Made by a program: the position numbers and the translations under genes
The notes under the pieces: model-generated
What the model saw: the letters and a program-made list of their open reading frames with translations, nothing else
What the model was told of the DNA's origin: nothing
Database searches by the model: none
Shown: positions 1-64,000 of the stretch, one piece after another
Position numbering within the stretch: position 1 is the first letter of the stretch
How the letters are laid out: each line of letters begins with the position of its first letter
Origin: a virus
Reading direction: 5' to 3' (one strand)
Length of the DNA: 64,000 bases
IMG/VR virus record: IMGVR_UViG_3300045988_091566

Positions 1-349
1 TACTGAAATATTAAATTACTTAGACAATGAAAATAATTATAAATAATATCTTACCTCCAAAAGGTTTTAAATGTATAAATTTATTTGGTATATTATTCTG
101 TAGAAGAATACTAAATAAAATAGATATAAATCATGAAACTATACATACTAAATAGATGCAAGAATTGTTATATATATTCTTTTATTTATGGTATATAATA
201 GAATATTTAATTAGATTAATTATATATAGAGATACTAAATTAGCTTATAAAAATATCTCCTTTGAAAGAGAAGCTTATTAGAATTAGGGTGATTTAAATT
301 ATTTAAGTAATAGAAAACATTATAGTTGGTTTAGTTATATTAAGAAGAT

Positions 350-466
350 ATGAAACAAATGATTAAAACTGGAAAAGGATTACTATGGAAAATAGAACAC
401 CCAGTAGAAATAGCATATTCTGAGATTACTCTAGATTCTTTATTAAAACTATGTGAAAAAATATGA
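350..466 (+). CDS. small hypothetical protein (38 aa); its stop overlaps the next gene's start in an ATGA motif
   Basis: ATG at 350, TGA at 464-466, in frame 2. No in-frame stop. Overlaps the ATG at 463 of the downstream gene, which suggests translational coupling. Confidence 0.3.
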   Translation: MKQMIKTGKGLLWKIEHPVEIAYSEITLDSLLKLCEKI

Positions 467-1818
467 AATGGATACCTAAATATTAGAAAGCAGGTAAATT
501 AAATTTTAAAACTTCTGGATTGTCTTGGCAACAATCTAAATAGGATTAGGAAGTGACAAGACATACTCAATCTATAGGAATTCTGAATCCTACTAATTTA
601 AAAAGAAGATTATAGACAGCTTCTAAAAATTTAAAAGCTAAATATAATAATCTATCAACTAAAGAGAGAATAGCTTTAGCTAAGAGGAGTGTGCCTCATA
701 GTGAGATAGTTACAGTAAGGGATTAGTAGGGAAATACTAAAACTAGTACTAATCCTCAATCAGGAGCTATGTCAGGAGCAGATCCAGTAGGAGAATTTGT
801 AGTAGGAACTGCTGCAGGAAATTTAGGATTAGGTTTAGGTAAAATGGCTCTTTCTAAAATGGGTTAGAATGCAGTTTCCCATTGGGCAAGAAATAGTTTA
901 CTTAATGAGACCGCTGGAAATTTAACTAAGAATTTAAATAATCCATTAATTGAATCTGAAGCAGTACCTTTAGAAGATGGTTTTGTTTACAGAACATTCA
1001 CTCCCTCACATGGAGGATTTGTAAAAAACAATCGAATATATAATAGAAGCTACGGAATAGGAGATGTAAAAGTTCAGAATGGAAAATACTATTCTGTCAG
1101 ATAGGCTCATTTTAATAATCCTGATAAATTATGGTGGGATAAATTTGGACATAATAGAAGACAAGTAGTATAGGTAACTAAAGAATCTAACACATAGTCT
1201 TTATAGGATGCAGCTAATAACGGATTTAATTTAGGTTATGGATATTATACAAAAGGATATAAATTATCAGATCCTATAGAAATTGATAAAGTTATAAATT
1301 ATAAATTAGATCCTATAACCAACACCATGGTTCCTAGTATACCAGAAAAAATTATAAATAATAAACAAACTCCTTCTGAAATATTAAGTACTTCAGTAGA
1401 GGATAATCCTATTATGCAGTTATCTTATTACAAACCTACTAGAAAAGCTTGGAGTACTGGAAAAGCCGAAGGAAATGAAGCTACTTCTTATTTCTTTAAA
1501 CAATAGCCTAATCAAAGATTTGAATTAGTAAAGGACGTTGAACCTAATAATTATTCAATTCATTTTAAAACAGATAGAGATGGTTTAAGCTATGATAATA
1601 AAATGTAGCTATTTGCTAAGGTTGCAGATGAAGTACCTGAAGGTGCTAATCTCTCTACTTGGGGTTCTATATCTAGAGGAGGTATTCATGGTATAAATAG
1701 ATTTGGTAAAGACTTCGGATTTATCTAGAATGGAACTAGGCAACTTACTATGAAGGGAACTAAAGAACCTGTTAATATTCCAATATTTTAGAAACCTTTG
1801 TCTAGTTCCTTAAAATAA
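463..1818 (+). CDS. hypothetical late/structural protein (451 aa), TAG-recoded (about 15 in-frame TAG codons)
   Basis: Hand translation of frame 1 gives a continuous, protein-like sequence (MKWIPKY*KAGKLNFKTSGLSWQQSK...) from ATG 463 to TAA 1816-1818 when TAG is read as sense. There is no in-frame TAA or TGA. The standard-code ORF track shows nothing here. Confidence 0.6.
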
Positions 1819-1830
1819 ATTATTTAGAGA

Positions 1831-2046
1831 ATGAAATAGTTTTTAATTAAATTAATAACAGCGCATACTGGAATAAGTAGTAAAAGAGTGTGTGGAATAT
1901 TAGGATGGGTAATTAGTTTAGTTATTTTAATATACTGTTCTGTTAGTTAGATACAAGCTCCTGATATGATAGATACAGTTTTATATTGTTGTATGGGATT
2001 ACTAGGTATAGATAGCATAACTAGTATATGGAAAAATAAAGTATAA
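1831..2046 (+). CDS. small membrane protein (71 aa) with two predicted TM segments; holin-like candidate; contains 2 in-frame TAG
   Basis: Frame 1 reads M K * F L I K L I T A H T G I S S K R V C G I L G W V I S L V I L I Y C S V S * I Q A P D M I D T V L Y C C M G L L G I D S I T S I W K N K V, then TAA. There are two hydrophobic stretches. It sits in the late block. Confidence 0.35.
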
Positions 2047-2048
2047 AT

Positions 2049-2345
2049 ATGCCAAGAGGAATTAATGGAGAATATTATAATTATAGAATGCCCTTTGGAG
2101 GGAATTATTCGAATCCTTTAATATCTATATATAGTACAATAATACATTCTATAGATAATAAAAATCCTTATTTAATTACTAAAATTTACCAAACTCCAAC
2201 AAAATCAATACTATTTAATCCTAATATTATAGATGGAAAAGGAACAATGCATATTGATTGGAATAATTTAGATATATTTAAAAGTTTAACTCCAATAATA
2301 GGAAGTGCTTATGTTTATAAGAAGAGTAGGAACATTAATAGATGA
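2049..2345 (+). CDS. hypothetical protein (98 aa)
   Basis: ORF track, frame 3. The start context ATAAATATGCCAAGAG is repeated at 2642. Confidence 0.4.
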   Translation: MPRGINGEYYNYRMPFGGNYSNPLISIYSTIIHSIDNKNPYLITKIYQTPTKSILFNPNIIDGKGTMHIDWNNLDIFKSLTPIIGSAYVYKKSRNINR

Positions 2346-2658
2346 AAGTTTATATAATAGATGTATTGATTTAAGTAAAGATTATTTTGATAGAGATTAT
2401 TATAAATACCCTGAATTATAGCAATGGGCTGAAACTACTAGAAGGTATATTATTCAGGTATGGAGATTACAAAATCAATTAAAATACTATAAAGATAATA
2501 TAGACTTAAATAATTTTAAGAATTATAATCATTATAAATACGGAAAATCTCTTTTAGAGAGTTTTATAGGAAATGTTTTTGATTGGAAATTTATAGATTA
2601 TTCCAATAATGTAACTTATACCCATAATATAAAACATAAATATGCCAAGAGTAGATGA
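2311..2658 (+). CDS. hypothetical protein (about 115 aa) with one in-frame TAG; overlaps the previous ORF in another frame
   Basis: Frame 1 reads ATG 2311 ... TTA TAG CAA TGG GCT ... AGA TGA at 2656-2658. The translation MFIRRVGTLIDESLYNRCIDLSKDYFDRDYYKYPEL*QWAETTRRYIIQVWRLQNQLKYYKDN... looks protein-like. Confidence 0.35.
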
Positions 2659-3778
2659 AAGTAAACAAAATAAAGGAGTAAATAATAATACTCGGAATAA
2701 ATAGATGGCTATAGATATGGAATATTATAATAGATTAAATTATCCTAGGTTTAAATCTCCATATCTTGGTGCTAAATATTAGTAGAGAGTTATTCCAGTT
2801 AGAACTTTAAATGGGATACGAGATGTATTTGTAGATAATAGAGGAACTATAAAATAGGGAGGACATACTCATTCTAAATTATATAATTATAGTAATAAGA
2901 ATAGAACCCATCCTATAAAAGGAGCATATGCTAGAGAAGTAGATAGTTGGAATAATAATACTAGTCCTATTAAAGCATTAGTTAATTCAGGAATAGGTTA
3001 TGCTTTAGCTCCAGCTGCTTAGGCAGTATATGATTATACTAAAGGTGCTTTAGATATATCTAAGAATCCAACTAAAGCTAGTAATTATTTAGTAATGCTT
3101 CCTGTAATAGGATATGCTGTAAAAGCTCCTTTAAAACGTGGAGTAGAAGTAGCTATGAGAACTTCTAATGATGCAAATCCTATAGAAGACATAGTATATA
3201 ATATGCATAAAGCAAGTCCTAAAAAGCATGTTGGAGTATTATCTTATATATCAACTGGTGTAGGTTACAATACTTATGCTCCTGAAGCATATACTGGATT
3301 TTAGAAAGCAGCTAAAGGTAATGATATGATTGATGCTTATTTATATAATAAAACTATAAATCCTTCTTATGGAGTAAAGAAAATAAATGTAGATTATGGT
3401 CCACATGAGAATTATATAAGAAAGATATATCCATATAAAGATATTCCTGTATATGAAAATACTGAAACTTTAGATTTCTTTACTAAGAAACCTATGTAGA
3501 AAGCTTCTAATATAACTAATAAAACTCCTTGGAAAGGTGCTAATAATAATCTAGACTTTGGAGATAATGGAGTTGATGCTGCTGGACATTTAGTTTAGGA
3601 AGGAATATCTAATGGTAAGAAAGTATATAGAGCACAAGATATTTGGAAGTTTAATCCTGATGAATATAAGTAGAAATGGAGTTCATATGATTTAGACAGT
3701 AAAGCTGTATTAGGATTAAAAATATTAGATAAATTAGGAACTCCAGTAATAGTAAGAACACCATGGCTGTATAGGTAA
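2642..3778 (+). CDS. hypothetical late/structural protein (378 aa), TAG-recoded (about 9 in-frame TAG)
   Basis: Frame 2 is continuous from ATG 2642 to TAA 3776-3778 if TAG is read as sense. The ORF-track fragment 3095..3304 lies in the same frame. No in-frame TAA or TGA. Confidence 0.55.
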
Positions 3779-4899
3779 TTACTAACAATGATTCAATATA
3801 TGATTATTGGTATGAAGATGGGTAGTTGTATGGTAGAAGAAAATCAAATAAAGTCCCTTTTAAAATTAATTCTGATAAAGCTAATAGTATAATATTTCCA
3901 TAGGTTTAGGCTAAAGGAGTAGATCCTACTAAACCAACATCTACCTTAGTATACCATCCTGCAAAATATAAAGAAATGCCCACTGCTAAAAAAATATCTA
4001 TTCCTAAATAGGAAAAAGAAACAATATGGGAACGTGGTAAATAGTTGATTAATTTAGTAGGAAATGGATTAAGTAGAAAACTATAGTTATTTTTTGATTC
4101 AGAACCTGAGCATACTAGTAAAAGAATTAAAATTTCTAATAAAAAAATAACTAAAAATAAGAGGAGAGAAAATTTAGAAATAGAAATATCTCCAAATAGT
4201 TATACTATAAATGATACTACTAAAATAAACTCTAGAAGATATCGTATACCAGAATCCATAAATTTAACAAAGCATACTTTTGGTTATAGAAATAGAGGTG
4301 ATTATACTCCTATAAATAGTGTAGCAGCTCCTATTACTGCTTTTTCTAATTTCAAATCTAAAGAAAGCATATCTCCTAATAATTAGAATTATATAGGTAT
4401 AGATTCTATTGGTAAATTTGTTTTTGGTAAATATTCAGATATTCCTAATGGAAGTATGATTTCTCCAACATTTAAAAATACAGTTACTGGTTTTAAAACA
4501 GATTCTAAAGATAATGTATTATTCATGGAAAGTAATTCTAATGGTTCTAGAAAAAGTCCTATATTAAATGCTATAGTAAATGGTAAATCAGTAAATAACA
4601 GACTAAATTTCTTAGCTAATAATAATAGAACTGATGAATATGGTTCTATAGCTGGAGGAAGAATAATTATATAGGCGGGTAAAGAAGTTCGTTTAGTTTC
4701 CGGAAGTATAGATAATATTAGAGATGAGATAGAAGCTATGAAATCTAGAAACAATGTTAAAACAGTAGATTTATATACTTTAGATAATGGTACTTATCAT
4801 TCAGGATTAAGAACTTTTGATAAAATATTTACTAGAGATGACTTACTAAAATATGATGCTCAAAATACGGGCGGAGGAAATTTTTTATATATAAAATAA
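3763..4899 (+). CDS. hypothetical late/structural protein (378 aa), TAG-recoded (about 9 in-frame TAG)
   Basis: Frame 1 is continuous from ATG 3763 to TAA 4897-4899 with TAG as sense (MAVQVITNNDSIYDYWYEDG*LYGRRKSNKVPFK...). The ORF-track fragment 4456..4674 lies in the same frame. Confidence 0.55.
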
Positions 4900-4908
4900 T
4901 TAAAACCA

Positions 4909-4954
4909 CAATAGCCGAAGTTTCTCAAATGAGAAGCCTCGGCTATTTTTTTAA
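4909..4954. terminator. bidirectional intrinsic terminator between the convergent + late block and the minus-strand block
   Basis: Long hairpin ATAGCCGAAGTTTCTC-AAAT-GAGAAGCCTCGGCTAT followed by TTTTTTT. The revcomp also ends in a T-run. Confidence 0.6.
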
Positions 4955-5141
4955 ATTAATAAATATCCATCCCCAAATATTTATTAATAAGTAACAGATA
5001 ATTCATTTAACTTATCACAAAAATCAAGAGTTAATTGATTATCTTGTAAATCATTATCTCCTATAGTATCAATAATCTACTGTACTTCATTAAGTACTTT
5101 GTTCATTTTAGACTTTAAGTCTTTTAATTCTTTGTTAGTCA

Positions 5142-5423
5142 TTAATCAATTTTTATATAACCATTAACATCTAGATTATCATATATAGAAGTCATTGTAT
5201 ATCCTGTGATTGGATTTCTATAATGATATTTTTTAATTTCTATATCTTTTTCTGAATTAGAATTTATATTTTGGTTGTCTTTAATCCATTGGTCTAAATC
5301 AGCTTCTGTTCCATTCTCTAATTGAAATAGAATCTTAGGTTCTGATTTTAATCGTTTTAATTTTTTAGTAAGATTAGTTGTTTTTAAAATCTTACCATTT
5401 AATTCATAAATTGCTGCTATCAT
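5142..5423 (-). CDS. hypothetical protein (93 aa)
   Basis: ORF track. A GGGAGA motif lies upstream of its ATG. Confidence 0.45.
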   Translation of the reverse strand: MIAAIYELNGKILKTTNLTKKLKRLKSEPKILFQLENGTEADLDQWIKDNQNINSNSEKDIEIKKYHYRNPITGYTMTSIYDNLDVNGYIKID

Positions 5424-5630
5424 GTTCTCCCACTAGAATTCGAATCCAGACTAAAAGATTTCATTTTAACACCTCTGTAGAGGATTAGACTATCACATCC
5501 AGTCCTAGGACCAGTCTCTTTATTTAGTCGTTCACGCTGTATTTAAACTTGCGCCCTGTCACTTTATACTAAGTATATACGCTTCCAAGTCGATTAAAAG
5601 AGATTCTACTTAAAGATTATGGATTATCCT
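5424..5630 (-). other. structured non-coding region 3' of the HNH gene; contains a tRNA T-arm-like fragment (minus strand CTGGATTCGAATTCTAG) and several hairpins
   Basis: About 200 nt with no ORF. The minus-strand reading contains GGATTCGAA (a T-loop-like motif) and the palindromes GTCCTAGGAC and CCTCTACAGAGG. No complete cloverleaf could be built by hand. Confidence 0.25.
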
Positions 5631-6449
5631 TTAAGCATCCAATATTTCAAAGTAATAGTTTTTCCAAAGAATGCCAACATTTCTATTTAGAGTTGCTCTA
5701 CAAGTTTTCATTAATTTAGTAGTTACTAAATTATTATCCATTAACCATTGACAACATTCTGCTATACACCCAAATCTTCTTATTTCATTATGAGAAGAGT
5801 CATATTGTATAACATACTTTTGATTTTGTTTAGTTAATCCAGCTTCTGATAAAACTTGTTTTACTGCTTTAGGATTTAAATTATATCTATCAGCAACTTT
5901 CTTTTGATTTTTTAATTCTATATAAGAACTAATAATTAAATTCTTTAATTCATCAGAAAGTTCGTATTTAGATTCTACTTTTTGTTTATTTTTAGCACCA
6001 TAAGTAGTGGTTTGACTATGACAATTAGGACACAAAAATCTTAGATTTTCTATTCTATTATCATTATTTACACCATTAATATGGTCTAATTCTAGAGATA
6101 AAGTCTTACCCTGCCATTCTGTAATTCCACATATTGCACATGTATAAGGAAGTAATTTGTTTCTTAATATATAGCTTCTTAATATATTACGTGCGTGTTT
6201 TGAATTTTCACATAATAATTTAGAAGCATCTATTTCTTTCTTTTCATTACAGTCGACTATAGCTGATTTGCCTCTAAAATCTTTACCTGATAAATTTAAA
6301 TCTTGCATTCTTTGTTTAACTTGTGAATATCCCCAACTGTTTCCAACAGTAGTATATCCAAGTTTAAATAAAACTTCTGAGATATTCAGACTTGACTTAA
6401 CTAAGTCTGAAAACTCTTTATCCGTAAGTTTATAAATTTTATTTTCCAT
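5631..6449 (-). CDS. HNH homing endonuclease (272 aa)
   Basis: Contains the motif CAICGITEW...LELDHINGVNNDNRIENLRFLCPNCHSQ, a canonical HNH (His-Asn-His) signature, plus a C-terminal helix-turn-helix-like domain. Confidence 0.8.
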   Translation of the reverse strand: MENKIYKLTDKEFSDLVKSSLNISEVLFKLGYTTVGNSWGYSQVKQRMQDLNLSGKDFRGKSAIVDCNEKKEIDASKLLCENSKHARNILRSYILRNKLLPYTCAICGITEWQGKTLSLELDHINGVNNDNRIENLRFLCPNCHSQTTTYGAKNKQKVESKYELSDELKNLIISSYIELKNQKKVADRYNLNPKAVKQVLSEAGLTKQNQKYVIQYDSSHNEIRRFGCIAECCQWLMDNNLVTTKLMKTCRATLNRNVGILWKNYYFEILDA

Positions 6450-6508
6450 ACTTTAAAATTTTTAAGAGTCTTCTGTGCTAACCATTACACCATAGGAGAA
6501 TATTATCT

Positions 6509-6721
6509 TTATAGATAACTACTAATACTAAAAGGATTTGTAGTAGAAGTAGTTTTATTATTACTAGTGTTTATTGCAATAAACCCATTATGTGGTATAT
6601 CTTTTAAAACCATATTGTCTATAGTTAATTTAGGTCCATTAATAATATTTACTAGTTCTATTAATTGAGATACTGTAAGATTAGGAACTATCTTATTAAT
6701 TTTTTGTAATGTTTCTATCAT
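6509..6721 (-). CDS. hypothetical protein (70 aa)
   Basis: ORF track. Confidence 0.35.
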   Translation of the reverse strand: MIETLQKINKIVPNLTVSQLIELVNIINGPKLTIDNMVLKDIPHNGFIAINTSNNKTTSTTNPFSISSYL

Positions 6722-6905
6722 TTAAAAAATCAACTATGTGTTTAAATTCTTGTTTATATTTTTTATATTTAGAATTATCTAAATTAGAAGAAAAATCTTC
6801 TAAAGATATATCTGAGATAATTCCAAATATTAGACAAGCATTGTTAAATGTTTCATCATCTAATTTACTACAATATTCTTCAAATTCATCTACCTTTTTA
6901 GTCAT
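6696..6905 (-). CDS. hypothetical protein (69 aa)
   Basis: ORF track. Confidence 0.35.
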   Translation of the reverse strand: MTKKVDEFEEYCSKLDDETFNNACLIFGIISDISLEDFSSNLDNSKYKKYKQEFKHIVDFLNDRNITKN

Positions 6906-7115
6906 GGTTATATGAATTACATTATCAATAACCTATAAATTTATATTATACTAATCAGGAAGGTCTTTAATACTTTGTATTAGTTGTTCTTTATTCATTT
7001 AATATTTCTTTTTGATTACACGAGTAATATAGTCGAGGTAGAGAATATTAAAAGTTAATTTTTGTAAAAGTTAATATTTTAAGAAATTAAAATTAAAATT
7101 TTAAAAATCCAATTA

Positions 7116-7595
7116 CTAAATAAACTTATACTCAATTATATTTTTTATAATTTGAGTTCTATCAGATATTTTACCTTTAAAAAAGTATTCAGGATTTAAA
7201 TAGTAAACAGCTTTATATCTAGAATCTTTTAATAACATCTTTTTCTTTACTAAAGAAGTAATAGTATTACGTATAGTTCCAGCAGCTAAGTTAGTTTTAA
7301 TTTTAATAGTATCTCTAAGTTCTTCATCTAAAGAAATCTTATTTCCTGGAAGTGCCCTATCTTTATCTTCATAATAATTAGAAGTATACCATAAAACAGC
7401 TAATACATTAGACTCTGCTTTAGATAACTTATAAAATTCTTCATTATCTCTTAAATATATCTGGCAGAATTGTTCAGCACTAACAGTTTTAATAGTTTTA
7501 ACTTCAGCTGATAATATCTCTCCACCCACTCCAACTTTAATTGACTCTATTTGTTTCATATTAACATTTGTTTTAATTAAAATTAATTTATTCAT
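7116..7595 (-). CDS. hypothetical protein (159 aa), possible DNA-binding regulator
   Basis: ORF track. It is the first gene of the minus-strand unit and lies next to the divergent promoter region. Confidence 0.45.
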   Translation of the reverse strand: MNKLILIKTNVNMKQIESIKVGVGGEILSAEVKTIKTVSAEQFCQIYLRDNEEFYKLSKAESNVLAVLWYTSNYYEDKDRALPGNKISLDEELRDTIKIKTNLAAGTIRNTITSLVKKKMLLKDSRYKAVYYLNPEYFFKGKISDRTQIIKNIIEYKFI

Positions 7596-7998
7596 TTTTT
7601 ATATGATTCAAAATAAATTCACAAAAATTATGTCACAAAAATTATGAATAGAACAAATGTAGGAATGAATGAAGTGAATCCTCCAATGAATAAAATAAAT
7701 CTGTGAGTGCATAAAAAATTTGTAAGTGTCTGATAATCAAGGAGTTATGAAAATACTCTTCTTATCTTATACGTGAAAAATATTTTACATTTTTAAAATT
7801 TTAAAATTTTTAAGGTTACTTTATATATTCCCCCCCCCGTTATTTTTTAGGAACTGTTACATTAATGGCTTTATTGAAGTAGTTAATTTTTAAATTAAAT
7901 TAAGCTATTTGTTCGGGAGTAGACTACCTCCTTAGTCCCCCCACCATATTTAGTCAAAAAACAAAACAAAAAATTAATAATAATTAAACATTAAGATT
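7596..7998. promoter_or_regulatory. divergent intergenic control region: tandem direct repeat CACAAAAATTATG x2 (about 7621-7650), C9 homopolymer (7832-7840), A-rich leader
   Basis: 403 nt with no ORF between divergently oriented genes. The direct repeats and the homopolymer are read directly from the sequence. Confidence 0.35.
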
Positions 7999-8469
7999 AT
8001 GAAAGGTACAAACAATGAAATCAGTCTCAGCCTTTTAGGCTTGGAGAAAATGTACAAGGCTGACTTAGGTGAAGCCTTAGTAGAAAACACTGAGTTTGCT
8101 GTCAGCTTCCCTGACAGTGTAGAGCTCACGACACGTCAGATGTCCCGTGAACTCACTGCTGATGAGCAGCTCTTGCAACGCACTCATCAGTTAGGAATAG
8201 AGTTGACACCTGACGGGCGTGTTCCAAATGGTGAAGCTCCAATCTTAGTGGGGGTAGGTTTCACTAAGGATGATGACGGCAACGTAGTCTTCGGCGGCGG
8301 TAACCACGTAATGATTGCCGGCAACTTTGCAACAGTTTTCGCCGGTAAGACTTGCAAAGAGTGCGCGGAGGCTTATGATAAAGCCGTTAAGGACAACAAG
8401 AAAGTAGTAATGAAAGCTACTAAGTCCGCTAGAGGTAAGATTTGGTCGGAGTTTAGTATCAAGAAGTAA
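7999..8469 (+). CDS. hypothetical protein (156 aa) with markedly elevated GC and codon bias
   Basis: ORF track. The sequence, for example GGCGGCGGTAACCACGTAATGATTGCCGGCAAC, is far more GC-rich than its flanks. A strong terminator follows it. Confidence 0.65.
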   Translation: MKGTNNEISLSLLGLEKMYKADLGEALVENTEFAVSFPDSVELTTRQMSRELTADEQLLQRTHQLGIELTPDGRVPNGEAPILVGVGFTKDDDGNVVFGGGNHVMIAGNFATVFAGKTCKECAEAYDKAVKDNKKVVMKATKSARGKIWSEFSIKK

Positions 8470-8474
8470 TTAAA

Positions 8475-8497
8475 GGGGACTTTGTCCCCTTTTTTTA
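8475..8497 (+). terminator. intrinsic terminator
   Basis: GGGGAC-TTT-GTCCCC hairpin followed by T8. Confidence 0.6.
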
Positions 8498-8528
8498 CTG
8501 TTTCTATTTATTTTTTTGTAGTGTTTGT

Positions 8529-8771
8529 ATGTTTAAGACATTTTATGGATTAGCATTTAAACATTATTTCATTAACTCTGAAACATTAGAACTTTATCGT
8601 AATAAATATATTTCAAATATTGTTTATGGTTGGTTTTTAATTGTCTCGGTTGATGGAGGAGCTACATGGGAAGAAGTGAAACATGTTAGTAGTGGAATCT
8701 TGGAAATAAGATATAAAAACTATCTTATTGGATTAATTTCCGATGTTGAGGAATCTAAAGAGATAAAGTAG
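8529..8771 (+). CDS. hypothetical protein (80 aa)
   Basis: ORF track. Confidence 0.35.
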   Translation: MFKTFYGLAFKHYFINSETLELYRNKYISNIVYGWFLIVSVDGGATWEEVKHVSSGILEIRYKNYLIGLISDVEESKEIK

Positions 8772-9131
8772 GGGAGCAGACTAACTCCCAAAACTCAATC
8801 TCCAATTTCCAACAAATCTCAAATATTCACTACAAATTCATATCTAAAATCACTTTTAAACCATATTACAAATTCAATATTTATCACAAAATACAACACT
8901 TTATTATTTTATTTTAAATATTGAGTTAAACTAAAATCAAAACAACACAAATAAAAATAAACAAATGTTTTGTTTAATGACTTTTAAGGTTGAAATCCCT
9001 GTCTAAAGTTTACTTTAGACAAAATCCTATATCATAGAGCATACCTCAACGTGGTTTATAGGTCTTAAAACTAAAGTGCTTAATATTCATTTAAAAACCT
9101 CGCGATAGTATAAGGTAAATCGTATAAAGTT
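8772..9131 (+). other. strand-biased A/C-rich non-coding region (nearly G-free for about 200 nt) with a GTCTAAAGT-TTAC-TTTAGAC hairpin
   Basis: No ORFs in any frame. Low-complexity CA-rich repeats (CAAAACTCAATCTCCAATTTCCAACAAATCTCAAAT...). Palindrome at about 9001-9022. Confidence 0.3.
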
Positions 9132-9434
9132 ATGCAGTATTTTTATATTGTAGTATACACAATTGTTGGTGATGATTTGACAATGTGTAAAATAGGACTC
9201 AATCCTCATCAACTAACTAAATGGGGAAGAAGAGAGGCTACAAAATATCCTGAACGTAGTTATAAACTATACAGACAGTCTATAACACATACTGGTAAAA
9301 TTACATTCTATAAACAACTTAAATCATATGCAACTGAAGTAGAGCATAGTTTAAAAGTTATAAAAGAAGGTTTTGACTGGGATGCATTTGAGGCAAGTCG
9401 AGGGGCTGATATGGATATTGATATTCGTAGATAA
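9132..9434 (+). CDS. hypothetical protein (100 aa)
   Basis: ORF track. Confidence 0.4.
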   Translation: MQYFYIVVYTIVGDDLTMCKIGLNPHQLTKWGRREATKYPERSYKLYRQSITHTGKITFYKQLKSYATEVEHSLKVIKEGFDWDAFEASRGADMDIDIRR

Positions 9435-9501
9435 CTACAAACACCTGAGCATGTGTATAAACTGCTCTTAACTAGATTATTAACTCTTTAACATTAAAAT
9501 T

Positions 9502-9723
9502 ATGGATAGAAATGTATTAAATGATATAGTAAATATCTTATGTGCAAATATTGAGAAAGTACATGGAGTTATTATCACTCATAACGGCGTTATAACTAAT
9601 GCTTATGGAATGAATAAATATGAGTATCTTGATAGAATAGTATTTAGTAATGAATACATGAATAATATTATTCTTGAATATAAAGATATTAAATCCATAA
9701 CCATTGTTGGTAATGAACAATAA
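9502..9723 (+). CDS. hypothetical protein (73 aa)
   Basis: ORF track. Confidence 0.4.
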   Translation: MDRNVLNDIVNILCANIEKVHGVIITHNGVITNAYGMNKYEYLDRIVFSNEYMNNIILEYKDIKSITIVGNEQ

Positions 9724-9734
9724 TAACATTAAAT

Positions 9735-9917
9735 ATGAAAGCAATAATCGAAAAAGGAAAAGCAGATAATAATATTCAAAGCTGCTTTATATCAGAATGT
9801 GGAATTGAAATAATATTTCATAATAATGACTTGGCAGATAAATTTGCTAAATCATTAGATCCATTTCATATCTCATATGTAAAGAATGGAAATAAAATAA
9901 CTATATCACATAATTAA
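9735..9917 (+). CDS. hypothetical protein (60 aa)
   Basis: ORF track. Confidence 0.35.
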   Translation: MKAIIEKGKADNNIQSCFISECGIEIIFHNNDLADKFAKSLDPFHISYVKNGNKITISHN

Positions 9918-9935
9918 ATTTAACACATTAACAAT

Positions 9936-10445
9936 ATGGAAAAGAATATCGTAAAAAATGGAACTAAAGTAATCCTCTTTGCATTAGATACAGAGGATAC
10001 AAGTGTGACTGGTGTTATTACTGGTCATTGGTCAACTATGTATGGCAAACTCATGTATAAGTGTCACTATAAAGAGCTTGATGGTATTGAAGGAGATCTT
10101 GATAACCTCATGAGAGAAAACTTTGAGGTTGTTCCTAATAAGTTCATTAACTTAACACCTCACACCATCACTCTCAATAATGGTACAGAATACCATGCAT
10201 CAGGTAAAGTTGCTCGTGTCACTAACAAGTTCAGCAATTTTTGCTGTGGTATTTCCACAGTGTTCTATGGTGAGATTGAGAATCTCCCAGAGCCTGAAGA
10301 AGGTACAATCTATATAGTATCAGCAATGGTACTAGCAGCTGCTAAAAACAAAGGCAGAACGGATGTAGTTGCTCCTGCAACAGGTCATCCAGATTGTATC
10401 CGAAAGGACGGATTTATCGTATCCGTTCCAGGATTCGTAAGATAA
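9936..10445 (+). CDS. hypothetical protein (169 aa)
   Basis: ORF track. Confidence 0.5.
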   Translation: MEKNIVKNGTKVILFALDTEDTSVTGVITGHWSTMYGKLMYKCHYKELDGIEGDLDNLMRENFEVVPNKFINLTPHTITLNNGTEYHASGKVARVTNKFSNFCCGISTVFYGEIENLPEPEEGTIYIVSAMVLAAAKNKGRTDVVAPATGHPDCIRKDGFIVSVPGFVR

Positions 10446-10476
10446 TTATTCATTATAACTCCAGTAAATAAAAGCA

Positions 10477-10719
10477 TTGTATCAGGGTTGTAACCTGACT
10501 GGAGTTCTATTGTTTAACACATTAACACATAAAAAAATGATAAAAGTATTGTTTAAATCAGAGGAATTGCTCATAGCAGCAGACTCTGAGAGTGCGGTGG
10601 TTTACGGAAACACCACAAAAAATACCGTAATAGAGTACCTCAGCAATCTTACTCCAAAGAATGGTGAAGAAGCGATGAGCATTATTATGCTTTACTCGCT
10701 ACAAGTAAGTATGTGGTAG
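10477..10719 (+). CDS. hypothetical protein (80 aa)
   Basis: ORF track. Confidence 0.35.
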   Translation: MYQGCNLTGVLLFNTLTHKKMIKVLFKSEELLIAADSESAVVYGNTTKNTVIEYLSNLTPKNGEEAMSIIMLYSLQVSMW

Positions 10720-10904
10720 CTAAACACATTAAAGTTACCACTAAAACAGAAGTGGTTGTAAAAACAGCTAAATCTTCAGTAGTTAAGACTGATGAGGATG
10801 CACTTCGTATTGCTGATAAGTTCGGTCTTAAAGCAGAAGTGCAAAGAGAACTTGATAATGGCGCCACGCCACTAAAAGCTCTTAAAGAGTGGGATATCAT
10901 TTGA
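10713..10904 (+). CDS. hypothetical protein (63 aa)
   Basis: ORF track. Confidence 0.4.
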   Translation: MVAKHIKVTTKTEVVVKTAKSSVVKTDEDALRIADKFGLKAEVQRELDNGATPLKALKEWDII

Positions 10905-11100
10905 TGATTGTTTTAGTCCTGAGTAAGACTTTAAACTGCTCACTTTTTATTAGTTAAAAATTTAAATGGCAATAAAGGATAGAGTTGTAAAATAATATGG
11001 TTGCAGTATCACCCGATGTGGCAACTAGTAGTATTATGCAATGAAATACTAATTAAGGTAGTGGGTTATCAACTCTATCCCAATTAAACACTTTACAGGA

Positions 11101-11352
11101 ATGAAAAAGAATATCTTTGTAATCTCTACTATTTTTTTAGGGATAGTAGTTGTAGCATTATTATTTACAATAGCTACTCTTCAGTCAGAAAATTCTGACT
11201 TACGTAATGTAGTACGTAATCAGGCTAATCAAATTAGCGAAGCCGATAGATACTACAACAATGTTGTAGCTAGAGGTATGTATGCTGATGATCCTGTGTA
11301 TAAAGCATTGGATAGAAGCAATACAAAAATCCAAGTAAATATGAATAAATAA
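11101..11352 (+). CDS. small membrane protein (83 aa) with an N-terminal TM helix
   Basis: ORF track. Hydrophobic N-terminus ISTIFLGIVVVALLFTIATL. Confidence 0.45.
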   Translation: MKKNIFVISTIFLGIVVVALLFTIATLQSENSDLRNVVRNQANQISEADRYYNNVVARGMYADDPVYKALDRSNTKIQVNMNK

Positions 11353-11363
11353 TTCCATATAAT

Positions 11364-11663
11364 ATGTTAACAGGTCGATCAAGTCTCTTGCAGGTACATC
11401 AATTGTATCTGCGAGAGATAAAAAGTAAAGAACACTTACATTGGCGTAAACAAGTCATTAAAACACATAATATGGCTGTAGCCAATCGTAAATCTCATAA
11501 TTATGCAGTCCAACTTTTGGTAAAAGCTACTAATATTCCATATTCAGCAGAATTAGCTAAGTTGATGAATCTTATAATTAATGGGAAATTTACACAACGA
11601 AAAATGTATTATGTATCTATTGATACTGCAATATTTAAACTTATAAATAATTTAACTATTTAA
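11364..11663 (+). CDS. hypothetical protein (99 aa)
   Basis: ORF track. Confidence 0.4.
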   Translation: MLTGRSSLLQVHQLYLREIKSKEHLHWRKQVIKTHNMAVANRKSHNYAVQLLVKATNIPYSAELAKLMNLIINGKFTQRKMYYVSIDTAIFKLINNLTI

Positions 11664-11668
11664 ATAAA

Positions 11669-12133
11669 ATGAAGAAATACAACATTTGGAATAAAATTTT
11701 CCATAAAAGGGAATTAAACAAGAATGTTGCGGATTATAAACTTCAACAAGGTCTTGTTAATAGTTATGAGTGTTGGCTTACTAAAATTGGTAATGCCAAT
11801 ACTCTATCTGAGTGTATGATACTCCATAAAAGAATTTGGCGTAAAGGGTTTCGTAATGCTAACCTTGGTCCAGATAAATATGGAATGTTTAGAACTAAAG
11901 ATATAAACCTTATGACAATAAATGAGGTTTATATTGGAGGAATCTATGGTCTTAATACTCTAACTATCGCACAATGGGAAGATTCTAAAGAAGAACCATA
12001 TGATTCTACACAGACATGCTATGACATTGTCTTATGTGCGTATAAAAGATTGTTAAAATCTAATATTATAGCACTTGCAGATAATGCTAAGTTATTAGTA
12101 GCAGAGTACCAACAAAATAATTATAAGTTATGA
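11669..12133 (+). CDS. hypothetical protein (154 aa)
   Basis: ORF track. Confidence 0.45.
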   Translation: MKKYNIWNKIFHKRELNKNVADYKLQQGLVNSYECWLTKIGNANTLSECMILHKRIWRKGFRNANLGPDKYGMFRTKDINLMTINEVYIGGIYGLNTLTIAQWEDSKEEPYDSTQTCYDIVLCAYKRLLKSNIIALADNAKLLVAEYQQNNYKL

Positions 12134-12215
12134 TATTCTTACAAAATATTATTTTAATTACTCTCCTTATAGGAATGGGTAAAATAGCATACGATGATTT
12201 TAAAGAAATGAATTT

Positions 12216-12677
12216 ATGATAAATGTATTTCAAAATGAGAAGGAATATACAATTTCTGTGACTATTCCTATTAAAAAAGTAAATTTCTCTGAAACTCCAT
12301 CAAAAAGAGATTTCAAGAAGTTTGCAGAAGAAGTATTTGAGGCTTATACTAATATTATAGTAGAAGCTTTGGAAGCTCGAATGAATGCTTGTGTTAATGG
12401 TCTTATTAAGCATTCAGATGATGTAAAGTATTGTGATAGTAAATATATTACATACACTAGAAAATCTGGTGGAGAACATACTTTCTCTTATAATGCTTAT
12501 GATACTATGCAAAGATTAGTTAAAAAAATTCAGCAATATAAGTTGGGTGAATTAACTAAGTCTGAACTCAAACAGATTGCTAAAGCTCTTTATTGGGTTG
12601 AAGATAAATCAGATATTGGAAAATATACATTCCAGGACTTAATTGATGTAATCGATGAATACCGAGAGTTTAAATAA
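12216..12677 (+). CDS. hypothetical protein (153 aa)
   Basis: ORF track. Confidence 0.45.
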   Translation: MINVFQNEKEYTISVTIPIKKVNFSETPSKRDFKKFAEEVFEAYTNIIVEALEARMNACVNGLIKHSDDVKYCDSKYITYTRKSGGEHTFSYNAYDTMQRLVKKIQQYKLGELTKSELKQIAKALYWVEDKSDIGKYTFQDLIDVIDEYREFK

Positions 12678-13029
12678 AAAAATTGTATCAGGTTGTGAGA
12701 GTCTTGCCGGTAAAGCTCTCACAATAGATCATGATGCTAGAACTTATCACATTGGTGATAGAGTAATTCCATTTTCTTCTTGTGTTATTAAAGAAGGTAA
12801 AATTTATTACTTGACACCAATGTGTAAAGTTCTTGTTGATATGGGTTTTAAAGGCGTAGCAGATTTTACCTCTAATACAGTTATTTGTACTAGTTTTGAT
12901 AATTGTAATCGCAATATTAAAACTGTAGGACTTGTAACTATCGACGACAGAGTCTTTATTAAGATTACTCTTAATTCAGAATTTCCAATGTATGAAGGTT
13001 ACGAATCTTTAAGAAGTGAAGTTTATTAG
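12655..13029 (+). CDS. hypothetical protein (124 aa); ends TAG followed immediately by TAA
   Basis: ORF track. The terminal codons are TAT TAG TAA. Confidence 0.4.
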   Translation: MNTESLNKKIVSGCESLAGKALTIDHDARTYHIGDRVIPFSSCVIKEGKIYYLTPMCKVLVDMGFKGVADFTSNTVICTSFDNCNRNIKTVGLVTIDDRVFIKITLNSEFPMYEGYESLRSEVY

Positions 13030-13184
13030 TAAAAAAAGAATGAAGCTGCACTCTAGTACTATAGAGTATAATAAATAGTTGACATCTTGGAAAGAAAATT
13101 GGTTAATCATAAGACAAGACTTATGTATTTTTAAAATAAAATAGTTATCAACAATATACAGTTTAGATCATTTTCGCTAGTTCG

Positions 13185-13199
13185 GTCTGTGATAGATAG
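13185..13199 (+). repeat. copy 1 of the conserved loop motif GTCTGTGRWAGATAG
   Basis: GTCTGTGATAGATAG in a 350-nt non-coding region. Confidence 0.5.
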
Positions 13200-13259
13200 G
13201 GCTAGTTACTTTAGTAATCTATTATGTCCATAAGCACAATAGATTACAAAGACAAATAT

Positions 13260-13290
13260 TAGAGTTCAGTCTGTGGTAGATAGAACTCTA
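13260..13290 (+). repeat. copy 2: hairpin TAGAGTTC-[AGTCTGTGGTAGATA]-GAACTCTA
   Basis: 8-bp stem with the conserved loop motif. Confidence 0.55.
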
Positions 13291-13381
13291 AGTGTAAACC
13301 TACATCCTGCATATCCAAAGTAGCAGACTCTTAATGAGAAAGGTGATGGCACATTATTAATAATTAAATAGTTTAAAAAAA

Positions 13382-13552
13382 ATGGAGACAAAAGACATTA
13401 TTAAGATTACAGCATTAGTCTTTTCTAAAAAGAAAACTATTGCACAAGTAAGTAAGGAGTACAAAGCTATTCATGGTAAAGAACTTCCAATCAAGAGTGA
13501 CTTAGAAACATTACAAGCACAATTATCTTTGGGAGGAATTTATCAATGGTGA
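13382..13552 (+). CDS. small hypothetical protein (56 aa); ATGA overlap with the next gene
   Basis: Hand translation: METKDIIKITALVFSKKKTIAQVSKEYKAIHGKELPIKSDLETLQAQLSLGGIYQW*. Confidence 0.3.
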   Translation: METKDIIKITALVFSKKKTIAQVSKEYKAIHGKELPIKSDLETLQAQLSLGGIYQW

Positions 13553-13905
13553 CAATGAATCACAATACTCTGGGAGAATTAGTAATAATGCTCTCAGCAC
13601 AGATTGATGCAGAGTACAATATTTCTAAGACTACACATGCTAACTATGCTAATGCTTTCAATAAGAAATATCAATATCTTAATAATACATTAAGAATTAT
13701 TTCTGGAGAAAGTATAAAGGGAGGAACATTTGCAGCATATATTAGAAATCCTTTGTTAGTATTATCGGGACTGATTATGGATAAGTACAAGAAAATATTA
13801 TTTACAGATATAAAAGGTAACACTTTTGTTGTGAATAATGTCAAATGGCTTTACCAATATATGAGTTCTAAAAACATTAATACAGAACCAAGAATATATG
13901 GATAA
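13546..13905 (+). CDS. hypothetical protein (119 aa)
   Basis: ORF track. Confidence 0.45.
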   Translation: MVTMNHNTLGELVIMLSAQIDAEYNISKTTHANYANAFNKKYQYLNNTLRIISGESIKGGTFAAYIRNPLLVLSGLIMDKYKKILFTDIKGNTFVVNNVKWLYQYMSSKNINTEPRIYG

Positions 13906-14296
13906 AGGTTTGCTAGGAATTGTTATACTTGCTTTTATTTTATGTATGATTTGGATTATTGCCAGTCATAATAAAGTAATGAAACAAGTAAAACTTAATC
14001 AGCTAAGAGATATAAGAAGCAGTATAAATAATGCTTTAAGTCTCTACGATTGTTTGTATATACATATTAATATGTATAATAAAGGATTTACTGAAAGTAA
14101 ATCTTTGACATTTGATGGAATAATAGTTCTATCAAATAACTTATCATCTAAAACTGTAATGTTCAAAGAGGGAACTTTAGAATATATCGAAGGTCATTAT
14201 GAAGCTGACTCTGAAACTTATAAAACAGCATTAGCTACATATAAATCTAGATTAATTTCTGAAGTTGATCTTGAACTAGATAGATATAACTATTAA
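13898..14296 (+). CDS. hypothetical membrane protein (132 aa) with an N-terminal TM helix
   Basis: ORF track. Hydrophobic N-terminus LLGIVILAFILCMIWIIA. Confidence 0.45.
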   Translation: MDKGLLGIVILAFILCMIWIIASHNKVMKQVKLNQLRDIRSSINNALSLYDCLYIHINMYNKGFTESKSLTFDGIIVLSNNLSSKTVMFKEGTLEYIEGHYEADSETYKTALATYKSRLISEVDLELDRYNY

Positions 14297-14307
14297 TTTT
14301 AAAAATT

Positions 14308-14703
14308 ATGGAATTATTATTTAATGTTAAACAGAAAAATGTTGTGGCTAAGATTGGTGAAGATTACTTCTTTCTTAGCAAGAAACCAAAGAAACTAGAG
14401 TTTGCTGATTCCGTGCATAAGACTTTAGTCTTAAAGCATTTTAAAGCTCTGAAACCAACTATTGAAGAACATTCAGTTATTGATGAGTCATTAACTGTAG
14501 ATGAGTGGAAAGATTTTCCAGTATGGTTAGAGAATGAATCTAATGGCGCTGAAGGAAATCTTGAGATTACTAAATTTACTTATGGTAATATTAAACTATA
14601 TGTAAATGGTGGATGCCTTTGTGGAAATGTTCCAGAATATGCTTTAAAAGGCATCATTAAATTGTTCAAACAATCTAAAACGAAAGAAAATGCAGACAAT
14701 TAA
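14308..14703 (+). CDS. hypothetical protein (131 aa)
   Basis: ORF track. Confidence 0.45.
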   Translation: MELLFNVKQKNVVAKIGEDYFFLSKKPKKLEFADSVHKTLVLKHFKALKPTIEEHSVIDESLTVDEWKDFPVWLENESNGAEGNLEITKFTYGNIKLYVNGGCLCGNVPEYALKGIIKLFKQSKTKENADN

Positions 14704-15205
14704 GAAAGTAAAGTACAGCATTGAGAGAGTTGGTAACAGTACGTTTTGTACTATGTCTTGTGATTTAGAGTACATAATGGATTACTTAGAAGGAGCTAAT
14801 ATAAAAGTTTCAAGTGCTGATACTTCTGTATTCCTTAAAATTGCGACTTCTAAAGAAAGAAAGATTTTCATTAAAAACCTTGCTTCTTGGGGACTTACTG
14901 TTGATAATTCTACTGTAACAGTCGTTTCTAAAATTACTTTAAGTAAAAATGATAAGGACGACCAGGTAGTAGCTAATCGAATTGTGAGAGATAAAGCTAT
15001 GCATACTATGTGTAAAGTTATTGCAAACGCTTTAAATCAGGCTTTGGATTCTACTTATAATAGATTAGCTAAAGTAAACAATATTATTAATAAGTTAGAG
15101 CACATTGCTTATCATTCAAAATATAATGAGGATGATACAACATGTGATATTGAAGATTATCCAGATCCAGAAGATGATGATGTGGATATTGCAGACATAC
15201 TATAA
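14690..15205 (+). CDS. hypothetical protein (171 aa) with an acidic C-terminus
   Basis: ORF track. Confidence 0.45.
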   Translation: MQTIKKVKYSIERVGNSTFCTMSCDLEYIMDYLEGANIKVSSADTSVFLKIATSKERKIFIKNLASWGLTVDNSTVTVVSKITLSKNDKDDQVVANRIVRDKAMHTMCKVIANALNQALDSTYNRLAKVNNIINKLEHIAYHSKYNEDDTTCDIEDYPDPEDDDVDIADIL

Positions 15206-15321
15206 AATTGTCTTTGTATCGTATTAAAAGTTTAAAATTTGCAAAATATAATGATTTAAACTATAAAGTTTGAAATTAACAAATTTTTACTTTTACAATG
15301 GATATTTGAAACTATAGTAGA

Positions 15322-15585
15322 GTGTTGTTGAGAAACAATGCTCTATATACTATTAACTTTATAAAAATTATAATTATGAAAGTTTTAAGAAAGATATATA
15401 ATGTTATTAATAATAGCATTCAGTCTCGTGTAGTCAATTCTAAAGAAGAGGCTAACAAATACATTATTTCGCTCAATAGAACTTTAGAAAATAAAGTATC
15501 TCTTGAGACAGTAAATAATAAACAGGTAGAAGCCGTTAAAATTAATGGTAAATGGTGTATATCTGAAACTGAAATAATAGAGTAA
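15322..15585 (+). CDS. hypothetical protein (87 aa)
   Basis: ORF track. Confidence 0.4.
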   Translation: MLLRNNALYTINFIKIIIMKVLRKIYNVINNSIQSRVVNSKEEANKYIISLNRTLENKVSLETVNNKQVEAVKINGKWCISETEIIE

Positions 15586-15602
15586 TTCTGTAAAGTTCAT
15601 AT

Positions 15603-15634
15603 ATATTGTTGGCAACTAGCAGATAATTAGTTGC
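15603..15634 (+). repeat. conserved 31-nt element TATTGTTGGCAACTAGCAGATAATTAGTTGC (hairpin GCAACTA/TAGTTGC) immediately upstream of tRNA array 1
   Basis: A near-identical copy lies at 18051-18081, upstream of tRNA array 2. Confidence 0.6.
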
Positions 15635-15638
15635 ACTT

Positions 15639-15711
15639 GGTCCTGTAGCTCAGTGTATAGAGCAGGAATCTTCTAAATTCCGGGTCGTGAGTTAGATTCT
15701 CACCAGGACCA
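15639..15711 (+). tRNA. tRNA-Arg (anticodon TCT)
   Basis: Hand-folded cloverleaf: acceptor GGTCCTG/CAGGACC, D arm GCTC-AGTGTATA-GAGC, anticodon arm GGAAT-CTTCTAA-ATTCC, T arm GTGAG-TTAGATT-CTCAC. 73 nt. Confidence 0.7.
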
Positions 15712-15716
15712 CACAT

Positions 15717-15796
15717 GCGGAGTTAGCTTAATGGCTAGAGCACCTTACTTCCACAATTCATGAGAGGTTATATTGGTTCGAATCCTTTACTCCGTA
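15717..15796 (+). tRNA. atypical tRNA-like gene (80 nt); anticodon arm not canonical, isotype undetermined
   Basis: Acceptor GCGGAGT/ACTCCGT and D arm GCTT-AATGGCTA-GAGC are clear, and it contains GGTTCGAATCC. Positions 26-52 form only a stem (ACCTT/GAGGT) around a 17-nt loop. The T stem is weak. Confidence 0.4.
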
Positions 15797-15812
15797 CTAA
15801 CATTTAAAAAGA

Positions 15813-16172
15813 TTGAGTAATATGAAAAAGATTATTTTATTAATGAGTTTTATTGTATTAACTACAATAGCTCATGCGTTTAATTATGGTTCTATCACTG
15901 TTTATCAAGATGGTGAATGGAGTGATCCATTTTACATTAAAACTTCAGTAGTATATAATGAAGCTAGAAAAACTATTACTTTTAGTAATAGTAAGTTTGG
16001 TAAAATGGTATTAAAAATATACTCTTCTGAAATGAAGGATGGAGTAGAAATCCATAATTGTGGAGAGGTTAATACAGGAAGACGCTTTGTTGTCTTTATT
16101 ACAGTAAGAAATAAAATTCCTTACGTAACTCTTAGTACTTCCGCAGATACCATGTTTTCATTTGGCTTTTAA
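15813..16172 (+). CDS. secreted hypothetical protein (119 aa) with a Sec signal peptide
   Basis: ORF track. N-terminus MSNMKKIILLMSFIVLTTIAHA is a typical signal peptide. The gene is embedded between tRNA genes. Confidence 0.5.
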   Translation: MSNMKKIILLMSFIVLTTIAHAFNYGSITVYQDGEWSDPFYIKTSVVYNEARKTITFSNSKFGKMVLKIYSSEMKDGVEIHNCGEVNTGRRFVVFITVRNKIPYVTLSTSADTMFSFGF

Positions 16173-16227
16173 GTTTCCATAATAATGTGTTAACGTTTTA
16201 CTAGTTTTCCGATATAAACTAGTACTT

Positions 16228-16311
16228 ACGGTAGTAGCTCAGTGGTTAGAGCATCTCTTTTTATAATAGGTCATTTCGAGAAGGTCATTGGTTCGAATCC
16301 TTTCTACCGTA
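16228..16311 (+). tRNA. atypical tRNA-like gene (84 nt); anticodon arm not canonical, isotype undetermined
   Basis: Acceptor ACGGTAG/CTACCGT and D arm GCTC-AGTGGTTA-GAGC are clear. The region ending ATTGGTTCGAATCCTTT is identical to the corresponding region of the 15717 gene. The middle 34 nt fold only as a TCTC/GAGA stem around a 20-nt loop. Confidence 0.4.
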
Positions 16312-16419
16312 CAAATTTAATTTGATATATTGTTAGTGTGTTTGGATAAATCCTGACTAATAAATTTATTAGTATAGGTAGGTGTTACCACTATTCTCCT
16401 TTATAGAAATGTGGGCTAT

Positions 16420-16489
16420 GGAGATATAGCTCAGAAGGTCAGAGCACGGTGAAAATCCCGAGGTTGTGGTTCAATTCCACGTATCTCCA
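16420..16489 (+). tRNA. atypical tRNA-like gene (70 nt); no canonical anticodon stem found
   Basis: Acceptor GGAGATA/TATCTCC, D arm GCTC-AGAAGGTCA-GAGC, T arm TGTGG-TTCAATT-CCACG. The 19 nt in between (ACGGTGAAAATCCCGAGGT) do not form a 5/7/5 arm. Confidence 0.35.
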
Positions 16490-16522
16490 CTATATACAAG
16501 AATAAAATTCTTATGCAGATTA

Positions 16523-16593
16523 GCTCTCTAAGCTTTAAGGTGAAGCACGAAACTTTTAATTTCGGGAAGACAGGTCAGTACTGTCAGGGAGCA
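16523..16593 (+). tRNA. tRNA-Lys (anticodon TTT); genomically encoded CCA follows at 16594-16596
   Basis: Acceptor GCTCTCT/AGGGAGC, D arm GCTT-TAAGGTG-AAGC, anticodon arm CGAAA-CTTTTAA-TTTCG, T arm GACAG-GTCAGTA-CTGTC, discriminator A, then CCA. Confidence 0.65.
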
Positions 16594-16637
16594 CCATTAA
16601 TTTTTAATTTATTAAAAGTATTCATTTGTAATACACG

Positions 16638-16667
16638 AGATTCTCAGTCTGTGAAGATAGAGAATCT
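16638..16667 (+). repeat. copy 3 of the hairpin motif: AGATTCTC-[AGTCTGTGAAGATA]-GAGAATCT
   Basis: 8-bp stem with the conserved loop, between the tRNA-Lys and tRNA-Glu genes. Confidence 0.55.
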
Positions 16668-16671
16668 ACTT

Positions 16672-16744
16672 GGCACTATCGTCTAGCTGGTCAGGACGTA
16701 ACTTTTTCAAAGTTATAAGGCGATTTCGAGCATCGCTAGTGCTA
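16672..16744 (+). tRNA. tRNA-Glu (anticodon TTC)
   Basis: Acceptor GGCACTA/TAGTGCT (G1-U72 wobble), anticodon arm TAACT-TTTTCAA-AGTTA, T arm GCGAT-TTCGAGC-ATCGC. Confidence 0.65.
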
Positions 16745-16825
16745 CTCTTCCATATTTAAAAAACTAATACGATTAATGTTTAAAATATAAAGTCAGCGGA
16801 CTTTATAACGTTAAAGAGTTGTTAG

Positions 16826-16851
16826 GCTTCTTGTCTGTGAAGATAGGGAGC
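16826..16851 (+). repeat. copy 4 of the hairpin motif: GCTTC-[TTGTCTGTGAAGATAG]-GGAGC
   Basis: Conserved loop immediately upstream of the tRNA-Ser gene. Confidence 0.5.
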
Positions 16852-16857
16852 TTTATT

Positions 16858-16945
16858 GGAGAAATGACTGAGTGGTCGAAAGTGGCACCCTGCTAAGGTG
16901 TTAGTCATATTACATGGCTCGAAGGTTCGAATCCTTCTTTCTCCG
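16858..16945 (+). tRNA. tRNA-Ser (anticodon GCT), type II with a long variable arm
   Basis: Acceptor GGAGAAA/TTTCTCC, anticodon arm GCACC-CTGCTAA-GGTGT, long variable arm, T arm GAAGG-TTCGAAT-CCTTC. 88 nt. Confidence 0.65.
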
Positions 16946-16990
16946 CTTTATTCATACTTGTAATTATAAAATATGGTTCGTGAGAATAGT

Positions 16991-17063
16991 ATTTTATTCG
17001 GAGGATTAGTGTAACGGTTTCACACGAGGGACTTTGACTCCCTAATAGGCAGTCCGACTCTGC
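16991..17063 (+). tRNA. tRNA-Gln (anticodon TTG)
   Basis: Acceptor GGAGGAT/ATCCTCT, D arm GTGT-AACGGTTTC-ACAC, anticodon arm AGGGA-CTTTGAC-TCCCT, T arm GGCAG-TCCGACT-CTGCC. Confidence 0.65.
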
Positions 17064-17263
17064 CATCCTCTACTAATTAATACATAGGTACTAAACAACT
17101 CTCAGTAACTCTGTTAAATAGCGTAATTACCTTAAAATTAATCATTTGGGTTAAAAAGAAAAAGAACGTTAGATAACTGAGGACAATGGAATAGTTTAAA
17201 TATAACCAGTGAAAATCGCCTATTATTTAAATAGATTATTAACACATTAATTATAGATAAATT

Positions 17264-17653
17264 ATGACAAGACAAGATTATTTTATTAGTAAAACCAATT
17301 TAATAGCACAAATAGAAAGTGCTAAGAAATTTGGTTGTAAACATGTACTCAAGTGTGCAAAGTTAAATTTAGCTGAACTTGAAAAGAGGTACAAAAAAGA
17401 ACATCTTTCTAATCCTCTGTTCAGTTACATGGTAACTGATGAAGAAATGGACGAACTTATTAGAAATGATGAAAAACCTACATTTAAAATCAAAGTAACT
17501 TTTAAAAGTGGAGAAGCTTATGATTTGATGTTTTATCATGAACTTAAAAGTGGAGTTAAACATTCTGATGTTGTGAAATGGGCGATGATAGGATTAACTA
17601 AAACTATTCATCATCCTGAAAATATTGTAGATGCTCGTTTTATTATGGGTTAA
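17264..17653 (+). CDS. hypothetical protein (129 aa)
   Basis: ORF track. Confidence 0.45.
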   Translation: MTRQDYFISKTNLIAQIESAKKFGCKHVLKCAKLNLAELEKRYKKEHLSNPLFSYMVTDEEMDELIRNDEKPTFKIKVTFKSGEAYDLMFYHELKSGVKHSDVVKWAMIGLTKTIHHPENIVDARFIMG

Positions 17654-17658
17654 AAGAT

Positions 17659-18018
17659 ATGGAAGTAAAAACAATACAGATTGACTCTGATACATTTTTA
17701 GTGTTTAAGGGACGAGAGTACAGACAGATAAACATAAATGATATTGTATGTATAAAAACATCTGGTAAATATAGTACTATAATAGATGTTCATGGCAATA
17801 GTATTATTGTGTGTTGCTCATTAAAAAATATTTCACGTGTTTTATGTATTGATTTTATTCTTGCAACACAAGGATTTTTAATAAATCATAAATACATATC
17901 TGAAATAACTAGAAAGAATGATGAAAATAATACATATATCTTAAAATTAAATGATGATATTCATACAACTGTGAACATTTCATTATACGTAGCTACAAAT
18001 ATGTTAAAACAACTGTAA
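17659..18018 (+). CDS. hypothetical protein (119 aa)
   Basis: ORF track. Confidence 0.45.
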   Translation: MEVKTIQIDSDTFLVFKGREYRQININDIVCIKTSGKYSTIIDVHGNSIIVCCSLKNISRVLCIDFILATQGFLINHKYISEITRKNDENNTYILKLNDDIHTTVNISLYVATNMLKQL

Positions 18019-18050
18019 TACCATAATAGTTATAGGATTTATAAAATAAA

Positions 18051-18081
18051 TATTGTTAGCAACTAGCAGATAATTAGTTGC
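18051..18081 (+). repeat. second copy of the 31-nt element TATTGTTAGCAACTAGCAGATAATTAGTTGC upstream of tRNA array 2
   Basis: One mismatch relative to the copy at 15603-15634. Confidence 0.6.
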
Positions 18082-18087
18082 TTATTA

Positions 18088-18171
18088 ACCCCTTTATCCG
18101 AACAGGTATAGGAGATGGTCTTAAACACCATTTGGCATAAGCCAGTCTGGGTTCGAGTCCCAGAAGGGGTA
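18088..18171 (+). tRNA. tRNA-Leu (anticodon TAA), type II
   Basis: Anticodon arm ATGGT-CTTAAAC-ACCAT, variable hairpin GGC-ATAA-GCC, T arm CTGGG-TTCGAGT-CCCAG, acceptor ACCCCTT/AAGGGGT. 84 nt. Confidence 0.6.
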
Positions 18172-18367
18172 CTAAATTATGACAAAAAATGGTTATTTAA
18201 GTATTTATGAATATTTTTAAACTCATACTAATCATTAATTTGTGAAAATTAATGAATTTCTTGTAATTACCTATATTTAGTCGAGAGTGACTAAAAGCTA
18301 ACTCACATTGCTTGCGAAAGTAGTATGAGTTTTAAATAAGGCTATATAGCAATACTAGTATATATAG

Positions 18368-27555: not shown

Positions 27556-28182
27556 ATGTATTTAGAAGGAGATAAATGGAAAAATTGGCACACTAGATGT
27601 TCTGATGCTGCCATTAAAAGGAACAAAGATGAAGAAGATACTAAATTAAATACTATATCAGTGTCTAAATTACTTGAGTATGCACATACTGCATTGCATC
27701 ATTGTGAGATTAATAATTTAGACCCTTATAAAGTTCCAGTATTTCTTACATTAGAGCGTGATAATAATTTGTATTCTAATATTGGTTTAGGTATATGTTG
27801 TAGTAGTCAGTTAGATACTTATGTAACTTTAGGGTCTTCAGACTATTATAAAATGTTCTATGTTGCTCCAGATTCTAAACCTGAAGTTGGTGAATATTGG
27901 AGAAGTAGAGGTGTAGGTTATGATTTATCTGGTTTTGTAGTATCTAAACTAGCTGGAGAACGTTTAACTAGACTAGTTAAATATGTACTAAATACAGATG
28001 AACCTCGGTCTCATCTAGATTACAGAGAATTTGAACCTAATTGGATTCAATTTAAGTTTCAAAAAGAAGAATTTAATCTAGAATTACTAGATAAACTCGC
28101 AAGAGCAAATGATAATATAGTTAATGAAGCTATATTAAGACAATGTATGATAAATGATTCCGAAAAAGAAACAGATTTATAA
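27556..28182 (+). CDS. hypothetical protein (208 aa)
   Basis: ORF track. Confidence 0.5.
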   Translation: MYLEGDKWKNWHTRCSDAAIKRNKDEEDTKLNTISVSKLLEYAHTALHHCEINNLDPYKVPVFLTLERDNNLYSNIGLGICCSSQLDTYVTLGSSDYYKMFYVAPDSKPEVGEYWRSRGVGYDLSGFVVSKLAGERLTRLVKYVLNTDEPRSHLDYREFEPNWIQFKFQKEEFNLELLDKLARANDNIVNEAILRQCMINDSEKETDL

Positions 28183-28483
28183 TTTCTTTGACGATGGTAA
28201 ATGTTCGCCAAGTAGGTTATATAAAGCTTATGTAAAGAAAGTAATTCCTTTTAATAAGGCTGACATACATCTAAAGATACATTTAGTTAATAGTGCTCTT
28301 GATTATGATTGGATATGGAATGGAGATACTGATTATTTCATAGGTTGTTATATTCCTAAGTATGACAATCATCTTATTTGGTTTGCAAGAACTAAATATG
28401 GTACATGGTTTAGTATGGATATTCAATCTAATTGGCAAGGAGGATTATTAGATGTCAATAGAGATGTTCAATTTAGTTTTTAA
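28154..28483 (+). CDS. hypothetical protein (109 aa)
   Basis: ORF track. Confidence 0.45.
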   Translation: MIPKKKQIYNFFDDGKCSPSRLYKAYVKKVIPFNKADIHLKIHLVNSALDYDWIWNGDTDYFIGCYIPKYDNHLIWFARTKYGTWFSMDIQSNWQGGLLDVNRDVQFSF

Positions 28484-28584
28484 CATTAATTAAGTTTTAA
28501 ATTATGGGTAATGAAGATAGAATAGATCCAGATGATTGGTATGATATGGGTTTTCCATATAGCCGAAGAATCAGAAGATATTAA

Positions 28585-29097
28585 AGAGTTCTAAATTAGA
28601 ACTCTTTTAAGTATGGGGCATTCGTGGTTTTGATTGTATAGGAGATAAGAAGCACAGCAAAGACAGTTGGAAAGACAACAAAACAATAAATGCTAGAGTT
28701 ATCAATATGACTTCTGTTTCTTACGCTATTGCAGCCTAAGAAACCGAGCAGCACTTGCTTAGGAACAGAAAGGTGCACTATTTTCCATTTCTTTTAAGTT
28801 CTCTGTATACTTTAGGAACAGAGTGGTGGAAGTTGACAGTATATTAATCCTGTCAACCCTAACAGACAAGGACAGTCTTTAAAACCTATGCTGTAAGAAC
28901 GTTTTGATGCAAATATGCAAGACTGGAGTTTAATTTCGGACTCGGTATAGAGTGATTTATACAATAATTAATCGGATGAATTCAGGGAACGCTAAAAATA
29001 ATGCTTAGCTAGAACTAACATTATTCATGCCAATCCTGAGCTAAGCATATAGTACACTATATGAAAGTGCAGAGACTACTGGAGAGATTTAGTTCTC
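28585..29097. other. about 510-nt GC-elevated non-coding region immediately 3' of the minus-strand HNH gene; multiple hairpins; candidate structured RNA or intron-like element
   Basis: No credible ORF. Minus-strand hairpins GTTGACAG..CTGTCAAC, CCTAAG..CTTAGG and GCTTAGCT..AGCTAAGC. Confidence 0.3.
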
Positions 29098-29727
29098 TTA
29101 ATTACCAGCTTGAGCGTCCGACCCTTCATTAGAAGGTGATGATATAGTCCACTCCTCATCGAAAGATGAGGTATAGGAAGATATTAGTTTTAAAAACTTT
29201 TTAGTATCTAAATCAGACATTTCAGATTTCATAAAATTTATTGGAGTAGATATAAATTGTACATTTCCTTTGATATAGCCTTTAGAAGAATCTATCCTAT
29301 CAAGAGAGGCTCTGTAAATAAAAGGAATTTTTTTTAGATTTCCATAAGTAGGGAGAATAAGGTCTAGTCCTGTGTAAGGACATTTACCATTTTGTTTTTC
29401 CCATACTTCTTTTAAATATTCTAAATCTATATCAACTTCCTTAAATCTTTTTTTAGCATTTCTAAGGGAATATCTAAAAGGTGTATATTCATCTTCATGA
29501 TTATTACATATATTTAATAGGTGTTCTCTTTGTTTATCTGAAATTGGTCTGCCAGCTCTACTTTTATTATTAAATTTAGCTGCACATGATCTAGAACAAA
29601 AATTATGTCTTCCTAATCTAACATTTCTTTTGTACTCGGATTCAGGTTTCTGAAATTCCTTACCACAACAATCACAAGTGATTGTAACTAACTTTCTACC
29701 AATACAATACTTTTTTAATTCTGTCAT
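29098..29727 (-). CDS. HNH homing endonuclease (HNH_3-like; 209 aa)
   Basis: N-terminal Cys-rich region CDCCGKEF..CSRSCAAKF. C-terminal NGKCPYTGLDL...SLDRIDSSKGYIKGNVQFIS, matching the LDRIDNxKGY HNH_3-type signature. Confidence 0.75.
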   Translation of the reverse strand: MTELKKYCIGRKLVTITCDCCGKEFQKPESEYKRNVRLGRHNFCSRSCAAKFNNKSRAGRPISDKQREHLLNICNNHEDEYTPFRYSLRNAKKRFKEVDIDLEYLKEVWEKQNGKCPYTGLDLILPTYGNLKKIPFIYRASLDRIDSSKGYIKGNVQFISTPINFMKSEMSDLDTKKFLKLISSYTSSFDEEWTISSPSNEGSDAQAGN

Positions 29728-30009
29728 AGATTTAAATTTTAACTATACAATTATAGTTTAGTATTGTGGAATTGCAAAGTTAAGAAATGTTAATAGGCGA
29801 CTCTCCAATGCTCCACTAGTTCATAGAACTGTTTTTTATTATTTGTTTTTAATCCCTGGGCTATTATTATAGTTCAGGGATTTTTGTTTAATTTTAACTG
29901 TTAATTATGGAAGAATATATTAATAACTCTATTAAAATAATTGATGATATGTTACACAACATAGACATTCTTATAAATTTATTAAAGTAATTATTAAACA
30001 TTTATCAAA

Positions 30010-31161
30010 ATGGATAAACAAATTTGGTTGCAAGATGGCAACGTTTTTAGTCAGGGTAGTGCGACAACAGTATCTCATCCTGAAGGATTACCGAAAGGTG
30101 TTTATGAAGTAAAAGTCTCAATGACTGGATTTTACTTAAGTAAAATTGCAGAGTCTTTTACATTTGGTTACAAATTATATGATCTAAATCAAAAATTTAT
30201 AAATCATGTCTTAAAGACATACAAGAATACTACAGGAAATTTAGGTATTCTGCTTAATGGAATCAAAGGAACTAGTAAAACAGTTACTGCAAAGGAACTT
30301 TGTAATCATTTACAGCTTCCTGTGATCTTAGTGCAATCAATGGGTGATTCTAATGATAAATTAATAAACTATTTATCTACAACTATTAATTTTGATTGCA
30401 TCTTCTTCTTTGATGAATATGAAAAAGAATTTAAAGATTCTTCTGATGTTCTCTCTTTTATGGATGGTACTTATAATTCTATTTATCGTAAGGTATTTTT
30501 ACTTACTACTAATGAGTTAAAGGTAGATCCAAATCTTCTTGGTAGACCTTCTAGAATAAGATATAAAAAGTCTTTCGGTAATCTTTCCGAGGAAGTTACT
30601 AGAGAGATTCTTAACGATATCTTAGAAGATAAAACTGCTATAGAGAAGGTTATAGAGTTAACTCATTCTATGAATATTATTACTATAGACTTAATTAAGG
30701 CTATAGCAACTGAAATTAATATTCATGGGGTGGAAGCTCTTTCTGATATTAAAGAAACCTTTAATATTGAGTTCTCTAAGTTTACTTATTTGTATAGAGA
30801 AGTGCGAATCAGTCATTGTGACTTGAAATTTACTTCTGAAAATATAAATAATCTATTGAAAATTTATAATAAATATAAAGAACTTAAAAAGAAAGCCTGG
30901 GAAAATCGTTCTCTCGAAGAAAAAGAATTCTATAACGAATGGTCTTCTAAGTTCGATGAGGATTATGGTTCTACTATGGAAGATAAAGAATTGAAATACC
31001 TAGAGCCTGGAGACTATTTTGAAGATGATCGTATATTAATGGTAAATGTTGCAGAAAAGTATGTAATAACTATGACTGATTATGGATATATTAAAATATA
31101 TTTAATTAATAGTTGCTATTCTGCAAGTAAAGCTACAGGTCTTGTAAATTACAAATTATAA
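30010..31161 (+). CDS. AAA+/P-loop ATPase (383 aa)
   Basis: Walker A-like LLNGIKGTSKT. Walker B CIFFFDEYEK (hhhhDE). Confidence 0.5.
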   Translation: MDKQIWLQDGNVFSQGSATTVSHPEGLPKGVYEVKVSMTGFYLSKIAESFTFGYKLYDLNQKFINHVLKTYKNTTGNLGILLNGIKGTSKTVTAKELCNHLQLPVILVQSMGDSNDKLINYLSTTINFDCIFFFDEYEKEFKDSSDVLSFMDGTYNSIYRKVFLLTTNELKVDPNLLGRPSRIRYKKSFGNLSEEVTREILNDILEDKTAIEKVIELTHSMNIITIDLIKAIATEINIHGVEALSDIKETFNIEFSKFTYLYREVRISHCDLKFTSENINNLLKIYNKYKELKKKAWENRSLEEKEFYNEWSSKFDEDYGSTMEDKELKYLEPGDYFEDDRILMVNVAEKYVITMTDYGYIKIYLINSCYSASKATGLVNYKL

Positions 31162-31243
31162 AAAAAAAATAAATGCCCCCTTGGAATTAACATCAGTTAG
31201 TTCTTAGATATTTAATTTTTATTATTTAAACATTTACAAATTT

Positions 31244-32797
31244 ATGGAACATTTAGTTCTTATTGGTGTTATCGCAGTCGTTATTATTGTACTGCTTGTT
31301 ATTATTGCTACAATGTATGTTAAAGCTCCTCCTTCGATGGCGTACATTCTTTCAGGTTTTCGTAAAGAACCACGAGTACTTATCGGTGGTGGTGGAGTAA
31401 AAATTCCTGTACTTGAACGATTAGATAAAGTATATCTTGGTCAAGTAACAGTTGATGTTAAGACTTCACAACCAGTTCCTACTCATGATTTCTTAGATGT
31501 AATGGTAGATGCCGTATGTAAAGTTAGGGTAAAACCTGATACAGAAGGTACTAGACTTGCAGCTAAGAACTTCTTAAATATGAATTCTGCTCAGATTGCT
31601 GCTCAGGTGAAAGATTCTTTGGAGGGTAATATGCGTGAAGTAGTAGGTTCTCTCGACTTAATTAAAATTAACACTGATAGAGATGCATTTTCTGATGAAA
31701 TTCAGAAGAAGGCAGCTCCTGATATGGCTAAGTTAGGTCTTGAGATTTTGTCTTGCAATATTCAGAATATTACTGATGAAAAGGGCTTGATCCGTGATTT
31801 GGGTGCTGATAATACAGCAGCTATTCAGAAGAATGCTAAGATTACCCGTGCTAATGCTGATAGAGATGTAGCTAAGGCTCAGGCTGAGGCTGACAATGCA
31901 GCTAACGAAGCACGAGTAAAGGCTGATACTATTATTGCTGAACGTAATAATGAATTAGCTATTAAGAAAGCTGAACTGAAGAGATTGTCTGATATTAAGA
32001 AGGCTGAATCTGATGCTGCATATAAAATTCAGCAGCAGGAGCAGCAGAAAACTATTAACATCAAAACTGTAGATGCTGATATTGAGAAAACTCGTAAAGA
32101 ACAGACCTTGTCTGAGGAGAAGATTAAAATTAAGCAGAATGAGTATCTTGCAGATGTAAATGCTAAGGCTGATGCTGATAAGTATCAGACAGAAATTGAT
32201 GCTCAGGCTGCTCTGGAGAAACAGAAACGTGAGGCTGAAGCTGAAGCTTATAAGGCAGAGCAAACTGCTAAAGCTGTAAAGGCTAAGGCTGAAGCTAATC
32301 GTTATTCTCAGGAGCAGGAAGCAGCAGGTATTCGTGCTAAGGGTGAAGCTGAAGCATATGCTACTCAGCAGACCTTGACTGCGGAAGCTGAAGGTACTAA
32401 AGCTAAACTTTTGGCAGAAGCTGAAGGTGTAAAGGCTAAGGGTCTTGCAGAAGCTGAAGCTATGCAGAAGAAGGCTGAAGCATACAGTAAGTATGGTTCT
32501 ATTGCTGTAATTGACATGCTTTCTAAACTTAATGAGAAAGTTCTTCCTGATATGGCTAAGTATATTGCTGAACCTATGAGTAAGATTGGCAATATGACAG
32601 TTTATGGAACTAATGGTTCTGAAGCTTCTGGTATTTCTGGTAATGTGCCTGCTATTATCAAACAAACTCGTGACATTGTAAAAGATGCTACAGGTGTAGA
32701 TATGGCAGACATTATGAAGGCTAACACTATTGATGCTAAGGTTAACAAGAATGTTAATGTTAATGGCGACGTAGAAAACACCAACGTAAATGTGTAA
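31244..32797 (+). CDS. SPFH/band-7 flotillin-like membrane protein (517 aa) with an N-terminal TM helix and a long EA-rich coiled coil
   Basis: N-terminal TM helix IGVIAVVIIVLLVIIATMYV. SPFH-type core (PSMAYILSGF...KIPVLERL...VDVKT). Long AEAEAxKAKAEA repeats typical of FloT/YqiK flotillins. GC is elevated relative to its flanks. Confidence 0.75.
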   Translation: MEHLVLIGVIAVVIIVLLVIIATMYVKAPPSMAYILSGFRKEPRVLIGGGGVKIPVLERLDKVYLGQVTVDVKTSQPVPTHDFLDVMVDAVCKVRVKPDTEGTRLAAKNFLNMNSAQIAAQVKDSLEGNMREVVGSLDLIKINTDRDAFSDEIQKKAAPDMAKLGLEILSCNIQNITDEKGLIRDLGADNTAAIQKNAKITRANADRDVAKAQAEADNAANEARVKADTIIAERNNELAIKKAELKRLSDIKKAESDAAYKIQQQEQQKTINIKTVDADIEKTRKEQTLSEEKIKIKQNEYLADVNAKADADKYQTEIDAQAALEKQKREAEAEAYKAEQTAKAVKAKAEANRYSQEQEAAGIRAKGEAEAYATQQTLTAEAEGTKAKLLAEAEGVKAKGLAEAEAMQKKAEAYSKYGSIAVIDMLSKLNEKVLPDMAKYIAEPMSKIGNMTVYGTNGSEASGISGNVPAIIKQTRDIVKDATGVDMADIMKANTIDAKVNKNVNVNGDVENTNVNV

Positions 32798-32859
32798 ACA
32801 TTAAATATCACAGAGGGAGGGAATAATCTCTCCCTCTTTTTCTAATTTTTAAAAATTTT

Positions 32860-34893
32860 ATGGAATACTTAGATTTTAGAAATCTTGTTACAGAAGCATG
32901 TAATAAGATGATTAAAGAGAACAAGCATCTCTTTATTCTTGACACTCAAAAAGAATTTTTATGGATGGCTTATATGGAATCTTTCCCTGAAGGAGCCGTA
33001 CGTCAAGAATTTAACTGTGTAAATTGTAAACATTTCATTACTCGCTATGGAGCATTAGTTTCTGTAGATGAGAATTATAAAATACATTCTTACTGGGAGG
33101 ATGTTCACGCTGAAGGAATGTTTGCTAAAGTTGTAGACAATATGTTACAAGTGCTTAAAAATACTAAAATTAGGAATGCATTTGTTACGGAAGAGACTAC
33201 GATGGGTTGTAAATGTAATCAGCAGATATTACCTTCTAAAGAAATAATTACTTGGAATCATTTTTATGCTACTCCTACAAGTAATTTAATTATGGATAAG
33301 TCTCAGACTCCAACATTCCGTGCAGGTGCTAAATCTTCACATGATGTATGGATAAGAACTTTATCTGAAATTAACTATAATTCTGTACAAACAGTATTAG
33401 ACTTAATTGCAGATGATAACCTCTATAGAGGTGACACTTATCTACGTCAAGTGAATGCTTTAAAGACTGCTCTTGATACAATAGAGAATAAGCACTTGGA
33501 AGGTTTTGAGTTAGATAATTATGCTTGGATATCTTCTTGTGTACTTCCTGATGCTGTAACACATATATTTAATAGTGCTATAGGTCAGCTTCTTAAAGAC
33601 ATAACTGATACTAACAATGTTGAAAGTTCAGTTAGGAAGTTTGAAGCTATGGTTGCTCCTTATAATTATAAGAGACCTAAAGGTATTATCACTAAAACTC
33701 AGGTAGAAAATGCTTATAAAACTGTAGTAGAACTTGGTTATGAAGATTCTTTAGAGCGTCGTCATGCTAAAGTAGAAGATATATCTATTGAAGATGTTAT
33801 CTTTGTAAATAGAGAAACTCGTAAGAGAATGTTAGGAGGATTTGATTCTCTTATGAATGAAACTTCTAATACTAGCAAAACTGCTACAGACTTTGAGAAG
33901 ACTGCGATTCCAACAACTATGGAAGAGTTCCTTAATAATATTGTTTCTAAGGCTAGTAAGCTTGAATTATTCTTTGACAATAAGTTAAATAATAATTTAG
34001 TAACTCTTACTGCCCCAGTTAATAAAGAAGCTCCTTCTATGTTTAAATGGAGTAATGGTTTTGCTTGGGCATATAATGGTAATATCTCTGACGCTATTAA
34101 ACAACGTGTTAAAGAAGTAGGAGGTAAGGTAGATGGCTATATGAGAATCTCTCTTCATTGGTACAACTACGATGATTTGGATTTACATATGAATAGTCCT
34201 TATGGACACATTCATTATAGTAATAAAGCAGACCTTCTTGATGTAGATATGAATGCCTGTGGAGGTAGTGCTTTTGAAGAACGTAATAATCCTAAGAAAT
34301 TCTCTCGCAATGCTGTAGAAAATATCATTTTTTCAGAAATTCCTAAAGCAGGTACTTATAAAGTATTTGTTAACAACTATGCTAAAGTTGAAAATATTGA
34401 TTTAGGATTTGAAGTAGAAGTAGAACTTAATGGAGTTGTTCATACTTATGTGTATGATAAAAACGTCCCTCATAAGAGCGATGTTCCAGTATTAGACTTT
34501 ACTTCTAATGGACGTGAAGTTATCTTTACTAAAGAACATTTAAGTAGTACTACAGCATCTAAAGAAATTTGGGGAGTAAAGACTCAGAACTTCATTGAAG
34601 TATCTGCTATATGCTTATCTCCAAATTACTGGGGAAATAATAAGGTAGGTGCTAAGCACTATTTCTTTATGCTGAAGGATTGTAAGAATCCAGATGCTGT
34701 TCGTGGATATTTTAATGAGTATCTTAAAGACGAACTCACTAAAAATCATAAGAGAGTATTTGAAGTATTAGCATCTAAAGCTTTGACTCCTTATGATGAT
34801 AATCAGATGAGTGGTTTAGGATTTATAGCTACTTCTCGTAATTCACTTATGGTTAGAGTAGATTCAGGTAAAATTTATAAAGTAAATATTTAA
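32860..34893 (+). CDS. large hypothetical protein (677 aa)
   Basis: ORF track. No motif recognised by eye. Confidence 0.55.
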   Translation: MEYLDFRNLVTEACNKMIKENKHLFILDTQKEFLWMAYMESFPEGAVRQEFNCVNCKHFITRYGALVSVDENYKIHSYWEDVHAEGMFAKVVDNMLQVLKNTKIRNAFVTEETTMGCKCNQQILPSKEIITWNHFYATPTSNLIMDKSQTPTFRAGAKSSHDVWIRTLSEINYNSVQTVLDLIADDNLYRGDTYLRQVNALKTALDTIENKHLEGFELDNYAWISSCVLPDAVTHIFNSAIGQLLKDITDTNNVESSVRKFEAMVAPYNYKRPKGIITKTQVENAYKTVVELGYEDSLERRHAKVEDISIEDVIFVNRETRKRMLGGFDSLMNETSNTSKTATDFEKTAIPTTMEEFLNNIVSKASKLELFFDNKLNNNLVTLTAPVNKEAPSMFKWSNGFAWAYNGNISDAIKQRVKEVGGKVDGYMRISLHWYNYDDLDLHMNSPYGHIHYSNKADLLDVDMNACGGSAFEERNNPKKFSRNAVENIIFSEIPKAGTYKVFVNNYAKVENIDLGFEVEVELNGVVHTYVYDKNVPHKSDVPVLDFTSNGREVIFTKEHLSSTTASKEIWGVKTQNFIEVSAICLSPNYWGNNKVGAKHYFFMLKDCKNPDAVRGYFNEYLKDELTKNHKRVFEVLASKALTPYDDNQMSGLGFIATSRNSLMVRVDSGKIYKVNI

Positions 34894-34905
34894 TAATTAA
34901 CAACA

Positions 34906-35274
34906 ATGTACAAAGAAGCATTACAAAAGAAATTACGTTTTAAGACAAACAAGGGTATGATTACTACAGAAGATTTGTTCGACTTATCTCTGCAGAATCT
35001 TAACACTTTAGCTATTATGCTGGATAAGAAAATTAGTGAGGCTCCTAAGAAGTCTTTCATTGAAGAGCTCCCAGCTGAAGAAAATGATGATGAACTTCGT
35101 TTCAGCATTGTAAAAGATGTAATCAATATTAAATTAAAGGCTCGTAAAGACAATATTGATAAAGCACAGATTGATGCTCGTAACAAACGTATTGCTGAGC
35201 TTATCGCAAAGAAAGAGGACGAAGCTCTTGAGAATAAATCTATTGAAGAGCTTCGTGCTATGATTCAGAATTAA
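34906..35274 (+). CDS. hypothetical coiled-coil protein (122 aa)
   Basis: ORF track. Confidence 0.45.
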   Translation: MYKEALQKKLRFKTNKGMITTEDLFDLSLQNLNTLAIMLDKKISEAPKKSFIEELPAEENDDELRFSIVKDVINIKLKARKDNIDKAQIDARNKRIAELIAKKEDEALENKSIEELRAMIQN

Positions 35275-35402
35275 AATTTTTAAGATTTTATTTTTAGAAA
35301 AAAAATTCACAACTATAATAACCTCAGTAATAAGGAATACTTATTGAACGTTGTGAAACGTGAATTATAGTCGTGATAATTAAAAGGAAACTCAATCTTT
35401 TG

Positions 35403-35436
35403 AGGGGACTCTATTTAGAGTTCCCTCTTTTGGTTT
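35403..35436 (+). terminator. intrinsic terminator
   Basis: GGGGACTCT-ATTT-AGAGTTCCCTC hairpin followed by TTTTGGTTT. Confidence 0.5.
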
Positions 35437-35439
35437 ATT

Positions 35440-35661
35440 ATGACTAGCAAATTTAAATTGTATGAAAGTATTGTTTTAGACAATATCAAATTTACAGTTA
35501 TTAATATTAGTGTAATTCCACAATGTGCTCAATATATAGATAATAAATTTGTCTATTTATTTGATTTTAATTATTCTTTAAGTTATGGGGATTACAAGAT
35601 AGAACTCACAGAGACAGAAATAAATAATTTAATTAAAAATAATAAAGTAAACAAAAATTAA
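35440..35661 (+). CDS. hypothetical protein (73 aa)
   Basis: ORF track. Confidence 0.35.
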   Translation: MTSKFKLYESIVLDNIKFTVINISVIPQCAQYIDNKFVYLFDFNYSLSYGDYKIELTETEINNLIKNNKVNKN

Positions 35662-35832
35662 CTTTTATAATTTTTATAGTTAAATTATATTTATATCACA
35701 AACGGGTTAGGACTGTTATAGTTACGAATTTCACGATTAACCTGATTCCCAGATGTATATATCTATAAATATACTGACTTTTTTGAAGATTTCAACATGA
35801 AATTGGAAGGGTCGTACTTACCTTAGTACACA

Positions 35833-35867
35833 GAACCGAGAATTGGGAAGTTCTCGGTTCATTTTTA
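35833..35867 (+). terminator. intrinsic terminator
   Basis: 10-bp stem GAACCGAGAA/TTCTCGGTTC followed by ATTTTT. Confidence 0.55.
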
Positions 35868-35941
35868 AATTTTATTAAAATTATATTTTGAATAATAAAA
35901 TTTAGATTTATAATAGTCAATACGATAAAAAAGAATAAAAA

Positions 35942-36097
35942 ATGAAGAAATTACTTGTATTTAGTGTGTTATTTACACTCTTGAGTTGTTCTACTGGTTC
36001 AAATAATTCAGTAAATTCAACTTCAAATGATTCTATTAATGTTGATACTACAGTAGTTGATACTACTGCTATTGATTCAACTGTATGTCCTGATTAA
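35942..36097 (+). CDS. small lipoprotein (51 aa) with a lipobox
   Basis: Hand translation MKKLLVFSVLFTLLSCSTGSNNS... contains a signal peptide and an LLSC lipobox. Missed by the ORF track because it is under 60 aa. Confidence 0.45.
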   Translation: MKKLLVFSVLFTLLSCSTGSNNSVNSTSNDSINVDTTVVDTTAIDSTVCPD

Positions 36098-36108
36098 TCA
36101 GGACTTTC

Positions 36109-36181
36109 GCCTAGGTAGTTCAGTGGTTAGAACGCGAAACTGTTAATTTCGATGTCGGGAGTTCGATTCTCTCCCTTGGCG
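36109..36181 (+). tRNA. tRNA-Asn (anticodon GTT)
   Basis: D arm GTTC-AGTGGTTA-GAAC, anticodon arm CGAAA-CTGTTAA-TTTCG, T arm GGGAG-TTCGATT-CTCTC. One U-U mismatch in the acceptor stem. Confidence 0.6.
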
Positions 36182-36252
36182 CAATAATATATGCCTCTTA
36201 TTTCTAAGGTTAGCTGCCTTCTCGAAAAGAAATGTGTACACAAGAAGCGCCT

Positions 36253-36329
36253 AGAGTATTAAGCCCTGTTGGTAAGGGAACTAGACTATCACTCTAGTAA
36301 AACTAAGGGTTCGAGTCCCTTATATTCCG
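36253..36329 (+). tRNA. tRNA-Asp-like with A34: anticodon loop CTATCAC (anticodon ATC) where Asp tRNAs normally carry CTGTCAC
   Basis: T arm AAGGG-TTCGAGT-CCCTT, anticodon arm CTAGA-CTATCAC-TCTAG, D stem CCC/GGG, acceptor AGAGTAT/ATATTCC (one mismatch). Confidence 0.4.
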
Positions 36330-36353
36330 CAACTAATTAAAAAAATAAATAAT

Positions 36354-36830
36354 ATGAAAGAAACTTTTAATTATCAATCTGACGCAAACTTTTATGATAA
36401 AAAGGATTTTATTATAGCTGTTTTAAAAAGCAAAATAAATAGTTTTAAAGAGTATGATGCTGAAAGAAAAAAGCATTATGCGGGACTAGAACAAAAAATC
36501 GGAGAATTAGAATCCTATATAGATGAATTAGAAAATGGGCTTAATATAGATTCTTTAAATAATAAGATTCAATCTTTAGAAAATAAGATTGAAAAACAAA
36601 AACTTAAAATTAAAGAATTACAAGCTAAAGTTAATATATCTTTATTTGATGATACTAAGTCTTTTAAAGAGTTAGAATCTATAGCAAATAATTTAAAGAA
36701 CTTTAATAGCATGAAATTAGCTAATAAAGCCCTCAAAAAACATCTTAAAGATAATAAAAAAACTATATCTGATTTAGTATATGAATTAACACAAGCTAAA
36801 CTTAAAATAAAACAATTAACTGGAGAGTAA
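36354..36830 (+). CDS. hypothetical coiled-coil protein (158 aa)
   Basis: ORF track. Confidence 0.45.
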   Translation: MKETFNYQSDANFYDKKDFIIAVLKSKINSFKEYDAERKKHYAGLEQKIGELESYIDELENGLNIDSLNNKIQSLENKIEKQKLKIKELQAKVNISLFDDTKSFKELESIANNLKNFNSMKLANKALKKHLKDNKKTISDLVYELTQAKLKIKQLTGE

Positions 36831-36840
36831 TCTCCAATTT

Positions 36841-36914
36841 GGGCTCGTAGTTCAGTTGGCTAGAACGCTACTTTTGCAAGGTAGATGTCGTGGGTTCGAG
36901 TCCCACCGTGGTCC
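36841..36914 (+). tRNA. tRNA-Ala(TGC)-like with a degenerate acceptor stem (possible pseudo-tRNA)
   Basis: D arm GTTC-AGTTGGCTA-GAAC, anticodon arm CTACT-TTTGCAA-GGTAG, T arm GTGGG-TTCGAGT-CCCAC. Acceptor GGGCTCG vs CGTGGTC has 2 mismatches, and there is a G3-G70 pair rather than the G3-U70 Ala identity pair. Confidence 0.35.
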
Positions 36915-36933
36915 ACTATTAAATTAAATATTT

Positions 36934-37272
36934 ATGAAAATAACTATTGATACAGACAATTTAGAAACATTAAAGTATAAAACTGAAGATGTTCCTATTT
37001 TAATGAAGACTTTCCAACAATTAATAAATAAATTAATGTATGAAGTAATAGGGGATTATTATTCTGTAGACAATGTTCCTGAAGATACTCCAAAATGGGT
37101 AAAAGAAGAACTACTTAATGTAGGAAAAACCTGTTATATGGATGGGCATATGAATAAAGAATATGTCTTTAAAGGTATTCAAGAAACATTTGAGGATTAT
37201 TATTATATATTAGAAGACAATAATAAAAAAATTTCTTATTCTTCATGCGTTGGAAAGATATCTTATAAATAA
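36934..37272 (+). CDS. hypothetical protein (112 aa)
   Basis: ORF track. Confidence 0.45.
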   Translation: MKITIDTDNLETLKYKTEDVPILMKTFQQLINKLMYEVIGDYYSVDNVPEDTPKWVKEELLNVGKTCYMDGHMNKEYVFKGIQETFEDYYYILEDNNKKISYSSCVGKISYK

Positions 37273-37503
37273 TGTAATGATATTTCATATAACATAAAAA
37301 GCTAAATCAGAGTAATTACCTGACTATGGGAGTTTTACTGTTCTCCTGCTTTTTATGTAAATTTTAAACAGTAATTAAAAAAATAGTACAATATGAAGAA
37401 ATTCAAAGAATGCACCAGTGAAGAAATTAAATTAGCTATATCAAATAGCGAAAGTTTAAATTAGGTTTGTAAGTAGTTATTATGTACCAATAATACTTAC
37501 AAT

Positions 37504-38109
37504 ATGAATAAAATAAAAGATTTTATTAAATCAAATAATTTAAGTATAAAACATTTTAAAACTAGATATTCTAAGGAATCATACGATAAAAATCCTAAAG
37601 TATGTAAATACTGTGGAAAAATTATTCCTTATGAAAAACGAGTTAATGATTTTTGTAATCATTCTTGTGCAACTAGTTATAATAATATTGGAGTAGTACG
37701 CAATAAACCATCTTTACCTACTTATTCACTCTGTTTAAACTGTGGAAAAGAAATTACTAAAGGAAATAAATATTGTAATAATACATGTAAAGCAGAATAT
37801 GAAAGAAAGGAGTATATTAAAAGATGGAAAGCAGGGAAAGAATCAGGTATTATTGGAAAAGATAAAATAGCTACAGCAGTAAAAATATATTTAAGAGAAA
37901 AATTTAATAATTCTTGCCAAAAATGTGGGTGGAATTAGGTAAATTATTTCACAGGTTTAGTACCATTGCAAATTCATCATATTGATGGGGACTGTTTAAA
38001 TAATAAAGAATCTAACCTTTAGTTATTATGTCCTAATTGTCATGCTTTAACAGAAAATTTTGGTTCTAGAAATAAAAATTGTACTAGAATTGATAAAAGA
38101 ATACGGTAA
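37504..38109 (+). CDS. HNH homing endonuclease with N-terminal Zn-ribbon repeats; contains 2 in-frame TAG codons (37939, 38020). Either TAG-recoded or a pseudogene
   Basis: The ORF-track segment 37504..37938 ends at TAG. The same frame continues VNYFTGLVPLQIHHIDGDCLNNKESNL*LLCPNCHALTEN... to TAA 38107-38109. The HNH motif (HHID...N...CPNCH) lies downstream of the first TAG. Confidence 0.55.
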
Positions 38110-38508
38110 TGATAAAGCTCTAGAATACTAGTTACAGGAGCAACGTAACTTATAGGGTGCCTCTCAACGATGCATACTCGCCTATTAGGTGTCGTAGAAC
38201 CTACGAACTGGAATGATTCGATGGTTTTTTGCATTCCTACAGAATCCTAAATAATAAAAATAGAGACCATGTCTCTAACAGGGGTAATTTACCTGGGATT
38301 CTTAATTTTTTAAACTCTCCTCCTAGATATTTTATAAGTTAAACTTTAAATTTGATTTATTATGATGAAAATTTTAAAAAGAACTTTAAAAGCATTTAAG
38401 AAGGGTTGGATTTGGTATGCTAATCAGTATTGTAGATTATACATGCCTCCAATTATTTAATCTTATTATTTAATTTGTAAGTACCAAAGGGGTACTTACT
38501 GATGTTGA

Positions 38509-38534
38509 GTCGGGCAATAAGCTCGACTTTTTTT
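38509..38534 (+). terminator. intrinsic terminator
   Basis: GAGTCGGGC-AATAA-GCTCGAC hairpin followed by T7. The 9-bp hairpin GTAAGTACC/GGTACTTAC lies just upstream. Confidence 0.55.
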
Positions 38535-38565
38535 GTTTGTATACATTTTAAAAATTTTATATATT

Positions 38566-38934
38566 ATGGGAATAATTAACACAATTAAAACAACATTAAA
38601 TGGTATTAATGGTGCTACTTGGATTAACAATGTTAAAATAGAAGGAGCACAAACCATTAGTATTAATAATGGTAAAATTTATGTAAATGGAAATTTAAGA
38701 GAAGGTCTTGAAAGTCCATCTATAGAAGTAAAAATAGAAGGTAATGTAGCTAGTGTACGTACTGATAGTGGGAATGTCTCAATTACAGGAGATGTTTCAA
38801 CTGTTAATACAGCTAGTGGTGATGTATCCTGTAAAGACGTTAAAGGTGGGGTATTAACAATGAGTGGTGATGTTACTTGTGGTAATGTTGGTGGAAATGT
38901 TAGTACTATGAGTGGTAATATATACCATAACTAA
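38566..38934 (+). CDS. hypothetical Gly/Asn/Val-repeat protein (about 122 aa); the ORF-track start at 38533 overlaps the terminator T-run, so the start is placed at the internal Met
   Basis: ORF track 38533..38934. Repeats of the type GNVS..SGDV.. Confidence 0.4.
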   Translation: MGIINTIKTTLNGINGATWINNVKIEGAQTISINNGKIYVNGNLREGLESPSIEVKIEGNVASVRTDSGNVSITGDVSTVNTASGDVSCKDVKGGVLTMSGDVTCGNVGGNVSTMSGNIYHN

Positions 38935-38948
38935 AAAGATTATTTATA

Positions 38949-39332
38949 ATGAGAAGATTTAAATTTATATTAATATTATTATGTTTCTTATGCGCTAAAA
39001 GTGTTGCTCAAACTGTAACTCATGTAACTCTTACTTGTTATCAACCAGTAAAGAGTCAGTGTGATAATAAACCATTAATTACAGCTGATGGTTCTAAAAT
39101 AAATTTACACCATTTAAAACATAATAAAATCAAGTGGTGTGCTATATCTCGTGATTTACTTTATTTATTTCCAAAGAATAAACCTAAAAAAGTGTTTATA
39201 GAAGGCTTTGGAATATATGAAGTTAGGGATGTCATGAATAAAAGACATAAACATCGTATTGATATATTAATACACCCCAAAAACTCTAAACGAATCAGTA
39301 TAAAACATGTAAAAGTTAAAATTCTTAAATAA
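38949..39332 (+). CDS. secreted hypothetical protein (127 aa) with a signal peptide
   Basis: N-terminus MRRFKFILILLCFLCAKSVAQ. Confidence 0.45.
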   Translation: MRRFKFILILLCFLCAKSVAQTVTHVTLTCYQPVKSQCDNKPLITADGSKINLHHLKHNKIKWCAISRDLLYLFPKNKPKKVFIEGFGIYEVRDVMNKRHKHRIDILIHPKNSKRISIKHVKVKILK

Positions 39333-39760
39333 TGTGTTTATATTTGCGATATAAAGAAGAATGTGTAGCTACTTCTAACATATATGTATGGAAAGCTCTA
39401 ATAAATTATGGTAGGTTAGGTTATTATTCACCAATATTTAATTATAGATATAATATAGGAGAAACTTATACATCATACTTAGACGGAAATAAGAATAGTG
39501 AATTTATAGATGTAGGACTACATTCTTTTGGATATAATATAAAGATAGTAAGTCCTTATGCTGGAAGATATGAATGTCGTGGAGATACACATAATAGTTT
39601 TGATATTGATGAATCTATTGATACTATAGGGTTATTTATAATTCCTGAAGGAAGTCACTATTATACTGATGGATATTTCTACGCAAGTGATACTTTAAAA
39701 TTATTAAGAACTCTTCCAAAAAATAAATTTTTTAATTATATGATGAACAGACGACATTAA
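39332..39760 (+). CDS. MC-family paralog 4 (142 aa), about 18 kb away from the other three
   Basis: Begins MCL. Conserved VWK, GLHS and IIPEGSHYYTDG blocks. Confidence 0.5.
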   Translation: MCLYLRYKEECVATSNIYVWKALINYGRLGYYSPIFNYRYNIGETYTSYLDGNKNSEFIDVGLHSFGYNIKIVSPYAGRYECRGDTHNSFDIDESIDTIGLFIIPEGSHYYTDGYFYASDTLKLLRTLPKNKFFNYMMNRRH

Positions 39761-39862
39761 AAGAAATTGTAGAAGCCTTTGATGGCAAAAAGAAAGGGAC
39801 TAGTAAGTTTATCTTATTAGTCCCTATTTTTGTATTAGCATTACTAATATTTATTAATTTAA

Positions 39863-40063
39863 ATGGTTAAGTATAAAAAGTGTGGGGCATTACGAATTAG
39901 AATAGATGGTAATAAATGTATTGTAGTAAATCTTAGATTACCTTCTATTACTAGTCGTAGTACTTCATATTTAGGGTTTTTAAGAGAAACTATTTTAGAT
40001 AGTAATAAGCAAGAGTTTAATAATGCTGTAGAAACAATCTGTACTAGGATTAAATCTTTATAG
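39863..40063 (+). CDS. hypothetical protein (66 aa)
   Basis: ORF track. Confidence 0.35.
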   Translation: MVKYKKCGALRIRIDGNKCIVVNLRLPSITSRSTSYLGFLRETILDSNKQEFNNAVETICTRIKSL

Positions 40064-40129
40064 TATTATATTATCTTACTTATCATAACGCAGATGATTA
40101 TTAATAGAAAATTATTAATATGATTAAAT

Positions 40130-40312
40130 GTGTTTATTGATTTAACATTAGACAATGATAATATTAATAGAAGATATTTAATAGCCGTAGATGATATTTC
40201 CTTAGTAGAAGAAGTTGGTGAAAGCTCTTACATTATGTTAAAGAGTGGAGGCTGCTTATCTGTGAAGGAATCTATTGATTATATAAAGTCTTTATTAAAT
40301 GTTGTCAAATGA
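40130..40312 (+). CDS. hypothetical protein (60 aa)
   Basis: ORF track. Confidence 0.35.
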   Translation: MFIDLTLDNDNINRRYLIAVDDISLVEEVGESSYIMLKSGGCLSVKESIDYIKSLLNVVK

Positions 40313-40526
40313 TAAGATAAATGTAAATTTAGGATGTGGAGGATGGGTTATTCCAGTAACTTTTATTATTTTATTAGTTGCTAAAGTTATTCTACATTCA
40401 GATATTTCATGGTTAGTTGTTCTTAGCCCATTCTTAATAGGAATAGGACTCATAATTATACTCTGTATTATATTGTTAATTTTATATTGTATACCTGATG
40501 GAAGATCTAACAGACATTATAGATGA
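40299..40526 (+). CDS. small membrane protein (75 aa) with two TM segments
   Basis: Hydrophobic stretches VIPVTFIILLVAKVIL and VVLSPFLIGIGLIIILCIILLILYCI. Confidence 0.4.
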   Translation: MLSNDKINVNLGCGGWVIPVTFIILLVAKVILHSDISWLVVLSPFLIGIGLIIILCIILLILYCIPDGRSNRHYR

Positions 40527-40562
40527 CCTAGATGATTATTGGAATGATCTAGAAGCAGACTA

Positions 40563-40748
40563 TTGGAATTCCTTAGAAAAAGAAGGATTATGAATTCAGA
40601 TACTCTTGAAATAAAAGTAAATAAAGCTTGGAAAACATTAATTGCAGAGTCTCCTATATATCTATTAATGTTTAATAGAGAGTTAGGAAAGTGTAAAGAC
40701 TTTTTTATTCTAGGATATTATACAGCAATTATAGATTCTCACTTATGA
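40563..40748 (+). CDS. hypothetical protein (61 aa)
   Basis: ORF track. Confidence 0.35.
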   Translation: MEFLRKRRIMNSDTLEIKVNKAWKTLIAESPIYLLMFNRELGKCKDFFILGYYTAIIDSHL

Positions 40749-40972
40749 AGTATCAAAAAGCTAGTCAAGTATCTTTATTAGTAGAATTAATTAAATCTTC
40801 TGAAATAGTGTCTAAAGAATATTCTGAAGCACATATATCAGAAGATTTAATTTCTAATATAAAGATATTGTGTATGAAAGATAGTAGTTTTAGAAGAAGT
40901 TTCTATAATATAATGCAGAAACTTGGAAAGAAATATTCAGATATTTATATAAATAAATTATCAGAGTTATAA
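40745..40972 (+). CDS. hypothetical protein (75 aa)
   Basis: ORF track. Confidence 0.35.
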   Translation: MKYQKASQVSLLVELIKSSEIVSKEYSEAHISEDLISNIKILCMKDSSFRRSFYNIMQKLGKKYSDIYINKLSEL

Positions 40973-41026
40973 ACTTAGTTTGGTTGAAATTAATAAAACG
41001 AATTTTAATTCTTTAATTTATAAATT

Positions 41027-41836
41027 ATGCAACAATTAAATTTAGTACATCTAGAAGATAGTGATATTAAATATTCTATCTCTAGATTCCCTGATGGAGA
41101 AGTTCAAATTTCATTAGAAGAATTCAGCCATAAGGAGCAAGTATTAGTAAAATGTAGAATTACTAATGCTGAAGACTTATTTATACTTATGCAAGTTTTA
41201 GATATCCTTGATAGACATGAAGTTCTATATAAAATAAATATCTATTACTTAATGAGTATGAGAATGGATCGAGTAATGGTTTTCAATAGACCATTTACTT
41301 TAAAAATAGTCTTAAATGTATTAAAAAATTGTAATGCAGAGACTATTGAAATTTTAGAACCTCATTCTGATGTTTATTATGATCCTAGATTCGGAGTTAA
41401 ATTCATGCCTCTTTACGCTGAAAAGAATCCATCTAATAATACTTGGAAAGAATTTCAATTAGTTTTCCCAGATGCTGGAGCTGAGAAGAGAAATGAATTC
41501 AGATATAATCGTAAAGCAATTACTTGTAGTAAAGTTCGAGATTTAACTACTGGAAGAATCTTAGAGATTAAAATAGACAATCCTGAAATAATTAGTGATA
41601 AACCATTATTAATTCTTGATGATTTATGTGATGGTGGAGGCACTTTTTGTGGTATTGCTAAAGCATTTAATATTTTAGGTGTTCCTAAGGAACGTTTGAA
41701 TATCGCAGTTACTCATATGGTAAATCCTAAGGGTATAAAGAATCTATCAGAAAACTTTAATCACGTATGGTTTACTAATTCTTATAAAGACTGGGACAAT
41801 CTTCCTGAGAATGTTACAATGTTTAAGGTTATCTAA
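41027..41836 (+). CDS. ribose-phosphate pyrophosphokinase (PRPP synthetase)-like phosphoribosyltransferase (269 aa)
   Basis: N-terminal RFPDGEVQISLEE resembles the Prs FSDGE motif. LLILDDLCDGGGT matches the type-I PRTase PRPP-binding loop (hhhhDDhhxTGGT). Confidence 0.55.
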   Translation: MQQLNLVHLEDSDIKYSISRFPDGEVQISLEEFSHKEQVLVKCRITNAEDLFILMQVLDILDRHEVLYKINIYYLMSMRMDRVMVFNRPFTLKIVLNVLKNCNAETIEILEPHSDVYYDPRFGVKFMPLYAEKNPSNNTWKEFQLVFPDAGAEKRNEFRYNRKAITCSKVRDLTTGRILEIKIDNPEIISDKPLLILDDLCDGGGTFCGIAKAFNILGVPKERLNIAVTHMVNPKGIKNLSENFNHVWFTNSYKDWDNLPENVTMFKVI

Positions 41837-41977
41837 TGTATATTTTGGGACTTATTATAACTATTATTTTGGTAATAATTATAATTGATCCAAGATTAGA
41901 TATTACAGATAACCAATGTATATTGTGGTATTCAAATTTAGAAGGAGAACGTTGTTATTTAATACTTTGGAATAAAA

Positions 41978-42304
41978 ATGATCATTATAAATAAAAATGA
42001 ATTAGACCCTGACTTAATTCATGACATTAATTTAGAGTTAGAAGCATTATTTACAAATAATAGAACTTGGGAAATTAGTTCTAGTACTGGAGATTTAGAT
42101 GATGCTTCAGATATACGAATTGTTATTAAAGGTGAGGGACATTGCTATATTTCCACAATAAGTGATACTGAAGAATACGTCAGAGATTTATTAAATGGTT
42201 ATAGAAAAGCTCATAGTTTTGATACTTTTTGTATGTCTACAACGTATTTTGATCCTGAAAAGAACGGAATAGTATTTGAATATGCAGATTACATATCTTT
42301 ATAA
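41978..42304 (+). CDS. hypothetical protein (108 aa)
   Basis: ORF track. Confidence 0.45.
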   Translation: MIIINKNELDPDLIHDINLELEALFTNNRTWEISSSTGDLDDASDIRIVIKGEGHCYISTISDTEEYVRDLLNGYRKAHSFDTFCMSTTYFDPEKNGIVFEYADYISL

Positions 42305-42306
42305 TT

Positions 42307-42720
42307 ATGTTACAGATTTATACTGATGGTGCTTATAAATCTTCTATTGACCAGGGAGGTATTGGAATAGTATGGATGAAGGATGATGAAGTATTTAAAA
42401 AATACTCTAAAGGCTTTAAACATACTACTAATAATAAAATGGAATTAATTGCTATGCTATGTGCTTTTAAGTCCATTAAAACTCCAATAGATGAAGTAGA
42501 ATTTATAAGTGACAGTCAATATGTATTAGGATGTCTTACTAAAGGGTGGAAGAAAAAAAAGAATGTAGAGCTTTGGAATATTTTAGATAAAGAATATGAA
42601 AGAATTAAATCTTTAATAAAAAATATTAAATTTACCCATGTTAGGGGACATCAAGATTGTTTTGGTAATAATCTAGCGGATGAATTAGCTAGTAATGCTA
42701 GTTTAGAATTATTAGAATAA
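42307..42720 (+). CDS. rnhA: ribonuclease H (RNase HI family; 137 aa)
   Basis: IYTDGAY...GIGIV...ELIAML...ISDSQYV...THVRGHQDCFGNNLADELA reproduces the RNase H DEDD catalytic layout (TDGS...E...D...H..GN..AD). Confidence 0.7.
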   Translation: MLQIYTDGAYKSSIDQGGIGIVWMKDDEVFKKYSKGFKHTTNNKMELIAMLCAFKSIKTPIDEVEFISDSQYVLGCLTKGWKKKKNVELWNILDKEYERIKSLIKNIKFTHVRGHQDCFGNNLADELASNASLELLE

Positions 42721-42935
42721 TGTATTTAGTTATATCAATAATAATTGTTGCAGGTATAACTATTTATATTAGATCTGCATTTGCTGTTATAGACAGATGG
42801 ACTGAAATTAATGTTCCTACTAATATAATAACAATATTAATATTAGTATGTCCAATTATAAATACGTTATTAGCACTGTATTACCTGTATCCTGAATTAA
42901 CAGAAACTTTAAGTAAAATTTTTAAAAATAATTAA
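42720..42935 (+). CDS. small membrane protein (71 aa)
   Basis: Two hydrophobic segments. Confidence 0.4.
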   Translation: MYLVISIIIVAGITIYIRSAFAVIDRWTEINVPTNIITILILVCPIINTLLALYYLYPELTETLSKIFKNN

Positions 42936-43394
42936 TTATGGCTAAAGAAATTGTAAAAGCAACAGTGGACACTATTACTATTTATCGTACTACTGGTGGT
43001 AAAATTGCGGTAAAACGTAGTGACCGATTAAAACCAAGTAGATATTTCGATGATATCAAAGATGCTCGTAAGTATGCTGATGAGCACTTTGAAGGTAATG
43101 TCTCAGAGTCTCTCTAAGACATTTTCATTTCTAGAGTGATAAATTGTTCATGATTCTAAATTTAGAAGTTTGTAGGCTATTCTAGACGTGTCTATGACTA
43201 AATTATGGTATTTTACCTAGATAATTTTGATATTATACAGATGATTAATTTTCTTTTAATTTTCAATTCTAGTTAAAATGAAGTATAAGGCAAAGCTTGA
43301 AAGACTTCGTCAGAAGCAGGTATGGTGGGATAAGCTCCCTCAAACAGTAAAGAATGCAACAACAAGACCTGGTGGTATTGGATCAAAGTAATCT

Positions 43395-43712
43395 ATGATA
43401 ATTAAAGAGTCTGATTTTGAATTAAGATCTTCAACAAATGATGAAAGTTGTCCTCATTGGGATTTATATATTATGAAGACCATTAATGCCAAATCTAAAA
43501 CTAGAGAGGCTAGAGAGGAACTTACTTTAGCAGGATATGGATTAACCTTATCTGGAGCTATGGCATCAATTGCTAGATATAGAGTAGCTAAAGCTAATTC
43601 TGAAAAGGCTTTAACTATGCAGCAATATTTAGATTCCTATACAAAAGAACTTCATAGATTATATGATATTGTGGGGGAAACTCCTAACAATACTACTTTG
43701 ATGGAAGAATGA
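43395..43712 (+). CDS. hypothetical protein (105 aa)
   Basis: ORF track. Confidence 0.45.
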   Translation: MIIKESDFELRSSTNDESCPHWDLYIMKTINAKSKTREAREELTLAGYGLTLSGAMASIARYRVAKANSEKALTMQQYLDSYTKELHRLYDIVGETPNNTTLMEE

Positions 43713-43978
43713 TTAAGTCCATTCCTATAACTACTTGGAGAGACGAACATCATAGAGACATTACAGTTTCTAAGATGTTCGTCTATGAACTTACAGCATA
43801 TGCTCACTATAAAGATAGAGAGGAATTGTTAGGTAGTAAGTTCATATCTTCAAGTAAACCTCTTAAAGAGAGGATACAAGTTACTAAAAAGATTGGATAT
43901 AGAATTATAAAATCCATTGACTTAGTATCAGCTCCTCTAGATTATATTATTAATAATTCCAAATTTAAAAAATTATGA
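43709..43978 (+). CDS. hypothetical protein (89 aa)
   Basis: ORF track. Confidence 0.4.
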   Translation: MIKSIPITTWRDEHHRDITVSKMFVYELTAYAHYKDREELLGSKFISSSKPLKERIQVTKKIGYRIIKSIDLVSAPLDYIINNSKFKKL

Positions 43979-44409
43979 CAAACACTAAGCAGAAACTTGT
44001 AGATTACAGAGAAGGTAATTTTGTAGACTTTGAAGGTAAAGATCATTACTTTGTAGTATGCGCTGTTCTCAGAGAAAATGCTATATTTGAAAATCCTACT
44101 AGAATTCTTAGTTTTGGAGTATCTTTCTGTAATCCAGTAGATAAACATAACAATGAACTTGGTAAGAAAATTGCTTATGGTAAAAGTATTAGTGATAGAA
44201 ATACCAATGTACTATTAGGTAGAGCAGGACTTCTTAATATTGAGACTGTGAAATACATACTCGATAATGAAGTAAATCACGTAAAACAATATCCTGAACA
44301 GTATAGTGTGGCATATGCTAAAGCTAAAGATAAATATGAAAAAGCTAAAGAAAAAACTAAAGCTTTAGCTCAAAAAGCAGCTTTATATAATAAGGCAGTA
44401 GCAGATTAA
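43975..44409 (+). CDS. hypothetical protein (144 aa)
   Basis: ORF track. Confidence 0.45.
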   Translation: MTNTKQKLVDYREGNFVDFEGKDHYFVVCAVLRENAIFENPTRILSFGVSFCNPVDKHNNELGKKIAYGKSISDRNTNVLLGRAGLLNIETVKYILDNEVNHVKQYPEQYSVAYAKAKDKYEKAKEKTKALAQKAALYNKAVAD

Positions 44410-44741
44410 TGAAACTTTTAGATAGATTAATTTTAATATTAATTTTTATTACTATTATAGGAGCTACTATCTTTTTATATAAAGGGTTTAAATCTACTAC
44501 TGTAATACCTACAGATACCTTAGAAAGAAAAATAGACTCATTAAATAGTGAGAAAAATTCTATTAAAGTTGATATCAATAAGTGTGATACTGCTATCTAC
44601 TATAATAAAACTATCTATGTTAAAAAGAAGGACAATATTATTAAGCAGTCTCCTGATAGCGACATGCAGTTTTTCACAAACTACGTTCAAGAAGTCGGGA
44701 GAAAACTTCTTATTGACACCGTATCAATTAAAAATAACTAA
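44409..44741 (+). CDS. hypothetical membrane-anchored protein (110 aa)
   Basis: N-terminal TM segment LILILIFITIIGATIFL. Confidence 0.4.
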   Translation: MKLLDRLILILIFITIIGATIFLYKGFKSTTVIPTDTLERKIDSLNSEKNSIKVDINKCDTAIYYNKTIYVKKKDNIIKQSPDSDMQFFTNYVQEVGRKLLIDTVSIKNN

Positions 44742-45190
44742 TCTTATTTTTAATGAGCATAAATATTTACTAGTAAATGATAGTCTACAAAAAATTCAAA
44801 TAAATAACTATAAATCTTTAGTAAATACACTGGATAGTACACTAATACATAAAGATTATCAAATAAAGGTTCAATCTGATAAAAATAATGAATTGTATAT
44901 ACAAAATAAAAAATTATCAAAATTGAATTATTTATTTGGAGGTATAAGTATATTATCTATAATATGTGCTCTAATACATTAGATACTTACATAAAGGATA
45001 CTGACGGTAAGAAATTTAAATTTCCAGATAGAGATTGTAAGAATTGTAAAAGATATAAATGCTTAGTAAATATGGACATGCTTAAATGTAATTTTGCTAA
45101 GTATGGATGCAGAAATTATAATCCTAGATAACTAAAATTACTAAAAATTGATAAATAATATTTACGCCTTGAAAAAGGATTACCATATTA

Positions 45191-45529
45191 TTGCGGAAAT
45201 TTATTTATCAATTAATGGTTGTTTATAGTAAATTACTTGAGAAATTTAATGATAGCTTAGGCTATGTGATATATGTATTCGAATTGTTAGATAATGAGGA
45301 TAAGCTTAGAGAAAAAACTAAATACCTTATGTGTACCCAACCTCCTAATTGGAGTGCTGCTACTATAAATTATGGTGATATTGGTTATCTCGAAGTGAAG
45401 CCTGTAATAGCAGGGATAGATGAATGGTACGATGGAGACACACAACAGAAATACAGATATAATAATGTCTGGTTTATTAAGTTTGTCCCTCAGAGACCTA
45501 AAAACGTAGATGATATAATAATACAATAA
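45191..45529 (+). CDS. hypothetical protein (112 aa)
   Basis: ORF track. Confidence 0.45.
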   Translation: MRKFIYQLMVVYSKLLEKFNDSLGYVIYVFELLDNEDKLREKTKYLMCTQPPNWSAATINYGDIGYLEVKPVIAGIDEWYDGDTQQKYRYNNVWFIKFVPQRPKNVDDIIIQ

Positions 45530-45545
45530 ATAATCTTTAAGATTT

Positions 45546-46532
45546 ATGACAACAGTTTTAGGTGATAAACTCAATCAAGCTTTTGAAGCTAAGAATAATG
45601 ATGTAGAAACATTTCTCTGGAAAGGTTCCAGAAAAATTGTAGATGGTGAACGTGTTCAGTCTTCCATGAAAATGGTAGATATGACTGAAGAAGAATTACG
45701 TAAAGCATATAAACATTGTGAATCAATGCTTTATAGTGACAACTATGAAAATCCTGGACGACGAGTTTTGTTGGAACAGATTGAAGATCAAAGAACTCGC
45801 TGTAATGCTGAGTTGTTCTTAATTTGGCTATTGTACCCAGGTGAAGGTAGTACTAGACAAGGTATTGTAAGAACTAGTTTCTTTAATATGCTCAATCAGC
45901 AGATTACTGCTCAGGCAGAACAGTTTGCTAAAGAGAATGCAGAAAGTGGTGAGGGCGAGACAAATGTTAGTGCTATTGCAGAGACTCTCTTTAAAGAGTG
46001 GACTCTTAATGATATTATGAATAGTGATGAAGATTCATTTACCATGTTTGCTTCATTACCATTATATATCGTTAGAGAAGCTTGTTTATCTGCTTTAGGT
46101 AAATGTGTCCGTAAACACATTACTCTTACATTTATTACTGAGCTTGGATTGTGGTTTACACGTTCTGAGTTATTAGAATTAAATAAAAAAGACGAGAATG
46201 GTCGTTTAGTAGATAGAATTAAGCAAGTTGCTGAACTTCTAAATATTAAACTGAAAGACCCTAAGAATCCTGAAGACCGGAAAGGTCTTGTTTTAAAAAT
46301 TGATGATAGAAAAGGCTTAACTCTAAAAGAGTTTAGCGCAATGCTTACCTTCCGTAAGGATAAATATGATAAGCGTTATAATGATCTGACTAAAGTACAA
46401 TTGGAAACCTTAAGAGATAAAGTTTTACTGCATCTCGAAAATAAGGTTAGATGGCAAGCTTCAGAGTGGGAGAAGCGTATTAAACAAATCAAAGCAGTAG
46501 CTGATTACAATGGCTACAAACTCTCTGATTGA
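45546..46532 (+). CDS. hypothetical protein (328 aa), GC-elevated
   Basis: ORF track. Confidence 0.5.
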   Translation: MTTVLGDKLNQAFEAKNNDVETFLWKGSRKIVDGERVQSSMKMVDMTEEELRKAYKHCESMLYSDNYENPGRRVLLEQIEDQRTRCNAELFLIWLLYPGEGSTRQGIVRTSFFNMLNQQITAQAEQFAKENAESGEGETNVSAIAETLFKEWTLNDIMNSDEDSFTMFASLPLYIVREACLSALGKCVRKHITLTFITELGLWFTRSELLELNKKDENGRLVDRIKQVAELLNIKLKDPKNPEDRKGLVLKIDDRKGLTLKEFSAMLTFRKDKYDKRYNDLTKVQLETLRDKVLLHLENKVRWQASEWEKRIKQIKAVADYNGYKLSD

Positions 46533-46815
46533 AGGAGAACTATTTCATAAAATCACTAGAGATGAACGACAAGAAGAGTGTCGTAGAAAATGGATAAAAA
46601 ATCGTTGTGTAGGGACAATAGTTGCGTCTACTGGCTTTGGTACTGTAAAAGCGGGTCATATACCTGTTAATTACGATGCCGTTTCGATAGAGGAATCTTC
46701 GAAATTATTATCGAGCAAAATCGGTAGAAGCCCTATAGAGGGTAATACCGAGGTAATAGAAGAAATTAAAGAATCTTCTACACCGTACAGCATAGAGAAT
46801 GAAACTAATAAATAG
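46510..46815 (+). CDS. hypothetical protein (101 aa); possible degenerate N-terminal (motif I) fragment of the downstream SF2 helicase
   Basis: ASTGFGTVKAG resembles a degraded AxTGxGKT Walker A motif. A terminator-like hairpin follows. Confidence 0.35.
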   Translation: MATNSLIEGELFHKITRDERQEECRRKWIKNRCVGTIVASTGFGTVKAGHIPVNYDAVSIEESSKLLSSKIGRSPIEGNTEVIEEIKESSTPYSIENETNK

Positions 46816-46840
46816 TCTAGTTAATAGCTAGACTATTTTC
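46813..46840 (+). terminator. putative terminator hairpin
   Basis: TAGTCTAG-TTAATAG-CTAGACTA followed by TTTTC. Confidence 0.4.
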
Positions 46841-46996
46841 ATTAGAATATAATTTCTCCACGAGTGTTCGATGCCCCAACTGAAATAAGTGGGTAAAAAT
46901 TTATGCGGGACTTACTAGTAATAATAAGAAGTATAGATAAAAAACTATACGATAACAAAATCGAAATCCAGAATAGGACTAAACTGTATTAAAACA

Positions 46997-48121
46997 GTGC
47001 TAAAACACTTTCCACAATATCGAGTACTAATAATTGTGCCAACAGAAACTTTACAAAAACAATGGTGTGGTCATATAGATTCTAATGGGCTAGGATTAAG
47101 TTGTGATGTACAAATAATAAACACTGTAATAAAACATCCTGCCAAATATGATCTTTTAGTACTGGATGAAGCGCATAGATATGCAGCTGAGACTTTTGTA
47201 AGATTATTTGAAGTAGTAAAATACCAATTTATCTTAGGTCTTACAGCTACTTTCGAGCGTCTTGATGGTAGGGATAAAATATTAGCAAAATACTGCCCAG
47301 TAATTGATACTATTGATATTAATACTTGTCTTGCAAATGGTTGGGTTAGTCCATATAAAGAATATCTAGTCTTAGTAAATGTTGATGATTTAGAAGAATA
47401 TGAAAAAATAAATAAAGAATTCATTTCTCATTTTGAATTCTTCGGATTCTCTTGGGAGTTAGTTAATAAATTAGCTGGTCCTATGGGTTGGCGAAATAAA
47501 CTACTCCTAAGAGATTCTATGTGTAGTGATCCTAATAAAAAATCTGAAGTACTACAAAGTATAAATTATCATGCTATCAGATTTTGGTCTACTATGCATG
47601 AGAAAAAAGCTTTCATAAATAATCATCCAAAGAAAATTGAAATAGTAAAGAAAATTATAGAAGCTAGAAAGGATAAAAAAATAATAACTTTTGCTAATAA
47701 TATTAAAATGGCAGAAAAAATTCCTAATGCTACTGTATATTCTAGTAGAACTTCTAAGAAAAGAAGTGCTACAGCTATTGAAGATTTTAACTCTGGAAAG
47801 GTAACTTTATTATCTACAGTAAAAAAAGCTGATGAAGGACTTGATGTAAAAGGTCTTTCTGTAGCTATTATATTTGGATTAGATAGTTCAACTACTAGAG
47901 CTTGTCAACGGAGAGGAAGATCAATCCGCTTTGAAAAAGGTAAGACAGCAGAAATATTCAATATAGTATTAAATAGAACTCAAGAAACTAAGTGGTTTTA
48001 TGATTCTCATAAGGGAGATTCTTTTATAACTATAGACGAATCAGAATTGGATAAAGTATTACAAGGTAAAGACTTTACCCCAGGTGAAAAGATAGTTCCT
48101 AAATTTGATTTTAGATTCTGA
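46997..48121 (+). CDS. SF2 (DEAH-box-type) helicase core lacking an N-terminal motif I (374 aa)
   Basis: Motif Ia IIVPTETL, motif II VLDEAHRY, motif III GLTATFER, motif VI QRRGRSIRF. No GxGKT in this ORF. Confidence 0.55.
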   Translation: MLKHFPQYRVLIIVPTETLQKQWCGHIDSNGLGLSCDVQIINTVIKHPAKYDLLVLDEAHRYAAETFVRLFEVVKYQFILGLTATFERLDGRDKILAKYCPVIDTIDINTCLANGWVSPYKEYLVLVNVDDLEEYEKINKEFISHFEFFGFSWELVNKLAGPMGWRNKLLLRDSMCSDPNKKSEVLQSINYHAIRFWSTMHEKKAFINNHPKKIEIVKKIIEARKDKKIITFANNIKMAEKIPNATVYSSRTSKKRSATAIEDFNSGKVTLLSTVKKADEGLDVKGLSVAIIFGLDSSTTRACQRRGRSIRFEKGKTAEIFNIVLNRTQETKWFYDSHKGDSFITIDESELDKVLQGKDFTPGEKIVPKFDFRF

Positions 48122-48199
48122 ATCTATGTATTAATATCGCTCTGAGAAGAGATTAACTTAATTACAGTATGGAAGACTTTTAATTATCCGAATTACTGT

Positions 48200-48811
48200 A
48201 TGTTTGATTTAAACATTGATGAAGAAATAACAATTTTAGAAAAATATAATATTACTCCTACTGAATTATTTGTTATTAAAGCTATTAATGCTTATATAGA
48301 AGATTATTCAGAAGATTATCTTCGTAGGTATTTGGCTATTGATAAAAAGTATGTAGGAAGTTTTATAGATATACTTAAATCTTTACAAGATAAAGGTCTT
48401 ATCCTTAAAAGTTATAAAATTATTCCAGGAATGAAACTAGTTCCTGAAGAGATACCATTTAATAAAAACTTCCTAAAATGTTTAGCTAAGAGTTCCTTTG
48501 AAATGGGAAAAGAACTTAGAGAACATTATCCTAGATTTAGAAATATTAATGGATGCTTAACTAGTATGCTAGGTGTTTCTAAAAAGTTTAATAGTCTTGA
48601 AGATGCTTATAGAACTTATGGAAAGAAAATCCATTGGAATGAAGAACTTCATAAAAAGATTATTGATTTACTAGATTGGGAAGCTAATACTGATAATGGT
48701 ATTATTAATTATAGCTTAGCTACATTTATTGTAGATGAAAAATGGGAAGACCTTGAAGCTTTAAAGAATGGAGATTCAGGTATGAATTATAATTCAATCA
48801 CCACTCTGTGA
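48200..48811 (+). CDS. hypothetical protein (203 aa)
   Basis: ORF track. Confidence 0.5.
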   Translation: MFDLNIDEEITILEKYNITPTELFVIKAINAYIEDYSEDYLRRYLAIDKKYVGSFIDILKSLQDKGLILKSYKIIPGMKLVPEEIPFNKNFLKCLAKSSFEMGKELREHYPRFRNINGCLTSMLGVSKKFNSLEDAYRTYGKKIHWNEELHKKIIDLLDWEANTDNGIINYSLATFIVDEKWEDLEALKNGDSGMNYNSITTL

Positions 48812-49890
48812 GTTTAGAAAGTTTTAAACGTTCGATAGAGCTTGGTAGACAAGGATTTAATCAAGGATTTAGTATGGGTCTTCCTAAATTGGAAGAATTA
48901 ATAGGAGGTATTACTAAAAGTACCATGACTCTTTTATTTGCGAGTTCAGGACAAGGTAAAAGTTCATGTGTATTATATTCTTACATATATGCTCCTTTAA
49001 AAGAACATTTAGAAGATAATAAATTAAAAATTATTTTCTTTGCTCTTGAAATGAAAGAAGACTTTATTATAGCTAAATTATTAAGTACCTATTTATATGA
49101 TACCTATCATATTGTTGTAACTGCTAAACAAATATTATCTATAGGTAAAGATTATATTTTACCTGATGATTTATATGAGTATGTACAACTAGGATATGAT
49201 TGGCTAGAAAAAGTATATAAAGTACTAACTATATACGAAGGCTCTTTTAATTCTGATAAGCTCATAAAAGTTACAATGGAAGAGCTTAAAAAAGAAGGAG
49301 AATTTACAGAGAATAAATATATTCCGAAAGACCCTGAAAAAGTAATACTTTCAGTAACTGACCATGTTGGATTGATCCAACCATCCAATGGAAGGAACAG
49401 AAAAGGAGAAATTGATGATTATACTAATAAATTAGTTATCATTAGAAATAAAACAGGATTATCTCCAATTATTGTTATGCAATCCAATAGAGCAGTGGCT
49501 AACATGGAAAGAAAAAAGAATGAAGCTTTCATGGAGCCAATGGTGGAGGATATTAAGGAAACATCCACTGTTTCAGAGAATTCTGAAATTATTTTAGCTG
49601 TATATAATCCTCAAGTTGATAAAAGAACAACTTATAGAGGTTACCAAGTTAAAGAAATGGGCTATAGGTTTCGAAGTATTCTTGTACTAAAGTCAAGATA
49701 TGGAGAAAACCAAGTAGCTGATTGCTGTTTCTTTGACGGAGCAGTAAATAAGTGGATGGAAATGCCTAAGCCAGAAGAAATCTTTGATTATTCTAGATAT
49801 CGAGCTACAAATAACAGTTCAACAGATAATACAATAAAGAATGAAGATAAAGATGAAAAAGTGAAAAGTAAATTAGACTATAGTTTATGA
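48808..49890 (+). CDS. DnaB-family replicative helicase (RecA-like C-terminal domain; 360 aa)
   Basis: Walker A LLFASSGQGKSS. FFALEMKEDFIIAKLL matches the DnaB SLEMs..ql motif. ILSVTDHVGLIQ is the Walker B region. IIVMQSNRAVANMERKKN...EDIKETSTVSENSEIILAVYNP matches the DnaB C-terminal QLNR...LReSG.IEQDADvv signature. Confidence 0.65.
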   Translation: MSLESFKRSIELGRQGFNQGFSMGLPKLEELIGGITKSTMTLLFASSGQGKSSCVLYSYIYAPLKEHLEDNKLKIIFFALEMKEDFIIAKLLSTYLYDTYHIVVTAKQILSIGKDYILPDDLYEYVQLGYDWLEKVYKVLTIYEGSFNSDKLIKVTMEELKKEGEFTENKYIPKDPEKVILSVTDHVGLIQPSNGRNRKGEIDDYTNKLVIIRNKTGLSPIIVMQSNRAVANMERKKNEAFMEPMVEDIKETSTVSENSEIILAVYNPQVDKRTTYRGYQVKEMGYRFRSILVLKSRYGENQVADCCFFDGAVNKWMEMPKPEEIFDYSRYRATNNSSTDNTIKNEDKDEKVKSKLDYSL

Positions 49891-50642
49891 TTATTGGTTT
49901 AGCAGGTTTGAGTGGTACCGGAAAAAGCACTTCTTTGCGTTATTTAGATTATAAATCAACATTTATCATTAGTTGTACTAACAAGCAACTTCAAATTCCT
50001 GGATTTAGACGTAAGTACAAGAAAGCTGAAGTTGTAAATAAGAAGCCAGTTGGAAATTGGCTTGTGTCTAATGATTATACTACTATTGGTAAGTGGTTAA
50101 AGATTATTGATAAATTACGTTCTGATATTAAGACAGTAGTCGTAGATGATGCTAACTATTGTCTTTCAAATAATATAATGGATTCTGCCCTTGAAAAAGG
50201 TTGGGATAAGCACGTTGTGTTTGCTAAAAATTACTATGATTTAATCATGGAAGCTAGTGAACTGCGTGAAGATCTTAATGTAGTATTCATTAGTCATATT
50301 ATTAATGCTGGTACTGACCTCGATGAACATTGGCAGTTATATTCTAGTGGTAAAATGTTGGATAGAACTGTAAATATTGATGGTTTATTTTCTTATATTT
50401 TATATACTGAACGTCAGGTTGATGATGAGGGCAATATTAGTTATTTCTTTAGAACCAAAACCAATGGTAACGATACTTGTCGTAGTGTTGATGGATGTTT
50501 TAAAGATAAACTGATTGAACCTAATATGCAGAAGGTTTTAGATACTATCCATAATTTTGAATATGGTGAGGAAGAAGAAGAAATCGCAGATGACCATAAT
50601 GAAACCAATAATGATGACAATATTTTAAATGAAGCTAATTAA
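49887..50642 (+). CDS. P-loop ATPase (251 aa; possibly a helicase loader or Sak4-like)
   Basis: N-terminal Walker A GLAGLSGTGKST. Walker B-like VVVDDANY. Confidence 0.45.
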   Translation: MIIGLAGLSGTGKSTSLRYLDYKSTFIISCTNKQLQIPGFRRKYKKAEVVNKKPVGNWLVSNDYTTIGKWLKIIDKLRSDIKTVVVDDANYCLSNNIMDSALEKGWDKHVVFAKNYYDLIMEASELREDLNVVFISHIINAGTDLDEHWQLYSSGKMLDRTVNIDGLFSYILYTERQVDDEGNISYFFRTKTNGNDTCRSVDGCFKDKLIEPNMQKVLDTIHNFEYGEEEEEIADDHNETNNDDNILNEAN

Positions 50643-51234
50643 AATGACAATTAAGTCCGAGTGGCTTAATGAAGAAACTGGAGAAATTTTTACTGATACA
50701 CGTGAATTGAAGGATGATTCTGTAAAGAAGCCGTCTACTCGTAAGTCTTCTTCTAAAAAGAAAGATTCAGAAGTAGATGATACAAATCCTAATCCACTAT
50801 TAATTCTTGAGGAGAATAAGTATATTCTTAATAAGGCTGCTGTTGAGGCTCTTGGTGTAGAACCAGGAGATAAGGTAGACATTAAACAGCAGAAACTTAA
50901 TAAGAAGGAGTGCTTAGTTATCGGAGCTGCTGAAACATTTGGTACGCAGTCAGGTAATAAATTAACTCAGAAGAATGCAGTTTCATATAGAGGAAAGAAT
51001 AACCAGAACCTTGCTGAGCATGGTAATGAGTTTACTTTTACTCCACATCCTAAAATTGATGGATTGTTTATATTAACAGGTAATCGAGAGCCTGAGATTA
51101 AAGAAGATGTAGTTCCTGAAGCAGAGGATATTGCATCAGAAGATGAATTAGATGACGAAATGGCTAGTCTTATTGACGGCAACGCAGATGATACAGAAAT
51201 CTCAGATAATGATTTTAATTTCGATAATCTTTAA
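50629..51234 (+). CDS. hypothetical protein (201 aa) with a strongly acidic C-terminal tail; SSB-like candidate
   Basis: C-terminus DDEMASLIDGNADDTEISDNDFNFDNL. Lys-rich N-terminal region. Confidence 0.3.
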   Translation: MKLIKMTIKSEWLNEETGEIFTDTRELKDDSVKKPSTRKSSSKKKDSEVDDTNPNPLLILEENKYILNKAAVEALGVEPGDKVDIKQQKLNKKECLVIGAAETFGTQSGNKLTQKNAVSYRGKNNQNLAEHGNEFTFTPHPKIDGLFILTGNREPEIKEDVVPEAEDIASEDELDDEMASLIDGNADDTEISDNDFNFDNL

Positions 51235-51246
51235 TAATATAGCAAT

Positions 51247-52017
51247 ATGAATTTAAATTTTGGTGGTCTTGGTGATATTAATCCTACAAGTAAGAAAGGT
51301 CTTCGTCCTTATGGAATTTATCTTGTTCAGTTAAAAAGTGTAGAAACTAAGGAAGGTCAAGGTAAACAAGACCCTAGTACAACTTGGAAATCTCTGGTAC
51401 TTCATTTTGAAGGAGAGCAAGGAACTTATCAAGAATCATTGTTTTATCCTAATGAAAGTTCTGCTAAAAGATATGAGGGTAAGAGAAAGGATTCTAAGGG
51501 TGTAGAATTCCCATATGTACTTCCTTCAGCATTTGAACAGCTTAAAGGTTTTATGCTGCATATTATAACAGTAGTAGGTGGTGATAAAGCTAAAGAATTG
51601 TTTATAACTAAAACTCCTGCTTGTAAGAGTACTGACCAATTCATGCAGCTTTTCCAGGCAGTATTAACTAAGCATTGTATGAATAAAAACTTTTATTTAA
51701 AGCTTAGCGGTCGTAAGGAAAAGAAAAAGGATGAAAAGGGAATCTCAAAGGAAACTGGCAATGTATTTGCTAAGATTCCTGATATTGGAGCTATTAATAG
51801 TGATGGACAGTTCTATATCCGTGATAATTTTGCTAGCTTAGAGGAAGATAAATTGTCATTCTTTAGTTATGAGATTAAGCAGAAAGAGGATATGGAGAAG
51901 CGTAAGCCTACTGCTCCTATGCCAGCAGCTGATTCAGAAGAGGCTAAATCTATTGACTCTACTGAAGGCAAGGAGGCTCAAGATGAAGACTTCGATGCTA
52001 TGCTGGCAGATATGTAG
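51247..52017 (+). CDS. putative ssDNA-binding protein (T7 gp2.5-like?) with an acidic C-terminal tail ending in an aromatic residue (256 aa)
   Basis: C-terminus EAQDEDFDAMLADM. Located in the replication module, upstream of the primase. Confidence 0.35.
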   Translation: MNLNFGGLGDINPTSKKGLRPYGIYLVQLKSVETKEGQGKQDPSTTWKSLVLHFEGEQGTYQESLFYPNESSAKRYEGKRKDSKGVEFPYVLPSAFEQLKGFMLHIITVVGGDKAKELFITKTPACKSTDQFMQLFQAVLTKHCMNKNFYLKLSGRKEKKKDEKGISKETGNVFAKIPDIGAINSDGQFYIRDNFASLEEDKLSFFSYEIKQKEDMEKRKPTAPMPAADSEEAKSIDSTEGKEAQDEDFDAMLADM

Positions 52018-52040
52018 TAATTATAAAGTAAGTAGTTTTT

Positions 52041-53051
52041 ATGGAATTAGATTTTTCTTATAAACCAGATATTACTAAGGACTACTTACTTAAATATAAC
52101 ACAGAGGAAGCCTATATGGAGTATTATCTTGGCGTAAAAGTTTCAAAAAAATTAATTTGTAATCCTTTACGTAAAGATAAAAATCCTACGGCTTCCTTTT
52201 TTCGTAACTCTAAAGGAGAACTTATATTCCATGATTTTAATGGGAGCTTTTATGGAAACTTTATATCAGTAGTTATGACTAAATATGCTTGTAAATATCA
52301 TCAAGCATTAGATATTATAGCTAAAGATTTTGGCTTATTAAAAGGACAAAATAATTATCATTCTGTAATACAATCAAGCACTTCTTTTGTTAAAACAAAT
52401 GAGCCAGCAGATATACGAGTAGAAATAAAAGATTTCTCAGAAGATGAATTAAAATGGTGGGGTAAACAAGGAGTTTCTTTAGAATTACTAAATAAATATA
52501 AAGTATATTCTTGTCGTACTGTATTTTTAAATGGTAATATTCAAACTATAAAGACCAAAGATAACTTTATCTTCGGATATTATGGAGGAACAATGCAAGG
52601 TAAAGAATTGTGGAGAATTTATTATCCTAAACGTAAAGAATATAGATTTCTAACAAATTGGCCCTCTAAAAAGGTTCAGGGCTATAGTCAGTTACCTAAA
52701 AAAGGTAATTTATTAGTCATAACTAAAAGTATGAAAGATACTATGTGTTTAAGAGGTTTAGGTGTAACAGCCTGTGCTCCAAATAGTGAAACACAATGGT
52801 TATCTGAAAACATGTTAAATGATCTAAAAGAAAGATTTACTTATATAGTAACTTTTTATGATAATGATAGACCTGGAATGTTTAATATGGCTAAGATAAG
52901 AAAAAATCATCCAGAATTACTTTATTTCTTTATACCTCATAAATTCAAAGTAAAAGATATAAGTGATTTTTATAAAAAATATGGTCGACAGAATACTTTA
53001 AAATTTATAAAGTATTATATAAAAAAATTAAGTAACTATGTCAAAAAGTAA
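52041..53051 (+). CDS. DNA primase (DnaG/TOPRIM-like; 336 aa)
   Basis: Degenerate N-terminal Zn-binding region CNPLRKDKNPTASFFRN...FHDFNGSFYGNF. TOPRIM-like LLVITKSMKDTMCLRGLG (E...) and FYDNDRPG (DxD). Confidence 0.5.
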   Translation: MELDFSYKPDITKDYLLKYNTEEAYMEYYLGVKVSKKLICNPLRKDKNPTASFFRNSKGELIFHDFNGSFYGNFISVVMTKYACKYHQALDIIAKDFGLLKGQNNYHSVIQSSTSFVKTNEPADIRVEIKDFSEDELKWWGKQGVSLELLNKYKVYSCRTVFLNGNIQTIKTKDNFIFGYYGGTMQGKELWRIYYPKRKEYRFLTNWPSKKVQGYSQLPKKGNLLVITKSMKDTMCLRGLGVTACAPNSETQWLSENMLNDLKERFTYIVTFYDNDRPGMFNMAKIRKNHPELLYFFIPHKFKVKDISDFYKKYGRQNTLKFIKYYIKKLSNYVKK

Positions 53052-53097
53052 TTAGAATCTGAATACTGCTATTAGAATAACATATAAGAACGGCGAT

Positions 53098-53595
53098 GTG
53101 CACGATTATACATCTATAGAGGAATGCTCTGAGAAAACTAAAATAAGTCAAGCAGCTCTTAAAATTAGATGTAATAAATCTGGAAAAATGGCTGATGGCA
53201 CTTTATATGAATGGATAGATAGCCATACTAAGAAGAGTTATCAAGCTAAAAAATCTAGAAATAAAGGTCATAAATATGAATTAGATGTTATAAAGGAACT
53301 TACTGATTTAGGTTATAAAGGATTAGTTAGTTCTAGATCACAAAATCGTAATTTAGATAATGCAAAAATAGATATAGCAGAAACAGAGGATCATTTAAGT
53401 TGTTATGTTCAGTGTAAAGCCACAGCTAATATTCCAAACGTAGCAAAAATAAATGCTGAAGTTGGTTATACTGACAGACCTCTTGCTATTTTTTGGAAAA
53501 AACAAAATGTAACAACTGGATTAAAAGAATTTGTGATTATACCAAAAACTTATTTTTATAGTTTATTAGAGCATGACAAGGTTAACAACAAGTGA
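53098..53595 (+). CDS. hypothetical protein (165 aa)
   Basis: ORF track. Confidence 0.45.
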   Translation: MHDYTSIEECSEKTKISQAALKIRCNKSGKMADGTLYEWIDSHTKKSYQAKKSRNKGHKYELDVIKELTDLGYKGLVSSRSQNRNLDNAKIDIAETEDHLSCYVQCKATANIPNVAKINAEVGYTDRPLAIFWKKQNVTTGLKEFVIIPKTYFYSLLEHDKVNNK

Positions 53596-54613
53596 ATTTA
53601 TAAAATAGGCTAAAAATGCTCATGGTGATAAATATGACTATTCTAAGGTAATTTATAAAACAAAAAAAGATAAGGTTTGTATAATATGTCATAATAAAGA
53701 TGAGAATGGAATAGAGCATGGAGAATTTTGGTAGACTCCAGATCAACATTCTAGAGGACAAGGTTGCCCTAAATGTAAATTTGAAAAATTATCTAAAGAT
53801 AGGGCTGATACTAAAGAAACTTTTATTGAAAAAGCTAATAAAGTTCATAATAATAAATATAATTATGATAAAGTAGTTTATAAAAATAGATATTAGAAAG
53901 TTATTATAACTTGCCCTATTCATGGAGACTTTATTCAAGATCCTAATAATCATCTTAGTGGTAAAGGTTGTCCAATATGCGGAAGAATAAGTGCTGCTAA
54001 AACGCACACTATGTCTAACGATGAATATATAAGAAGAGTCCAAATTACTCATCCTGAATATGATTATTCTATTACTAATTATACAGGAATAAATAATTCA
54101 ATTCAATATATTTGTCCTAGTCATGGTGTAATAACTCAAAGTGCTCATGACCATTTATATAATCAAGCTGGATGCCCTAAATGTAATCAATCTCATGGCG
54201 AAAAAGCTATACTTCAATATCTTAAAAATAAAGATATTTGGGTAATTCCTCAATATGACATTCCTATAGATACTAATATTAATTATACCGGTAAAGCTTA
54301 TATAGATTTTTATTTACCTGAATATAATGTATTTATAGAATATAATGGAATACAACATTATACGCCTGTGAAACACTTTGGAGGTAAAATACAGTTTGAA
54401 AAACAAAGACTTAGAGATAATGCTATAAGAAAATATTGCTCTATAGAAAATATAAAACTTATTGAAATTCCTTGGAATATAAATTTAAAATTAATACCTG
54501 ATATTTTAGATTATTCTTTACAAAACTTAGATAAGCCTTCTATAGCATTTGTAGGAATGGATTTCTTCTATACTTTATTAGAATGTTATTCTAAAAGTAA
54601 TAATTTAATATGA
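53573..54613 (+). CDS. putative homing-type endonuclease: repeated CPxHG..GCPxC Zn-ribbon modules plus a C-terminal DUF559/Vsr-like PD-(D/E)xK nuclease domain; 3 in-frame TAG (53606, 53732, 53894)
   Basis: Frame 2 is continuous from ATG 53573 to 54613 if TAG is sense. The ORF-track piece 54011..54613 is in the same frame. Repeats KYDYSKV.YK...KV.IICP.HGEFW*TP..H..G.GCPKC. C-terminal IDFYLPEYNVFIEYNGIQHY. Paralog at 61575. Confidence 0.55.
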
Positions 54614-54798
54614 GGGAATTATTAATCTTAGGAGTAATAGATTTTATAATAAGTATAATATTAATTTTACTTAAGATTTTTGGAATATTGTTATGGAGTT
54701 GGGTAACATTAGCAGTGGTAATATTTTTATCACTCCCAATCACCATAATGATATTATTTATTATTATAATGATAATTATATATAACAATACCAAATGA
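54610..54798 (+). CDS. small membrane protein (62 aa)
   Basis: Almost entirely hydrophobic. Confidence 0.35.
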   Translation: MRELLILGVIDFIISIILILLKIFGILLWSWVTLAVVIFLSLPITIMILFIIIMIIIYNNTK

Positions 54799-55040
54799 AT
54801 AATTATATTTTTGCAATTTGTCAGAGTAATAAAAATAAACTTCATAAGTTAACAGCATCTTCATATGAGGAAGCTGTTGAAAAGGCTAAAGAAGAAGTTG
54901 ATAAGTACTTAAATTTAGACGATGATACATATGCTATTCTTGATAACAATGATAGCTGGATAAATATCAGAGCTGAATTGGCTAAGAAAGGTATTGGGGT
55001 AACATATATAAGAGATATTGAGGAATTATTTAATCTATGA
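54795..55040 (+). CDS. hypothetical protein (81 aa)
   Basis: ORF track. Confidence 0.4.
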   Translation: MNNYIFAICQSNKNKLHKLTASSYEEAVEKAKEEVDKYLNLDDDTYAILDNNDSWINIRAELAKKGIGVTYIRDIEELFNL

Positions 55041-55573
55041 AATTAAGAATTGGTTTAGATTTAGATGATACATTAAATGAGTTTATGAATCCATATTTAA
55101 AAAGATTTGGATATCCTAAGTCTGATGGAGAAATAACAAAAAATGTACAACAAGTTTTAATAAAAGACAGAGAATGGTGGATAAATCTTCCAGTAAAAAA
55201 TAAAATAAACTTTATACCTGAATTATATTGTACTAAAAGAGTATGCAATAAAGACTATAGTAAAACATGGCTAAAGAATAATGGTTATCCTAATAAACCT
55301 GTTTATCAAGTCTTATATCAGCGTGCTAATAAAGCTCGGTATATAAAAGGTAGAGTTGATATTTTCATTGATGATTCTATTAGTAATTTTATTCAGATGA
55401 ATCTAGCAGGATTGCCTTGCTTATTAATAGCTTCTAAATCTAATGAAAAATGGGGTCCTTATGGTAAGATTTATAGTTTAGATAAAGAAGAGATAGAATA
55501 TGGATATGAATGTATAAAAGAGTCGGAAGACTTTAACAATTACTTACGTGAAATTAAGTCAAATTTCTATTAA
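55037..55573 (+). CDS. HAD-superfamily phosphatase, 5'(3')-deoxyribonucleotidase-like (178 aa)
   Basis: HAD motif I IGLDLDDTL (DxDxT). Motif III-like VDIFIDDS. Confidence 0.5.
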   Translation: MKLRIGLDLDDTLNEFMNPYLKRFGYPKSDGEITKNVQQVLIKDREWWINLPVKNKINFIPELYCTKRVCNKDYSKTWLKNNGYPNKPVYQVLYQRANKARYIKGRVDIFIDDSISNFIQMNLAGLPCLLIASKSNEKWGPYGKIYSLDKEEIEYGYECIKESEDFNNYLREIKSNFY

Positions 55574-56594
55574 ACCTCTGATAGAGACTTTAAGAGTTGA
55601 AGATATTGATGATAATACTTATTTCTCAGAAAAGTATAATAATTATATCTCAAACTCTAGATTATCTAAGATAAATCCAGATCAAGATGGTTCTCCAACA
55701 GAGTTCTTTGATAATTGGGGTAAGACTAAGTTAAATACAACTAGCTTGGAATTTGGTAGTTGGTTGCATACTTTAGTTTTACAACCTGATGACTTCTTTC
55801 TAACAGATGTTAACAGACCTACTGCTAAAATGGGGGCAATGGCAGATTATATTTATAAGAAAACACAAGGTATCAATGTTACTAATGATATTATATTAGA
55901 AGCATCTGATAAATGTGATTATTATAAAGATAAAATGTCAGATAAAAAAATAGAAAAAGTGTTAGCAGACTGTGCTCAATACTGGTGTGATAGAAAAGCT
56001 TTTGAAAAAGAAAATAATGATGCTAGAACACCAATATTTACAGACCCTAAAAATCATGCTAAACTGAAAGTCTGTCTAGAGTCTCTAGATAGTGATACAC
56101 AAATTCAATCTTTACTAAACCCTGAAGGATTACTAGAACAACCAATTATTGGTAATGAGATAGCTTTCCTTATAGATGTTTTAGTAGAGGCTCCAGAGCA
56201 TAAACCTTTTATACTAAAAATTAAGTCTAAACTTGATAATTATAGTATAGATAAAGAAGAAGGAATAATCACTGTAAATGATTTAAAAACCACAGGAGAT
56301 TTAATAAATAACTTTGCTAAAGGAGCTCTTATTAAATATCACTATTATAGAGAGATGGCTTTATATAGTTGGTTATTAACTATGGCTGCTAAGAAGAATT
56401 ATAACATTGAGAATCCTAAAATTAGAAGTAATTTCTTAGTAGTAGAAACTATTCCAAATTTTAATACTAAAGTAGTTCCTATGACTAGAGAACTTTTTAA
56501 TAAAGGATTTAAAGAGTTTACTCACCTTCTTAAATTAGTAGCATTCTATTGTATGCATGGTTATGAGGGATTCGGAATTACTCAAGAGACCTGA
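55548..56594 (+). CDS. hypothetical protein (348 aa); possible PD-(D/E)xK-type exonuclease
   Basis: FLIDVLVE ... ILKIKSK / VNDLKTTGD is compatible with D...E.K nuclease motifs. Weak. Confidence 0.3.
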   Translation: MKLSQISIKPLIETLRVEDIDDNTYFSEKYNNYISNSRLSKINPDQDGSPTEFFDNWGKTKLNTTSLEFGSWLHTLVLQPDDFFLTDVNRPTAKMGAMADYIYKKTQGINVTNDIILEASDKCDYYKDKMSDKKIEKVLADCAQYWCDRKAFEKENNDARTPIFTDPKNHAKLKVCLESLDSDTQIQSLLNPEGLLEQPIIGNEIAFLIDVLVEAPEHKPFILKIKSKLDNYSIDKEEGIITVNDLKTTGDLINNFAKGALIKYHYYREMALYSWLLTMAAKKNYNIENPKIRSNFLVVETIPNFNTKVVPMTRELFNKGFKEFTHLLKLVAFYCMHGYEGFGITQET

Positions 56595-56916
56595 TTATAC
56601 TAAACTTTCCGATTTATATCGTAAATACTTTAGTTTAGGGTCTTTAGGGGAAAGTATAAATTTAAAATTTGCACTTATATCGTTACTTGGATATATGGTA
56701 AATTCTATGAAGAAGAAAAAACCTGGAGTTACTTATTATGAAGTAACTGCTAAATTAGCAGAAAAAACAGGTCTTGATGAAGATACAATACAAGCTATTG
56801 CTATCATCACTGAGGATTTTTCATATGGATGTACCGATTTTCCAACATTTGGCGTGCAACCAAAAGATATGCCAACAAAAATAAGAGAATTAATGGGAAA
56901 ATTTCTTCCATTCTAA
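56557..56916 (+). CDS. hypothetical protein (119 aa)
   Basis: ORF track. Confidence 0.4.
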   Translation: MVMRDSELLKRPDYTKLSDLYRKYFSLGSLGESINLKFALISLLGYMVNSMKKKKPGVTYYEVTAKLAEKTGLDEDTIQAIAIITEDFSYGCTDFPTFGVQPKDMPTKIRELMGKFLPF

Positions 56917-57008
56917 AAAAATTAATTTTTTTATAATTTTCTTTTTGGAGGCAAAAAATATAGATTATATTAGCATTACAAAGATAAAGAAAAAACATCG
57001 CAGATGAT

Positions 57009-57689
57009 TTGATAATAAGAATTAATGTTAATATATTTTTGAAAATGAGTGAAATTTTTAATTTTAAGAGTTTTGAAGTAAGTGCAGAAACAAAGGAAGC
57101 AGCAGTAGCACAGGTAGAGAAAGAGAATTTCCATATTAATGGTGATGCAACACAGGCATGGAAGAAGTTCCATGAGAAGAATGCTAAAGTAACTTCTAAT
57201 GATGAGAAGGAGTTTAAGCTGGAGTATTTGAAGAAAAAGACTAAGAATGCTCCTGGTAGTGGTTTCATTGTAACTCTTTCTAGTGCTGTTGTAAGTACAC
57301 GTGAGCGTCCTTGGAAGGTTGTTGATATTAAGACTGAGGGTAAGCGTGATACTCAGAAGAAGTTTGATTTGGTAGACCACGATACAAAGGAAGTGCTGAA
57401 GACTTTGAAGTCTGAGCGTGTAAAGAACGAGAAGGCTGGCGAGCCAATTCTTGATAAGGATGGTAACGATACTGGTCGTGTTGAACCAGATACAAAGGTT
57501 ATTCGTCCTACTAAGACCGCAGCTAAGGAAATGGCTAAGGAACTTATTAAGAAGGGCTTTAAGGGTCAGATCGATATCGTTCAGGGTAAGGAGTCTATTG
57601 GCTCTGACCCAGTAGTAGCTACTGTAACTTATACTCCATCTAAGAGTACTCGTAATGGAAGATGGATGGTTTTTGGTTTGGAATTTTAA
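57009..57689 (+). CDS. hypothetical protein (226 aa), GC-elevated, Lys/Glu-rich
   Basis: ORF track. A terminator follows. Confidence 0.5.
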   Translation: MIIRINVNIFLKMSEIFNFKSFEVSAETKEAAVAQVEKENFHINGDATQAWKKFHEKNAKVTSNDEKEFKLEYLKKKTKNAPGSGFIVTLSSAVVSTRERPWKVVDIKTEGKRDTQKKFDLVDHDTKEVLKTLKSERVKNEKAGEPILDKDGNDTGRVEPDTKVIRPTKTAAKEMAKELIKKGFKGQIDIVQGKESIGSDPVVATVTYTPSKSTRNGRWMVFGLEF

Positions 57690-57712
57690 TTTTATTCATA
57701 ATTTTTAAAGTA

Positions 57713-57746
57713 AGGCAGGTGCTCGCGAGAGTATCTGCCTTTTTTA
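57713..57746 (+). terminator. intrinsic terminator
   Basis: AGGCAG-16nt-CTGCCT hairpin followed by TTTTTT. Confidence 0.55.
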
Positions 57747-57819
57747 ATTTAGATACCTTTTATTTTACTAGATACTTTTATTTATAAAGGCGTAACAGCT
57801 ATCTAATTTTTAAAAAAGT

Positions 57820-59346
57820 ATGAAACAAACAACAAAATCTTCTTATATTAAATTCTTTAATGATGCAATTAATAATAATCGTTCTTTAAAAGCTCAGTGT
57901 ACTATATCAGGAAAAAATATAAATACTGTATATATAACAATGAGAAATCTTAGAAAGAAAGAAAATAAAGATGAAGATGATAAGAAGATATTGGAATTAT
58001 ATGACAGACTAAAGGATACTAAGAAAAAAGAAGTAAAGAAAGATACAGATGATGCTTCTAATACTTGGGAAATAAGAGACGAAGAGACTGGTAAAATTAC
58101 TGGATATAAGTTTGAGATTTTCAGAAGAAATAAGCCCGCAATCACAGGAGTCTTTACTAGAAACGAAATGAATAGTGTATATAGAATGTATACTTATTAT
58201 GGTTCTGGTTTAACCCAGCAGATTGTCAGCAGATATTTCCCAGACTATTCTCTTATTGACTTTAAAAGAATTTTACGAGCTTTTAATATTACTAAAGCAT
58301 CCTCTCCATTTGCCCCTCATATGTATGAAGAATATACTGAGGATGAATTAAAAGAAATGCATCTTAGAGAAAAAGAGAATGATTTCTTAAAAAGAATAGA
58401 GAAAGATGAAGTAAAGGATTTAAGAGCTTTAGTTACTAAGTTAACTAAGGAAACCTCTAAGTCTTTAAATAAGGAACTTATAGAAGATACTATTAAAAAT
58501 ACAGTAAAGGATTATAAAGAGCTTCCAGTAAACATTAATAATAAAGAAGCAAAATATCCTGATTTAATTATATGGTTATCTGATTTACATATCGGAGCTT
58601 ATAATGCTAAATATAGTAGTTTTGTACAGTTACCTTCTTATGATGTTCAAGAAATTAAATCTAGATTATCTAGAATTGTGGAATCTTTTGTGGGACAAGA
58701 ATATCATTCTGTATATGTAGTTAATCTTGGAGATTCTATTGATGGATTTAATAAAGAAACTACTAGAGGAGGTCATGAACTTCCTGAGATTCTTGATAAT
58801 AAAGAAATTAGTGAAGCATTTATAGAGTGTATGATGGAATTCTTTGCTACTCTTACAGTGAAAGTAAAAAGTAAAGATTTTAATTATCTCTCTATAGGAG
58901 AATCTAATCATGGTGGGGATTTTGAATGGTTAAATCAGAAACTTTTAGCTGCATATTTAACTAAATATAATGTTAAGAGTTATATTAGTAACTATCCTAT
59001 TGATAATTTCATCATTGGAGATCATCAATTCCTATATGCTCATGGTAAAGATAATAATTCTCAGACTAGACAATTTCCTCTTACTTTAAATCCTCAGACT
59101 GAATTATTCTTTGCTAATTATATAGCAGAAAAAGGTATATGTAGTCCTCATATTTATGTAGTAAAAGGTGATTTACATAATTATGCTTATACTACTGGTA
59201 AGCAGTTTGACTATATATCAGTAGGTAGTATGTATGGTAGTAGTAATTATATTACAGCTAATTTTGGACATACTAAATGGAGTATTAATTATACTATTGT
59301 AAAAGATAAAGATATTTTGATGGGAATTATTAAAGGAAATAATTAA
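57820..59346 (+). CDS. calcineurin-like metallophosphoesterase (possible Mre11/SbcD-like nuclease) with a charged N-terminal extension (508 aa)
   Basis: Motifs LSDLHIG (D.H), NLGDSIDG (GD..D), GESNHGG (GNH). HAHGKD lies downstream. Confidence 0.5.
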   Translation: MKQTTKSSYIKFFNDAINNNRSLKAQCTISGKNINTVYITMRNLRKKENKDEDDKKILELYDRLKDTKKKEVKKDTDDASNTWEIRDEETGKITGYKFEIFRRNKPAITGVFTRNEMNSVYRMYTYYGSGLTQQIVSRYFPDYSLIDFKRILRAFNITKASSPFAPHMYEEYTEDELKEMHLREKENDFLKRIEKDEVKDLRALVTKLTKETSKSLNKELIEDTIKNTVKDYKELPVNINNKEAKYPDLIIWLSDLHIGAYNAKYSSFVQLPSYDVQEIKSRLSRIVESFVGQEYHSVYVVNLGDSIDGFNKETTRGGHELPEILDNKEISEAFIECMMEFFATLTVKVKSKDFNYLSIGESNHGGDFEWLNQKLLAAYLTKYNVKSYISNYPIDNFIIGDHQFLYAHGKDNNSQTRQFPLTLNPQTELFFANYIAEKGICSPHIYVVKGDLHNYAYTTGKQFDYISVGSMYGSSNYITANFGHTKWSINYTIVKDKDILMGIIKGNN

Positions 59347-59612
59347 TGAGAGACATAAGACTTCCAGAAATATCCGATAAATTTATAGATATTTCTGATA
59401 TAAATGAGAATACTTCGGGTATTATTTTAGCATACAAATGTAATAAACCAGTTGGATTCATTGGCTATAACAATGAAGATATTACATGGGAATATTTCGA
59501 TGATATTACTATAGATTGTAGTTTTAAATGTAATGAAAATTTACTAGCATTACTAAAAGCTATAATGTCAAATAATTACGCCGATAGTTTTAAATTAATT
59601 GATTTTAAATAA
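59346..59612 (+). CDS. hypothetical protein (88 aa); tandem paralog of the next ORF
   Basis: Shares SDINENTSGIILAYKCNKPVGFIGY ... FKLIDFK with the 59612 ORF. Confidence 0.45.
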   Translation: MRDIRLPEISDKFIDISDINENTSGIILAYKCNKPVGFIGYNNEDITWEYFDDITIDCSFKCNENLLALLKAIMSNNYADSFKLIDFK

Positions 59613-59896
59613 TGAAATATATTACTATTCCTAAAAGTAGTGATACTACTATAGATTTAGCAGCTATTACTAATAATTATAAAGGTATAATTATCGCTTA
59701 TAAAGAAGGTATGGCTGTAGGAAGCATTTCATATTGTTCAGATACCGATCTGTGGTATTTTTGTGACAATATAGATAGTAATCAATTTGATACATGTAAA
59801 GGTACATTATTAGAAGTAGTCAATGAATTAATAGATACTAAACATATAGCAGATAATTTTAGATTATTAGAATTTTATACTAACAACGATGATTAG
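59612..59896 (+). CDS. hypothetical protein (94 aa); tandem paralog of the previous ORF
   Basis: AAITNNYKGIIIAYKEGMAVGSISY ... FRLLEFY. Confidence 0.45.
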   Translation: MKYITIPKSSDTTIDLAAITNNYKGIIIAYKEGMAVGSISYCSDTDLWYFCDNIDSNQFDTCKGTLLEVVNELIDTKHIADNFRLLEFYTNNDD

Positions 59897-60509
59897 TAGA
59901 GAAGACGTTTTACAAGAAGCTTTACATAAGTGTTTTGTAGAAATGTATAGATGGGCTCAACCTTCTATAGATTTGGATGAGCTTATTAAAAATGGATTTA
60001 AAGATAGTGAAAAAGATCCTTTATATGCTAGACATTATTTATCTCAAGATAATTTTAAGTATATAAGAGATACTTATATGGATGCATATGGTATTAAGGA
60101 TACTTGGGATGATACTTTTGAAATATTAATTAAGCAACTCTTAGAAGGAGGTATAGAAGATGACTATAAAGAAGCTACTCCTGATAAACCTGCTTATAGA
60201 GATTATAAAAAAGTTCTCCCATTAAAAGAAGTTATTACTTGCCCAGGAGAAGTTAATACTATTATTGACTATATAAAGAAATGTCAAAACTTTTATAAAG
60301 GGCATTGCTATGAAACTAATAAATTTTCTTGTAGTATTGCATTAGGTCCTAGTCCCAATTGTAATGCAAAACATGTTACAGAATATTGGCATAGTCATGG
60401 CAAACCAGAGTTTAAAATAGTAGAATATAATATCTCAGATGTTATTTACGGAGATGGAGATTTTGAAGAAGTATCTGATGAAGAATTCCTCGCTACATTA
60501 AAATGGTAA
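59889..60509 (+). CDS. hypothetical protein (206 aa)
   Basis: ORF track. Confidence 0.5.
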   Translation: MISREDVLQEALHKCFVEMYRWAQPSIDLDELIKNGFKDSEKDPLYARHYLSQDNFKYIRDTYMDAYGIKDTWDDTFEILIKQLLEGGIEDDYKEATPDKPAYRDYKKVLPLKEVITCPGEVNTIIDYIKKCQNFYKGHCYETNKFSCSIALGPSPNCNAKHVTEYWHSHGKPEFKIVEYNISDVIYGDGDFEEVSDEEFLATLKW

Positions 60510-60739
60510 CTAATGAAATTACTAAAGATAACAAGACACTACTTATCTGCTATAAAAATTCATATCCCTATGGGCAAATATTATACAACGGGAGTAAGTG
60601 GATATATATTACTAGTGTAGATATAAATAAAGTTAATTATGCGGAAGATACTCCTCATAATTTAGTACAAAAATTATTAGATAAAGAAATTATTGATAAC
60701 ATAATGTTTTTCACATATAATGGAGAGAATGCCAACTGA
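60503..60739 (+). CDS. hypothetical protein (78 aa)
   Basis: ORF track. Confidence 0.4.
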   Translation: MVTNEITKDNKTLLICYKNSYPYGQILYNGSKWIYITSVDINKVNYAEDTPHNLVQKLLDKEIIDNIMFFTYNGENAN

Positions 60740-61514
60740 ATTTACTTTAGAAGAAGTATTAAAAGGAAAAGCTACTAGTATTAAGGGTAAAGATTATCTT
60801 CCTACTAGAGGATATATTGAGCCTTTCCTAGAAAGAGTTCAAAAATTAACTTCTGATATTAGAGTACATGTAAAATTACCTGATCAAATTACTTATAATA
60901 AAAATGGTGATATAGATACTGCTGATTTAACTTTTAATAGAGTATGGTTAGAAGCAGTATTACCAAATGAATATTCAGTAGATAATCATAAAGAAACTAT
61001 AAATATGTTATATGGATTAGATACTAGAAAACCTATAATAAAGTTTTTTAGAACAGGATTAAATATGGCATGTTTAAATATGTGTGTATTTAATCCTAGT
61101 TATATAAGAGTTTCTGAATTATCTCCTGATAAACCTGTGGATTATTCTCCTGTAAAAACTTTAGTAGAAGCTACTGACTCATTGGGAATTTTCCTTAAAA
61201 CTTTGAAAAATACTGAATTTAATACCTCAGAATCTAACATAAATATCAGTTTAGGATATTGGGTAAGACAAGCTATAACTGAATTTGAAGATAATGGTTT
61301 TGGTAAAATAAAGTTAGCTACTTCTGAAGTTATAGCTTCTTATAAACGTATGTTTGAAGATTCTAAATCTGATTATTATATAGGAATTAATGGAGAAGCT
61401 TCAATGTTTGATGTTTATAATAGTTTTACAGAAGGTATTTCAAATGATAATAATAAGGATATTATGAATAAATTTGAAAAATGTGTATTACTTAAAAAAA
61501 TTTTAAATTTGTAA
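60720..61514 (+). CDS. hypothetical protein (264 aa)
   Basis: ORF track. Confidence 0.5.
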   Translation: MERMPTEFTLEEVLKGKATSIKGKDYLPTRGYIEPFLERVQKLTSDIRVHVKLPDQITYNKNGDIDTADLTFNRVWLEAVLPNEYSVDNHKETINMLYGLDTRKPIIKFFRTGLNMACLNMCVFNPSYIRVSELSPDKPVDYSPVKTLVEATDSLGIFLKTLKNTEFNTSESNINISLGYWVRQAITEFEDNGFGKIKLATSEVIASYKRMFEDSKSDYYIGINGEASMFDVYNSFTEGISNDNNKDIMNKFEKCVLLKKILNL

Positions 61515-61574
61515 AAATTTATTTGCTTCTTGTACAAATCTATATATAGTCATCTTAACTAAATCATAATACAG

Positions 61575-62906
61575 ATGAATAAAGAATATTTTATTAAAAA
61601 AGCTCAAGAAATTCATGGAAATAAGTATGATTATTCCCTAGTAGAAGTTTCTAGATCAAAAGATAAAGTTAAGATAATATGTCCTATTCATGGAGTGTTT
61701 GTGCAAGAAGCAAATTCACATTTATAGGGACGAGGTTGTGCTATTTGTTCAGGTAAAAAATTTGATTTAGATACCTTTATACGAAAAGCAAATAAAATTT
61801 GGAATAATAAATATGATTATTCCAAAGTAGTCTATACGGGTACTAATAACAAAGTATGTATCATATGTCCTGAACATGGAGAATTTTGGCAAACAGTTAG
61901 TAATCATTTAAAAGGACAATGTGCTTGTAAGGAATGCCGAGGAAAAAGTAAAGATTTTAAAGTAATTAGATCCAAAGAGGATTTTGTAAAAGCTGCTAAT
62001 GAAAAGTATAATTATAAATTTGATTATTCAAAAGTAGATTTTAAAGGTAGTAGAGAAAAAGTTTGTATTATATGCCCTGAACATGGAGAATTTTGGTAGT
62101 TACCTTATCAGCATTTAAATTGTAAAAATGGATGTCCTAAATGTACTAATACTTTCAGATTTACTCAAGATGAATTTATTAAAGAATGTGAGAAAATTCA
62201 TCCCGAATATACTACAAATAAAACTGTTTATACTGGAATAACTAATTCAGTAATTTTAACTTGCCCAAAACATGGAGATTTTAGCATATTAGCATCAACT
62301 TTAATATACCATCATGGATATTGTCCAGATTGTGCTATAGAATCTTATACTTTAACTAAAGAAGATTTTATAAAAAAAGCTAGAGAAGTTCATGGTTGGA
62401 AATACGATTATAGTGAAGTTAATTATATAAATTATAAAACTCCAATTACTATCATTTGCCCAAAACATGGTAAATTTGAGCAATCACCAGGTAATCATTT
62501 AAAAGGGTGTAAATGCCCTGAATGTGCTAGAGAACAAATAGAGCCTAGTAAAGGAGAATTATTTATAAAAAATTTATTAAATAAATATCATTGTAAATAT
62601 AAATTTCAATATGAGATAAAGACTAAAGAAATAGCACGTAATTCTAATAAAATTATAGTAGATTTCATAGTAAAACATAATGATTGTATTTATATAATAG
62701 AATATAATGGAAAACAACATTATGAATTTATACCATTTTTTCATAATAGCCAAGAAGATTTTCAAAAACAAATTAGAAGAGATAATTTATTAAGAAAAAT
62801 ATGTAGTAAACATCCTGGAAAATTAGAATTGATAGAAATTCCTTATAATTATTCTAATTCTAAAATAATAGATACACTCTCTTTTTTAGATGAAACAAAA
62901 ATTTAA
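61575..62906 (+). CDS. paralog of the 53573 gene: Zn-ribbon-repeat plus DUF559-like endonuclease with 2 in-frame TAG (61725, 62097)
   Basis: Frame 3 is continuous from ATG 61575 to TAA 62904-62906 if TAG is sense. Repeats KYDYS.V.Y.....KV.IICPEHGEFW*LPYQHL...GCPKC. C-terminal IVDFIVKHNDCIYIIEYNGKQHY. Invisible in the ORF track. Confidence 0.55.
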
Positions 62907-63006
62907 TTTTGAAATAACTATATAAGCACTATATTATTAGTTCAGTACTAGTATTATAGTGCTTATTTCGTAGATGATTTAAAATGTTAATTTATAAATG
63001 TTATTT

Positions 63007-64000
63007 ATGGTAATAAAGAGAGACGGAACTAAAGAAGAATTTAACAGAAACAAAATTAGAGATGCTGTACTAAAGGCTTTTGGAGTTACCCAAAATTCTA
63101 GTAAGACAATGGACGAAGATATTTACAGAGCAGTTACTGAGATAACTAATTCTGTAGTAGAAACTGAAGATCAATCTATTGAGGATATTCAAGATCAAAT
63201 TGAAGAACTCTTAATGGATTTAGGATATTACAACGTAGCTAAAAAATATATTTTATATCGTAAAGAACGTGAAGATATTAGAAATCATGCTACTAGGGAT
63301 ATTAAATTTATTCATAATTTTGTAAAGTCTGATAATACTGCTAATGCTACTATTGATGATAATAGTAATGTAGGAACTAAAGGTATTGGAGTATTAAACG
63401 CTGAAATACATAAAGTCGATAATAAACTTACTAATACAGAATGGTGGGAAAGTTTTGTAAAGAAGAGAGACCCTAACTTTAATATAAAAGTTATGAGGAA
63501 TGACTTTAAAACTATTTTGTATCCTCATGACTCATCTTCTCAAGTAGGAGAACCATATTGTATGGCAGCTTCTATGTATCCTTTCTTGTTGTTTGGATTA
63601 GAGAAATTAGGAGGTAAATCAGCTGTTCCAAAGAACCTTGATTCATTTTGTGGTATTTATGTAAATTTAAACTTTGCATTAGCCTCTGAAATTAAAGGAG
63701 CAGTAGCTACTCCTGAGTTTCTGATGTATATGGATTATTTCTGTAGAAAAGAATGGGGAAATAATTATTATCTCAAACCAAGTGTAAAAATAACTACAGA
63801 TTATTGTATAAAACAGAAAACTATTGGCAGTCAAATTGATCAATATTTCCAACAGGTAACTTATTCCATTAATCAAATAGCAGGAGCTAGAGGAATGCAG
63901 TCCCCATTTACAAATTTTTCATTCTTCGATAAATATTTCTTTGAAGGTATGTTTGGAGAATTTGTATTTCCAGATGGAACAAAGCCAGAATGGAATTCTA
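63007..64000 (+). CDS. nrdD: anaerobic ribonucleoside-triphosphate reductase NrdD (class III RNR), N-terminal part; runs off the window end
   Basis: N-terminal ATP-cone VIKRDGTKEEFNRNKIRDAVLKA. The segment ILYPHDSSSQVGEPYCMAASMYPFLL...VPKNLDSFCGIYVNLNFALASEIKGAVATPEF parallels, from memory of the E. coli NrdD sequence, IHYHDLDYSPFFPMFNCML...PPKSISTATAV...QVASHIYGGTT. The frame is open from ATG 63007 to position 64000. Confidence 0.7.
   Translation, partial: MVIKRDGTKEEFNRNKIRDAVLKAFGVTQNSSKTMDEDIYRAVTEITNSVVETEDQSIEDIQDQIEELLMDLGYYNVAKKYILYRKEREDIRNHATRDIKFIHNFVKSDNTANATIDDNSNVGTKGIGVLNAEIHKVDNKLTNTEWWESFVKKRDPNFNIKVMRNDFKTILYPHDSSSQVGEPYCMAASMYPFLLFGLEKLGGKSAVPKNLDSFCGIYVNLNFALASEIKGAVATPEFLMYMDYFCRKEWGNNYYLKPSVKITTDYCIKQKTIGSQIDQYFQQVTYSINQIAGARGMQSPFTNFSFFDKYFFEGMFGEFVFPDGTKPEWNS

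Follow-up and report, generated by a model that had tools for sequence, protein, structure and literature searches.

A crAss-like gut phage with two genetic codes: TAG very probably read as glutamine in a lysis-type late block beside standard-code early genes

How should the first 4.9 kb of virus record IMGVR_UViG_3300045988_091566 be read, when the standard code leaves it looking almost empty of genes? An earlier note on this DNA had proposed that TAG is a sense codon there, and our analysis of the whole 64,000-nucleotide stretch (the window) bears this out: the five reading frames it had named (463-1818, 1831-2046, 2311-2658, 2642-3778 and 3763-4899) are real, and its estimate of roughly 35 in-frame TAGs, with neither TAA nor TGA, agrees with our count of 36 (15, 2, 1, 9 and 9 in order of position) and none. 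Re-calling the genes under alternative codes, as it had suggested, gave the same picture, with ORFs of at least 80 aa taking up 36% of positions 1-4900 under the standard code, a share that rises to 93% if TAG is made sense and to 48% if TGA is; the corresponding values for the rest of the window are 77%, 82% and 83%. Codes 4 and 25, which make TGA a sense codon, were rejected for the block on that difference in coverage and on its having no in-frame TGA. Overall, we believe, with a probability of about 0.93, that the window comes from a large two-code crAss-like gut phage (about 176 kb, 29% G+C), in which a lysis-type late block with TAG as Gln (table 15) lies beside standard-code early and replication genes.

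With TAG as sense, the block at 27-4899 consists of seven contiguous plus-strand genes, the five already proposed being joined by a TAG-bearing protease gene that had been missed and by a TAG-free ORF that also belongs. The block and the terminator behind it are as follows.

27-353, plus strand: small zincin-like protease gene (HExxH), 108 aa, three in-frame TAGs, stop TGA
463-1818, plus strand: 451-aa protein, 15 in-frame TAGs, stop TAA
1831-2046, plus strand: 71-aa hydrophobic (membrane) protein, two in-frame TAGs
2049-2345, plus strand: 98-aa ORF, no TAG
2311-2658, plus strand: 115-aa ORF, one in-frame TAG, stop TGA
2642-3778, plus strand: 378-aa protein, nine in-frame TAGs, stop TAA
3763-4899, plus strand: 378-aa protein, nine in-frame TAGs, stop TAA
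4910-4954, plus strand: intrinsic terminator (16-bp hairpin, then T7) that closes the recoded operon

Of the 1599 codons in the seven genes, 39 are in-frame TAGs, and neither TAA nor TGA interrupts a frame. The longest frame free of TAA and TGA runs to 453 codons, where 500 shuffles never gave more than 149, and the 4662 nt covered by ORFs of at least 100 aa compare with 53 on average and 774 at most in the shuffled sequences, so that a chance origin of these open frames is excluded. Independent assemblies carry this block too, with identical TAGs. Its genes are separated by gaps of 109, 12 and 2 nt and joined by overlaps of 35, 17 and 16 nt; the two ATGA overlaps described earlier are therefore absent here, and such overlaps were found only in the relative L016. 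The code boundary is the position of the terminator, whose hairpin (4910-4947) has a dG of -22.6 kcal/mol (z -8.2). The terminator is thus real, but the label bidirectional is weak because the minus-strand side carries only a T4 run. A consensus scanner missed this terminator because of an internal mismatch.

What would such a block be for? Its context points to a likely role in cell-wall hydrolysis or lysis; the late-type character ascribed to it stands, with late timing the probable reading of gene content and synteny, while its description as structural is not borne out. The protease matches PHROG 15610 'protease' over residues 1-104 of 105 (E 1.7e-46), across all three TAGs, and the annotation of that family derives from crAssphage. 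The 71-aa product, possibly a holin-like protein, matches PHROG 1322 'membrane protein' weakly (E 0.003), and its gene is kept beside the protease gene in L002, L016, L022 and L023. The C-terminal domain of the 3763-4899 protein is common to peptidoglycan-hydrolase fusion proteins, and homologs of this protein occur fused to Amidase_2 or SLT. Family and function searches gave no recognisable function for four of the seven proteins, among them the 2642-3778 product and the 451-aa product, the latter having no match in Pfam, PHROG or PDB. The 451-aa product is about 87-90% identical to its orthologs in L003 and L016 (dN/dS 0.23-0.27), with 14 of its 15 TAG positions kept in L003 and exchanges with CAA/CAG seen, and the 2642-3778 protein is 92-94% identical to orthologs in the same two (dN/dS 0.22-0.25). 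The 2049-2345 ORF sits in inserted DNA (about 2059-2625) absent from L003 and L016, and the 2311-2658 ORF has a 99% identical counterpart in MT835539.1.

The block is not the whole unit that it had been taken for. It is the distal half of a plus-strand cell-wall-lytic cassette or operon of about 7-10 kb, whose start lies upstream of window position 1. In relatives the cassette comprises an SLT lytic transglycosylase and a LysM-amidase, which form its upstream half, together with the small zincin-like protease and the membrane protein; L016-L019 carry this SLT, LysM plus Amidase_2, protease and membrane-protein operon collinear with the window. MT835539.1 and MT835492.1 close into a circle of 176,324 bp, and in this reconstructed relative the cassette and about 89 kb of TAG-recoded late genes are transcribed in divergent directions, with about 96 kb of the genome recoded, essential late genes included.

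Beyond the terminator, the claim that recoding is confined to the block holds for the replication module (the replication genes at 45-64 kb), where there is no in-frame TAG in 6459 codons. It fails for three early homing-endonuclease genes, at 37.4, 53.6 and 61.6 kb, which need TAG read-through and are the exceptions to a standard-code early region; the window has at least four HNH or homing-endonuclease genes. A few early genes end in TAG, at times as TAG-TAA.

37393-38109, plus strand: HNH homing-endonuclease gene, four in-frame TAGs, two of them inside the HNH domain
53573-54613, plus strand: homing-endonuclease-like gene with DUF723 / zinc-ribbon repeats, three in-frame TAGs
61575-62906, plus strand: paralogous homing-endonuclease-like gene, two in-frame TAGs
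7113-7118, minus strand: TAG-TAA tandem stop
13027-13032, plus strand: TAG-TAA tandem stop
52015-52020, plus strand: TAG-TAA tandem stop of an early gene
59894-59899: TAG-TAG tandem stop

The TAGs of the three endonuclease genes lie inside HNH, DUF723 or zinc-ribbon domains. Pfam HNH is found at residues 175-218 of the first product (25.9 bits against a cut-off of 21.4); the second matches PHROG 559 'HNH endonuclease' over residues 2-318 (E 3e-61); and the third matches PHROG 559 (E 3e-66) and PHROG 681 (E 6e-59), its Pfam DUF723 domain at residues 143-191 spanning the TAG at residue 175. All three genes are absent from the close relative MT835492.1, which lacks the window stretches 36920-38108, 53268-54556 and 61032-62905.

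Which molecule would read UAG? Neither the window nor the complete relative genome yielded a CUA-anticodon suppressor tRNA, a release factor or an aminoacyl-tRNA synthetase, and a 'Pyl(cta)' tRNA predicted at a relaxed threshold was spurious. The sole candidate for a stop-codon-reading tRNA, with a putative role in UAG decoding, is the following.

16228-16312, plus strand: atypical 85-nt tRNA with predicted anticodon UUA (ARAGORN tRNA-Stop(tta))

This tRNA sits in the early-region tRNA array and is nearly identical in seven IMG/VR contigs and MT835539.1; it scores 53.2 bits against the Rfam tRNA model, whose alignment places 15 inserted nt in its anticodon arm, and it has U37 and mismatches in the anticodon stem. 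We consider it unlikely that it reads UAG through a U:G wobble pair, perhaps alongside inactivation of host RF1, with UAA remaining the main stop of the same late genes. UAA ends 23 of 27 late genes in the relative, which argues against efficient reading of UAA. If true, code 15 would here be reached in a non-canonical way, with UAG decoded by a UUA tRNA, and this could explain the missing CUA suppressor in most TAG-recoded phage genomes, where one has been detected in about 40% and is missing in about 60% (Borges et al., 10.1101/2021.08.26.457843).

Do these data require a reassigned codon at all? The earlier note had itself raised the case of a degraded pseudogene field, with the TAGs as nonsense mutations, and the low standard-code coverage of 1-4900 and the four proteins without a family match would suit it. 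TAG alone interrupts the frames, however, with no TAA or TGA in frame against 312 (249 TAA and 63 TGA) in the two off-frames of the same DNA; comparison with orthologs reveals no frameshifts, and dN/dS values of 0.21-0.27 show purifying selection on the frames; TAG positions are kept over 5-13% divergence (162 pairs); and the same pattern extends over the recoded essential late genes of the relative. Decay thus strikes us as vanishingly improbable. We give hardly more credence to context-dependent, programmed read-through of genuine stops, which would add low-level extensions with no true reassignment. Such a scheme would sit well with the missing dedicated CUA suppressor tRNA and with early genes that still stop at TAG, but a single window gene has up to 15 TAGs and one 3401-codon ORF of the relative has 128, so that partial read-through would yield essentially no full-length product. 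Moreover, the nucleotides flanking TAG, at 788 sites in 24,587 late codons of the relative, show no bias when set against those around CAA/CAG (p 0.68).

TAG being sense in the late-type block, alignments and codon use make Gln the most likely residue by far. Residues opposite TAG in protease homologs are Q in 41.7% of cases against a background of 2.6%, a 16-fold enrichment. At TAG43, the invariant Q of an HExxHTxQ column, 67 of 67 homologs without in-frame TAG have Q, a column that is ascertainment-biased because the homolog search pattern demanded Q there; cr110_1, which itself uses TAG as a stop, also has Q at this position. Free of that bias are the TAG87 column, with Q in 46 of 65 such homologs, and the substitutions among close relatives, in which 162 conserved TAG pairs are accompanied by 15 distinct changes, six to CAA/CAG and three to GAA/GAG. 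The Q codons aligned in the homologs are CAA/CAG. One alignment to the large protein database is not independent evidence, because its entries for these contigs had TAG rendered as Q beforehand. Another residue (e.g. Lys, Glu, Tyr, Trp or pyrrolysine), or ambiguous decoding, is a reading we hold to be very improbable, although several observations lean towards it: some TAG-aligned columns are variable, with TAG85 facing mostly Ala, Asp, Asn or Ser; exchanges also occur with GAA/GAG, TAT and TGG; the one candidate tRNA has a type-II-like body, unlike phage tRNA-Gln; and the TAG at 53606, on which the earlier note was rightly cautious, faces Lys in the paralog. Against these, a second TAG in that same gene (53573-54613) falls on the conserved Q of its repeated GEFWQ motif; the exchange seen most often is a single transition, to CAA/CAG; where TAG is abundant, CAG is under-used (TAG 2.44%, CAA 1.13% and CAG 0.19% of codons in the block; 0%, 1.56% and 1.13% in early genes); and in other crAss-like phages Gln has been detected at TAG by metaproteomics (PMC9523058).

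With TAG as Gln, a general course of expression can be sketched after the model of Borges et al. Expression would begin with the early genes, which use the standard code, and with the tRNA array; UAG-decoding activity would then build up, supplied perhaps by the UUA tRNA at 16228-16312 or else by an undetected or host-derived activity. The TAG-bearing late, lysis and homing-endonuclease genes would become translatable in full only after that, so that the code difference would act as a translational timer. In this context, the TAGs in three mobile homing-endonuclease genes agree with a published proposal in which these enzymes are made only at a late stage. The consequence for annotation is large: under table 11 the block and about 55% of the phage genome look empty, and under table 15 the block becomes a lysis-type cassette. 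For biology, the phage is a further instance of a published strategy, one in which switching the code may set the time of late-gene and lysis expression.

The two-code layout is indeed already published for crAss-like phages, with late-gene recoding to code 15 (TAG to Gln) described by Yutin et al. 2021 (PMC7886860) and Borges et al. 2021/2022 (10.1101/2021.08.26.457843), proteomic validation by Peters et al. 2022 (PMC9523058) and block-wise code calling by Mgcod (10.1101/2022.06.29.495998). The crAss-like, two-code lifestyle named in the earlier note is upheld. Like the code-15 phages, this is a low-G+C gut phage with a crAss-type primase and portal, in-frame TAG as Gln concentrated in late and lysis genes, standard-code replication genes, TAG seldom used as a stop and a tRNA array in the standard-code part; like the TGA-recoded phage of Borges et al., it has early-region homing endonucleases that carry recoded stops. 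Unlike many code-15 phages, it offers no tRNA(CUA) even in the complete 176-kb relative, and only the atypical UUA tRNA. Ochre-type suppressor tRNA(UUA), e.g. E. coli supB from tRNA-Gln, shows how an anticodon predicted as UUA might pair with UAG by wobble, and an alpha-group crAss-like phage has a tRNA-Gln anticodon mutated from TTG to TTA (PMC7886860). The UUA tRNA here lies in a phage tRNA array, but its body, 85 nt with the anticodon-arm insertion, does not look like the phage tRNA-Gln.

Homology of hallmark genes links the phage to the crAss-like phages: its primase shares 30-35% identity with annotated crAss primases, and the relative's portal 23-31% with crAss portals, so that identity to classified Crassvirales is only 23-35% for the two proteins. 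No named zeta genome appeared among the hits, and no close hit was to a zeta genome of the PMC12386605 list; the amber-recoding zeta phages listed there, unlike this one, carry CTA suppressors. The likeness to the zeta group is one of genome features. The zeta group, or proposed 'Echekviridae', spans 145-192 kb (PMC7886860, PMC12386605), a range that takes in the relative at 176.3 kb and related contigs at 165-188 kb. Shared with this group are many homing endonucleases, a group I intron (85.9 bits) and, in the relative, an apparent intein read from sequence only, together with amber or opal recoding of structural genes as a zeta feature and the TAG-TAA tandem stops described in zeta crAss-like phages (PMC12386605).

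In the standard code, window positions 1-4900 hold only short ORFs; with TAG as sense, the same DNA (G+C 29.3% across the window) resolves into seven contiguous plus-strand genes.

Genes of the block, with in-frame TAG codons
27-353, plus strand, 3 TAG
463-1818, plus strand, 15 TAG
1831-2046, plus strand, 2 TAG
2049-2345, plus strand, 0 TAG
2311-2658, plus strand, 1 TAG
2642-3778, plus strand, 9 TAG
3763-4899, plus strand, 9 TAG

Together these genes carry 39 TAG in 1599 codons and no in-frame TAA or TGA; the other two frames of the same DNA hold 249 TAA and 63 TGA, and the longest TAA/TGA-free frame runs to 453 codons, against a maximum of 149 in 500 shuffles. Coverage of 1-4900 by ORFs of at least 80 aa rises from 36% in the standard code to 93% with TAG as sense, with a TGA-sense control at 48%; the corresponding values for the remaining 59 kb, at the same cut-off, are 77%, 82% and 83%. 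The earlier note had read a TAG-sense block here from the raw sequence, and that core observation is confirmed: its five ORFs are correct with TAG as sense, and the roughly 35 TAG it reported in them come to 36, although the gene at 27-353 escaped it. The ATGA overlaps it described are absent, the junctions being gaps of 109, 12 and 2 nt followed by overlaps of 35, 17 and 16 nt. A strong hairpin closes the block (4910-4947; dG -22.6 kcal/mol, z -8.2), with T7 behind it and only a T4 run on the opposite strand.

Might the block instead be a degraded pseudogene field, with frameshifts in its homologs, as the earlier note had allowed? Orthologs are present in independent assemblies, namely an IMG/VR contig (L003), four ENA contigs of 29-179 kb (L016-L019) and GenBank MT835539.1; they are 87-99% identical in protein sequence and free of frameshifts, and dN/dS is 0.21-0.27 (versus L003 and L016). 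A pseudogene field is excluded. In addition, 27-353 encodes a 108-aa protein that aligns over its full length, three TAG included, with PHROG 15610 'protease' (E 1.7e-46), a small HExxH zincin-like protein whose annotation goes back to crAssphage. Pfam and PHROG searches returned no match for the four large block proteins, nor did PDB sequence searches for the block proteins or a tblastn query of GenBank phages with the 451-aa protein, and four block proteins thus carry no assigned function from the Pfam, PHROG and PDB searches.

The ENA relatives, which run collinear with the window, reveal what precedes position 1, where the plus-strand operon begins about 6.6 kb upstream.

Plus-strand operon in the ENA relatives, in order
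Gene 1, 254-aa protein
Gene 2, 81-aa zinc-finger protein
Gene 3, SLT lytic transglycosylase (PF01464)
Genes 4-5, two proteins without assigned function
Gene 6, 1093-aa LysM + Amidase_2 protein
Gene 7, protease (counterpart of 27-353)
Gene 8, homolog of 463-1818
Gene 9, 71-aa membrane protein
Gene 10, homolog of 2642-3778
End, the same terminator as in the window

The cassette is mosaic between relatives, and the last gene of the block, 3763-4899, is extra relative to this operon. The C-terminal 220 residues of its product share 37% identity with a domain inside the LysM-amidase protein, and database homologs of this domain are fused to Amidase_2 or SLT. Given this operon context and these fusions, the block is best described as a putative cell-envelope-lytic or lysis-type late cassette. 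The earlier interpretation was largely right, with corrections to the confinement of the recoding, its extent, the function of the block and the ATGA overlaps. Some minus-strand genes beside the cassette (window 6696-6998; 2487-3182 and 533-745 of ENA contig L016) may hold in-frame TAG as well, with two TAG in the stretch from an upstream ATG to the standard-code start of 6696-6998; the recoded zone may therefore reach slightly past the plus-strand operon.

The codon-level data show that TAG stands for glutamine. An alignment of protease homologs from a large protein database was dropped as evidence: the proteins of these phages (P0001-P0178; loci L016-L019) are stored there already translated with TAG as Q, so that its Qs are not independent evidence, and the encoding contigs do not translate to the query. 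Its replacement was a codon-level analysis of 80 protease loci taken as DNA from IMG/VR, with columns compared in 67 homologs lacking in-frame TAG. Opposite the TAG at position 43 (motif HExxHTxQ) stands CAA or CAG in 67 of 67, a column biased by ascertainment because one of the two search patterns demanded Q there. The unbiased column opposite position 87 has Q in 46 of 65, E in 12 and D in 7, and that at position 85 is variable; overall, 41.7% of the residues that face TAG are Q, the background being 2.6%. In contrast to the block, cr110_1 stops its own protease gene with TAG and therefore uses the standard code; it has Q at the first column. Among close relatives, 162 TAG=TAG pairs are conserved and 15 distinct differences occur, six to CAA/CAG, three to GAA/GAG and the others singletons. 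Codon usage fits as well, with TAG, CAA and CAG at 2.44%, 1.13% and 0.19% in the block versus 0%, 1.56% and 1.13% in early genes.

Two unannotated GenBank scaffolds from one study, MT835539.1 (54,949 bp) and MT835492.1 (121,623 bp), overlap at both ends by 124 bp at 100% identity and close into one phage circle of 176,324 bp, mostly 88-99% identical in nucleotide sequence to the window. In window orientation, the cassette of this relative diverges from a ~89-kb run of minus-strand genes with hardly any standard-code ORFs and with nearly complete ORFs once TAG is sense, one of them of 3401 codons with 128 TAG, and about 55% of the genome is recoded. TAG accounts for 788 of 24,587 codons in its late genes, or 61% of all Gln codons. 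The bases adjoining TAG do not differ from those adjoining CAA/CAG (p 0.68); TAG thus behaves as an ordinary sense codon and not like a context-dependent read-through site. Beside the cassette lies a 647-aa ORF without TAG (MT835539.1 24808-26751), which looks like a PD-(D/E)XK/Cas4-type exonuclease split by an intein that carries a LAGLIDADG motif; the homolog of this ORF in L003 and L016 is 301-305 aa long and lacks the insert. The terminase of the relative is apparently split by an endonuclease ORF.

The earlier note placed everything beyond 5 kb in the standard code. This stands for the replication and nucleotide-metabolism module at 45-64 kb (helicases, a Sak4-like protein, primase, RusA-like resolvase, exonucleases and NrdD), whose confident genes are free of TAG over 6459 codons, but fails for three genes that require TAG read-through.

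Endonuclease genes with in-frame TAG
37393-38109, HNH endonuclease, 4 TAG, two inside the Pfam HNH domain
53573-54613, paralog (PHROG 559/681, DUF723), 3 TAG
61575-62906, paralog (PHROG 559/681, DUF723), 2 TAG

In the paralog pair, one TAG falls on the conserved Q of the GEFWQ repeat. All three genes are insertions absent from MT835492.1, which is elsewhere 92-98% identical, and they are mobile homing-endonuclease genes. The intron endonuclease of a TGA-recoded phage is likewise recoded, and recoding was proposed there to delay endonuclease synthesis (Borges et al., 10.1101/2021.08.26.457843). Separately, window 28915-29171 (plus strand) gives a full-length Rfam group I intron match (85.9 bits), with no clear flanking protein exon in any frame; an 886-bp segment spanning most of it (28924-29809) is missing from MT835492.1 and also carries a 209-aa ORF with a zf-FCS zinc finger (29101-29727, minus strand).

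Past 4.9 kb, 77 ORFs reach 90 aa or more in the standard code and stop at TAA (51), TGA (15) or TAG (11), and four of the TAG-ended ORFs have a tandem stop.

Tandem stops in early genes
7113-7118, minus strand, TAG-TAA
13027-13032, plus strand, TAG-TAA
52015-52020, plus strand, TAG-TAA
59894-59899, plus strand, TAG-TAG

The second stop seems to be a safeguard against amber read-through in the late phase. Another stop follows the TAA of late genes within 3 codons in 61% of cases, versus 27-43% in early genes, the genes being too few for an interpretation.

By ARAGORN and Rfam, the window carries 11-14 tRNAs, none of them with a CUA anticodon, nor is there one in the complete genome of the relative; a stem-loop scan of the window for xU-CUA-xx loops gave chance-level matches, none tRNA-like. 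A relaxed-threshold ARAGORN 'Pyl(cta)' in the relative is spurious, lying inside an ORF with a poor cloverleaf and no Rfam support. The sole stop-reading candidate is an 85-nt tRNA at 16228-16312 (plus strand), to which ARAGORN assigns anticodon UUA, a mismatched anticodon stem, U37 and a long variable arm, and Rfam 53 bits with a 15-nt insertion in the anticodon arm; CTA occurs in it only in the acceptor stem. Seven IMG/VR contigs (25-176 kb) and MT835539.1 have near-identical copies, and the tRNA therefore offers no covariation for testing the fold. Searches for divergent homologs returned near-identical copies only (an exact 24-mer) or non-tRNA chance matches only (degenerate pattern), and folding the odd tRNAs thermodynamically gave no useful information. 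With a UUA anticodon, UAG could be read by wobble; the TAA stops of 23 of 27 late genes in the relative argue against efficient UAA reading by this tRNA. Among 28 early ORFs scanned against Pfam there was no gene for a release factor, an aminoacyl-tRNA synthetase or tRNA modification.

The plus-strand array holds aberrant tRNAs at 15717-15796, 16228-16312, 16420-16489 and 18368-18440. Two array tRNAs have in common a T-arm containing two U-U mismatches (ATTGG/CCTTT), along with 5-12 surplus bases around the anticodon arm, one aberrant tRNA has a 3-bp anticodon stem (Phe-like), and one a 6-nt anticodon loop, CGTAGA; the last and the UUA tRNA recur in related IMG/VR contigs. At 36253-36330 (plus strand), a tRNA-Asp has predicted anticodon ATC (A34) where its MT835492.1 ortholog has GTC. 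A34 is unusual in Asp tRNA and, if deaminated to inosine, could misread GAA.

The two-code layout is a known phenomenon, and genomes of the lineage are already public, with gene calls for the sister contigs already on table 15. TAG-to-Gln reassignment, mostly in late genes only, has been described in crAss-like phages (Yutin et al. 2021, PMC7886860), glutamine at TAG has been found by metaproteomics in two of them (PMC9523058), a timing/lysis model in which replication genes keep the standard code and endonucleases are recoded has been set out by Borges et al., and Mgcod is a dedicated gene finder for block-wise dual coding (10.1101/2022.06.29.495998). The suppressor gap of the window and its relative is likewise that of other TAG-recoded phages: suppressors were found in about 40% of TAG-recoded genomes (10.1101/2021.08.26.457843), and one proposal is that suppressors are 'extremely divergent' or come from the host (PMC7886860). 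The portal of the relative and the primase of the window are 23-35% identical to classified Crassvirales counterparts. For zeta crAss-like phages, both missing suppressors and TAG-TAA tandem stops have been noted (PMC12386605), and the window and its relative resemble that group in genome size, homing endonucleases, group I intron and apparent intein.

Follow-up and report, generated by a model that had tools for sequence, protein, structure and literature searches.

Rarity of TAG stop codons in the early genes of a TAG-recoded crAss-like phage is matched in standard-code crAss-like phages, and its candidate suppressor tRNA gene appears to be split by an intron

Background

Why are TAG stop codons rare in the early genes of a phage whose late genes read TAG as an amino acid? 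The question is raised by the window, a 64,000 nt stretch of viral DNA, in which the first-pass annotation took practically all stops to be TAA or TGA and saw in this a genome purged of TAG stops because of a suppressor. On sequence similarity, the source of the window is probably a large (~176 kb) gut crAss-like phage of the Zeta type. A relative of ~95% identity is a 176.3-kb circle, the portal protein of which shares 23–29% identity with annotated crAss portals and 49–56% with two unannotated gut scaffolds. The GC content of the window is 29.3%, in agreement with the earlier estimate of about 29%, and group I introns occur in it, such as the Rfam-confirmed intron at 28915–29171.

The use of code 15 in crAss-like phages has been proven by proteomics (PMC9523058). 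Phages that mix codes 11 and 15, with 'dual-coded' code-11 blocks, have been described in the Mgcod study (bioRxiv 10.1101/2022.06.29.495998). The present arrangement, in which code 15 is used by the late genes, the early block can be read in either code, and endonuclease genes are recoded, is one that is already published. In Zeta phages with Sup-CTA, TAG stops are avoided or directly followed by TAA (PMC12386605), and low GC makes even the standard-code relatives of recoded phages poor in TAG (bioRxiv 10.1101/2021.08.26.457843).

Results

The late genes use TAG as their main glutamine codon (code 15), with 63% of the Gln codons being TAG. The 1–4.9 kb region is readable with TAG as a sense codon only; ORF coverage of 1–4 kb rises from 0% in the standard code to 68% with TAG as sense, and that of the late block of the relative from 0–26% to 90–100%. 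The portal has 46 TAG positions, 13 and 18 of which align to Q in two standard-code homologues, Q being the most frequent residue opposite these TAGs in both. Of the 23 columns with Q in each homologue, the query has TAG in 11 and Q in 8. The features of the window are listed in Table 1.

Replication functions were assigned in the early/middle block (~5–64 kb) using PHROGs. Internal TAG is confined here to three inserted homing-endonuclease genes, which continue in frame past TAG as the first-pass annotation had described. The HNH motif of 37393–38109 sits 3' of the third TAG, so that read-through is required, and one TAG of 53573–54613 lines up with the Q of four paralogous repeats. By the Mgcod rule for dual-code equivalence, in which the stop positions under both codes are <30 nt apart, 100 of 104 early/middle genes (96%) are equivalent under code 11 and code 15.

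Table 1. Features of the window, with TAG-terminated ORFs, in-frame TAG genes and the tRNA(CUA) locus
Feature	Position	Strand	Details
Late-type ORF, 451 aa	463–1818	+	15 in-frame TAG; CAA 9, CAG 2; TAA end
Late-type ORF, 378 aa	2642–3778	+	9 in-frame TAG; TAA end
Late-type ORF, 378 aa	3763–4899	+	9 in-frame TAG; TAA end
Early/middle block, same reading in code 11 and code 15 ('dual-coded')	4900–64000		106 called genes
tRNA(CUA) exon 2	5424–5461	-	AAAUCUUUUAG...GGGAGAAC
Intervening sequence, 1003 nt, group-I-like	5462–6464	-	Inside anticodon; preceded by U, last base G
Intron P9	5483–5472	-	Read by eye
Intron S element	5494–5487	-	GAUAGUCU; read by eye
Intron P8	5514–5499	-	Read by eye
Intron R element	5529–5522	-	GACUAAAU; read by eye
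HNH homing-endonuclease ORF, 272 aa	5631–6449	-	Within tRNA intron; Pfam HNH E 1.1e-5; no in-frame TAG; TAA end
tRNA(CUA) exon 1, 36 nt	6465–6500	-	3' end ...GAAGACUCU, through anticodon position 35
ORF, 159 aa	7116–7595	-	TAG TAA tandem; TAG conserved in relative
ORF, 80 aa	8529–8771	+	TAG; next TAA/TGA +50 codons; missing from relative; modest score
ORF, 124 aa	12655–13029	+	TAG TAA tandem; stop of relative is TAA
tRNA cluster (Arg, Glu, Ser, Gln-UUG, Leu, Met, others)	15639–18721	+	In early block; no CUA anticodon among them
ORF, 151 aa	20785–21240	+	TAG; TAA +13 codons; overlaps start of next gene; missing from relative
ORF, 99 aa	26273–26572	+	TAG; TAA +6 codons; TAG conserved in relative
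HNH homing-endonuclease gene	37393–38109	+	4 in-frame TAGs; missing from relative
ORF, 66 aa	39863–40063	+	TAG; TGA +19 codons; TAG conserved in relative; modest score
ORF, 101 aa	46510–46815	+	TAG; TAA +2 codons; TAG conserved in relative
ORF, 256 aa	51247–52017	+	TAG TAA tandem; TAG conserved; top coding score of TAG-ended ORFs
DUF723-type endonuclease-like gene	53573–54613	+	3 in-frame TAGs; missing from relative
ORF, 94 aa	59612–59896	+	TAG TAG; TAA +10 codons; stop overlaps start of next gene; TAG conserved
DUF723-type endonuclease-like gene	61575–62906	+	2 in-frame TAGs; missing from relative

Genes were called with a codon-usage caller, using the annotation of phage crAss001 as the benchmark, on which 92 of 97 annotated stops were recovered with 4 extra calls. 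The 106 genes called in 5–64 kb end in TAA (74), TGA (21), and TAG (11), making TAA the dominant terminator in the block (70%). Two of the TAG ends are internal to homing-endonuclease genes, leaving nine genuine TAG-terminated ORFs out of 104 (8.7%), most of which the first-pass annotation had missed. It had limited TAG ends to the three endonuclease genes and ORF 12655–13029; these four are as described, including the TAG followed immediately by TAA in the last, but they are not the only ones. Nor can the genome be called purged of TAG stops, with these nine present and the TAG end of six retained in the ~95% identical relative.

TAG makes up 8.7–10.4% of stops, without or with the two endonuclease-internal TAGs. 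The expected share is 24.1% from mononucleotide composition, 23.1% from off-frame stop triplets within the same genes, and 24.5% from the first in-frame stop met beyond the end of each gene. Against these three neutral expectations the deficit has a binomial P of 2e-4 to 6e-4. The under-representation is therefore real when tabulated against composition, and a frequency this far under the compositional one leaves the idea of a purge standing by that test.

Three standard-code crAss-like phages were used as controls: crAss001 (TAG in 13/96 stops), MT835470 (11/115), a partial scaffold that may have a suppressor of its own, and cr118_1 (10/91), with a GC content of 28.7% and without tRNA genes. 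Their TAG shares range from 9.6 to 13.5%. Pooled, this is 34/302 or 11.3%, compared to 9/104 or 8.7% in the window (Fisher P = 0.58), where a sample of 104 genes is compatible with up to ~two-fold TAG depletion relative to the controls. Since the deficit is matched in standard-code phages, a purge driven by the suppressor is not demonstrated. TAG-TAA tandems are in excess, at 3/9 in the window and 1/32 in the controls (P = 0.028), which is the only pointer, and a weak one, to selection against unprotected TAG stops. Relative to TGA, TAG is also scarcer over the whole early block of the ~95% identical relative (TAG:TGA 12:37) than in cr118_1 (10:8; P = 0.02), which, like the tandem excess, speaks against the deficit being no more than an inherited bias.

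The median distance to the next TAA or TGA is 5–6 codons after genes ending in TAA or TGA and 8 after those ending in TAG, with four of the nine TAG stops having no back-up stop within 10 codons. Distance to a back-up stop was therefore rejected as a signal of selection, as the medians after TAG are not below those after TAA/TGA and only the immediate tandems differ. An IMG/VR scan centred on PolA returned 17 near-identical loci and 5 distant loci, the code of the latter being unclassifiable from the fetched flanks, and the scan was therefore left out of the baseline. A tblastn search for baseline relatives with the 677-aa protein at 32860–34893 was dropped, this family being scattered over many unrelated phages.

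The region does encode a suppressor tRNA(CUA) gene, as the proposed explanation calls for, albeit one that is split. The scarcity of TAG is not specific to the suppressor phage, standard-code controls being equal. By homology to the intact tRNA(cta) genes of relatives, it is composed of two exons on the minus strand, 6500–6465 and 5461–5424. Exon 1 matches the first 36 nt of the intact genes of relatives L037 and L048 at every position. Joining of the exons generates the anticodon loop CU-CUA-AA and a cloverleaf, the T stem of which has compensatory changes relative to L037, and the joined tRNA would be expected to act as a suppressor once spliced.

The predicted splice junctions are ...GACUCU / UAAAAA...AAAAUG / AAAUCU, with U ending the 5' exon and G ending the intron, a pattern common to both intron allele types. 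Inspection by eye of the final 150 nt reveals candidate core helices, these being P3 (UCUCUUU/AAAGAGA), P7 (GACUA/UAGUC), P8, and P9, and the R and S elements are similar to those of the Rfam-confirmed intron at 28915–29171. For the 223-nt allele, the best Rfam match is Intron_gpI over its full length (16.8 bits, E 0.049), under the gathering score; Rfam on 5300–6650 gave no group I match for the 1003-nt allele. The 1003-nt insert is found in five genomes (the window, three IMG/VR contigs, and the 176-kb relative), a 219–223-nt insert lacking an ORF is at exactly the same position in two contigs, and nine contigs have intron-less alleles with an uninterrupted target site. These features suggest that a mobile group I intron probably splits the suppressor tRNA after anticodon position 35 and before position 36, in which case the decoding tRNA would depend on RNA self-splicing. 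That splicing also helps to time the code switch is less likely.

ARAGORN, Rfam, and a motif scan found no tRNA(CUA) in the window, and ARAGORN allowing introns of up to 2000 nt missed the split tRNA. The motif scan (YU-CUA-R loops, 5-bp stems, and T loop), run on the window and the 176-kb relative, gave no match because the suppressor gene is split. A sigma-70 promoter scan around the suppressor tRNA gave no excess over shuffled sequence. The ARAGORN 'tRNA-Stop(tta)' at 16228–16312 was rejected as a suppressor, being an artefact of an enlarged anticodon loop, and so was the identical call made for the homologue of 15717–15797 in the relative. By Infernal both paralogues are class I tRNAs with a 10–11-nt insertion in the anticodon loop, both carry UCAU at the would-be CAU anticodon position, and in relatives a run of T that differs by 1 nt is enough for the call to become 'Tyr(ata)'. 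These tRNAs are also unfit for the role because TAG as Gln mismatches UUA or a class II tRNA.

Discussion

The favoured reading, with a probability of about 0.65, is that the rarity of TAG stops is an inherited AT-rich stop-codon bias that pre-dates or accompanied the recoding, with no demonstrable purge. Compatibility of codes 11 and 15 would then mostly come free from the preference for TAA (70%) at 29% GC, since no stop is rarer than TAG anywhere in the lineage. Translation of the early genes probably runs ahead of the build-up of spliced tRNA(CUA), and read-through would soon meet an in-frame TAA or TGA (median 5–8 codons). Later in infection nine proteins would be lengthened by 1 to 51 residues, the addition being a single Gln in three cases. 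There may be weak selection for TAA as a back-up right after TAG.

The first-pass annotation instead had a suppressor being acquired, read-through becoming harmful, and selection removing TAG terminators or backing them with TAA. A TAG share of 8.7–10.4% where 23–24.5% is expected, the tandem excess (3/9 vs 1/32), the tRNA(CUA) gene encoded in the region, and similar remarks on Zeta crAss-like phages (PMC12386605) are all as this would predict. However, an equal TAG share in suppressor-free standard-code crAss-like phages, the persistence of nine TAG-terminated ORFs with six conserved, the four of nine stops that lack a back-up within 10 codons, and back-up distances after TAG that are not below those after TAA/TGA argue against it, making such a history doubtful.

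Conservation of TAG in six ORFs, and the 11–51-residue extensions available in four, could alternatively reflect early ORFs programmed for two products, one short and early and the other extended at the C-terminus once the suppressor is active. This is improbable, since the extensions are without coding signature or homologues, three are of one residue, and the longest (8529–8771, +51) is low-complexity and missing from the relative. It is more improbable still that the counted TAG ends are gene-calling artefacts and the near-zero count of the first-pass annotation is right. While 8529–8771 and 39863–40063 are short with modest scores, seven of the nine ORFs are 94–256 aa with caller scores of 24–104, the caller performs well on crAss001 (92/97 stops, 4 extra calls), and the substitutions in 51247–52017 relative to the ~95% identical phage are biased toward the third codon position (4/3/17 by position).

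An inherited bias is in keeping with the standard-code relatives in bioRxiv 10.1101/2021.08.26.457843, which likewise have low GC, strongly favour TAA, and use TAG least of the three stops; the three controls agree. In that study depletion is a precondition for recoding, whereas for the first-pass annotation it is a consequence. As in the code-11/15 phages of the Mgcod study, early and replication proteins are near-identical under both codes, the late block needs TAG as Gln, and the suppressor is located outside the recoded late genes. There is no essential difference from these phages, although here 4/104 genes break the 30-nt rule and the suppressor is invisible to tRNA finders. The ~176 kb genome, crAss-type portal, tRNA arrays, introns, and TAG-TAA tandems are shared with the Zeta Sup-CTA phages (PMC12386605). 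In phage Lera of that study all TAG cases are tandems, compared to 3/9 here, and unlike the Zeta Sup-CTA phages this lineage truly uses amber recoding in its late genes and has an interrupted tRNA(CUA) gene.

As in Agate phages (bioRxiv 10.1101/2021.08.26.457843), reassigned in-frame stops in the early block are found only within endonuclease genes, translation of which should therefore be delayed. The codon is TAG here and TGA there, and the genes here, inserted among early genes, are of the HNH and DUF723 types, all three being missing from the ~95% identical relative.

The predicted tRNA intron resembles the group I introns of cyanobacterial tRNA-Leu(UAA) and tRNA-fMet (PMC3984707) in its insertion inside the anticodon, the U before the 5' splice site, the terminal G, the putative P7 R/S elements, and alleles with and without the intron and the endonuclease ORF. 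The cyanobacterial tRNA-fMet intron carries an endonuclease gene (reviewed in PMC3984707). The predicted phage intron differs in residing in an amber suppressor tRNA gene of a phage, in being inserted between positions 35 and 36, in having an HNH-type ORF, and in that its splicing is predicted.

Conclusions

A base-composition baseline always yields a TAG deficit in AT-rich phages, and such a deficit therefore argues neither for a suppressor nor for purging. Standard-code relatives of similar GC provide the proper control, by which the window is ordinary.

The split tRNA, a by-product of this analysis, could outweigh the stop-codon finding in importance. According to a 2014 review (PMC3984707), introns had up to then been unseen in phage tRNA genes, and if the intron is real it would be such a case. 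A detectable suppressor is present in only ~40% of TAG-recoded phage genomes (bioRxiv 10.1101/2021.08.26.457843). An intron of this kind, if true, would account for tRNA finders reporting no suppressor in many clearly recoded phages, and a suppressor hidden by an anticodon intron would give the 'missing suppressor' problem a concrete explanation that can be tested. This suggests that annotation pipelines should look for split tRNA(CUA) genes.

Phage identity and genetic code

The window has a GC content of 29.3% and nearly all of its genes are on the + strand from about 8 kb onward, with a replication module identified through PHROGs at 30-60 kb. MT835539 and MT835492, two GenBank scaffolds obtained from a single human faecal sample, are each about 95% identical to it. 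These overlap one another at both ends (124 nt) and so make up a single circle of 176.3 kb, referred to here as the relative. The portal of the relative is 23-29% identical to annotated crAss-like portals. In genome size, portal and intron load, the phage is consistent with the Zeta crAss-like phages, the traits of which have been described (PMC7886860, PMC12386605).

No long ORF was found at 1-4.9 kb under the standard code. If TAG is taken as a sense codon, the region contains three ORFs, which have 15, 9 and 9 in-frame TAGs. There are 3.4 TAGs per 100 codons in the late block of the relative, where 63% of the glutamine codons are TAG, and when the portal is aligned with two standard-code homologues, its TAG positions fall mainly on Q. 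TAG is therefore read as glutamine (code 15), as has been proven by proteomics in other crAss-like phages (PMC9523058).

TAG stop codons in the early block

Genes were called at 5-64 kb using our own codon-usage method, which recovered 92 of the 97 annotated stops of the cultured phage crAss001, with 4 extra calls. A total of 106 genes were called, ending in TAA (74), TGA (21) or TAG (11). Two of the TAG ends fall within endonuclease genes (37393-38109 and 61575-62906) and were set aside, leaving 9 of 104 genes (8.7%) as truly TAG-terminated. The first-pass annotation had stated that essentially all ORFs in this region end in TAA or TGA. TAG is indeed under-represented but it is not absent, eight TAG-ended ORFs having been overlooked; the ninth, which had been given as a case of TAG followed by TAA, is as described. 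Six of the nine TAG stops are shared with the relative, two of the ORFs are in segments absent from it, and ORF 12655-13029 ends there in TAA.

The expected share of TAG is 24.1% from the coding-strand mononucleotide composition, 23.1% from off-frame stop triplets within the same genes, and 24.5% from the first in-frame stop beyond the end of each gene. Against all three neutral expectations the 11 of 106 observed are a deficit (binomial P 2e-4 to 6e-4), and TAG is under-represented in the comparison with base composition that the first-pass annotation had proposed.

The same caller was applied to three standard-code crAss-like phages. TAG stops number 13 of 96 in crAss001 (34.8% GC, no suppressor annotated), 11 of 115 in MT835470 (a standard-code relative, portal 49% identical) and 10 of 91 in cr118_1 (28.7% GC, no tRNA genes), and each of them falls short of its own neutral expectation to a similar extent. 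Pooled, these controls have 34 TAG stops of 302 (11.3%), which does not differ from the 8.7% of the window (Fisher P = 0.58, or P = 0.86 with the naive TAG count); in the relative, the count over the whole early block is 12 of 148 (P = 0.33). Nor does the TAG:TGA ratio differ between the window and the pooled controls (9:21 and 34:60; P = 0.66), while the 12:37 of the relative differs only from the 10:8 of cr118_1 (P = 0.02). The TAG deficit is not specific to this phage, in a sample still compatible with a depletion of up to about two-fold. It is probably no more than the stop-codon bias usual in AT-rich crAss-like phages.

The deficit had originally been attributed to a purge driven by a suppressor. 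A suppressor gene does exist and TAG-TAA tandems are somewhat enriched, but the deficit equals that of phages with the standard code. After the nine TAG ends the next TAA or TGA is 0, 0, 0, 2, 6, 10, 13, 19 and 50 codons downstream, and the median distance is not below the 5-6 codons seen after genes ending in TAA or TGA; short read-through is the default at 29% GC. The immediate TAG TAA is the sole class of back-up stop that stands out, found in 3 of 9 genes, compared with a single case among the 32 genes that end in TAG in the three controls (P = 0.028) and with 11.6% immediate tandems after the TAA- or TGA-ended window genes (P = 0.08). This excess is a weak hint of possible selection for protected TAG stops and agrees with remarks on Zeta phages that carry Sup-CTA, the amber suppressor tRNA (PMC12386605).

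A TAG deficit of this kind has already been described, as dual coding. In the Mgcod study, the code-11 block of code 11/15 phages is usually dual-coded and rich in replication genes (bioRxiv 10.1101/2022.06.29.495998), and 100 of the 104 window genes conform to the 30-nt rule of that study. Standard-code relatives of recoded phages already favour TAA strongly and use TAG least, which was ascribed to low GC by Borges et al., who also report a recoded intron endonuclease within an early gene (bioRxiv 10.1101/2021.08.26.457843). The pattern in the window thus adds one more case to an arrangement already on record.

Three endonuclease genes run in frame through TAG, as previously noted. One TAG within the DUF723 protein repeats is aligned with Q in four paralogous units. 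The segments holding the three genes (36919-38109, 53267-54557 and 61031-62906) are missing from the relative, which indicates that they are recent insertions.

Coordinates of features in the window
Feature	Coordinates	Strand	Remark
TAG-terminated ORF	7116-7595	-	overlooked
TAG-terminated ORF	8529-8771		overlooked
TAG-terminated ORF	12655-13029		ends TAG TAA
TAG-terminated ORF	20785-21240		overlooked
TAG-terminated ORF	26273-26572		overlooked
TAG-terminated ORF	39863-40063		overlooked
TAG-terminated ORF	46510-46815		overlooked
TAG-terminated ORF	51247-52017		overlooked
TAG-terminated ORF	59612-59896		overlooked
HNH endonuclease gene	37393-38109		TAG internal, frame continues
DUF723 endonuclease gene	53573-54613		three internal TAGs
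DUF723 endonuclease gene	61575-62906		TAG internal, frame continues
tRNA(CUA) exon 1	6500-6465	-	equals first 36 nt of intact tRNA(cta)
tRNA(CUA) exon 2	5461-5424	-	matches last 38 nt of intact tRNA(cta)
HNH endonuclease ORF in tRNA insert	6449-5631		no TAG
Paralogous tRNA genes	15717-15797, 16228-16312		conserved across lineage
Odd tRNA genes	16420-16489, 18368-18440
tRNA-Asp	36253-36330		anticodon ATC
Group I intron	28915-29171		Rfam, 85.9 bits
Segment absent from relative	28924-29809		886 nt
ORF, zf-FCS match	29098-29727		opposite strand
36-nt repeat	15599-15634, 18046-18081		precedes tRNA-Arg, tRNA-Leu
17-nt motif	16647-16663, 16833-16849		precedes tRNA-Glu, tRNA-Ser

Other tRNA genes and introns

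The ARAGORN Stop(tta) calls, considered as a suppressor, are artefacts that arise from an enlarged anticodon loop in two paralogous, class-I-like tRNA genes. In both, 10-11 nt are inserted in the 5' side of the loop, and UCAU stands at the place expected for a CAU anticodon; their label varies with 1-nt differences between Met(cat) with an intron, Stop(tta) and Tyr(ata). Two more tRNA genes are unusual. One is Phe-like and has 3 nt fewer in its anticodon arm than tRNA-Phe(GAA) in the relative; the anticodon arm of the other can be drawn either with a 6-nt loop (CGUAGA) or with a 4-bp stem and an 8-nt loop. The tRNA-Asp has A34 according to ARAGORN, the corresponding gene in the relative being GTC. 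The 36-nt repeat, which contains the inverted repeat GCAACTA...TAGTTGC, and the 17-nt motif GTCTGTGAAGATAGRGA may act as promoters or as processing signals for the tRNA array. Between window positions 36337 and 36330 the relative has an extra 1.3-kb segment (MT835492, 12019-13303) with tRNA-Thr(UGU), tRNA-Met, tRNA-Tyr and an endonuclease-like ORF with in-frame TAGs. Since the window is without this segment, the tRNA repertoire varies within the species. The group I intron and the zf-FCS ORF are part of the same 886-nt segment.

A split suppressor tRNA gene

No tRNA(CUA) was found in the window or the complete genome of the relative by ARAGORN, Rfam or motif scan. An intact tRNA(cta) is present in IMG/VR contigs of the same lineage, and its two halves are found at 5424-6500 on the minus strand, with compensatory changes in the T stem of exon 2. 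An insert of 1003 nt, which is preceded by U and has G as its last base, interrupts the anticodon after position 35 and so separates them. Once the exons are joined, the anticodon loop reads CU-CUA-AA and the structure of minimum energy is a cloverleaf. The intron-less allele is found in nine contigs and the 1003-nt insert in five genomes (the window, three IMG/VR contigs and the 176-kb relative), while two contigs have an ORF-less insert of 219-223 nt at exactly the same site. Translation of the three TAG-containing endonuclease genes requires the suppressor; the HNH gene within the insert is free of TAG.

Within its final 150 nt, the window insert has P3 (UCUCUUU/AAAGAGA), R with GACUA, a 7-bp P8, S with UAGUC and P9, arranged in the canonical order; its R and S elements are similar to those of the group I intron at 28915-29171. 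The group I model is the best Rfam match to the short allele, over its full length, yet at only 16.8 bits (E 0.049), and the long allele has no Rfam match. These features suggest that the insert is a putative group I intron.

A 2014 review places every phage intron known by then in a protein-coding gene (PMC3984707), and no report of an intron-split suppressor tRNA was found in an incomplete survey of the literature. The split suppressor gene is worth separate follow-up.

Follow-up and report, generated by a model that had tools for sequence, protein, structure and literature searches.

The window analyzed here, a stretch of 64,000 nucleotides from the virus record IMGVR_UViG_3300045988_091566, comes from a divergent crAss-like phage of the gut. 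On its minus strand, at 6499-5425, we identified an intact but split and presumably functional amber-suppressor tRNA gene. The interruption is a mobile group I-type intron of 1003 nt carrying an HNH endonuclease gene, and we infer from the sequence that the exons are spliced, very probably into a functional tRNA(CUA). We found no report in the literature of a phage suppressor tRNA split by an intron.

A sequence-only reading of this region had pointed to an HNH gene on the minus strand (5631-6449), to an ORF-free stretch 3' of it, and to a tRNA T-arm in this stretch, which would abut the ATG of the next minus-strand gene. These observations are all correct. The gene matches Pfam PF01844 (E 1e-5, residues 104-147) and PHROG 10822 "HNH endonuclease" (E 3e-42), there is no ORF in 5424-5630, the T-arm sequence CTGGATTCGAATTCTAG spans 5449-5433 of the minus strand, and the ATG of the next gene (5423-5421) is found two bases past the tRNA discriminator. 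The same reading regarded the T-arm as a fragment and suggested that it may be a footprint left behind when the HEG landed in a tRNA or an intron. The 3' region taken alone does show just a T-arm and an acceptor strand, but the 5' half of the gene is present upstream of the HNH ORF, at 6499-6465, and we find the footprint hardly credible. Exon 1 (6465-6499, minus strand) comprises the acceptor strand UCUCCUA, the D-arm, the 5' strand of the anticodon stem (GAAGA), and the loop bases C32, U33, C34, and U35. Exon 2 (5425-5461, minus strand) provides A36, A37, and A38, the 3' strand of the anticodon stem (UCUUU), the variable loop, the T-arm (CUGGA-UUCGAAU-UCUAG), the acceptor strand UGGGAGA (5432-5426), and the discriminator A. 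The complementarity between the two acceptor strands is perfect. When the exons 6499-6465 and 5461-5425 are joined in silico, ARAGORN calls a tRNA(CUA) with a cloverleaf structure. The predicted spliced tRNA matches the intact, intron-less tRNA(CUA) genes of four relatives (L028, L041, L059, L067) at 67-68 of 72 positions; the sequence of exon 1 is identical to the 5' part of these genes, and so is the anticodon arm.

Because the intron-less homologs are identical through the anticodon arm, the junction of CUCU with AAAUC is the sole possibility. The same homologs rule out Lys(CUU), Ser(UGA), and the other anticodons that alternative junctions could produce. The insertion point lies between the anticodon bases U35 and A36, and the rejoined exons give a canonical cloverleaf. 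The predicted strain-specific spliced junction, on the minus strand, is GAAGACUCU joined to AAAUCUUUUAGUCUGGAUUCG. Since the intron splits the anticodon, the tRNA(CUA) is overlooked by standard tRNA finders. Neither ARAGORN nor Rfam found a tRNA at this locus when run on the unspliced sequence, Rfam not even at E<=10 on 5100-6800, and the intron mode of ARAGORN (-i0,1500), which expects an intron at the canonical 37/38 position, made no call there.

The intron (5462-6464, minus strand) is preceded by U35 and its final G, at 5462, is the omega-G. Homologous introns of 979-1003 nt occupy the identical site in 22 loci. The HNH ORF (272 aa, no in-frame TAG) lies wholly inside the intron (6464-5462), and all of the 22 full-length homologs that we retrieved (52-100% amino acid identity) are inside tRNA(CUA) genes, at the identical site. 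Three further loci, found independently (L099, L118, L113), also lie there, and at least 25 loci with different tRNA backbones have the site filled. We located tRNA halves around core-motif matches by exhaustive in-silico splicing: among the first 120 matches listed in IMG/VR, around 40 are at this exact site. After in-silico splicing, the window and 15 of the 22 homolog loci are called as tRNA(cta) by ARAGORN. In 7 homolog loci the T-loop is odd, and their spliced exons are not called as a tRNA. Comparison with HEG-less relatives, as the sequence-only reading had advised, defines the insertion: the site is empty in L028, L041, and L059, with flanks 97-99% identical to those of the window. In L097 the flanks are 98-99% identical and the site holds a different intron, of 223 nt and without an ORF. 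At least two unrelated introns use the anticodon-loop site of tRNA(CUA). The DNA of the presumed intron-less homing target is CTCTAAATC, and the L028-type sequence is GAAGACTCTAAATCTTTTAG. We take the HNH protein for a homing endonuclease, putatively specific for the intron-less allele. Short, invariant, and indispensable, the anticodon loop of such a tRNA is ideal as a target for homing.

The covariation among homologs outlines a compact core on the minus strand, between the end of the ORF and exon 2. The P2 hairpin (5610-5634, UUAAAGG/UCUUUAA) overlaps the stop codon of the ORF and has compensatory changes in 4 of its 7 pairs. P3 (5603-5597 with 5521-5515), in which 6 of 7 pairs covary, encloses P4, P5, P6, and the 5' strand of P7. 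There is one compensatory pair in P4 (5589-5586/5558-5555), one in P5 (5582-5580/5563-5561), and one in P6a, within P6 (5554-5551/5537-5534). P7 is pseudoknotted, with its 5' strand at 5529-5525 and its 3' strand, UAGUC, at 5492-5488, and an AU pair is replaced by GC in two sequences. P8 (5513-5509/5504-5500) has two covarying pairs and is followed by P9 (5483-5480/5475-5472). Across 19 homologs, the 41 pairs of the core are paired in 98.0% of the cases, versus 33-47% in slid controls. Compensatory changes affect 18 pairs, and none of 500 shuffles reached the observed values. RNAalifold independently recovers P2 and the other nested helices (P2-P6 and P8). A by-eye reading of AAGAGACU as the R/P7 element was discarded: covariation gives AAAGAGA as P3' and GACUA/UAGUC as P7.

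The helix order P2-P3-P4-P5-P6-P7-P3'-P8-P7'-P9 and the P3/P7 pseudoknot constitute the group I topology, and we infer that the insert is a self-splicing intron of group I type. The Rfam model of these introns (Intron_gpI, RF00028) gave no match at E<=10, either on 5100-6800 or on the 221-nt core alone. At the gathering threshold, there was no intron match in 16 loci that carry these core motifs, larger relatives among them. Hence, RF00028 appears not to cover this class, since the larger relatives that share the core motifs are also missed, and the lack of a match in the 16 loci means that the intron is not linked to RF00028 by homology. The ORF-less intron of L097 scores 16.8 bits with this model, versus a threshold of 50. 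When the core was searched with blastn against 50,697 GenBank phages, the sole match was the unannotated MT835539. The sequence-only reading would have considered the absence of any intron or tRNA model hit as a refutation, which is misleading at this locus, where the relatives with empty sites and the covariation show that there is an intron in a tRNA.

The missing Rfam match is also in line with a non-canonical removal of the insert, as a degenerate or protein-dependent intron (requiring the HNH protein or a host factor as a maturase) or as a member of another class that resembles group I. The very small core (around 180 nt), the candidate P1 of 3 bp, the 816-nt ORF that keeps the 5' splice site away from the core, and the missing omega-G in a separate sub-branch (L215 and others), where no G directly precedes exon 2, could be read in the same way. 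However, helix order, topology, and pseudoknot are those of group I, and the rules of a -1 U and a terminal omega-G (CUCU before the intron, G before the AA of exon 2) are obeyed in the window and in 22 of the 22 loci retrieved by HNH homology. Furthermore, the J8/7-P7' segment GAUAGUCUAAUC agrees with the Rfam group I consensus UAUAGUCuaauc, and the J6/7-P7 segment GACUAAA also matches the consensus. The P1 helices of small bacterial tRNA introns, such as those of Azoarcus and Anabaena, are very short as well. We therefore hold a non-canonical removal to be unlikely and retain the group I-type intron.

The probable internal guide sequence of this intron is UUGGA (5638-5642, minus strand), 3 nt 5' of P2. 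Its GGA is complementary to U33, C34, and U35, which would form P1 and put a U.G wobble at the splice site, and its UU to A36 and A37 (P10), so that the guide of the ribozyme appears to read the anticodon itself. Among 99 degenerate codons whose amino acid is invariant, only 7 are also invariant in nucleotides, and two of these are the adjacent TTG GAT that form UUGGA. The candidate P1 has 3 bp, and its exon partner is invariant across homologs, which places the pairing outside the reach of covariation. The HNH ORF would occupy the P1 loop, with the 5' splice site on one side and the candidate guide on the other. There are two other GGA/GGRG motifs, which we demoted. The conservation of the GGA in the ORF start, AUGGAA, is explained by the coding of Met-Glu, and that of the GGRG at ORF nt +116 by the coding of Trp-Gly, with Gly40 not being codon-invariant. 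Either of them would place the ORF between P1 and P2.

The phage has many genes that require an amber suppressor. The late genes at 1-4899 (plus strand) are TAG-recoded, with 15 TAG in 457-1818, 9 in 2633-3778, and 9 in 3733-4899, and the coding coverage of the recoded block is 0.08 with code 11 versus 0.92 with TAG as a sense codon. In the relative MT835539 the block extends around 34 kb past the left edge of the window, for a total of around 40 kb. L207 shows the same recoding pattern, with around 34 kb more of recoded genes and zero tRNA genes. We found no other tRNA(CUA) in approximately 98 kb, for which the window was combined with a relative of 97% identity; this span may leave a few kb of the genome unsampled. 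Judging from these sequences, the split tRNA(CUA) is the sole amber suppressor of the phage and is needed for the TAG-recoded late genes. It is most likely charged with glutamine. In alignments with two homologs, TAG faces Gln more often than any other residue, at 13 of 44 and 18 of 45 positions (30-40%, versus a background of 6-7%). In addition, the 18-nt D-arm of the tRNA(CUA) is common to 42 tRNA-Gln(UUG) genes, and its U1-A72 pair is shared with phage tRNA-Gln(UUG) genes.

Alternatively, the tRNA gene could be dead, destroyed by the HEG cassette, with suppression provided by an unsampled gene, by the host, or by a co-infecting helper. This is in line with the suppressor, host-encoded or highly divergent, that Yutin et al. 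2021 (PMC7886860) proposed for recoded genomes in which no suppressor tRNA is detected, with the incomplete sampling of the genome, and with the failure of all tRNA and intron models to recognize the locus. Yet, the 18 compensatory changes keep the core helices across lineages whose HNH proteins are only 52% identical and, being in a non-coding core, they indicate selection for RNA structure. In at least 15 diverged loci, the cloverleaf formed by the exons is still complete, and the T-stem of the window differs from that of its closest relatives by paired changes (from CAGGG/CCUUG to CUGGA/UCUAG). Finally, no second tRNA(CUA) was found in the approximately 98 kb, although the portal gene has 46 in-frame TAG and a tail-fibre gene has 64. 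A dead gene is thus very unlikely in our opinion.

We propose instead that a functional gene is expressed as follows. The precursor 6499-5425 would be transcribed as a single RNA, in which the compact core (P2-P9, with the P3/P7 pseudoknot) would fold downstream of the ORF. The UUGGA at the end of the ORF would then pair with U33-C34-U35 and with A36-A37, leaving the anticodon stem intact, and a guanosine-initiated transesterification would remove the intron, up to the omega-G at 5462, and join the exons into a 72-nt tRNA. This tRNA would read UAG as sense, as required for around 40 kb of late genes. In relatives that infect the same cell, the HNH protein would cut tRNA(CUA) genes without the intron, at the strongly constrained DNA of the anticodon loop, and repair of the cut would copy the intron into the empty site.

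The sequence-only reading also mentioned a second HNH gene on the minus strand (29098-29727) and next to it a GC-elevated, hairpin-rich region (28585-29097), and suspected an association of HEGs with tRNA genes or group I introns. The association is found at both loci, the host gene of the second being a tmRNA, not a tRNA. The ORF encodes an HNH/EndoVII-like protein of 209 aa with matches to PHROGs of phage endonuclease, endonuclease VII, and HNH type (3322/1035/3118, E 1e-23 to 1e-11), with only a weak zinc-finger match in Pfam. The GC content of the region is indeed elevated (0.363 versus 0.293 in the window); the hairpins exist, but they are on the plus strand, opposite to the ORF, and correspond to tmRNA exon 1 and a group I ribozyme core. 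Whereas the Rfam search recommended in that reading had returned nothing at the suppressor locus, Intron_gpI matches here with 85.9 bits (E 5e-22, 28915-29171, plus strand). By its sequence, this locus is a tmRNA gene split in the T-loop by a Rfam-confirmed group I intron. Exon 1 (28615-28930, plus strand) includes the tRNA-like 5' end GGGGCAU, the pseudoknot region, the 5' strand of the T-stem, and the first two T-loop bases (UGGAG-UU). Its tag reading frame (28692-28739) encodes ARVINMTSVSYAIAA, ending in Ala-Ala and a stop. Exon 1 has weak Rfam tmRNA matches and 94% identity with the intron-less tmRNA called by ARAGORN in L156. The intron (28931-29797, plus strand, 867 nt) occupies subsite 3 of the T-loop (TpsiC-loop), and consists of a guide GACUC (28939-28943), a catalytic core up to 29171, and a long tail past P9. 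It is precisely missing in L156, L158, L175, L183, and others. Exon 2 (29798-29816, plus strand) contains the rest of the T-loop (CGACU), the T-stem strand CUCCA, the acceptor AUGCUCC (G3.U70), and the discriminator A; it matches the 3' end of the L156 tmRNA at 100%, with GGAGUU joined to CGACUC at the junction. ARAGORN made no call on the construct spliced in silico, and the identity of the tmRNA was established via the intron-less homologs. The endonuclease ORF runs antisense to the intron and at its 3' end overlaps P7'-P9 of the opposite strand; it is intact in L200 (198 of 209 aa identical). The logic proposed for the first locus would hold for the tmRNA locus too.

The anticodon-loop introns of tRNA-Leu, tRNA-Ile, and tRNA-Arg in bacteria and plastids lie after a U in or beside the anticodon, have a small core and short P1/P10 pairings that involve loop bases only, and leave the anticodon stem formed. 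They lack an ORF, and they interrupt ordinary sense-codon tRNAs of cellular genomes. The suppressor intron resembles them in its location after a U at the anticodon, its small core, and its putative short P1/P10, and differs in having an ORF, a phage host, and a suppressor tRNA; RF00028 gives no score to it. Anticodon-loop group I introns have been described in tRNA-Leu(UAA) of cyanobacteria and chloroplasts, tRNA-Ile of Azoarcus, and tRNA-Arg of Agrobacterium (PMC3984707), and the one in tRNA-fMet of Synechocystis PCC 6803 encodes I-Ssp6803I (Bonocora & Shub 2001; listed in PMC1995217, PMC3984707). The latter concerns a bacterial chromosome, an initiator tRNA, a PD-(D/E)XK enzyme, and an intron of 655 nt, whereas the phage locus combines an amber-suppressor tRNA, an HNH enzyme, and 1003 nt with the ORF apparently in the P1 loop. 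Phage group I introns with HNH HEGs are known from protein-coding genes (I-TwoI, I-BasI, I-PfoP3I; PMC1995217, PMC3428280). They have in common with the suppressor locus the phage host, the HNH HEG, the group I ribozyme, and the presence/absence polymorphism, but the interrupted genes are here those of structural RNAs (tRNA and tmRNA).

For the intron form of tmRNA (Williams 2002; update PMC11915505), subsite 3 has been reported from Bacteroidia only, which fits a crAss-like phage. Our tmRNA locus shares with these tmRNAs the group I intron in the TpsiC-loop, the -1 U, the omega-G, and subsite 3. None of the introns among the 883 database sequences of PMC11915505 exceeds 700 bp, and their HEGs are LAGLIDADG; in contrast, the present one is in a phage, has 867 nt, and carries an antisense HNH/EndoVII-like HEG placed past P9. 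Theta (HDV-like) ribozymes adjoin phage suppressor tRNAs (Kienbeck et al. 2024, PMC10879173). They are small, self-cleaving, and trim tRNA ends, and introns are not mentioned in that study. In both cases a ribozyme is physically coupled to the maturation of a TAG-to-Gln suppressor tRNA in gut phages, but ours would be a self-splicing-type intron inside the anticodon and associated with a mobility gene.

Phage group I introns have been stated to be confined to protein-coding genes (PMC3984707). The two structural RNA genes with introns in a single phage genome are an exception to this statement. One of the interrupted genes implements a genetic-code switch and is invisible to ARAGORN and to Rfam tRNA pipelines. 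Intron-split suppressors are thus a testable explanation for the recoded phages "without" a suppressor tRNA (PMC7886860). Next to theta ribozymes, they would provide a second class of ribozymes with a physical link to the maturation of suppressor tRNAs in gut phages, and they make the trigger of the code switch experimentally approachable. More tentatively, and with considerable doubt on our side, the intron may not be purely selfish: splicing may serve as a checkpoint or a timer of TAG-to-Gln decoding, the HNH protein as a weapon between phages, and split suppressors may lie behind some of the "suppressor-less" genomes. Because the sole suppressor needs a folded and spliced ribozyme first, splicing could time the translation of late and lysis genes, which, if true, would parallel the proposal made for theta ribozymes. 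Likewise, the HNH protein, if it acts in this way, would cut the one gene on which all late proteins of a competing recoded phage depend, and would be at the same time a weapon and a homing device.

On the minus strand, the ORF at 6449-5631 encodes an HNH endonuclease of 272 aa (Pfam PF01844; PHROG 10822, E 3e-42) and is followed by about 200 nt without ORF, which end 2 bases before the ATG of the next gene at 5423. This stretch holds the T-arm CUGGAUUCGAAUUCUAG at 5449-5433, and the sequence-only reading had described the arrangement correctly. Its "T-arm fragment" was incomplete, since the matching 5' half of a tRNA lies directly upstream of the ORF at 6499-6465 (UCUCCUA-UG-GUGUAAUGGUUAGCAC-A-GAAGA-CUCU) and includes the acceptor strand, the D-arm, the anticodon-stem strand, and half of the anticodon loop. 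The first 7 bases of this half pair perfectly with UGGGAGA at 5432-5426, right after the T-arm. Neither ARAGORN nor the Rfam tRNA model identified a tRNA at the intact locus, and once both halves are spliced in silico ARAGORN calls one. Scanning IMG/VR for exact matches to the 18-nt D-arm of this tRNA gave at least 120 loci, and those listed include 43 intact tRNA(CUA) genes and 42 tRNA-Gln(UUG) genes. Four of these loci lack the intron (L028, L041, L059, and L067; L-numbers denote the homologous viral loci we retrieved). They read ...AGCACAGAAGACUCUAAAUCUUUUAG... and are identical to the joined exons of the window at 67-68 of 72 positions. As anticipated, such relatives without homing endonuclease gene (HEG) define the boundaries of the insertion: because of their sequence a single junction is compatible, with exon 1 ending at 6465 (...CUCU) and exon 2 starting at 5461 (AAAUC...). 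This gives C34-U35/A36 as the anticodon, the slash marking the junction, and an insert spanning 6464-5462 (1003 nt). It is preceded by U and its last base is G, the boundary rule of group I introns. This locus is a complete suppressor-tRNA gene whose anticodon is interrupted by a group I-type intron, mobile and predicted to splice, which carries the gene of an HNH homing endonuclease.

The core structure we propose is based on an alignment of 19 distinct post-ORF segments. It comprises, on the minus strand, P2, which overlaps the stop codon of the HNH ORF, P3 (UCUCUUU/AAAGAGA), P4, P5, P6, P7 (GACUA/UAGUC, pseudoknotted across P3'), P8, and P9, and P3-P4-P5-P6-P7-P3'-P8-P7'-P9 follow one another as in group I introns. 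Standard pairs occupy 98.0% of the 735 cells, and shifting the partners by 1-3 columns lowers this to 33-47%. Changes on both sides were found in 18 of the 41 core pairs (6 of the 7 in P3 alone), and none of 500 shuffles attained the observed values. RNAalifold, run without an input structure, recovered the nested helices P2, P3, P4, P5, P6, and P8. The motifs GACUAAA and GAUAGUCUAAUC are similar to the R/S consensus shown in Rfam's own alignment. The Rfam model RF00028 gave no score on this intron, including its isolated 221-nt core at E<=10, and its probable assignment to group I is therefore supported by its anatomy and by covariation, and by no match to the model.

As the exon partner CUCU is invariant across loci, P1 could not be located by covariation. 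Three guide candidates are present in the intron. The best is UUGGA at 5642-5638, which lies in the last codons of the HNH ORF, 3 nt upstream of P2, and is complementary to the ligated junction U33-C34-U35/A36-A37. GGA would pair with UCU to form P1, with a U.G wobble at the splice site, and UU with AA to form P10. In the codon alignment of the HNH ORF, only 7 of the 99 degenerate codons with invariant amino acid are also invariant in nucleotides, and two of these are the adjacent TTG GAT that form the motif. With this guide the helices follow the canonical order P1-P2-P3 and the ORF lies in the loop of P1. UUGGA is a likely, if unproven, guide sequence. A P1 of 3 bp confined to the anticodon loop, as proposed here, is in keeping with the tRNA introns known from Azoarcus and Anabaena. 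An exon pairing requirement in the anticodon stem is the subject of Zaug et al. 1993, as it figures in the reference list of a review (PMC3984707). The other five nucleotide-invariant codons (Y6, K18, S20, E25, and K29) lie close together near the start of the ORF (codons 6-29, around 6434-6363 on the minus strand), which suggests a possible constraint at the RNA level.

The U35/A36 site is empty in L028, L041, and L059, whose flanking DNA is 97-99% identical to the window. In L097, with flanks 98-99% identical, exactly the same position is occupied by a different, ORF-less intron of 223 nt. This pattern of empty and filled sites among close relatives is what would be expected of a mobile intron. 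The L097 intron (700-922) is of group I, unrelated in sequence to that of the window, with the guide GGAG and only 16.8 bits (E 0.04) with RF00028. Either the site was invaded independently or one intron replaced the other. A protein-guided scan identified 22 full-length HNH homologs (52-100% aa identity), all flanked by a tRNA 5' half ...CUCU and a 3' half AA(A/C), within introns that all end in G, while the tRNA backbones around them are very different from each other. Additional members at the tRNA(CUA) site are L099, L118, and L113. The T-stem of the window (5433-5449) is CUGGA/UCUAG, versus CAGGG/CCUUG in its closest intron-bearing relatives (L122-L124), with paired changes and a nearly identical intron; this could reflect exon co-conversion or recombination beside the homing site. 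In one clade of intron-bearing suppressor tRNAs (L136-L141, L143, L219, L235, L258, L286, L294, and L318), exon 2 has a non-canonical T-arm (GUGGG-GGCAGCA-CCUAC, not a UUCGAAU loop) and ARAGORN makes no call on the spliced product. A sub-branch of the same intron (L215, L247, L265, L266, L279, L281, and L327) lacks the G directly before exon 2 (...GGUUUAAYA/AACC...) and has an altered J3/4-P4 (AAAUAUCUCGG). These are either introns with a non-canonical omega nucleotide or decaying copies.

A scan of IMG/VR with the invariant core motif (GGCGCAAG...GCGUGA..GACURAA) revealed at least 120 loci. Among the matches listed, around 40 are of the compact suppressor-tRNA type; 18 of these were rejoined automatically, all with CUA, and the remaining ones were identified by eye. 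The other matches listed have the same core motifs together with a long extension of P9, and tRNA exons are absent from them. About 80 of the at least 120 (L210-L327) carry the class motifs UAAUUGACUYGRA, GGCGCAAG, GCGUGA..GACURAA, and GAUGYGAUAGUC, and these larger relatives were likewise missed by RF00028 at its gathering threshold. Judged from these motifs, the intron in the tRNA seems to be a compact offshoot within a large group of phage introns outside the coverage of RF00028. In a contig of a related phage (L076, 1010-1259, minus strand), we observed a sub-threshold Rfam match to RAGATH-14 (74.6 bits, E 2e-11), adjoined by a sub-threshold match to the type III hammerhead ribozyme (40.6 bits).

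The sequence-only reading had pointed to Rfam intron and tRNA models on the minus strand of two HNH regions. These find nothing at the tRNA locus and a bona fide group I intron at the second, but on the plus strand (28915-29171, 85.9 bits, E 5e-22), antisense to the ORF at 29098-29727. Upstream of this intron are GGGGCAUUCGUGG... and a reading frame ending in ...SYAIAA-stop, and related phages have tmRNAs called by ARAGORN with the tag ARVINMTPVSYAIAA. The window has a phage tmRNA gene at 28615-29816 (plus strand), with the tag ARVINMTSVSYAIAA and a stop; ARAGORN called no tmRNA there, nor on the construct spliced in silico. The 334-nt tmRNA of L156 aligns to 28615-28930 (94%) and 29798-29816 (100%) and breaks inside the T-loop (GGAGUU/CGACUC); therefore an intron of 867 nt (28931-29797) splits the gene. 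Its guide GACUC (28939-28943) is predicted to pair with GAGUU. The intron is exactly missing from 8 related loci and present in L200, where the ORF is intact (198 of 209 aa identical). The PHROG matches of this ORF are to endonuclease, endonuclease VII, and HNH families, and it overlaps P7'-P9 of the intron. A survey of 883 intron-form tmRNA sequences found four T-loop subsites, with subsite 3 only from Bacteroidia, LAGLIDADG HEGs, and no intron above 700 bp (PMC11915505). The present intron is at the same subsite 3 and differs by its length and its antisense ORF of HNH/endonuclease VII type. It is an additional member of the well-known intron form of tmRNA genes, with its HEG arranged in an unusual way.

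According to a review of bacterial group I introns from 2014, no phage intron known at the time lay outside protein-coding genes, although tRNA genes are numerous in phages (PMC3984707). Introns in phage tRNAs are unmentioned in the Borges et al. and Jug-phage preprints and in the theta-ribozyme, Zeta-crAss, and 2025 intron/HEG database papers. We found no description of them in the open-access full texts searched, and one may exist elsewhere. Among known systems, the tRNA-fMet intron of Synechocystis with I-Ssp6803I comes closest.

Reading TAG as sense raises the stop-to-stop ORF coverage of positions 1-4000 from 0.08 to 0.92. The recoded genes, all on the plus strand, are at 457-1818 (15 in-frame TAGs), 2633-3778 (9), and 3733-4899 (9). 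The GenBank record MT835539 (L207), 97% identical, reaches around 34 kb past the left edge of the window and is recoded throughout this extension (coverage from 0.08-0.63 to 0.91-1.0), with 46 in-frame TAGs in the portal gene and 64 in a tail-fibre gene of 2068 aa. It lacks a 252-bp segment (window 4621-4872) and is otherwise 97-100% identical. At 8809-10752 it has a TAG-free ORF of 647 aa in which an intein or a homing endonuclease seems to be inserted (motifs ...CNV...HN, Hint-like), which fits the heavy mobile-element load of this lineage. The HNH ORF is also free of TAG, so its translation requires no suppressor. With 23-30% identity between its portal protein and those of Crassvirales, this is a divergent crAss-like gut phage. 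In two portal homologs with standard codons at the TAG positions (47-54% identical), Gln is the commonest residue (13 of 44 and 18 of 45 positions, against a background of 6-7%), followed by Glu and Lys. Because of this, and because the D-arm and U1-A72 pair of the split tRNA are common to phage tRNA-Gln(UUG) genes, TAG is likely read as Gln (code 15), with the charging of the tRNA predicted accordingly.

Several other tRNA calls on the plus strand are odd. The one at 16228-16312 (85 nt; Rfam tRNA 53 bits) is an ARAGORN "tRNA-Stop" with anticodon UUA, an imperfect anticodon stem, and U at position 37, TAA being the main stop codon of the genome; this is possibly an unusual tRNA or one called in the wrong register. 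Those at 15717-15796, 16420-16489, 18368-18440, and 36253-36330 include two seen by Rfam only (80 and 70 nt), one with a 2-base "anticodon" (ARAGORN), and a 78-nt tRNA-Asp(AUC), and may be unusual or interrupted tRNAs.

For recoded crAss-like genomes without detectable suppressor, a host-encoded or a divergent, undetected suppressor has been suggested (Yutin et al. 2021, PMC7886860). Here, we found no tRNA gene in the 34-kb extension of MT835539 and no other suppressor in the window, neither among its tRNA genes nor by searching for CUA anticodon loops. Across the roughly 98 kb of window and extension, a length close to that of related contigs (94-108 kb), no tRNA(CUA) other than that of the split gene was found, and this gene is apparently the sole suppressor of the phage.

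What the first reader, a model, noticed from the sequence alone, without database searches (positions are those of the whole stretch)
13185..16851. Conserved hairpin-loop motif GTCTGTG(A/G)(A/T)AGATAG present four times
The same 14-15-nt sequence appears four times.
- In the loop of three different hairpins with unrelated stems (13260-13290, 16638-16667, 16826-16851).
- Once unpaired (13185-13199).

Its conservation inside loops, with co-varying stems, argues that it is recognised as RNA or by a sequence-specific protein. Candidate roles are an RNA-processing site, a terminator or antiterminator, or a phage middle/late promoter element. Two copies flank tRNAs and two sit in a 350-nt non-coding gap.
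Basis: seen in the sequence. Interest (0 to 1): 0.6.

Follow-up and report, generated by a model that had tools for sequence, protein, structure and literature searches.

The report
Conserved-tip RNA hairpin before phage tRNAs
The repeated 14-15-nt sequence is the tip of an RNA hairpin found in many gut Bacteroidales phages (including crAssphage), almost always just upstream of an RNA cutting or ending point such as a tRNA 5' end or a self-cleaving ribozyme; I found no description of it, and its binding partner is unknown.

Summary
The motif is real: four + strand copies against 0.05 expected. All four are hairpin tips, including the copy called unpaired. A fifth, compensated variant lies at 16966-16997.

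The motif is not a loop. It forms a 4-5 bp helix (GUCU/AGAU, first pair G.U) capped by a GNGA tetraloop or a triloop. This sits on a free-sequence 7-9 bp stem, joined through a Y:G pair and an N.A mismatch.

81% of the unique 14-mer sites have complementary flanks, against 1.3% by chance. Both helices covary.

The family occurs in large (94-181 kb) phage contigs related to this window, in Crassvirales including prototype crAssphage (three copies in one gap), in temperate Bacteroidales phages, and rarely in Bacteroidales chromosomes.

The hairpin base lies 2-11 nt before tRNA 5' ends (25/88 sites against 8/3000 controls). It occupies the P0 position of hatchet ribozymes, precedes hammerheads, or is followed by a U-tract.

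Best reading, at 40%: a boundary hairpin that caps the RNA released by RNase P, ribozyme cleavage or termination, with a tip recognised by an unidentified, probably host, factor.

Rfam 15 has no family for it, and I found no paper.

The parts
13176..13206 (+). Hairpin copy 1. It has the 15-nt tip GUCUG-UGA-UAGAU and a G.U-rich outer stem GCUAGUU/GGCUAGU.
   Evidence: Fold -12.4 kcal/mol. Model R1 scores 30.6 bits, E 3.5e-6. Orthologues in L121, L305, L336, L340 and L352 toggle position 9 between U and C, which keeps the G5:Y9 pair.
13259..13291 (+). Hairpin copy 2. It has the tip GUCUG-UGG-UAGAU and the outer stem UAGAGUUC/GAACUCUA.
   Evidence: Fold -13.4 kcal/mol, z -3.7. R1 scores 26.9 bits. 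Changes in the 3' arm of relatives keep pairing, U-A to U.G.
13207..13258 (+). Spacer between copies 1 and 2. It holds a third hairpin with a different sequence and is part of a roughly 215-nt structured non-coding stretch, 13170-13385.
   Evidence: MFE of 13170-13385 is -54.2 kcal/mol, z -3.8, and 0 of 200 shuffles fold as well. There is no Rfam match.
16638..16667 (+). Hairpin copy 3 (canonical 14-nt tip). It ends 4 nt before tRNA-Glu.
   Evidence: R1 scores 40.2 bits. Fold -13.6 kcal/mol. The tip is 15 nt in the relative L063.
16672..16745 (+). tRNA-Glu (UUC). Its 5' end, the expected RNase P site, lies 4 nt after copy 3.
   Evidence: ARAGORN. Rfam tRNA 51.9 bits.
16824..16853 (+). Hairpin copy 4 (canonical tip, 13 continuous base pairs). 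It ends 4 nt before tRNA-Ser.
   Evidence: R1 scores 40.3 bits. Fold -16.5 kcal/mol, z -5.1.
16858..16946 (+). tRNA-Ser (GCU), 4 nt after copy 4.
   Evidence: ARAGORN. Rfam 58.8 bits.
16966..16997 (+). Hairpin copy 5, a variant tip GUUC-GUGA-GAAU with the same architecture: 9-bp outer stem, g.a mismatch, 4-bp inner helix starting G.U, GUGA loop. It ends 2 nt before tRNA-Gln.
   Evidence: Found by a structural descriptor scan. The window gives 2 hits against a mean of 0.1 in shuffles. Fold of the tRNA-Gln leader. R1 missed it, so this is my assignment.
17000..17073 (+). tRNA-Gln (UUG), 2 nt after copy 5.
   Evidence: ARAGORN. Rfam 51.5 bits.

Best explanation
The motif is the tip of a cis-acting RNA 'boundary hairpin'. 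It is transcribed with the flanking genes and sits immediately 5' of a point where the RNA chain is cut or ends.

In this window, RNase P cleavage at the 5' ends of tRNA-Glu, tRNA-Ser and tRNA-Gln would leave the hairpin plus a 2-4 nt tail as the 3' end of the upstream product. In relatives, a hatchet ribozyme (which cuts at its own 5' edge) or a U-tract terminator produces the same kind of end.

A 12-14 bp hairpin with such a short tail should resist 3'-to-5' exonucleases. It also locks up upstream sequence, so the tRNA or ribozyme behind it can fold undisturbed.

The near-invariant tip is read here as a recognition module for a factor common to Bacteroidales cells, because unrelated phage groups share it and no phage gene travels with it. 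The tip consists of a Y:G pair, an N.A mismatch, a G.U-started 4-bp helix and a GNGA tetraloop.

Shown: the structure, the covariation, the distribution and the spacing to tRNA and hatchet sites. Inferred: that cleavage happens there in vivo, that the hairpin protects or insulates, and that a host factor binds the tip.
For: Structure:
- All window copies fold.
- In 125 sites chosen only by the core word, flank positions -2-k and +1+k pair with every Watson-Crick type.
- On alignment A3, 98.4% of cells are paired, against 34-48% in slid registers. The covariation score is 0.80, against 0.17 when shuffled. A3 was pre-filtered for at least 6 of 7 pairs.
- Tip variants found by the model are compensated: C3:G10 to A:U or U:A, U2:A11 to C:G, U4:A9 to C:G, and G1.U12 to A.C twice. 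The loop is always GNGA.

RNA strand:
- G.U pairs are common, for example Y:G is C:G 65 and U:G 48.
- 122 of 131 sites are intergenic, and 69 have both flanking ORFs on the same strand.

Position:
- 19 sites have an ARAGORN tRNA starting 10-21 nt after the core.
- A strict acceptor plus T-arm signature starts 2-11 nt after the stem base in 25 of 88 unique sites, against 8 of 3000 random positions.
- The Rfam Hatchet match starts at the hairpin base in L078, L017 and L070. From the alignment, I place the likely cleavage site about 5 nt after the base in L078.
- About 90% of hatchets are reported to have such a P0 hairpin, which is dispensable in vitro (PMC4604424).
- A run of four or more T follows within 20 nt of the core in 58 of 131 sites.

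Spread and partner:
- Three unrelated phage groups plus Bacteroidales genomes carry the hairpin.
- No shared neighbouring gene was found.
Against: - No transcript-end data exist for any copy.
- Copies 1 and 2 of the window have no recognisable cleavage site or U-tract downstream.
- In crAssphage one copy sits inside the cap of hammerhead stem III, 6 nt upstream of the 3' strand of stem III and 16 nt from the predicted cut, and another lies on the 5' side of the ribozyme. The '3' cap' reading does not fit all ribozyme cases.
- In about 29% of sites a TTTG box lies 4-10 nt upstream of the stem, and six sites have the Bacteroidetes -7 box TAnnTTTG at exactly 6 nt. Some hairpins therefore start a transcript rather than end one.
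- Exonuclease blocking and insulation do not need a conserved tip, so the key feature rests on an unidentified partner.
- Relatives L325 and L352 have lost or broken copies 1 and 2, so these are dispensable.
Confidence: 0.4

Rival explanations
1. Regulated attenuator or operator. The hairpin is a promoter-proximal terminator, or a pause or processing block, in front of tRNA, ribozyme and early-gene units. A protein that binds the tip decides whether RNA polymerase or RNase P proceeds, which would time tRNA expression during infection.
For: - 58 of 131 sites have a T-run right after the stem.
- In temperate phages the order is -7 box, U/G-rich leader, hairpin, U-tract, then a tRNA-like gene within 6-11 nt.
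- A conserved tip on a variable stem is what a protein operator looks like.
Against: - The five window copies lack U-tracts.
- No candidate regulator gene is linked.
- The same tip occurs in lytic crAssphage, in large-phage contigs and in ordinary host gene 3' regions.
- A protein bound to the terminator tip would favour termination rather than relieve it.
Confidence: 0.2
2. The hairpin is itself the product. RNase P, a hatchet ribozyme or termination releases a roughly 35-60 nt small RNA, which acts in trans as a decoy or aptamer for a conserved Bacteroidales protein such as a decay, defence or translation factor.
For: - Promoter-like -7 boxes are placed so that transcription would start at or just before the stem in a subset of sites.
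- Three different devices generate a 3' end 2-11 nt after the hairpin.
- Host intergenic examples look like 60-90 nt sRNA genes that end in this hairpin.
- There is a weak resemblance to the terminator tip of the Bacteroides sRNA MasB/BTnc201 (PMC10994844).
- phi14:2, a crAss-like phage, makes abundant stable early non-coding RNAs from intergenic gaps (bioRxiv 10.1101/2020.03.07.982082).
Against: - Most sites show no promoter box (60 of 85).
- In tRNA arrays the hairpin follows the previous tRNA with too little room for a promoter (L097).
- The MasB match is far below threshold, 20.8 against 105 bits.
- No target is known.
Confidence: 0.15
3. An ordinary stable terminator or leader cap with no specific partner. 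On this reading the tip is a favoured fast-folding GNRA module, and recombination copies it between sites within and between phages.
For: - GNRA tetraloops are common in terminators (general knowledge).
- Many copies carry U-tracts.
- Most tRNAs in the window have some leader hairpin with a different tip.
- A deletion in L325 shows that the 15-nt cores do recombine.
Against: - Thermodynamics does not explain near-invariance of 12-14 nt. This includes a G.U pair that changes only to A.C, a conserved unpaired A and a conserved Y:G pair, across phages of 26-50% GC with fully different stems.
- Compensated variants show selection on the fold rather than copying.
Confidence: 0.12
4. A DNA-level element. 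This could be a single-strand hairpin promoter of the N4 type, a priming or replication signal, or a cassette-boundary recombination site like the promoter-stem-loop (PeSL) repeats of T4-type phages.
For: - The hairpin base lies 2-5 nt before the first base of the tRNA, a geometry like that of N4 early promoters as I recall it.
- The copies mark borders of variable gene blocks. The block 13382-16172 is absent from relative L063.
- There is a core-to-core deletion in L325.
Against: - G.U (G.T) pairs are frequent on the sense strand and would be A.C mismatches on the template strand.
- Compensatory changes preserve pairing rather than sequence.
- The same hairpin is the P0 element of an RNA ribozyme.
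- It occurs in phages with very different polymerases and in host genes.
Confidence: 0.08

Closest known systems
P0 hairpin of hatchet self-cleaving ribozymes (Weinberg et al. 2015; Li et al. 2015, PMC4604424)
   Same: It is a hairpin a few nucleotides 5' of the cleavage site and is not needed for catalysis. In L078, L017 and L070 our hairpin occupies exactly this position.
   Different: P0 was described as lacking sequence conservation. This family has a near-invariant tip. It is also found without any hatchet, before tRNAs, hammerheads, ORFs and U-tracts. The window has no hatchet.
Intrinsic (Rho-independent) terminator hairpins
   Same: Both are a stem-loop on the sense strand in intergenic DNA. 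58 of 131 family members have a T-run right after the stem.
   Different: The five window copies have no U-tract. Terminators have no conserved 14-nt tip, internal mismatch or fixed spacing to a tRNA.
RNase III processing hairpins between phage T7 genes (3'-stabilising stem-loops). This comparison is from my own knowledge.
   Same: Both are phage intergenic hairpins that are cut next to or within and stay as a protective 3' structure on the upstream RNA.
   Different: Here the cut would be made by RNase P or a ribozyme outside the hairpin. At 12-14 bp the stem is short for RNase III. The conserved part is the tip, not the stem.
Lambda boxB / nut and similar protein-binding hairpins (GNRA-like loop on a short stem). 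This comparison is from my own knowledge.
   Same: Both carry a GNRA-type loop with conserved closing pairs, on the sense strand of early transcripts, sometimes close to promoters.
   Different: There is no boxA and no N-like gene. The outer stem is long and variable. The hairpin is present in lytic and temperate phages of unrelated families and in host genes.
MasB (BTnc201) sRNA terminator of Bacteroides thetaiotaomicron (RF04177; PMC10994844)
   Same: Both have a U/G-rich stretch, then a hairpin, then a U-tract. The Rfam consensus tip CUUGUC-UGGUGU-GAUAGG is close to CUUGUCU-GUGA-AGAUAGG.
   Different: The score is 20.8 bits against a gathering score of 105. The loop differs, a hexaloop against GNGA. 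The 5' part of MasB is absent.
Theta (minimal HDV-like) ribozymes of gut phages (PMC10879173)
   Same: Both occur in phages predicted to infect mainly Bacteroidota, both are tied to phage tRNA ends, and both are mostly confined to phages rather than bacterial genomes.
   Different: Theta ribozymes lie 3' of tRNAs and are catalytic pseudoknots. This element is a simple hairpin 5' of tRNAs, and there is no HDV-like match in the window.

Membership tests
Any Rfam 15 family | Covariance-model score at or above the family's gathering score | tested here: not met
   No match covers any copy at gathering score or at E up to 10 in 13000-17200. The only weak hit in relatives is BTnc201, 20.8 against 105 bits.
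Intrinsic terminator | G+C-rich hairpin followed at once by a U-tract | tested here: not met
   The consensus scan of 12900-17300 found 0 terminator-like sites. The tails are UACUUUAG, AGUGUAAA, ACUUGGCA, UAUUGGAG and UCGGAGGA. This feature is met by 58 of 131 family members elsewhere.
Hatchet ribozyme P0 hairpin | Hairpin a few nt 5' of a hatchet cleavage site | tested here: not met
   There is no Hatchet match in the window. The feature is met in L078, L017 and L070, where RF02678 scores 82-94 bits and starts at the hairpin base.
Pre-tRNA 5' leader element (RNase P substrate context) | Lies on the tRNA strand directly upstream of tRNA position +1 | tested here: met
   Copies 3, 4 and 5 end 4, 4 and 2 nt before tRNA-Glu, tRNA-Ser and tRNA-Gln. 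The association is about 100-fold above random in relatives. Cleavage itself was not tested.
Structured RNA (as opposed to a DNA sequence motif) | Compensatory base changes, and G.U pairs on one strand only | tested here: met
   Nine of 11 pairs show changes on both sides. Inner-helix pairs switch to A:U, U:A and C:G. Wobble pairs far outnumber A.C.
CRISPR repeat or RNA anti-CRISPR (solitary repeat) | Whole repeat, stem included, constant in sequence and matching a host array | tested here: not met
   Only the 14-nt tip is constant and every stem differs. Matching to host arrays was not tested.
N4-type hairpin promoter | DNA hairpin formed on the template strand, short stem with 3-nt loop, recognised by a virion RNA polymerase | tested here: not met
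   The G.T wobble pairs are on the sense strand and would be A.C on the template strand. The loop and stem geometry differ. Polymerase dependence cannot be tested here.
tRNA anticodon-arm mimic (CUGUGAA read as a tRNA-His-like loop) | 5-bp stem closing a 7-nt loop | tested here: not met
   Covariation supports the register with a 4-nt loop (U4:A9, C3:G10, U2:A11) and outer pairing from -2:+1. It does not support the 7-nt-loop register.
Lambda-type nut site (boxA + boxB) | boxA sequence upstream and an N-family antiterminator gene in the phage | not tested
   The positional scan found no further conserved flank, apart from weak T enrichment at -26 and in the downstream T-run, and no shared neighbouring gene was found. 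A boxA consensus for Bacteroidales is not available to me.

The most novel reading that the evidence does not exclude
The hairpin is a host-directed RNA tag shared across unrelated phage families. Bacteroidales phages place it in front of tRNAs and ribozymes, and processing releases it as a small RNA. Its G.U / A-mismatch / GNGA tip would bind one conserved Bacteroidales protein, for example an RNA-decay, RNase P-associated or defence factor. This would give the phage control over processing or survival of its own RNAs. It would also explain why hatchet ribozymes keep a 'dispensable' P0.
Probability: 0.15. Interest if true: 0.85.

Novelty: new variant of a known kind. Interest (0 to 1): 0.62.

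Why it matters
- Self-cleaving ribozymes and tRNA clusters are common in gut phages, yet what the ribozymes are for is still open. A conserved hairpin that sits at the same place before tRNAs, hatchets and hammerheads, in crAssphage, in large gut phages and in Bacteroides prophages, links these elements into one RNA-processing layout.
- It gives a short, mutable handle for experiments: pull-downs, end mapping and stability assays.
- It would give the hatchet P0 hairpin a role.
- It offers a simple marker for annotating non-coding units and atypical tRNA genes in Bacteroidales phages.

Tried and rejected
- **Rfam:** gathering and E up to 10 gave no family for the hairpin.
- **Literature by sequence string:** only two unrelated eukaryote-biology papers (a Kv1 ion-channel preprint and a mouse FOXO3 study), presumably oligonucleotide matches. 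Keyword searches on crAss terminators and Bacteroides Term-seq found nothing relevant.
- **FopS/GibS sRNAs:** rejected. Their conserved part is a single-stranded 5' seed, and the authors state that the consensus was deposited in Rfam, which gave no match to the hairpin.
- **Theta ribozymes:** rejected. They lie 3' of tRNAs, and the spacers here contain no GC-rich pseudoknot.
- **K-turn, loop E, T-loop and tRNA-His anticodon-loop readings of the tip:** considered and dropped, because covariation fixes a 4-bp helix plus tetraloop.
- **CRISPR repeat or anti-CRISPR RNA:** dropped, because the stems vary.
- **Linked protein:** all-against-all clustering of about 2000 ORFs around 121 loci found only gene families typical of one temperate-phage group, and none shared with the window phage or crAssphage. 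Flanking window ORFs have no Pfam or PHROG function, except a LytTR domain at 17659-18018.
- **Lak-A1 megaphage tRNA region (40 kb, 19 tRNAs):** no copy. The element is therefore not a Lak trait.
- **Sigma-70 promoter and terminator scan of the region:** no more sites than in shuffles.
- **Distant BLAST of the 13030-13400 gap:** only the near-identical contig.
- **Hammerhead-core regex around hairpins:** no general enrichment, 6 downstream against 6 upstream. The hammerhead link holds for particular loci only.

Full report
**1. The observation**

The pattern GTCTGTG-N(0-4)-AGATA occurs four times in the 64-kb window. All four are on the + strand, at 13185, 13269, 16647 and 16833. Dinucleotide-preserving shuffles give 0.05 expected, and none of 100 shuffles reaches four. 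The window has 29% G+C.

The motif is not a loop. It pairs with itself, either as GUCU-GUGA-AGAU (4 bp plus a GNRA tetraloop, copies 3 and 4) or as GUCUG-UGR-UAGAU (5 bp plus a triloop, copies 1 and 2). The whole element is therefore a 12-13 bp hairpin with a variable base and a constant tip.

A structural descriptor scan found a fifth member at 16966-16997. Its tip is GUUC-GUGA-GAAU, two compensated pairs away from the canonical tip.

Copies 3, 4 and 5 end 4, 4 and 2 nt before tRNA-Glu, tRNA-Ser and tRNA-Gln. Copies 1 and 2 lie in the non-coding gap 13030-13381, which folds into a chain of hairpins with z -3.8.

**2. Where the window comes from**

- The region 12900-17200 is 96.6% identical to an unannotated human-gut phage contig, MT835539.1.
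- More distant relatives carrying orthologous hairpins are IMG/VR contigs of 94-181 kb.
- Only a 117-nt stretch, 17084-17200, matches the Prevotella Lak megaphages.
- A 40-kb Lak-A1 tRNA region has no copy of the hairpin.
- The flanking ORFs are small proteins with no Pfam or PHROG function.

**3. The family beyond the window**

So did a scan with the 15-mer GTCTGTGATAGATAG.

Among unique 14-mer sites, 79 of 97 (81%) have at least 6 of 7 flanking positions complementary. I calculate about 1.3% for random flanks. About 47 of 64 unique 15-mer sites are also in hairpins. The contigs range from 26% to 50% G+C.

The contigs include:
- prototype crAssphage. Locus L061 is 95-96% identical to Carjivirus communis BK010471.1;
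- another crAss-like lineage, cr6_1;
- many temperate phages that share XRE-type repressor and recombination genes;
- contigs of 140-360 kb.

In the complete crAssphage genome, model R1 finds exactly three copies, all in the 378-nt gap between gp08 and gp09.

The single scan of 185,579 species genomes was mostly chance matches, as expected for a 14-mer in 596 Gb. Twenty of the 120 sites are hairpin-type:
- 13 are from Bacteroidales (Prevotella, Segatella, Bacteroides, Bacteroidaceae);
- three sites, on two contigs, are crAss-like sequence binned into other taxa;
- four are doubtful.

Some Bacteroidales sites are in prophage-like DNA. Others lie in intergenic regions next to ordinary host genes, judged by reading the predicted protein sequences.

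**4. Anatomy and covariation**

In 125 sites chosen only by the core word, flank position -2-k pairs with +1+k for seven to nine steps, using every Watson-Crick type plus G.U. The features are:
- The innermost outer pair is C:G (65 sites) or U:G (48 sites).
- Position -1 faces the conserved A after AGAU, as G.A in half the sites.
- On an 80-sequence alignment, 98.4% of cells pair, against 34-48% in slid registers. The covariation score is 0.80, against 0.17 in shuffles. This alignment was pre-filtered for at least 6 of 7 pairs, so one search is the unbiased view.
- Covariance model R1 found extra, non-identical copies in the fetched loci.
- Their tips carry compensated changes: GUAU...AUAU, GCCU...AGGU, GUCC...GGAU and GUUU...AAAU. 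G1.U12 is replaced twice by A.C.
- The loop is GUGA, GCGA, GGGA or GAGA.
- Between close relatives of the window, the 14- and 15-nt forms interconvert. Position 9 toggles between U and C opposite G5.

The consensus is therefore: a variable 7-9 bp stem, a Y:G pair, an N.A mismatch, a 4-bp helix that starts with a wobble pair, and a GNGA loop.

Frequent G.U pairs, strand specificity, an intergenic position in 122 of 131 sites and co-orientation with both neighbours in 69 sites point to an RNA.

**5. What lies next to it**

- *tRNAs.* ARAGORN places a same-strand tRNA 10-21 nt after the core in 19 sites. The isotypes are Met, Arg, Glu, Ile, Lys, Ala and Ser. Many more are followed by tRNA-like genes that ARAGORN misses, some with long insertions. 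A strict signature (7/7 acceptor pairs plus a perfect T arm) begins 2-11 nt after the stem base in 25 of 88 unique sites, against 8 of 3000 random positions.
- *Hatchet ribozymes.* Rfam gathering-score Hatchet matches begin at the hairpin base in L078, L017 and L070. From the alignment, I place the likely cleavage site about 5 nt after the stem in L078. This is the position of the hatchet 'P0' hairpin, reported in about 90% of hatchets, said to lack sequence conservation and dispensable in vitro (PMC4604424).
- *Hammerheads.* A RAGATH-1 hammerhead lies between two copies in L085. L095 has a compact hammerhead-like fold 11 nt after a copy. CrAssphage has one whose stem III cap contains copy 2 (stem I 6/6, stem III 9/9, CUGAUGA, GAAAC, GUC|C), though Rfam does not score it. 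A crude hammerhead-core regex shows no general enrichment.
- *U-tracts.* 58 of 131 sites have a T-run right after the stem, and T reaches 55-60% at +7 to +11. Most such sites precede ORFs. In temperate phages some precede tRNA-like genes by only 6-11 nt.
- *Upstream.* TTTG is enriched about six-fold at 4-10 nt before the stem base. TAnnTTTG, the Bacteroidetes -7 promoter box as I know it, sits at exactly 6 nt in six sites. Some hairpins are therefore promoter-proximal.
- *Flanks and linked genes.* The positional scan found no other conserved flank, and no gene is consistently linked.

In the window itself most tRNAs have some hairpin 2-5 nt upstream. The motif hairpins are thus a conserved-tip subset of a general leader-hairpin layout.

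**6. Mechanism**

What the contexts share is that an RNA 3' end is made a few nucleotides after the hairpin. RNase P does this at a tRNA 5' end, hatchet does it at its own 5' edge, and termination does it at a U-tract.

The spacing to the downstream element is tight: 2-6 nt without a U-tract and 6-11 nt with one. The distance to upstream genes varies from 14 to more than 1600 nt.

A 12-14 bp hairpin with a tail this short should be a poor substrate for 3' exonucleases, which need a longer single-stranded tail (established enzymology, not tested here). It would also keep upstream sequence from mispairing with the 5' strand of the acceptor stem or of ribozyme stem I.

My best reading, at confidence 0.4, is therefore a boundary hairpin that caps the upstream product and insulates the downstream fold. 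I read the conserved tip as a recognition module for a factor common to Bacteroidales cells. The hairpin is shared by unrelated phages, is rare in host genomes and has no linked phage gene.

The structure and positions are shown. Cleavage in vivo, protection and the partner are all inferred.

Rival readings are a regulated attenuator or operator (0.2), a released small decoy RNA (0.15), a generic stable cap without a partner (0.12) and a DNA-level signal (0.08). The promoter boxes and the crAssphage hammerhead arrangement are the main data that the best reading does not absorb.

**7. Comparison with known elements**

The closest described element is hatchet P0. The hairpin also resembles intrinsic terminators, T7 RNase III 3' stem-loops and boxB-type protein sites.

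A weak Rfam alignment (20.8 bits, E 0.23) pairs crAssphage copy 1 with the terminator hairpin of the Bacteroides sRNA MasB/BTnc201. Its consensus tip CUUGUC-UGGUGU-GAUAGG is similar but not the same.

Theta ribozymes (PMC10879173) occur in phages predicted to infect mainly Bacteroidota, but on the 3' side of tRNAs.

In the crAss-like phage phi14:2, long early intergenic regions give abundant, stable non-coding RNAs of unknown function (bioRxiv 10.1101/2020.03.07.982082). The crAssphage gp08-gp09 gap may be of that kind.

**8. Verdict**

- The element belongs to a large conserved-tip hairpin family of Bacteroidales phages. Rfam 15 has no family for it, and I found no description of it.
- Its position is well defined. 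Its molecular partner is unknown.

Noticed in passing
window 16228-16312; also 15717-15796, 16420-16489, 16523-16593: ARAGORN calls an 85-nt tRNA with anticodon UUA ('tRNA-Stop', ochre-suppressor-like). Three further tRNA-like genes are seen only by the Rfam tRNA model, and some carry insertions. I did not check whether the phage reassigns a stop codon.
   Followed up: no
window 28915-29171 (+): Group I catalytic intron, RF00028, 85.9 bits, full-length match. The host gene was not examined.
   Followed up: no
window 17084-17200 (+); L244 20001-20117: A 117-nt non-coding stretch, 11 nt downstream of tRNA-Gln in the window and about 115 nt downstream of a tRNA-Gln in Lak-A1, is 95% identical to Prevotella megaphages Lak-A1, A2 and C1. 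The rest of the 4.3-kb region has no Lak match. My query ended at 17200, so the conserved element may be longer. It could be a shared non-coding RNA.
   Followed up: partly
window 15612-15634 and 18058-18082 (+); also 16199-16224: A second repeated leader hairpin, GCAACTAGCAGATAATTAGTTGC, sits 4-5 nt before tRNA-Arg and tRNA-Leu. Other tRNAs (16228, 36109, 36841) have unrelated hairpins 3-4 nt upstream. A leader hairpin before tRNAs is a general layout in this phage.
   Followed up: partly
L242 (crAssphage BK010471.1) 4322-4454; L095 minus strand, around reverse-complement position 1799-1853: Hammerhead-like folds that Rfam does not score. They have CUGAUGA, GAAAC, stem I 6/6, stem III 9/9 and a GUC|C cleavage triplet, plus an extra U before stem II. 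The crAssphage version carries hairpin copy 2 in the cap of stem III.
   Followed up: partly
L325 608-930 and L352 1721-2043 (relatives of window 13100-13400): L325 has a deletion that joins the 5' arm of copy 1 to the 3' arm of copy 2 through the shared 15-nt core. L352 lacks the 3' arm of copy 2. The repeated cores recombine, and these two copies are dispensable.
   Followed up: partly
L078 5528-5646 (Hatchet alignment): The conserved loop of hatchet stem P1 in the Rfam consensus (cuGUGAgAAUCag) resembles the hairpin tip string (GUGAAGAUA, or GUGAGAAUA in window copy 5). Whether this is coincidence or relatedness is unexplained.
   Followed up: no
window 16746-16823 (+), spacer between tRNA-Glu and copy 4: This spacer is almost invariant across the window, L121 and the much more diverged L063, while neighbouring sequence differs. 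It contains another hairpin, ATAAAGTC-AGCG-GACTTTAT, at 16786-16805. It may hold a promoter or another RNA element.
   Followed up: no
L110 (temperate Bacteroidales phage), reverse-complement positions 7211, 7557, 10503: All three hairpins directly precede tRNA-like genes. Rfam recognises only one of them, as a 132-nt tRNA with a long insertion. The hairpin may help to find atypical or intron-bearing phage tRNA genes. RAGATH-9, RAGATH-7-assoc, DUF2693-FD RNAs and a permuted tmRNA occur in other hairpin-bearing loci.
   Followed up: partly
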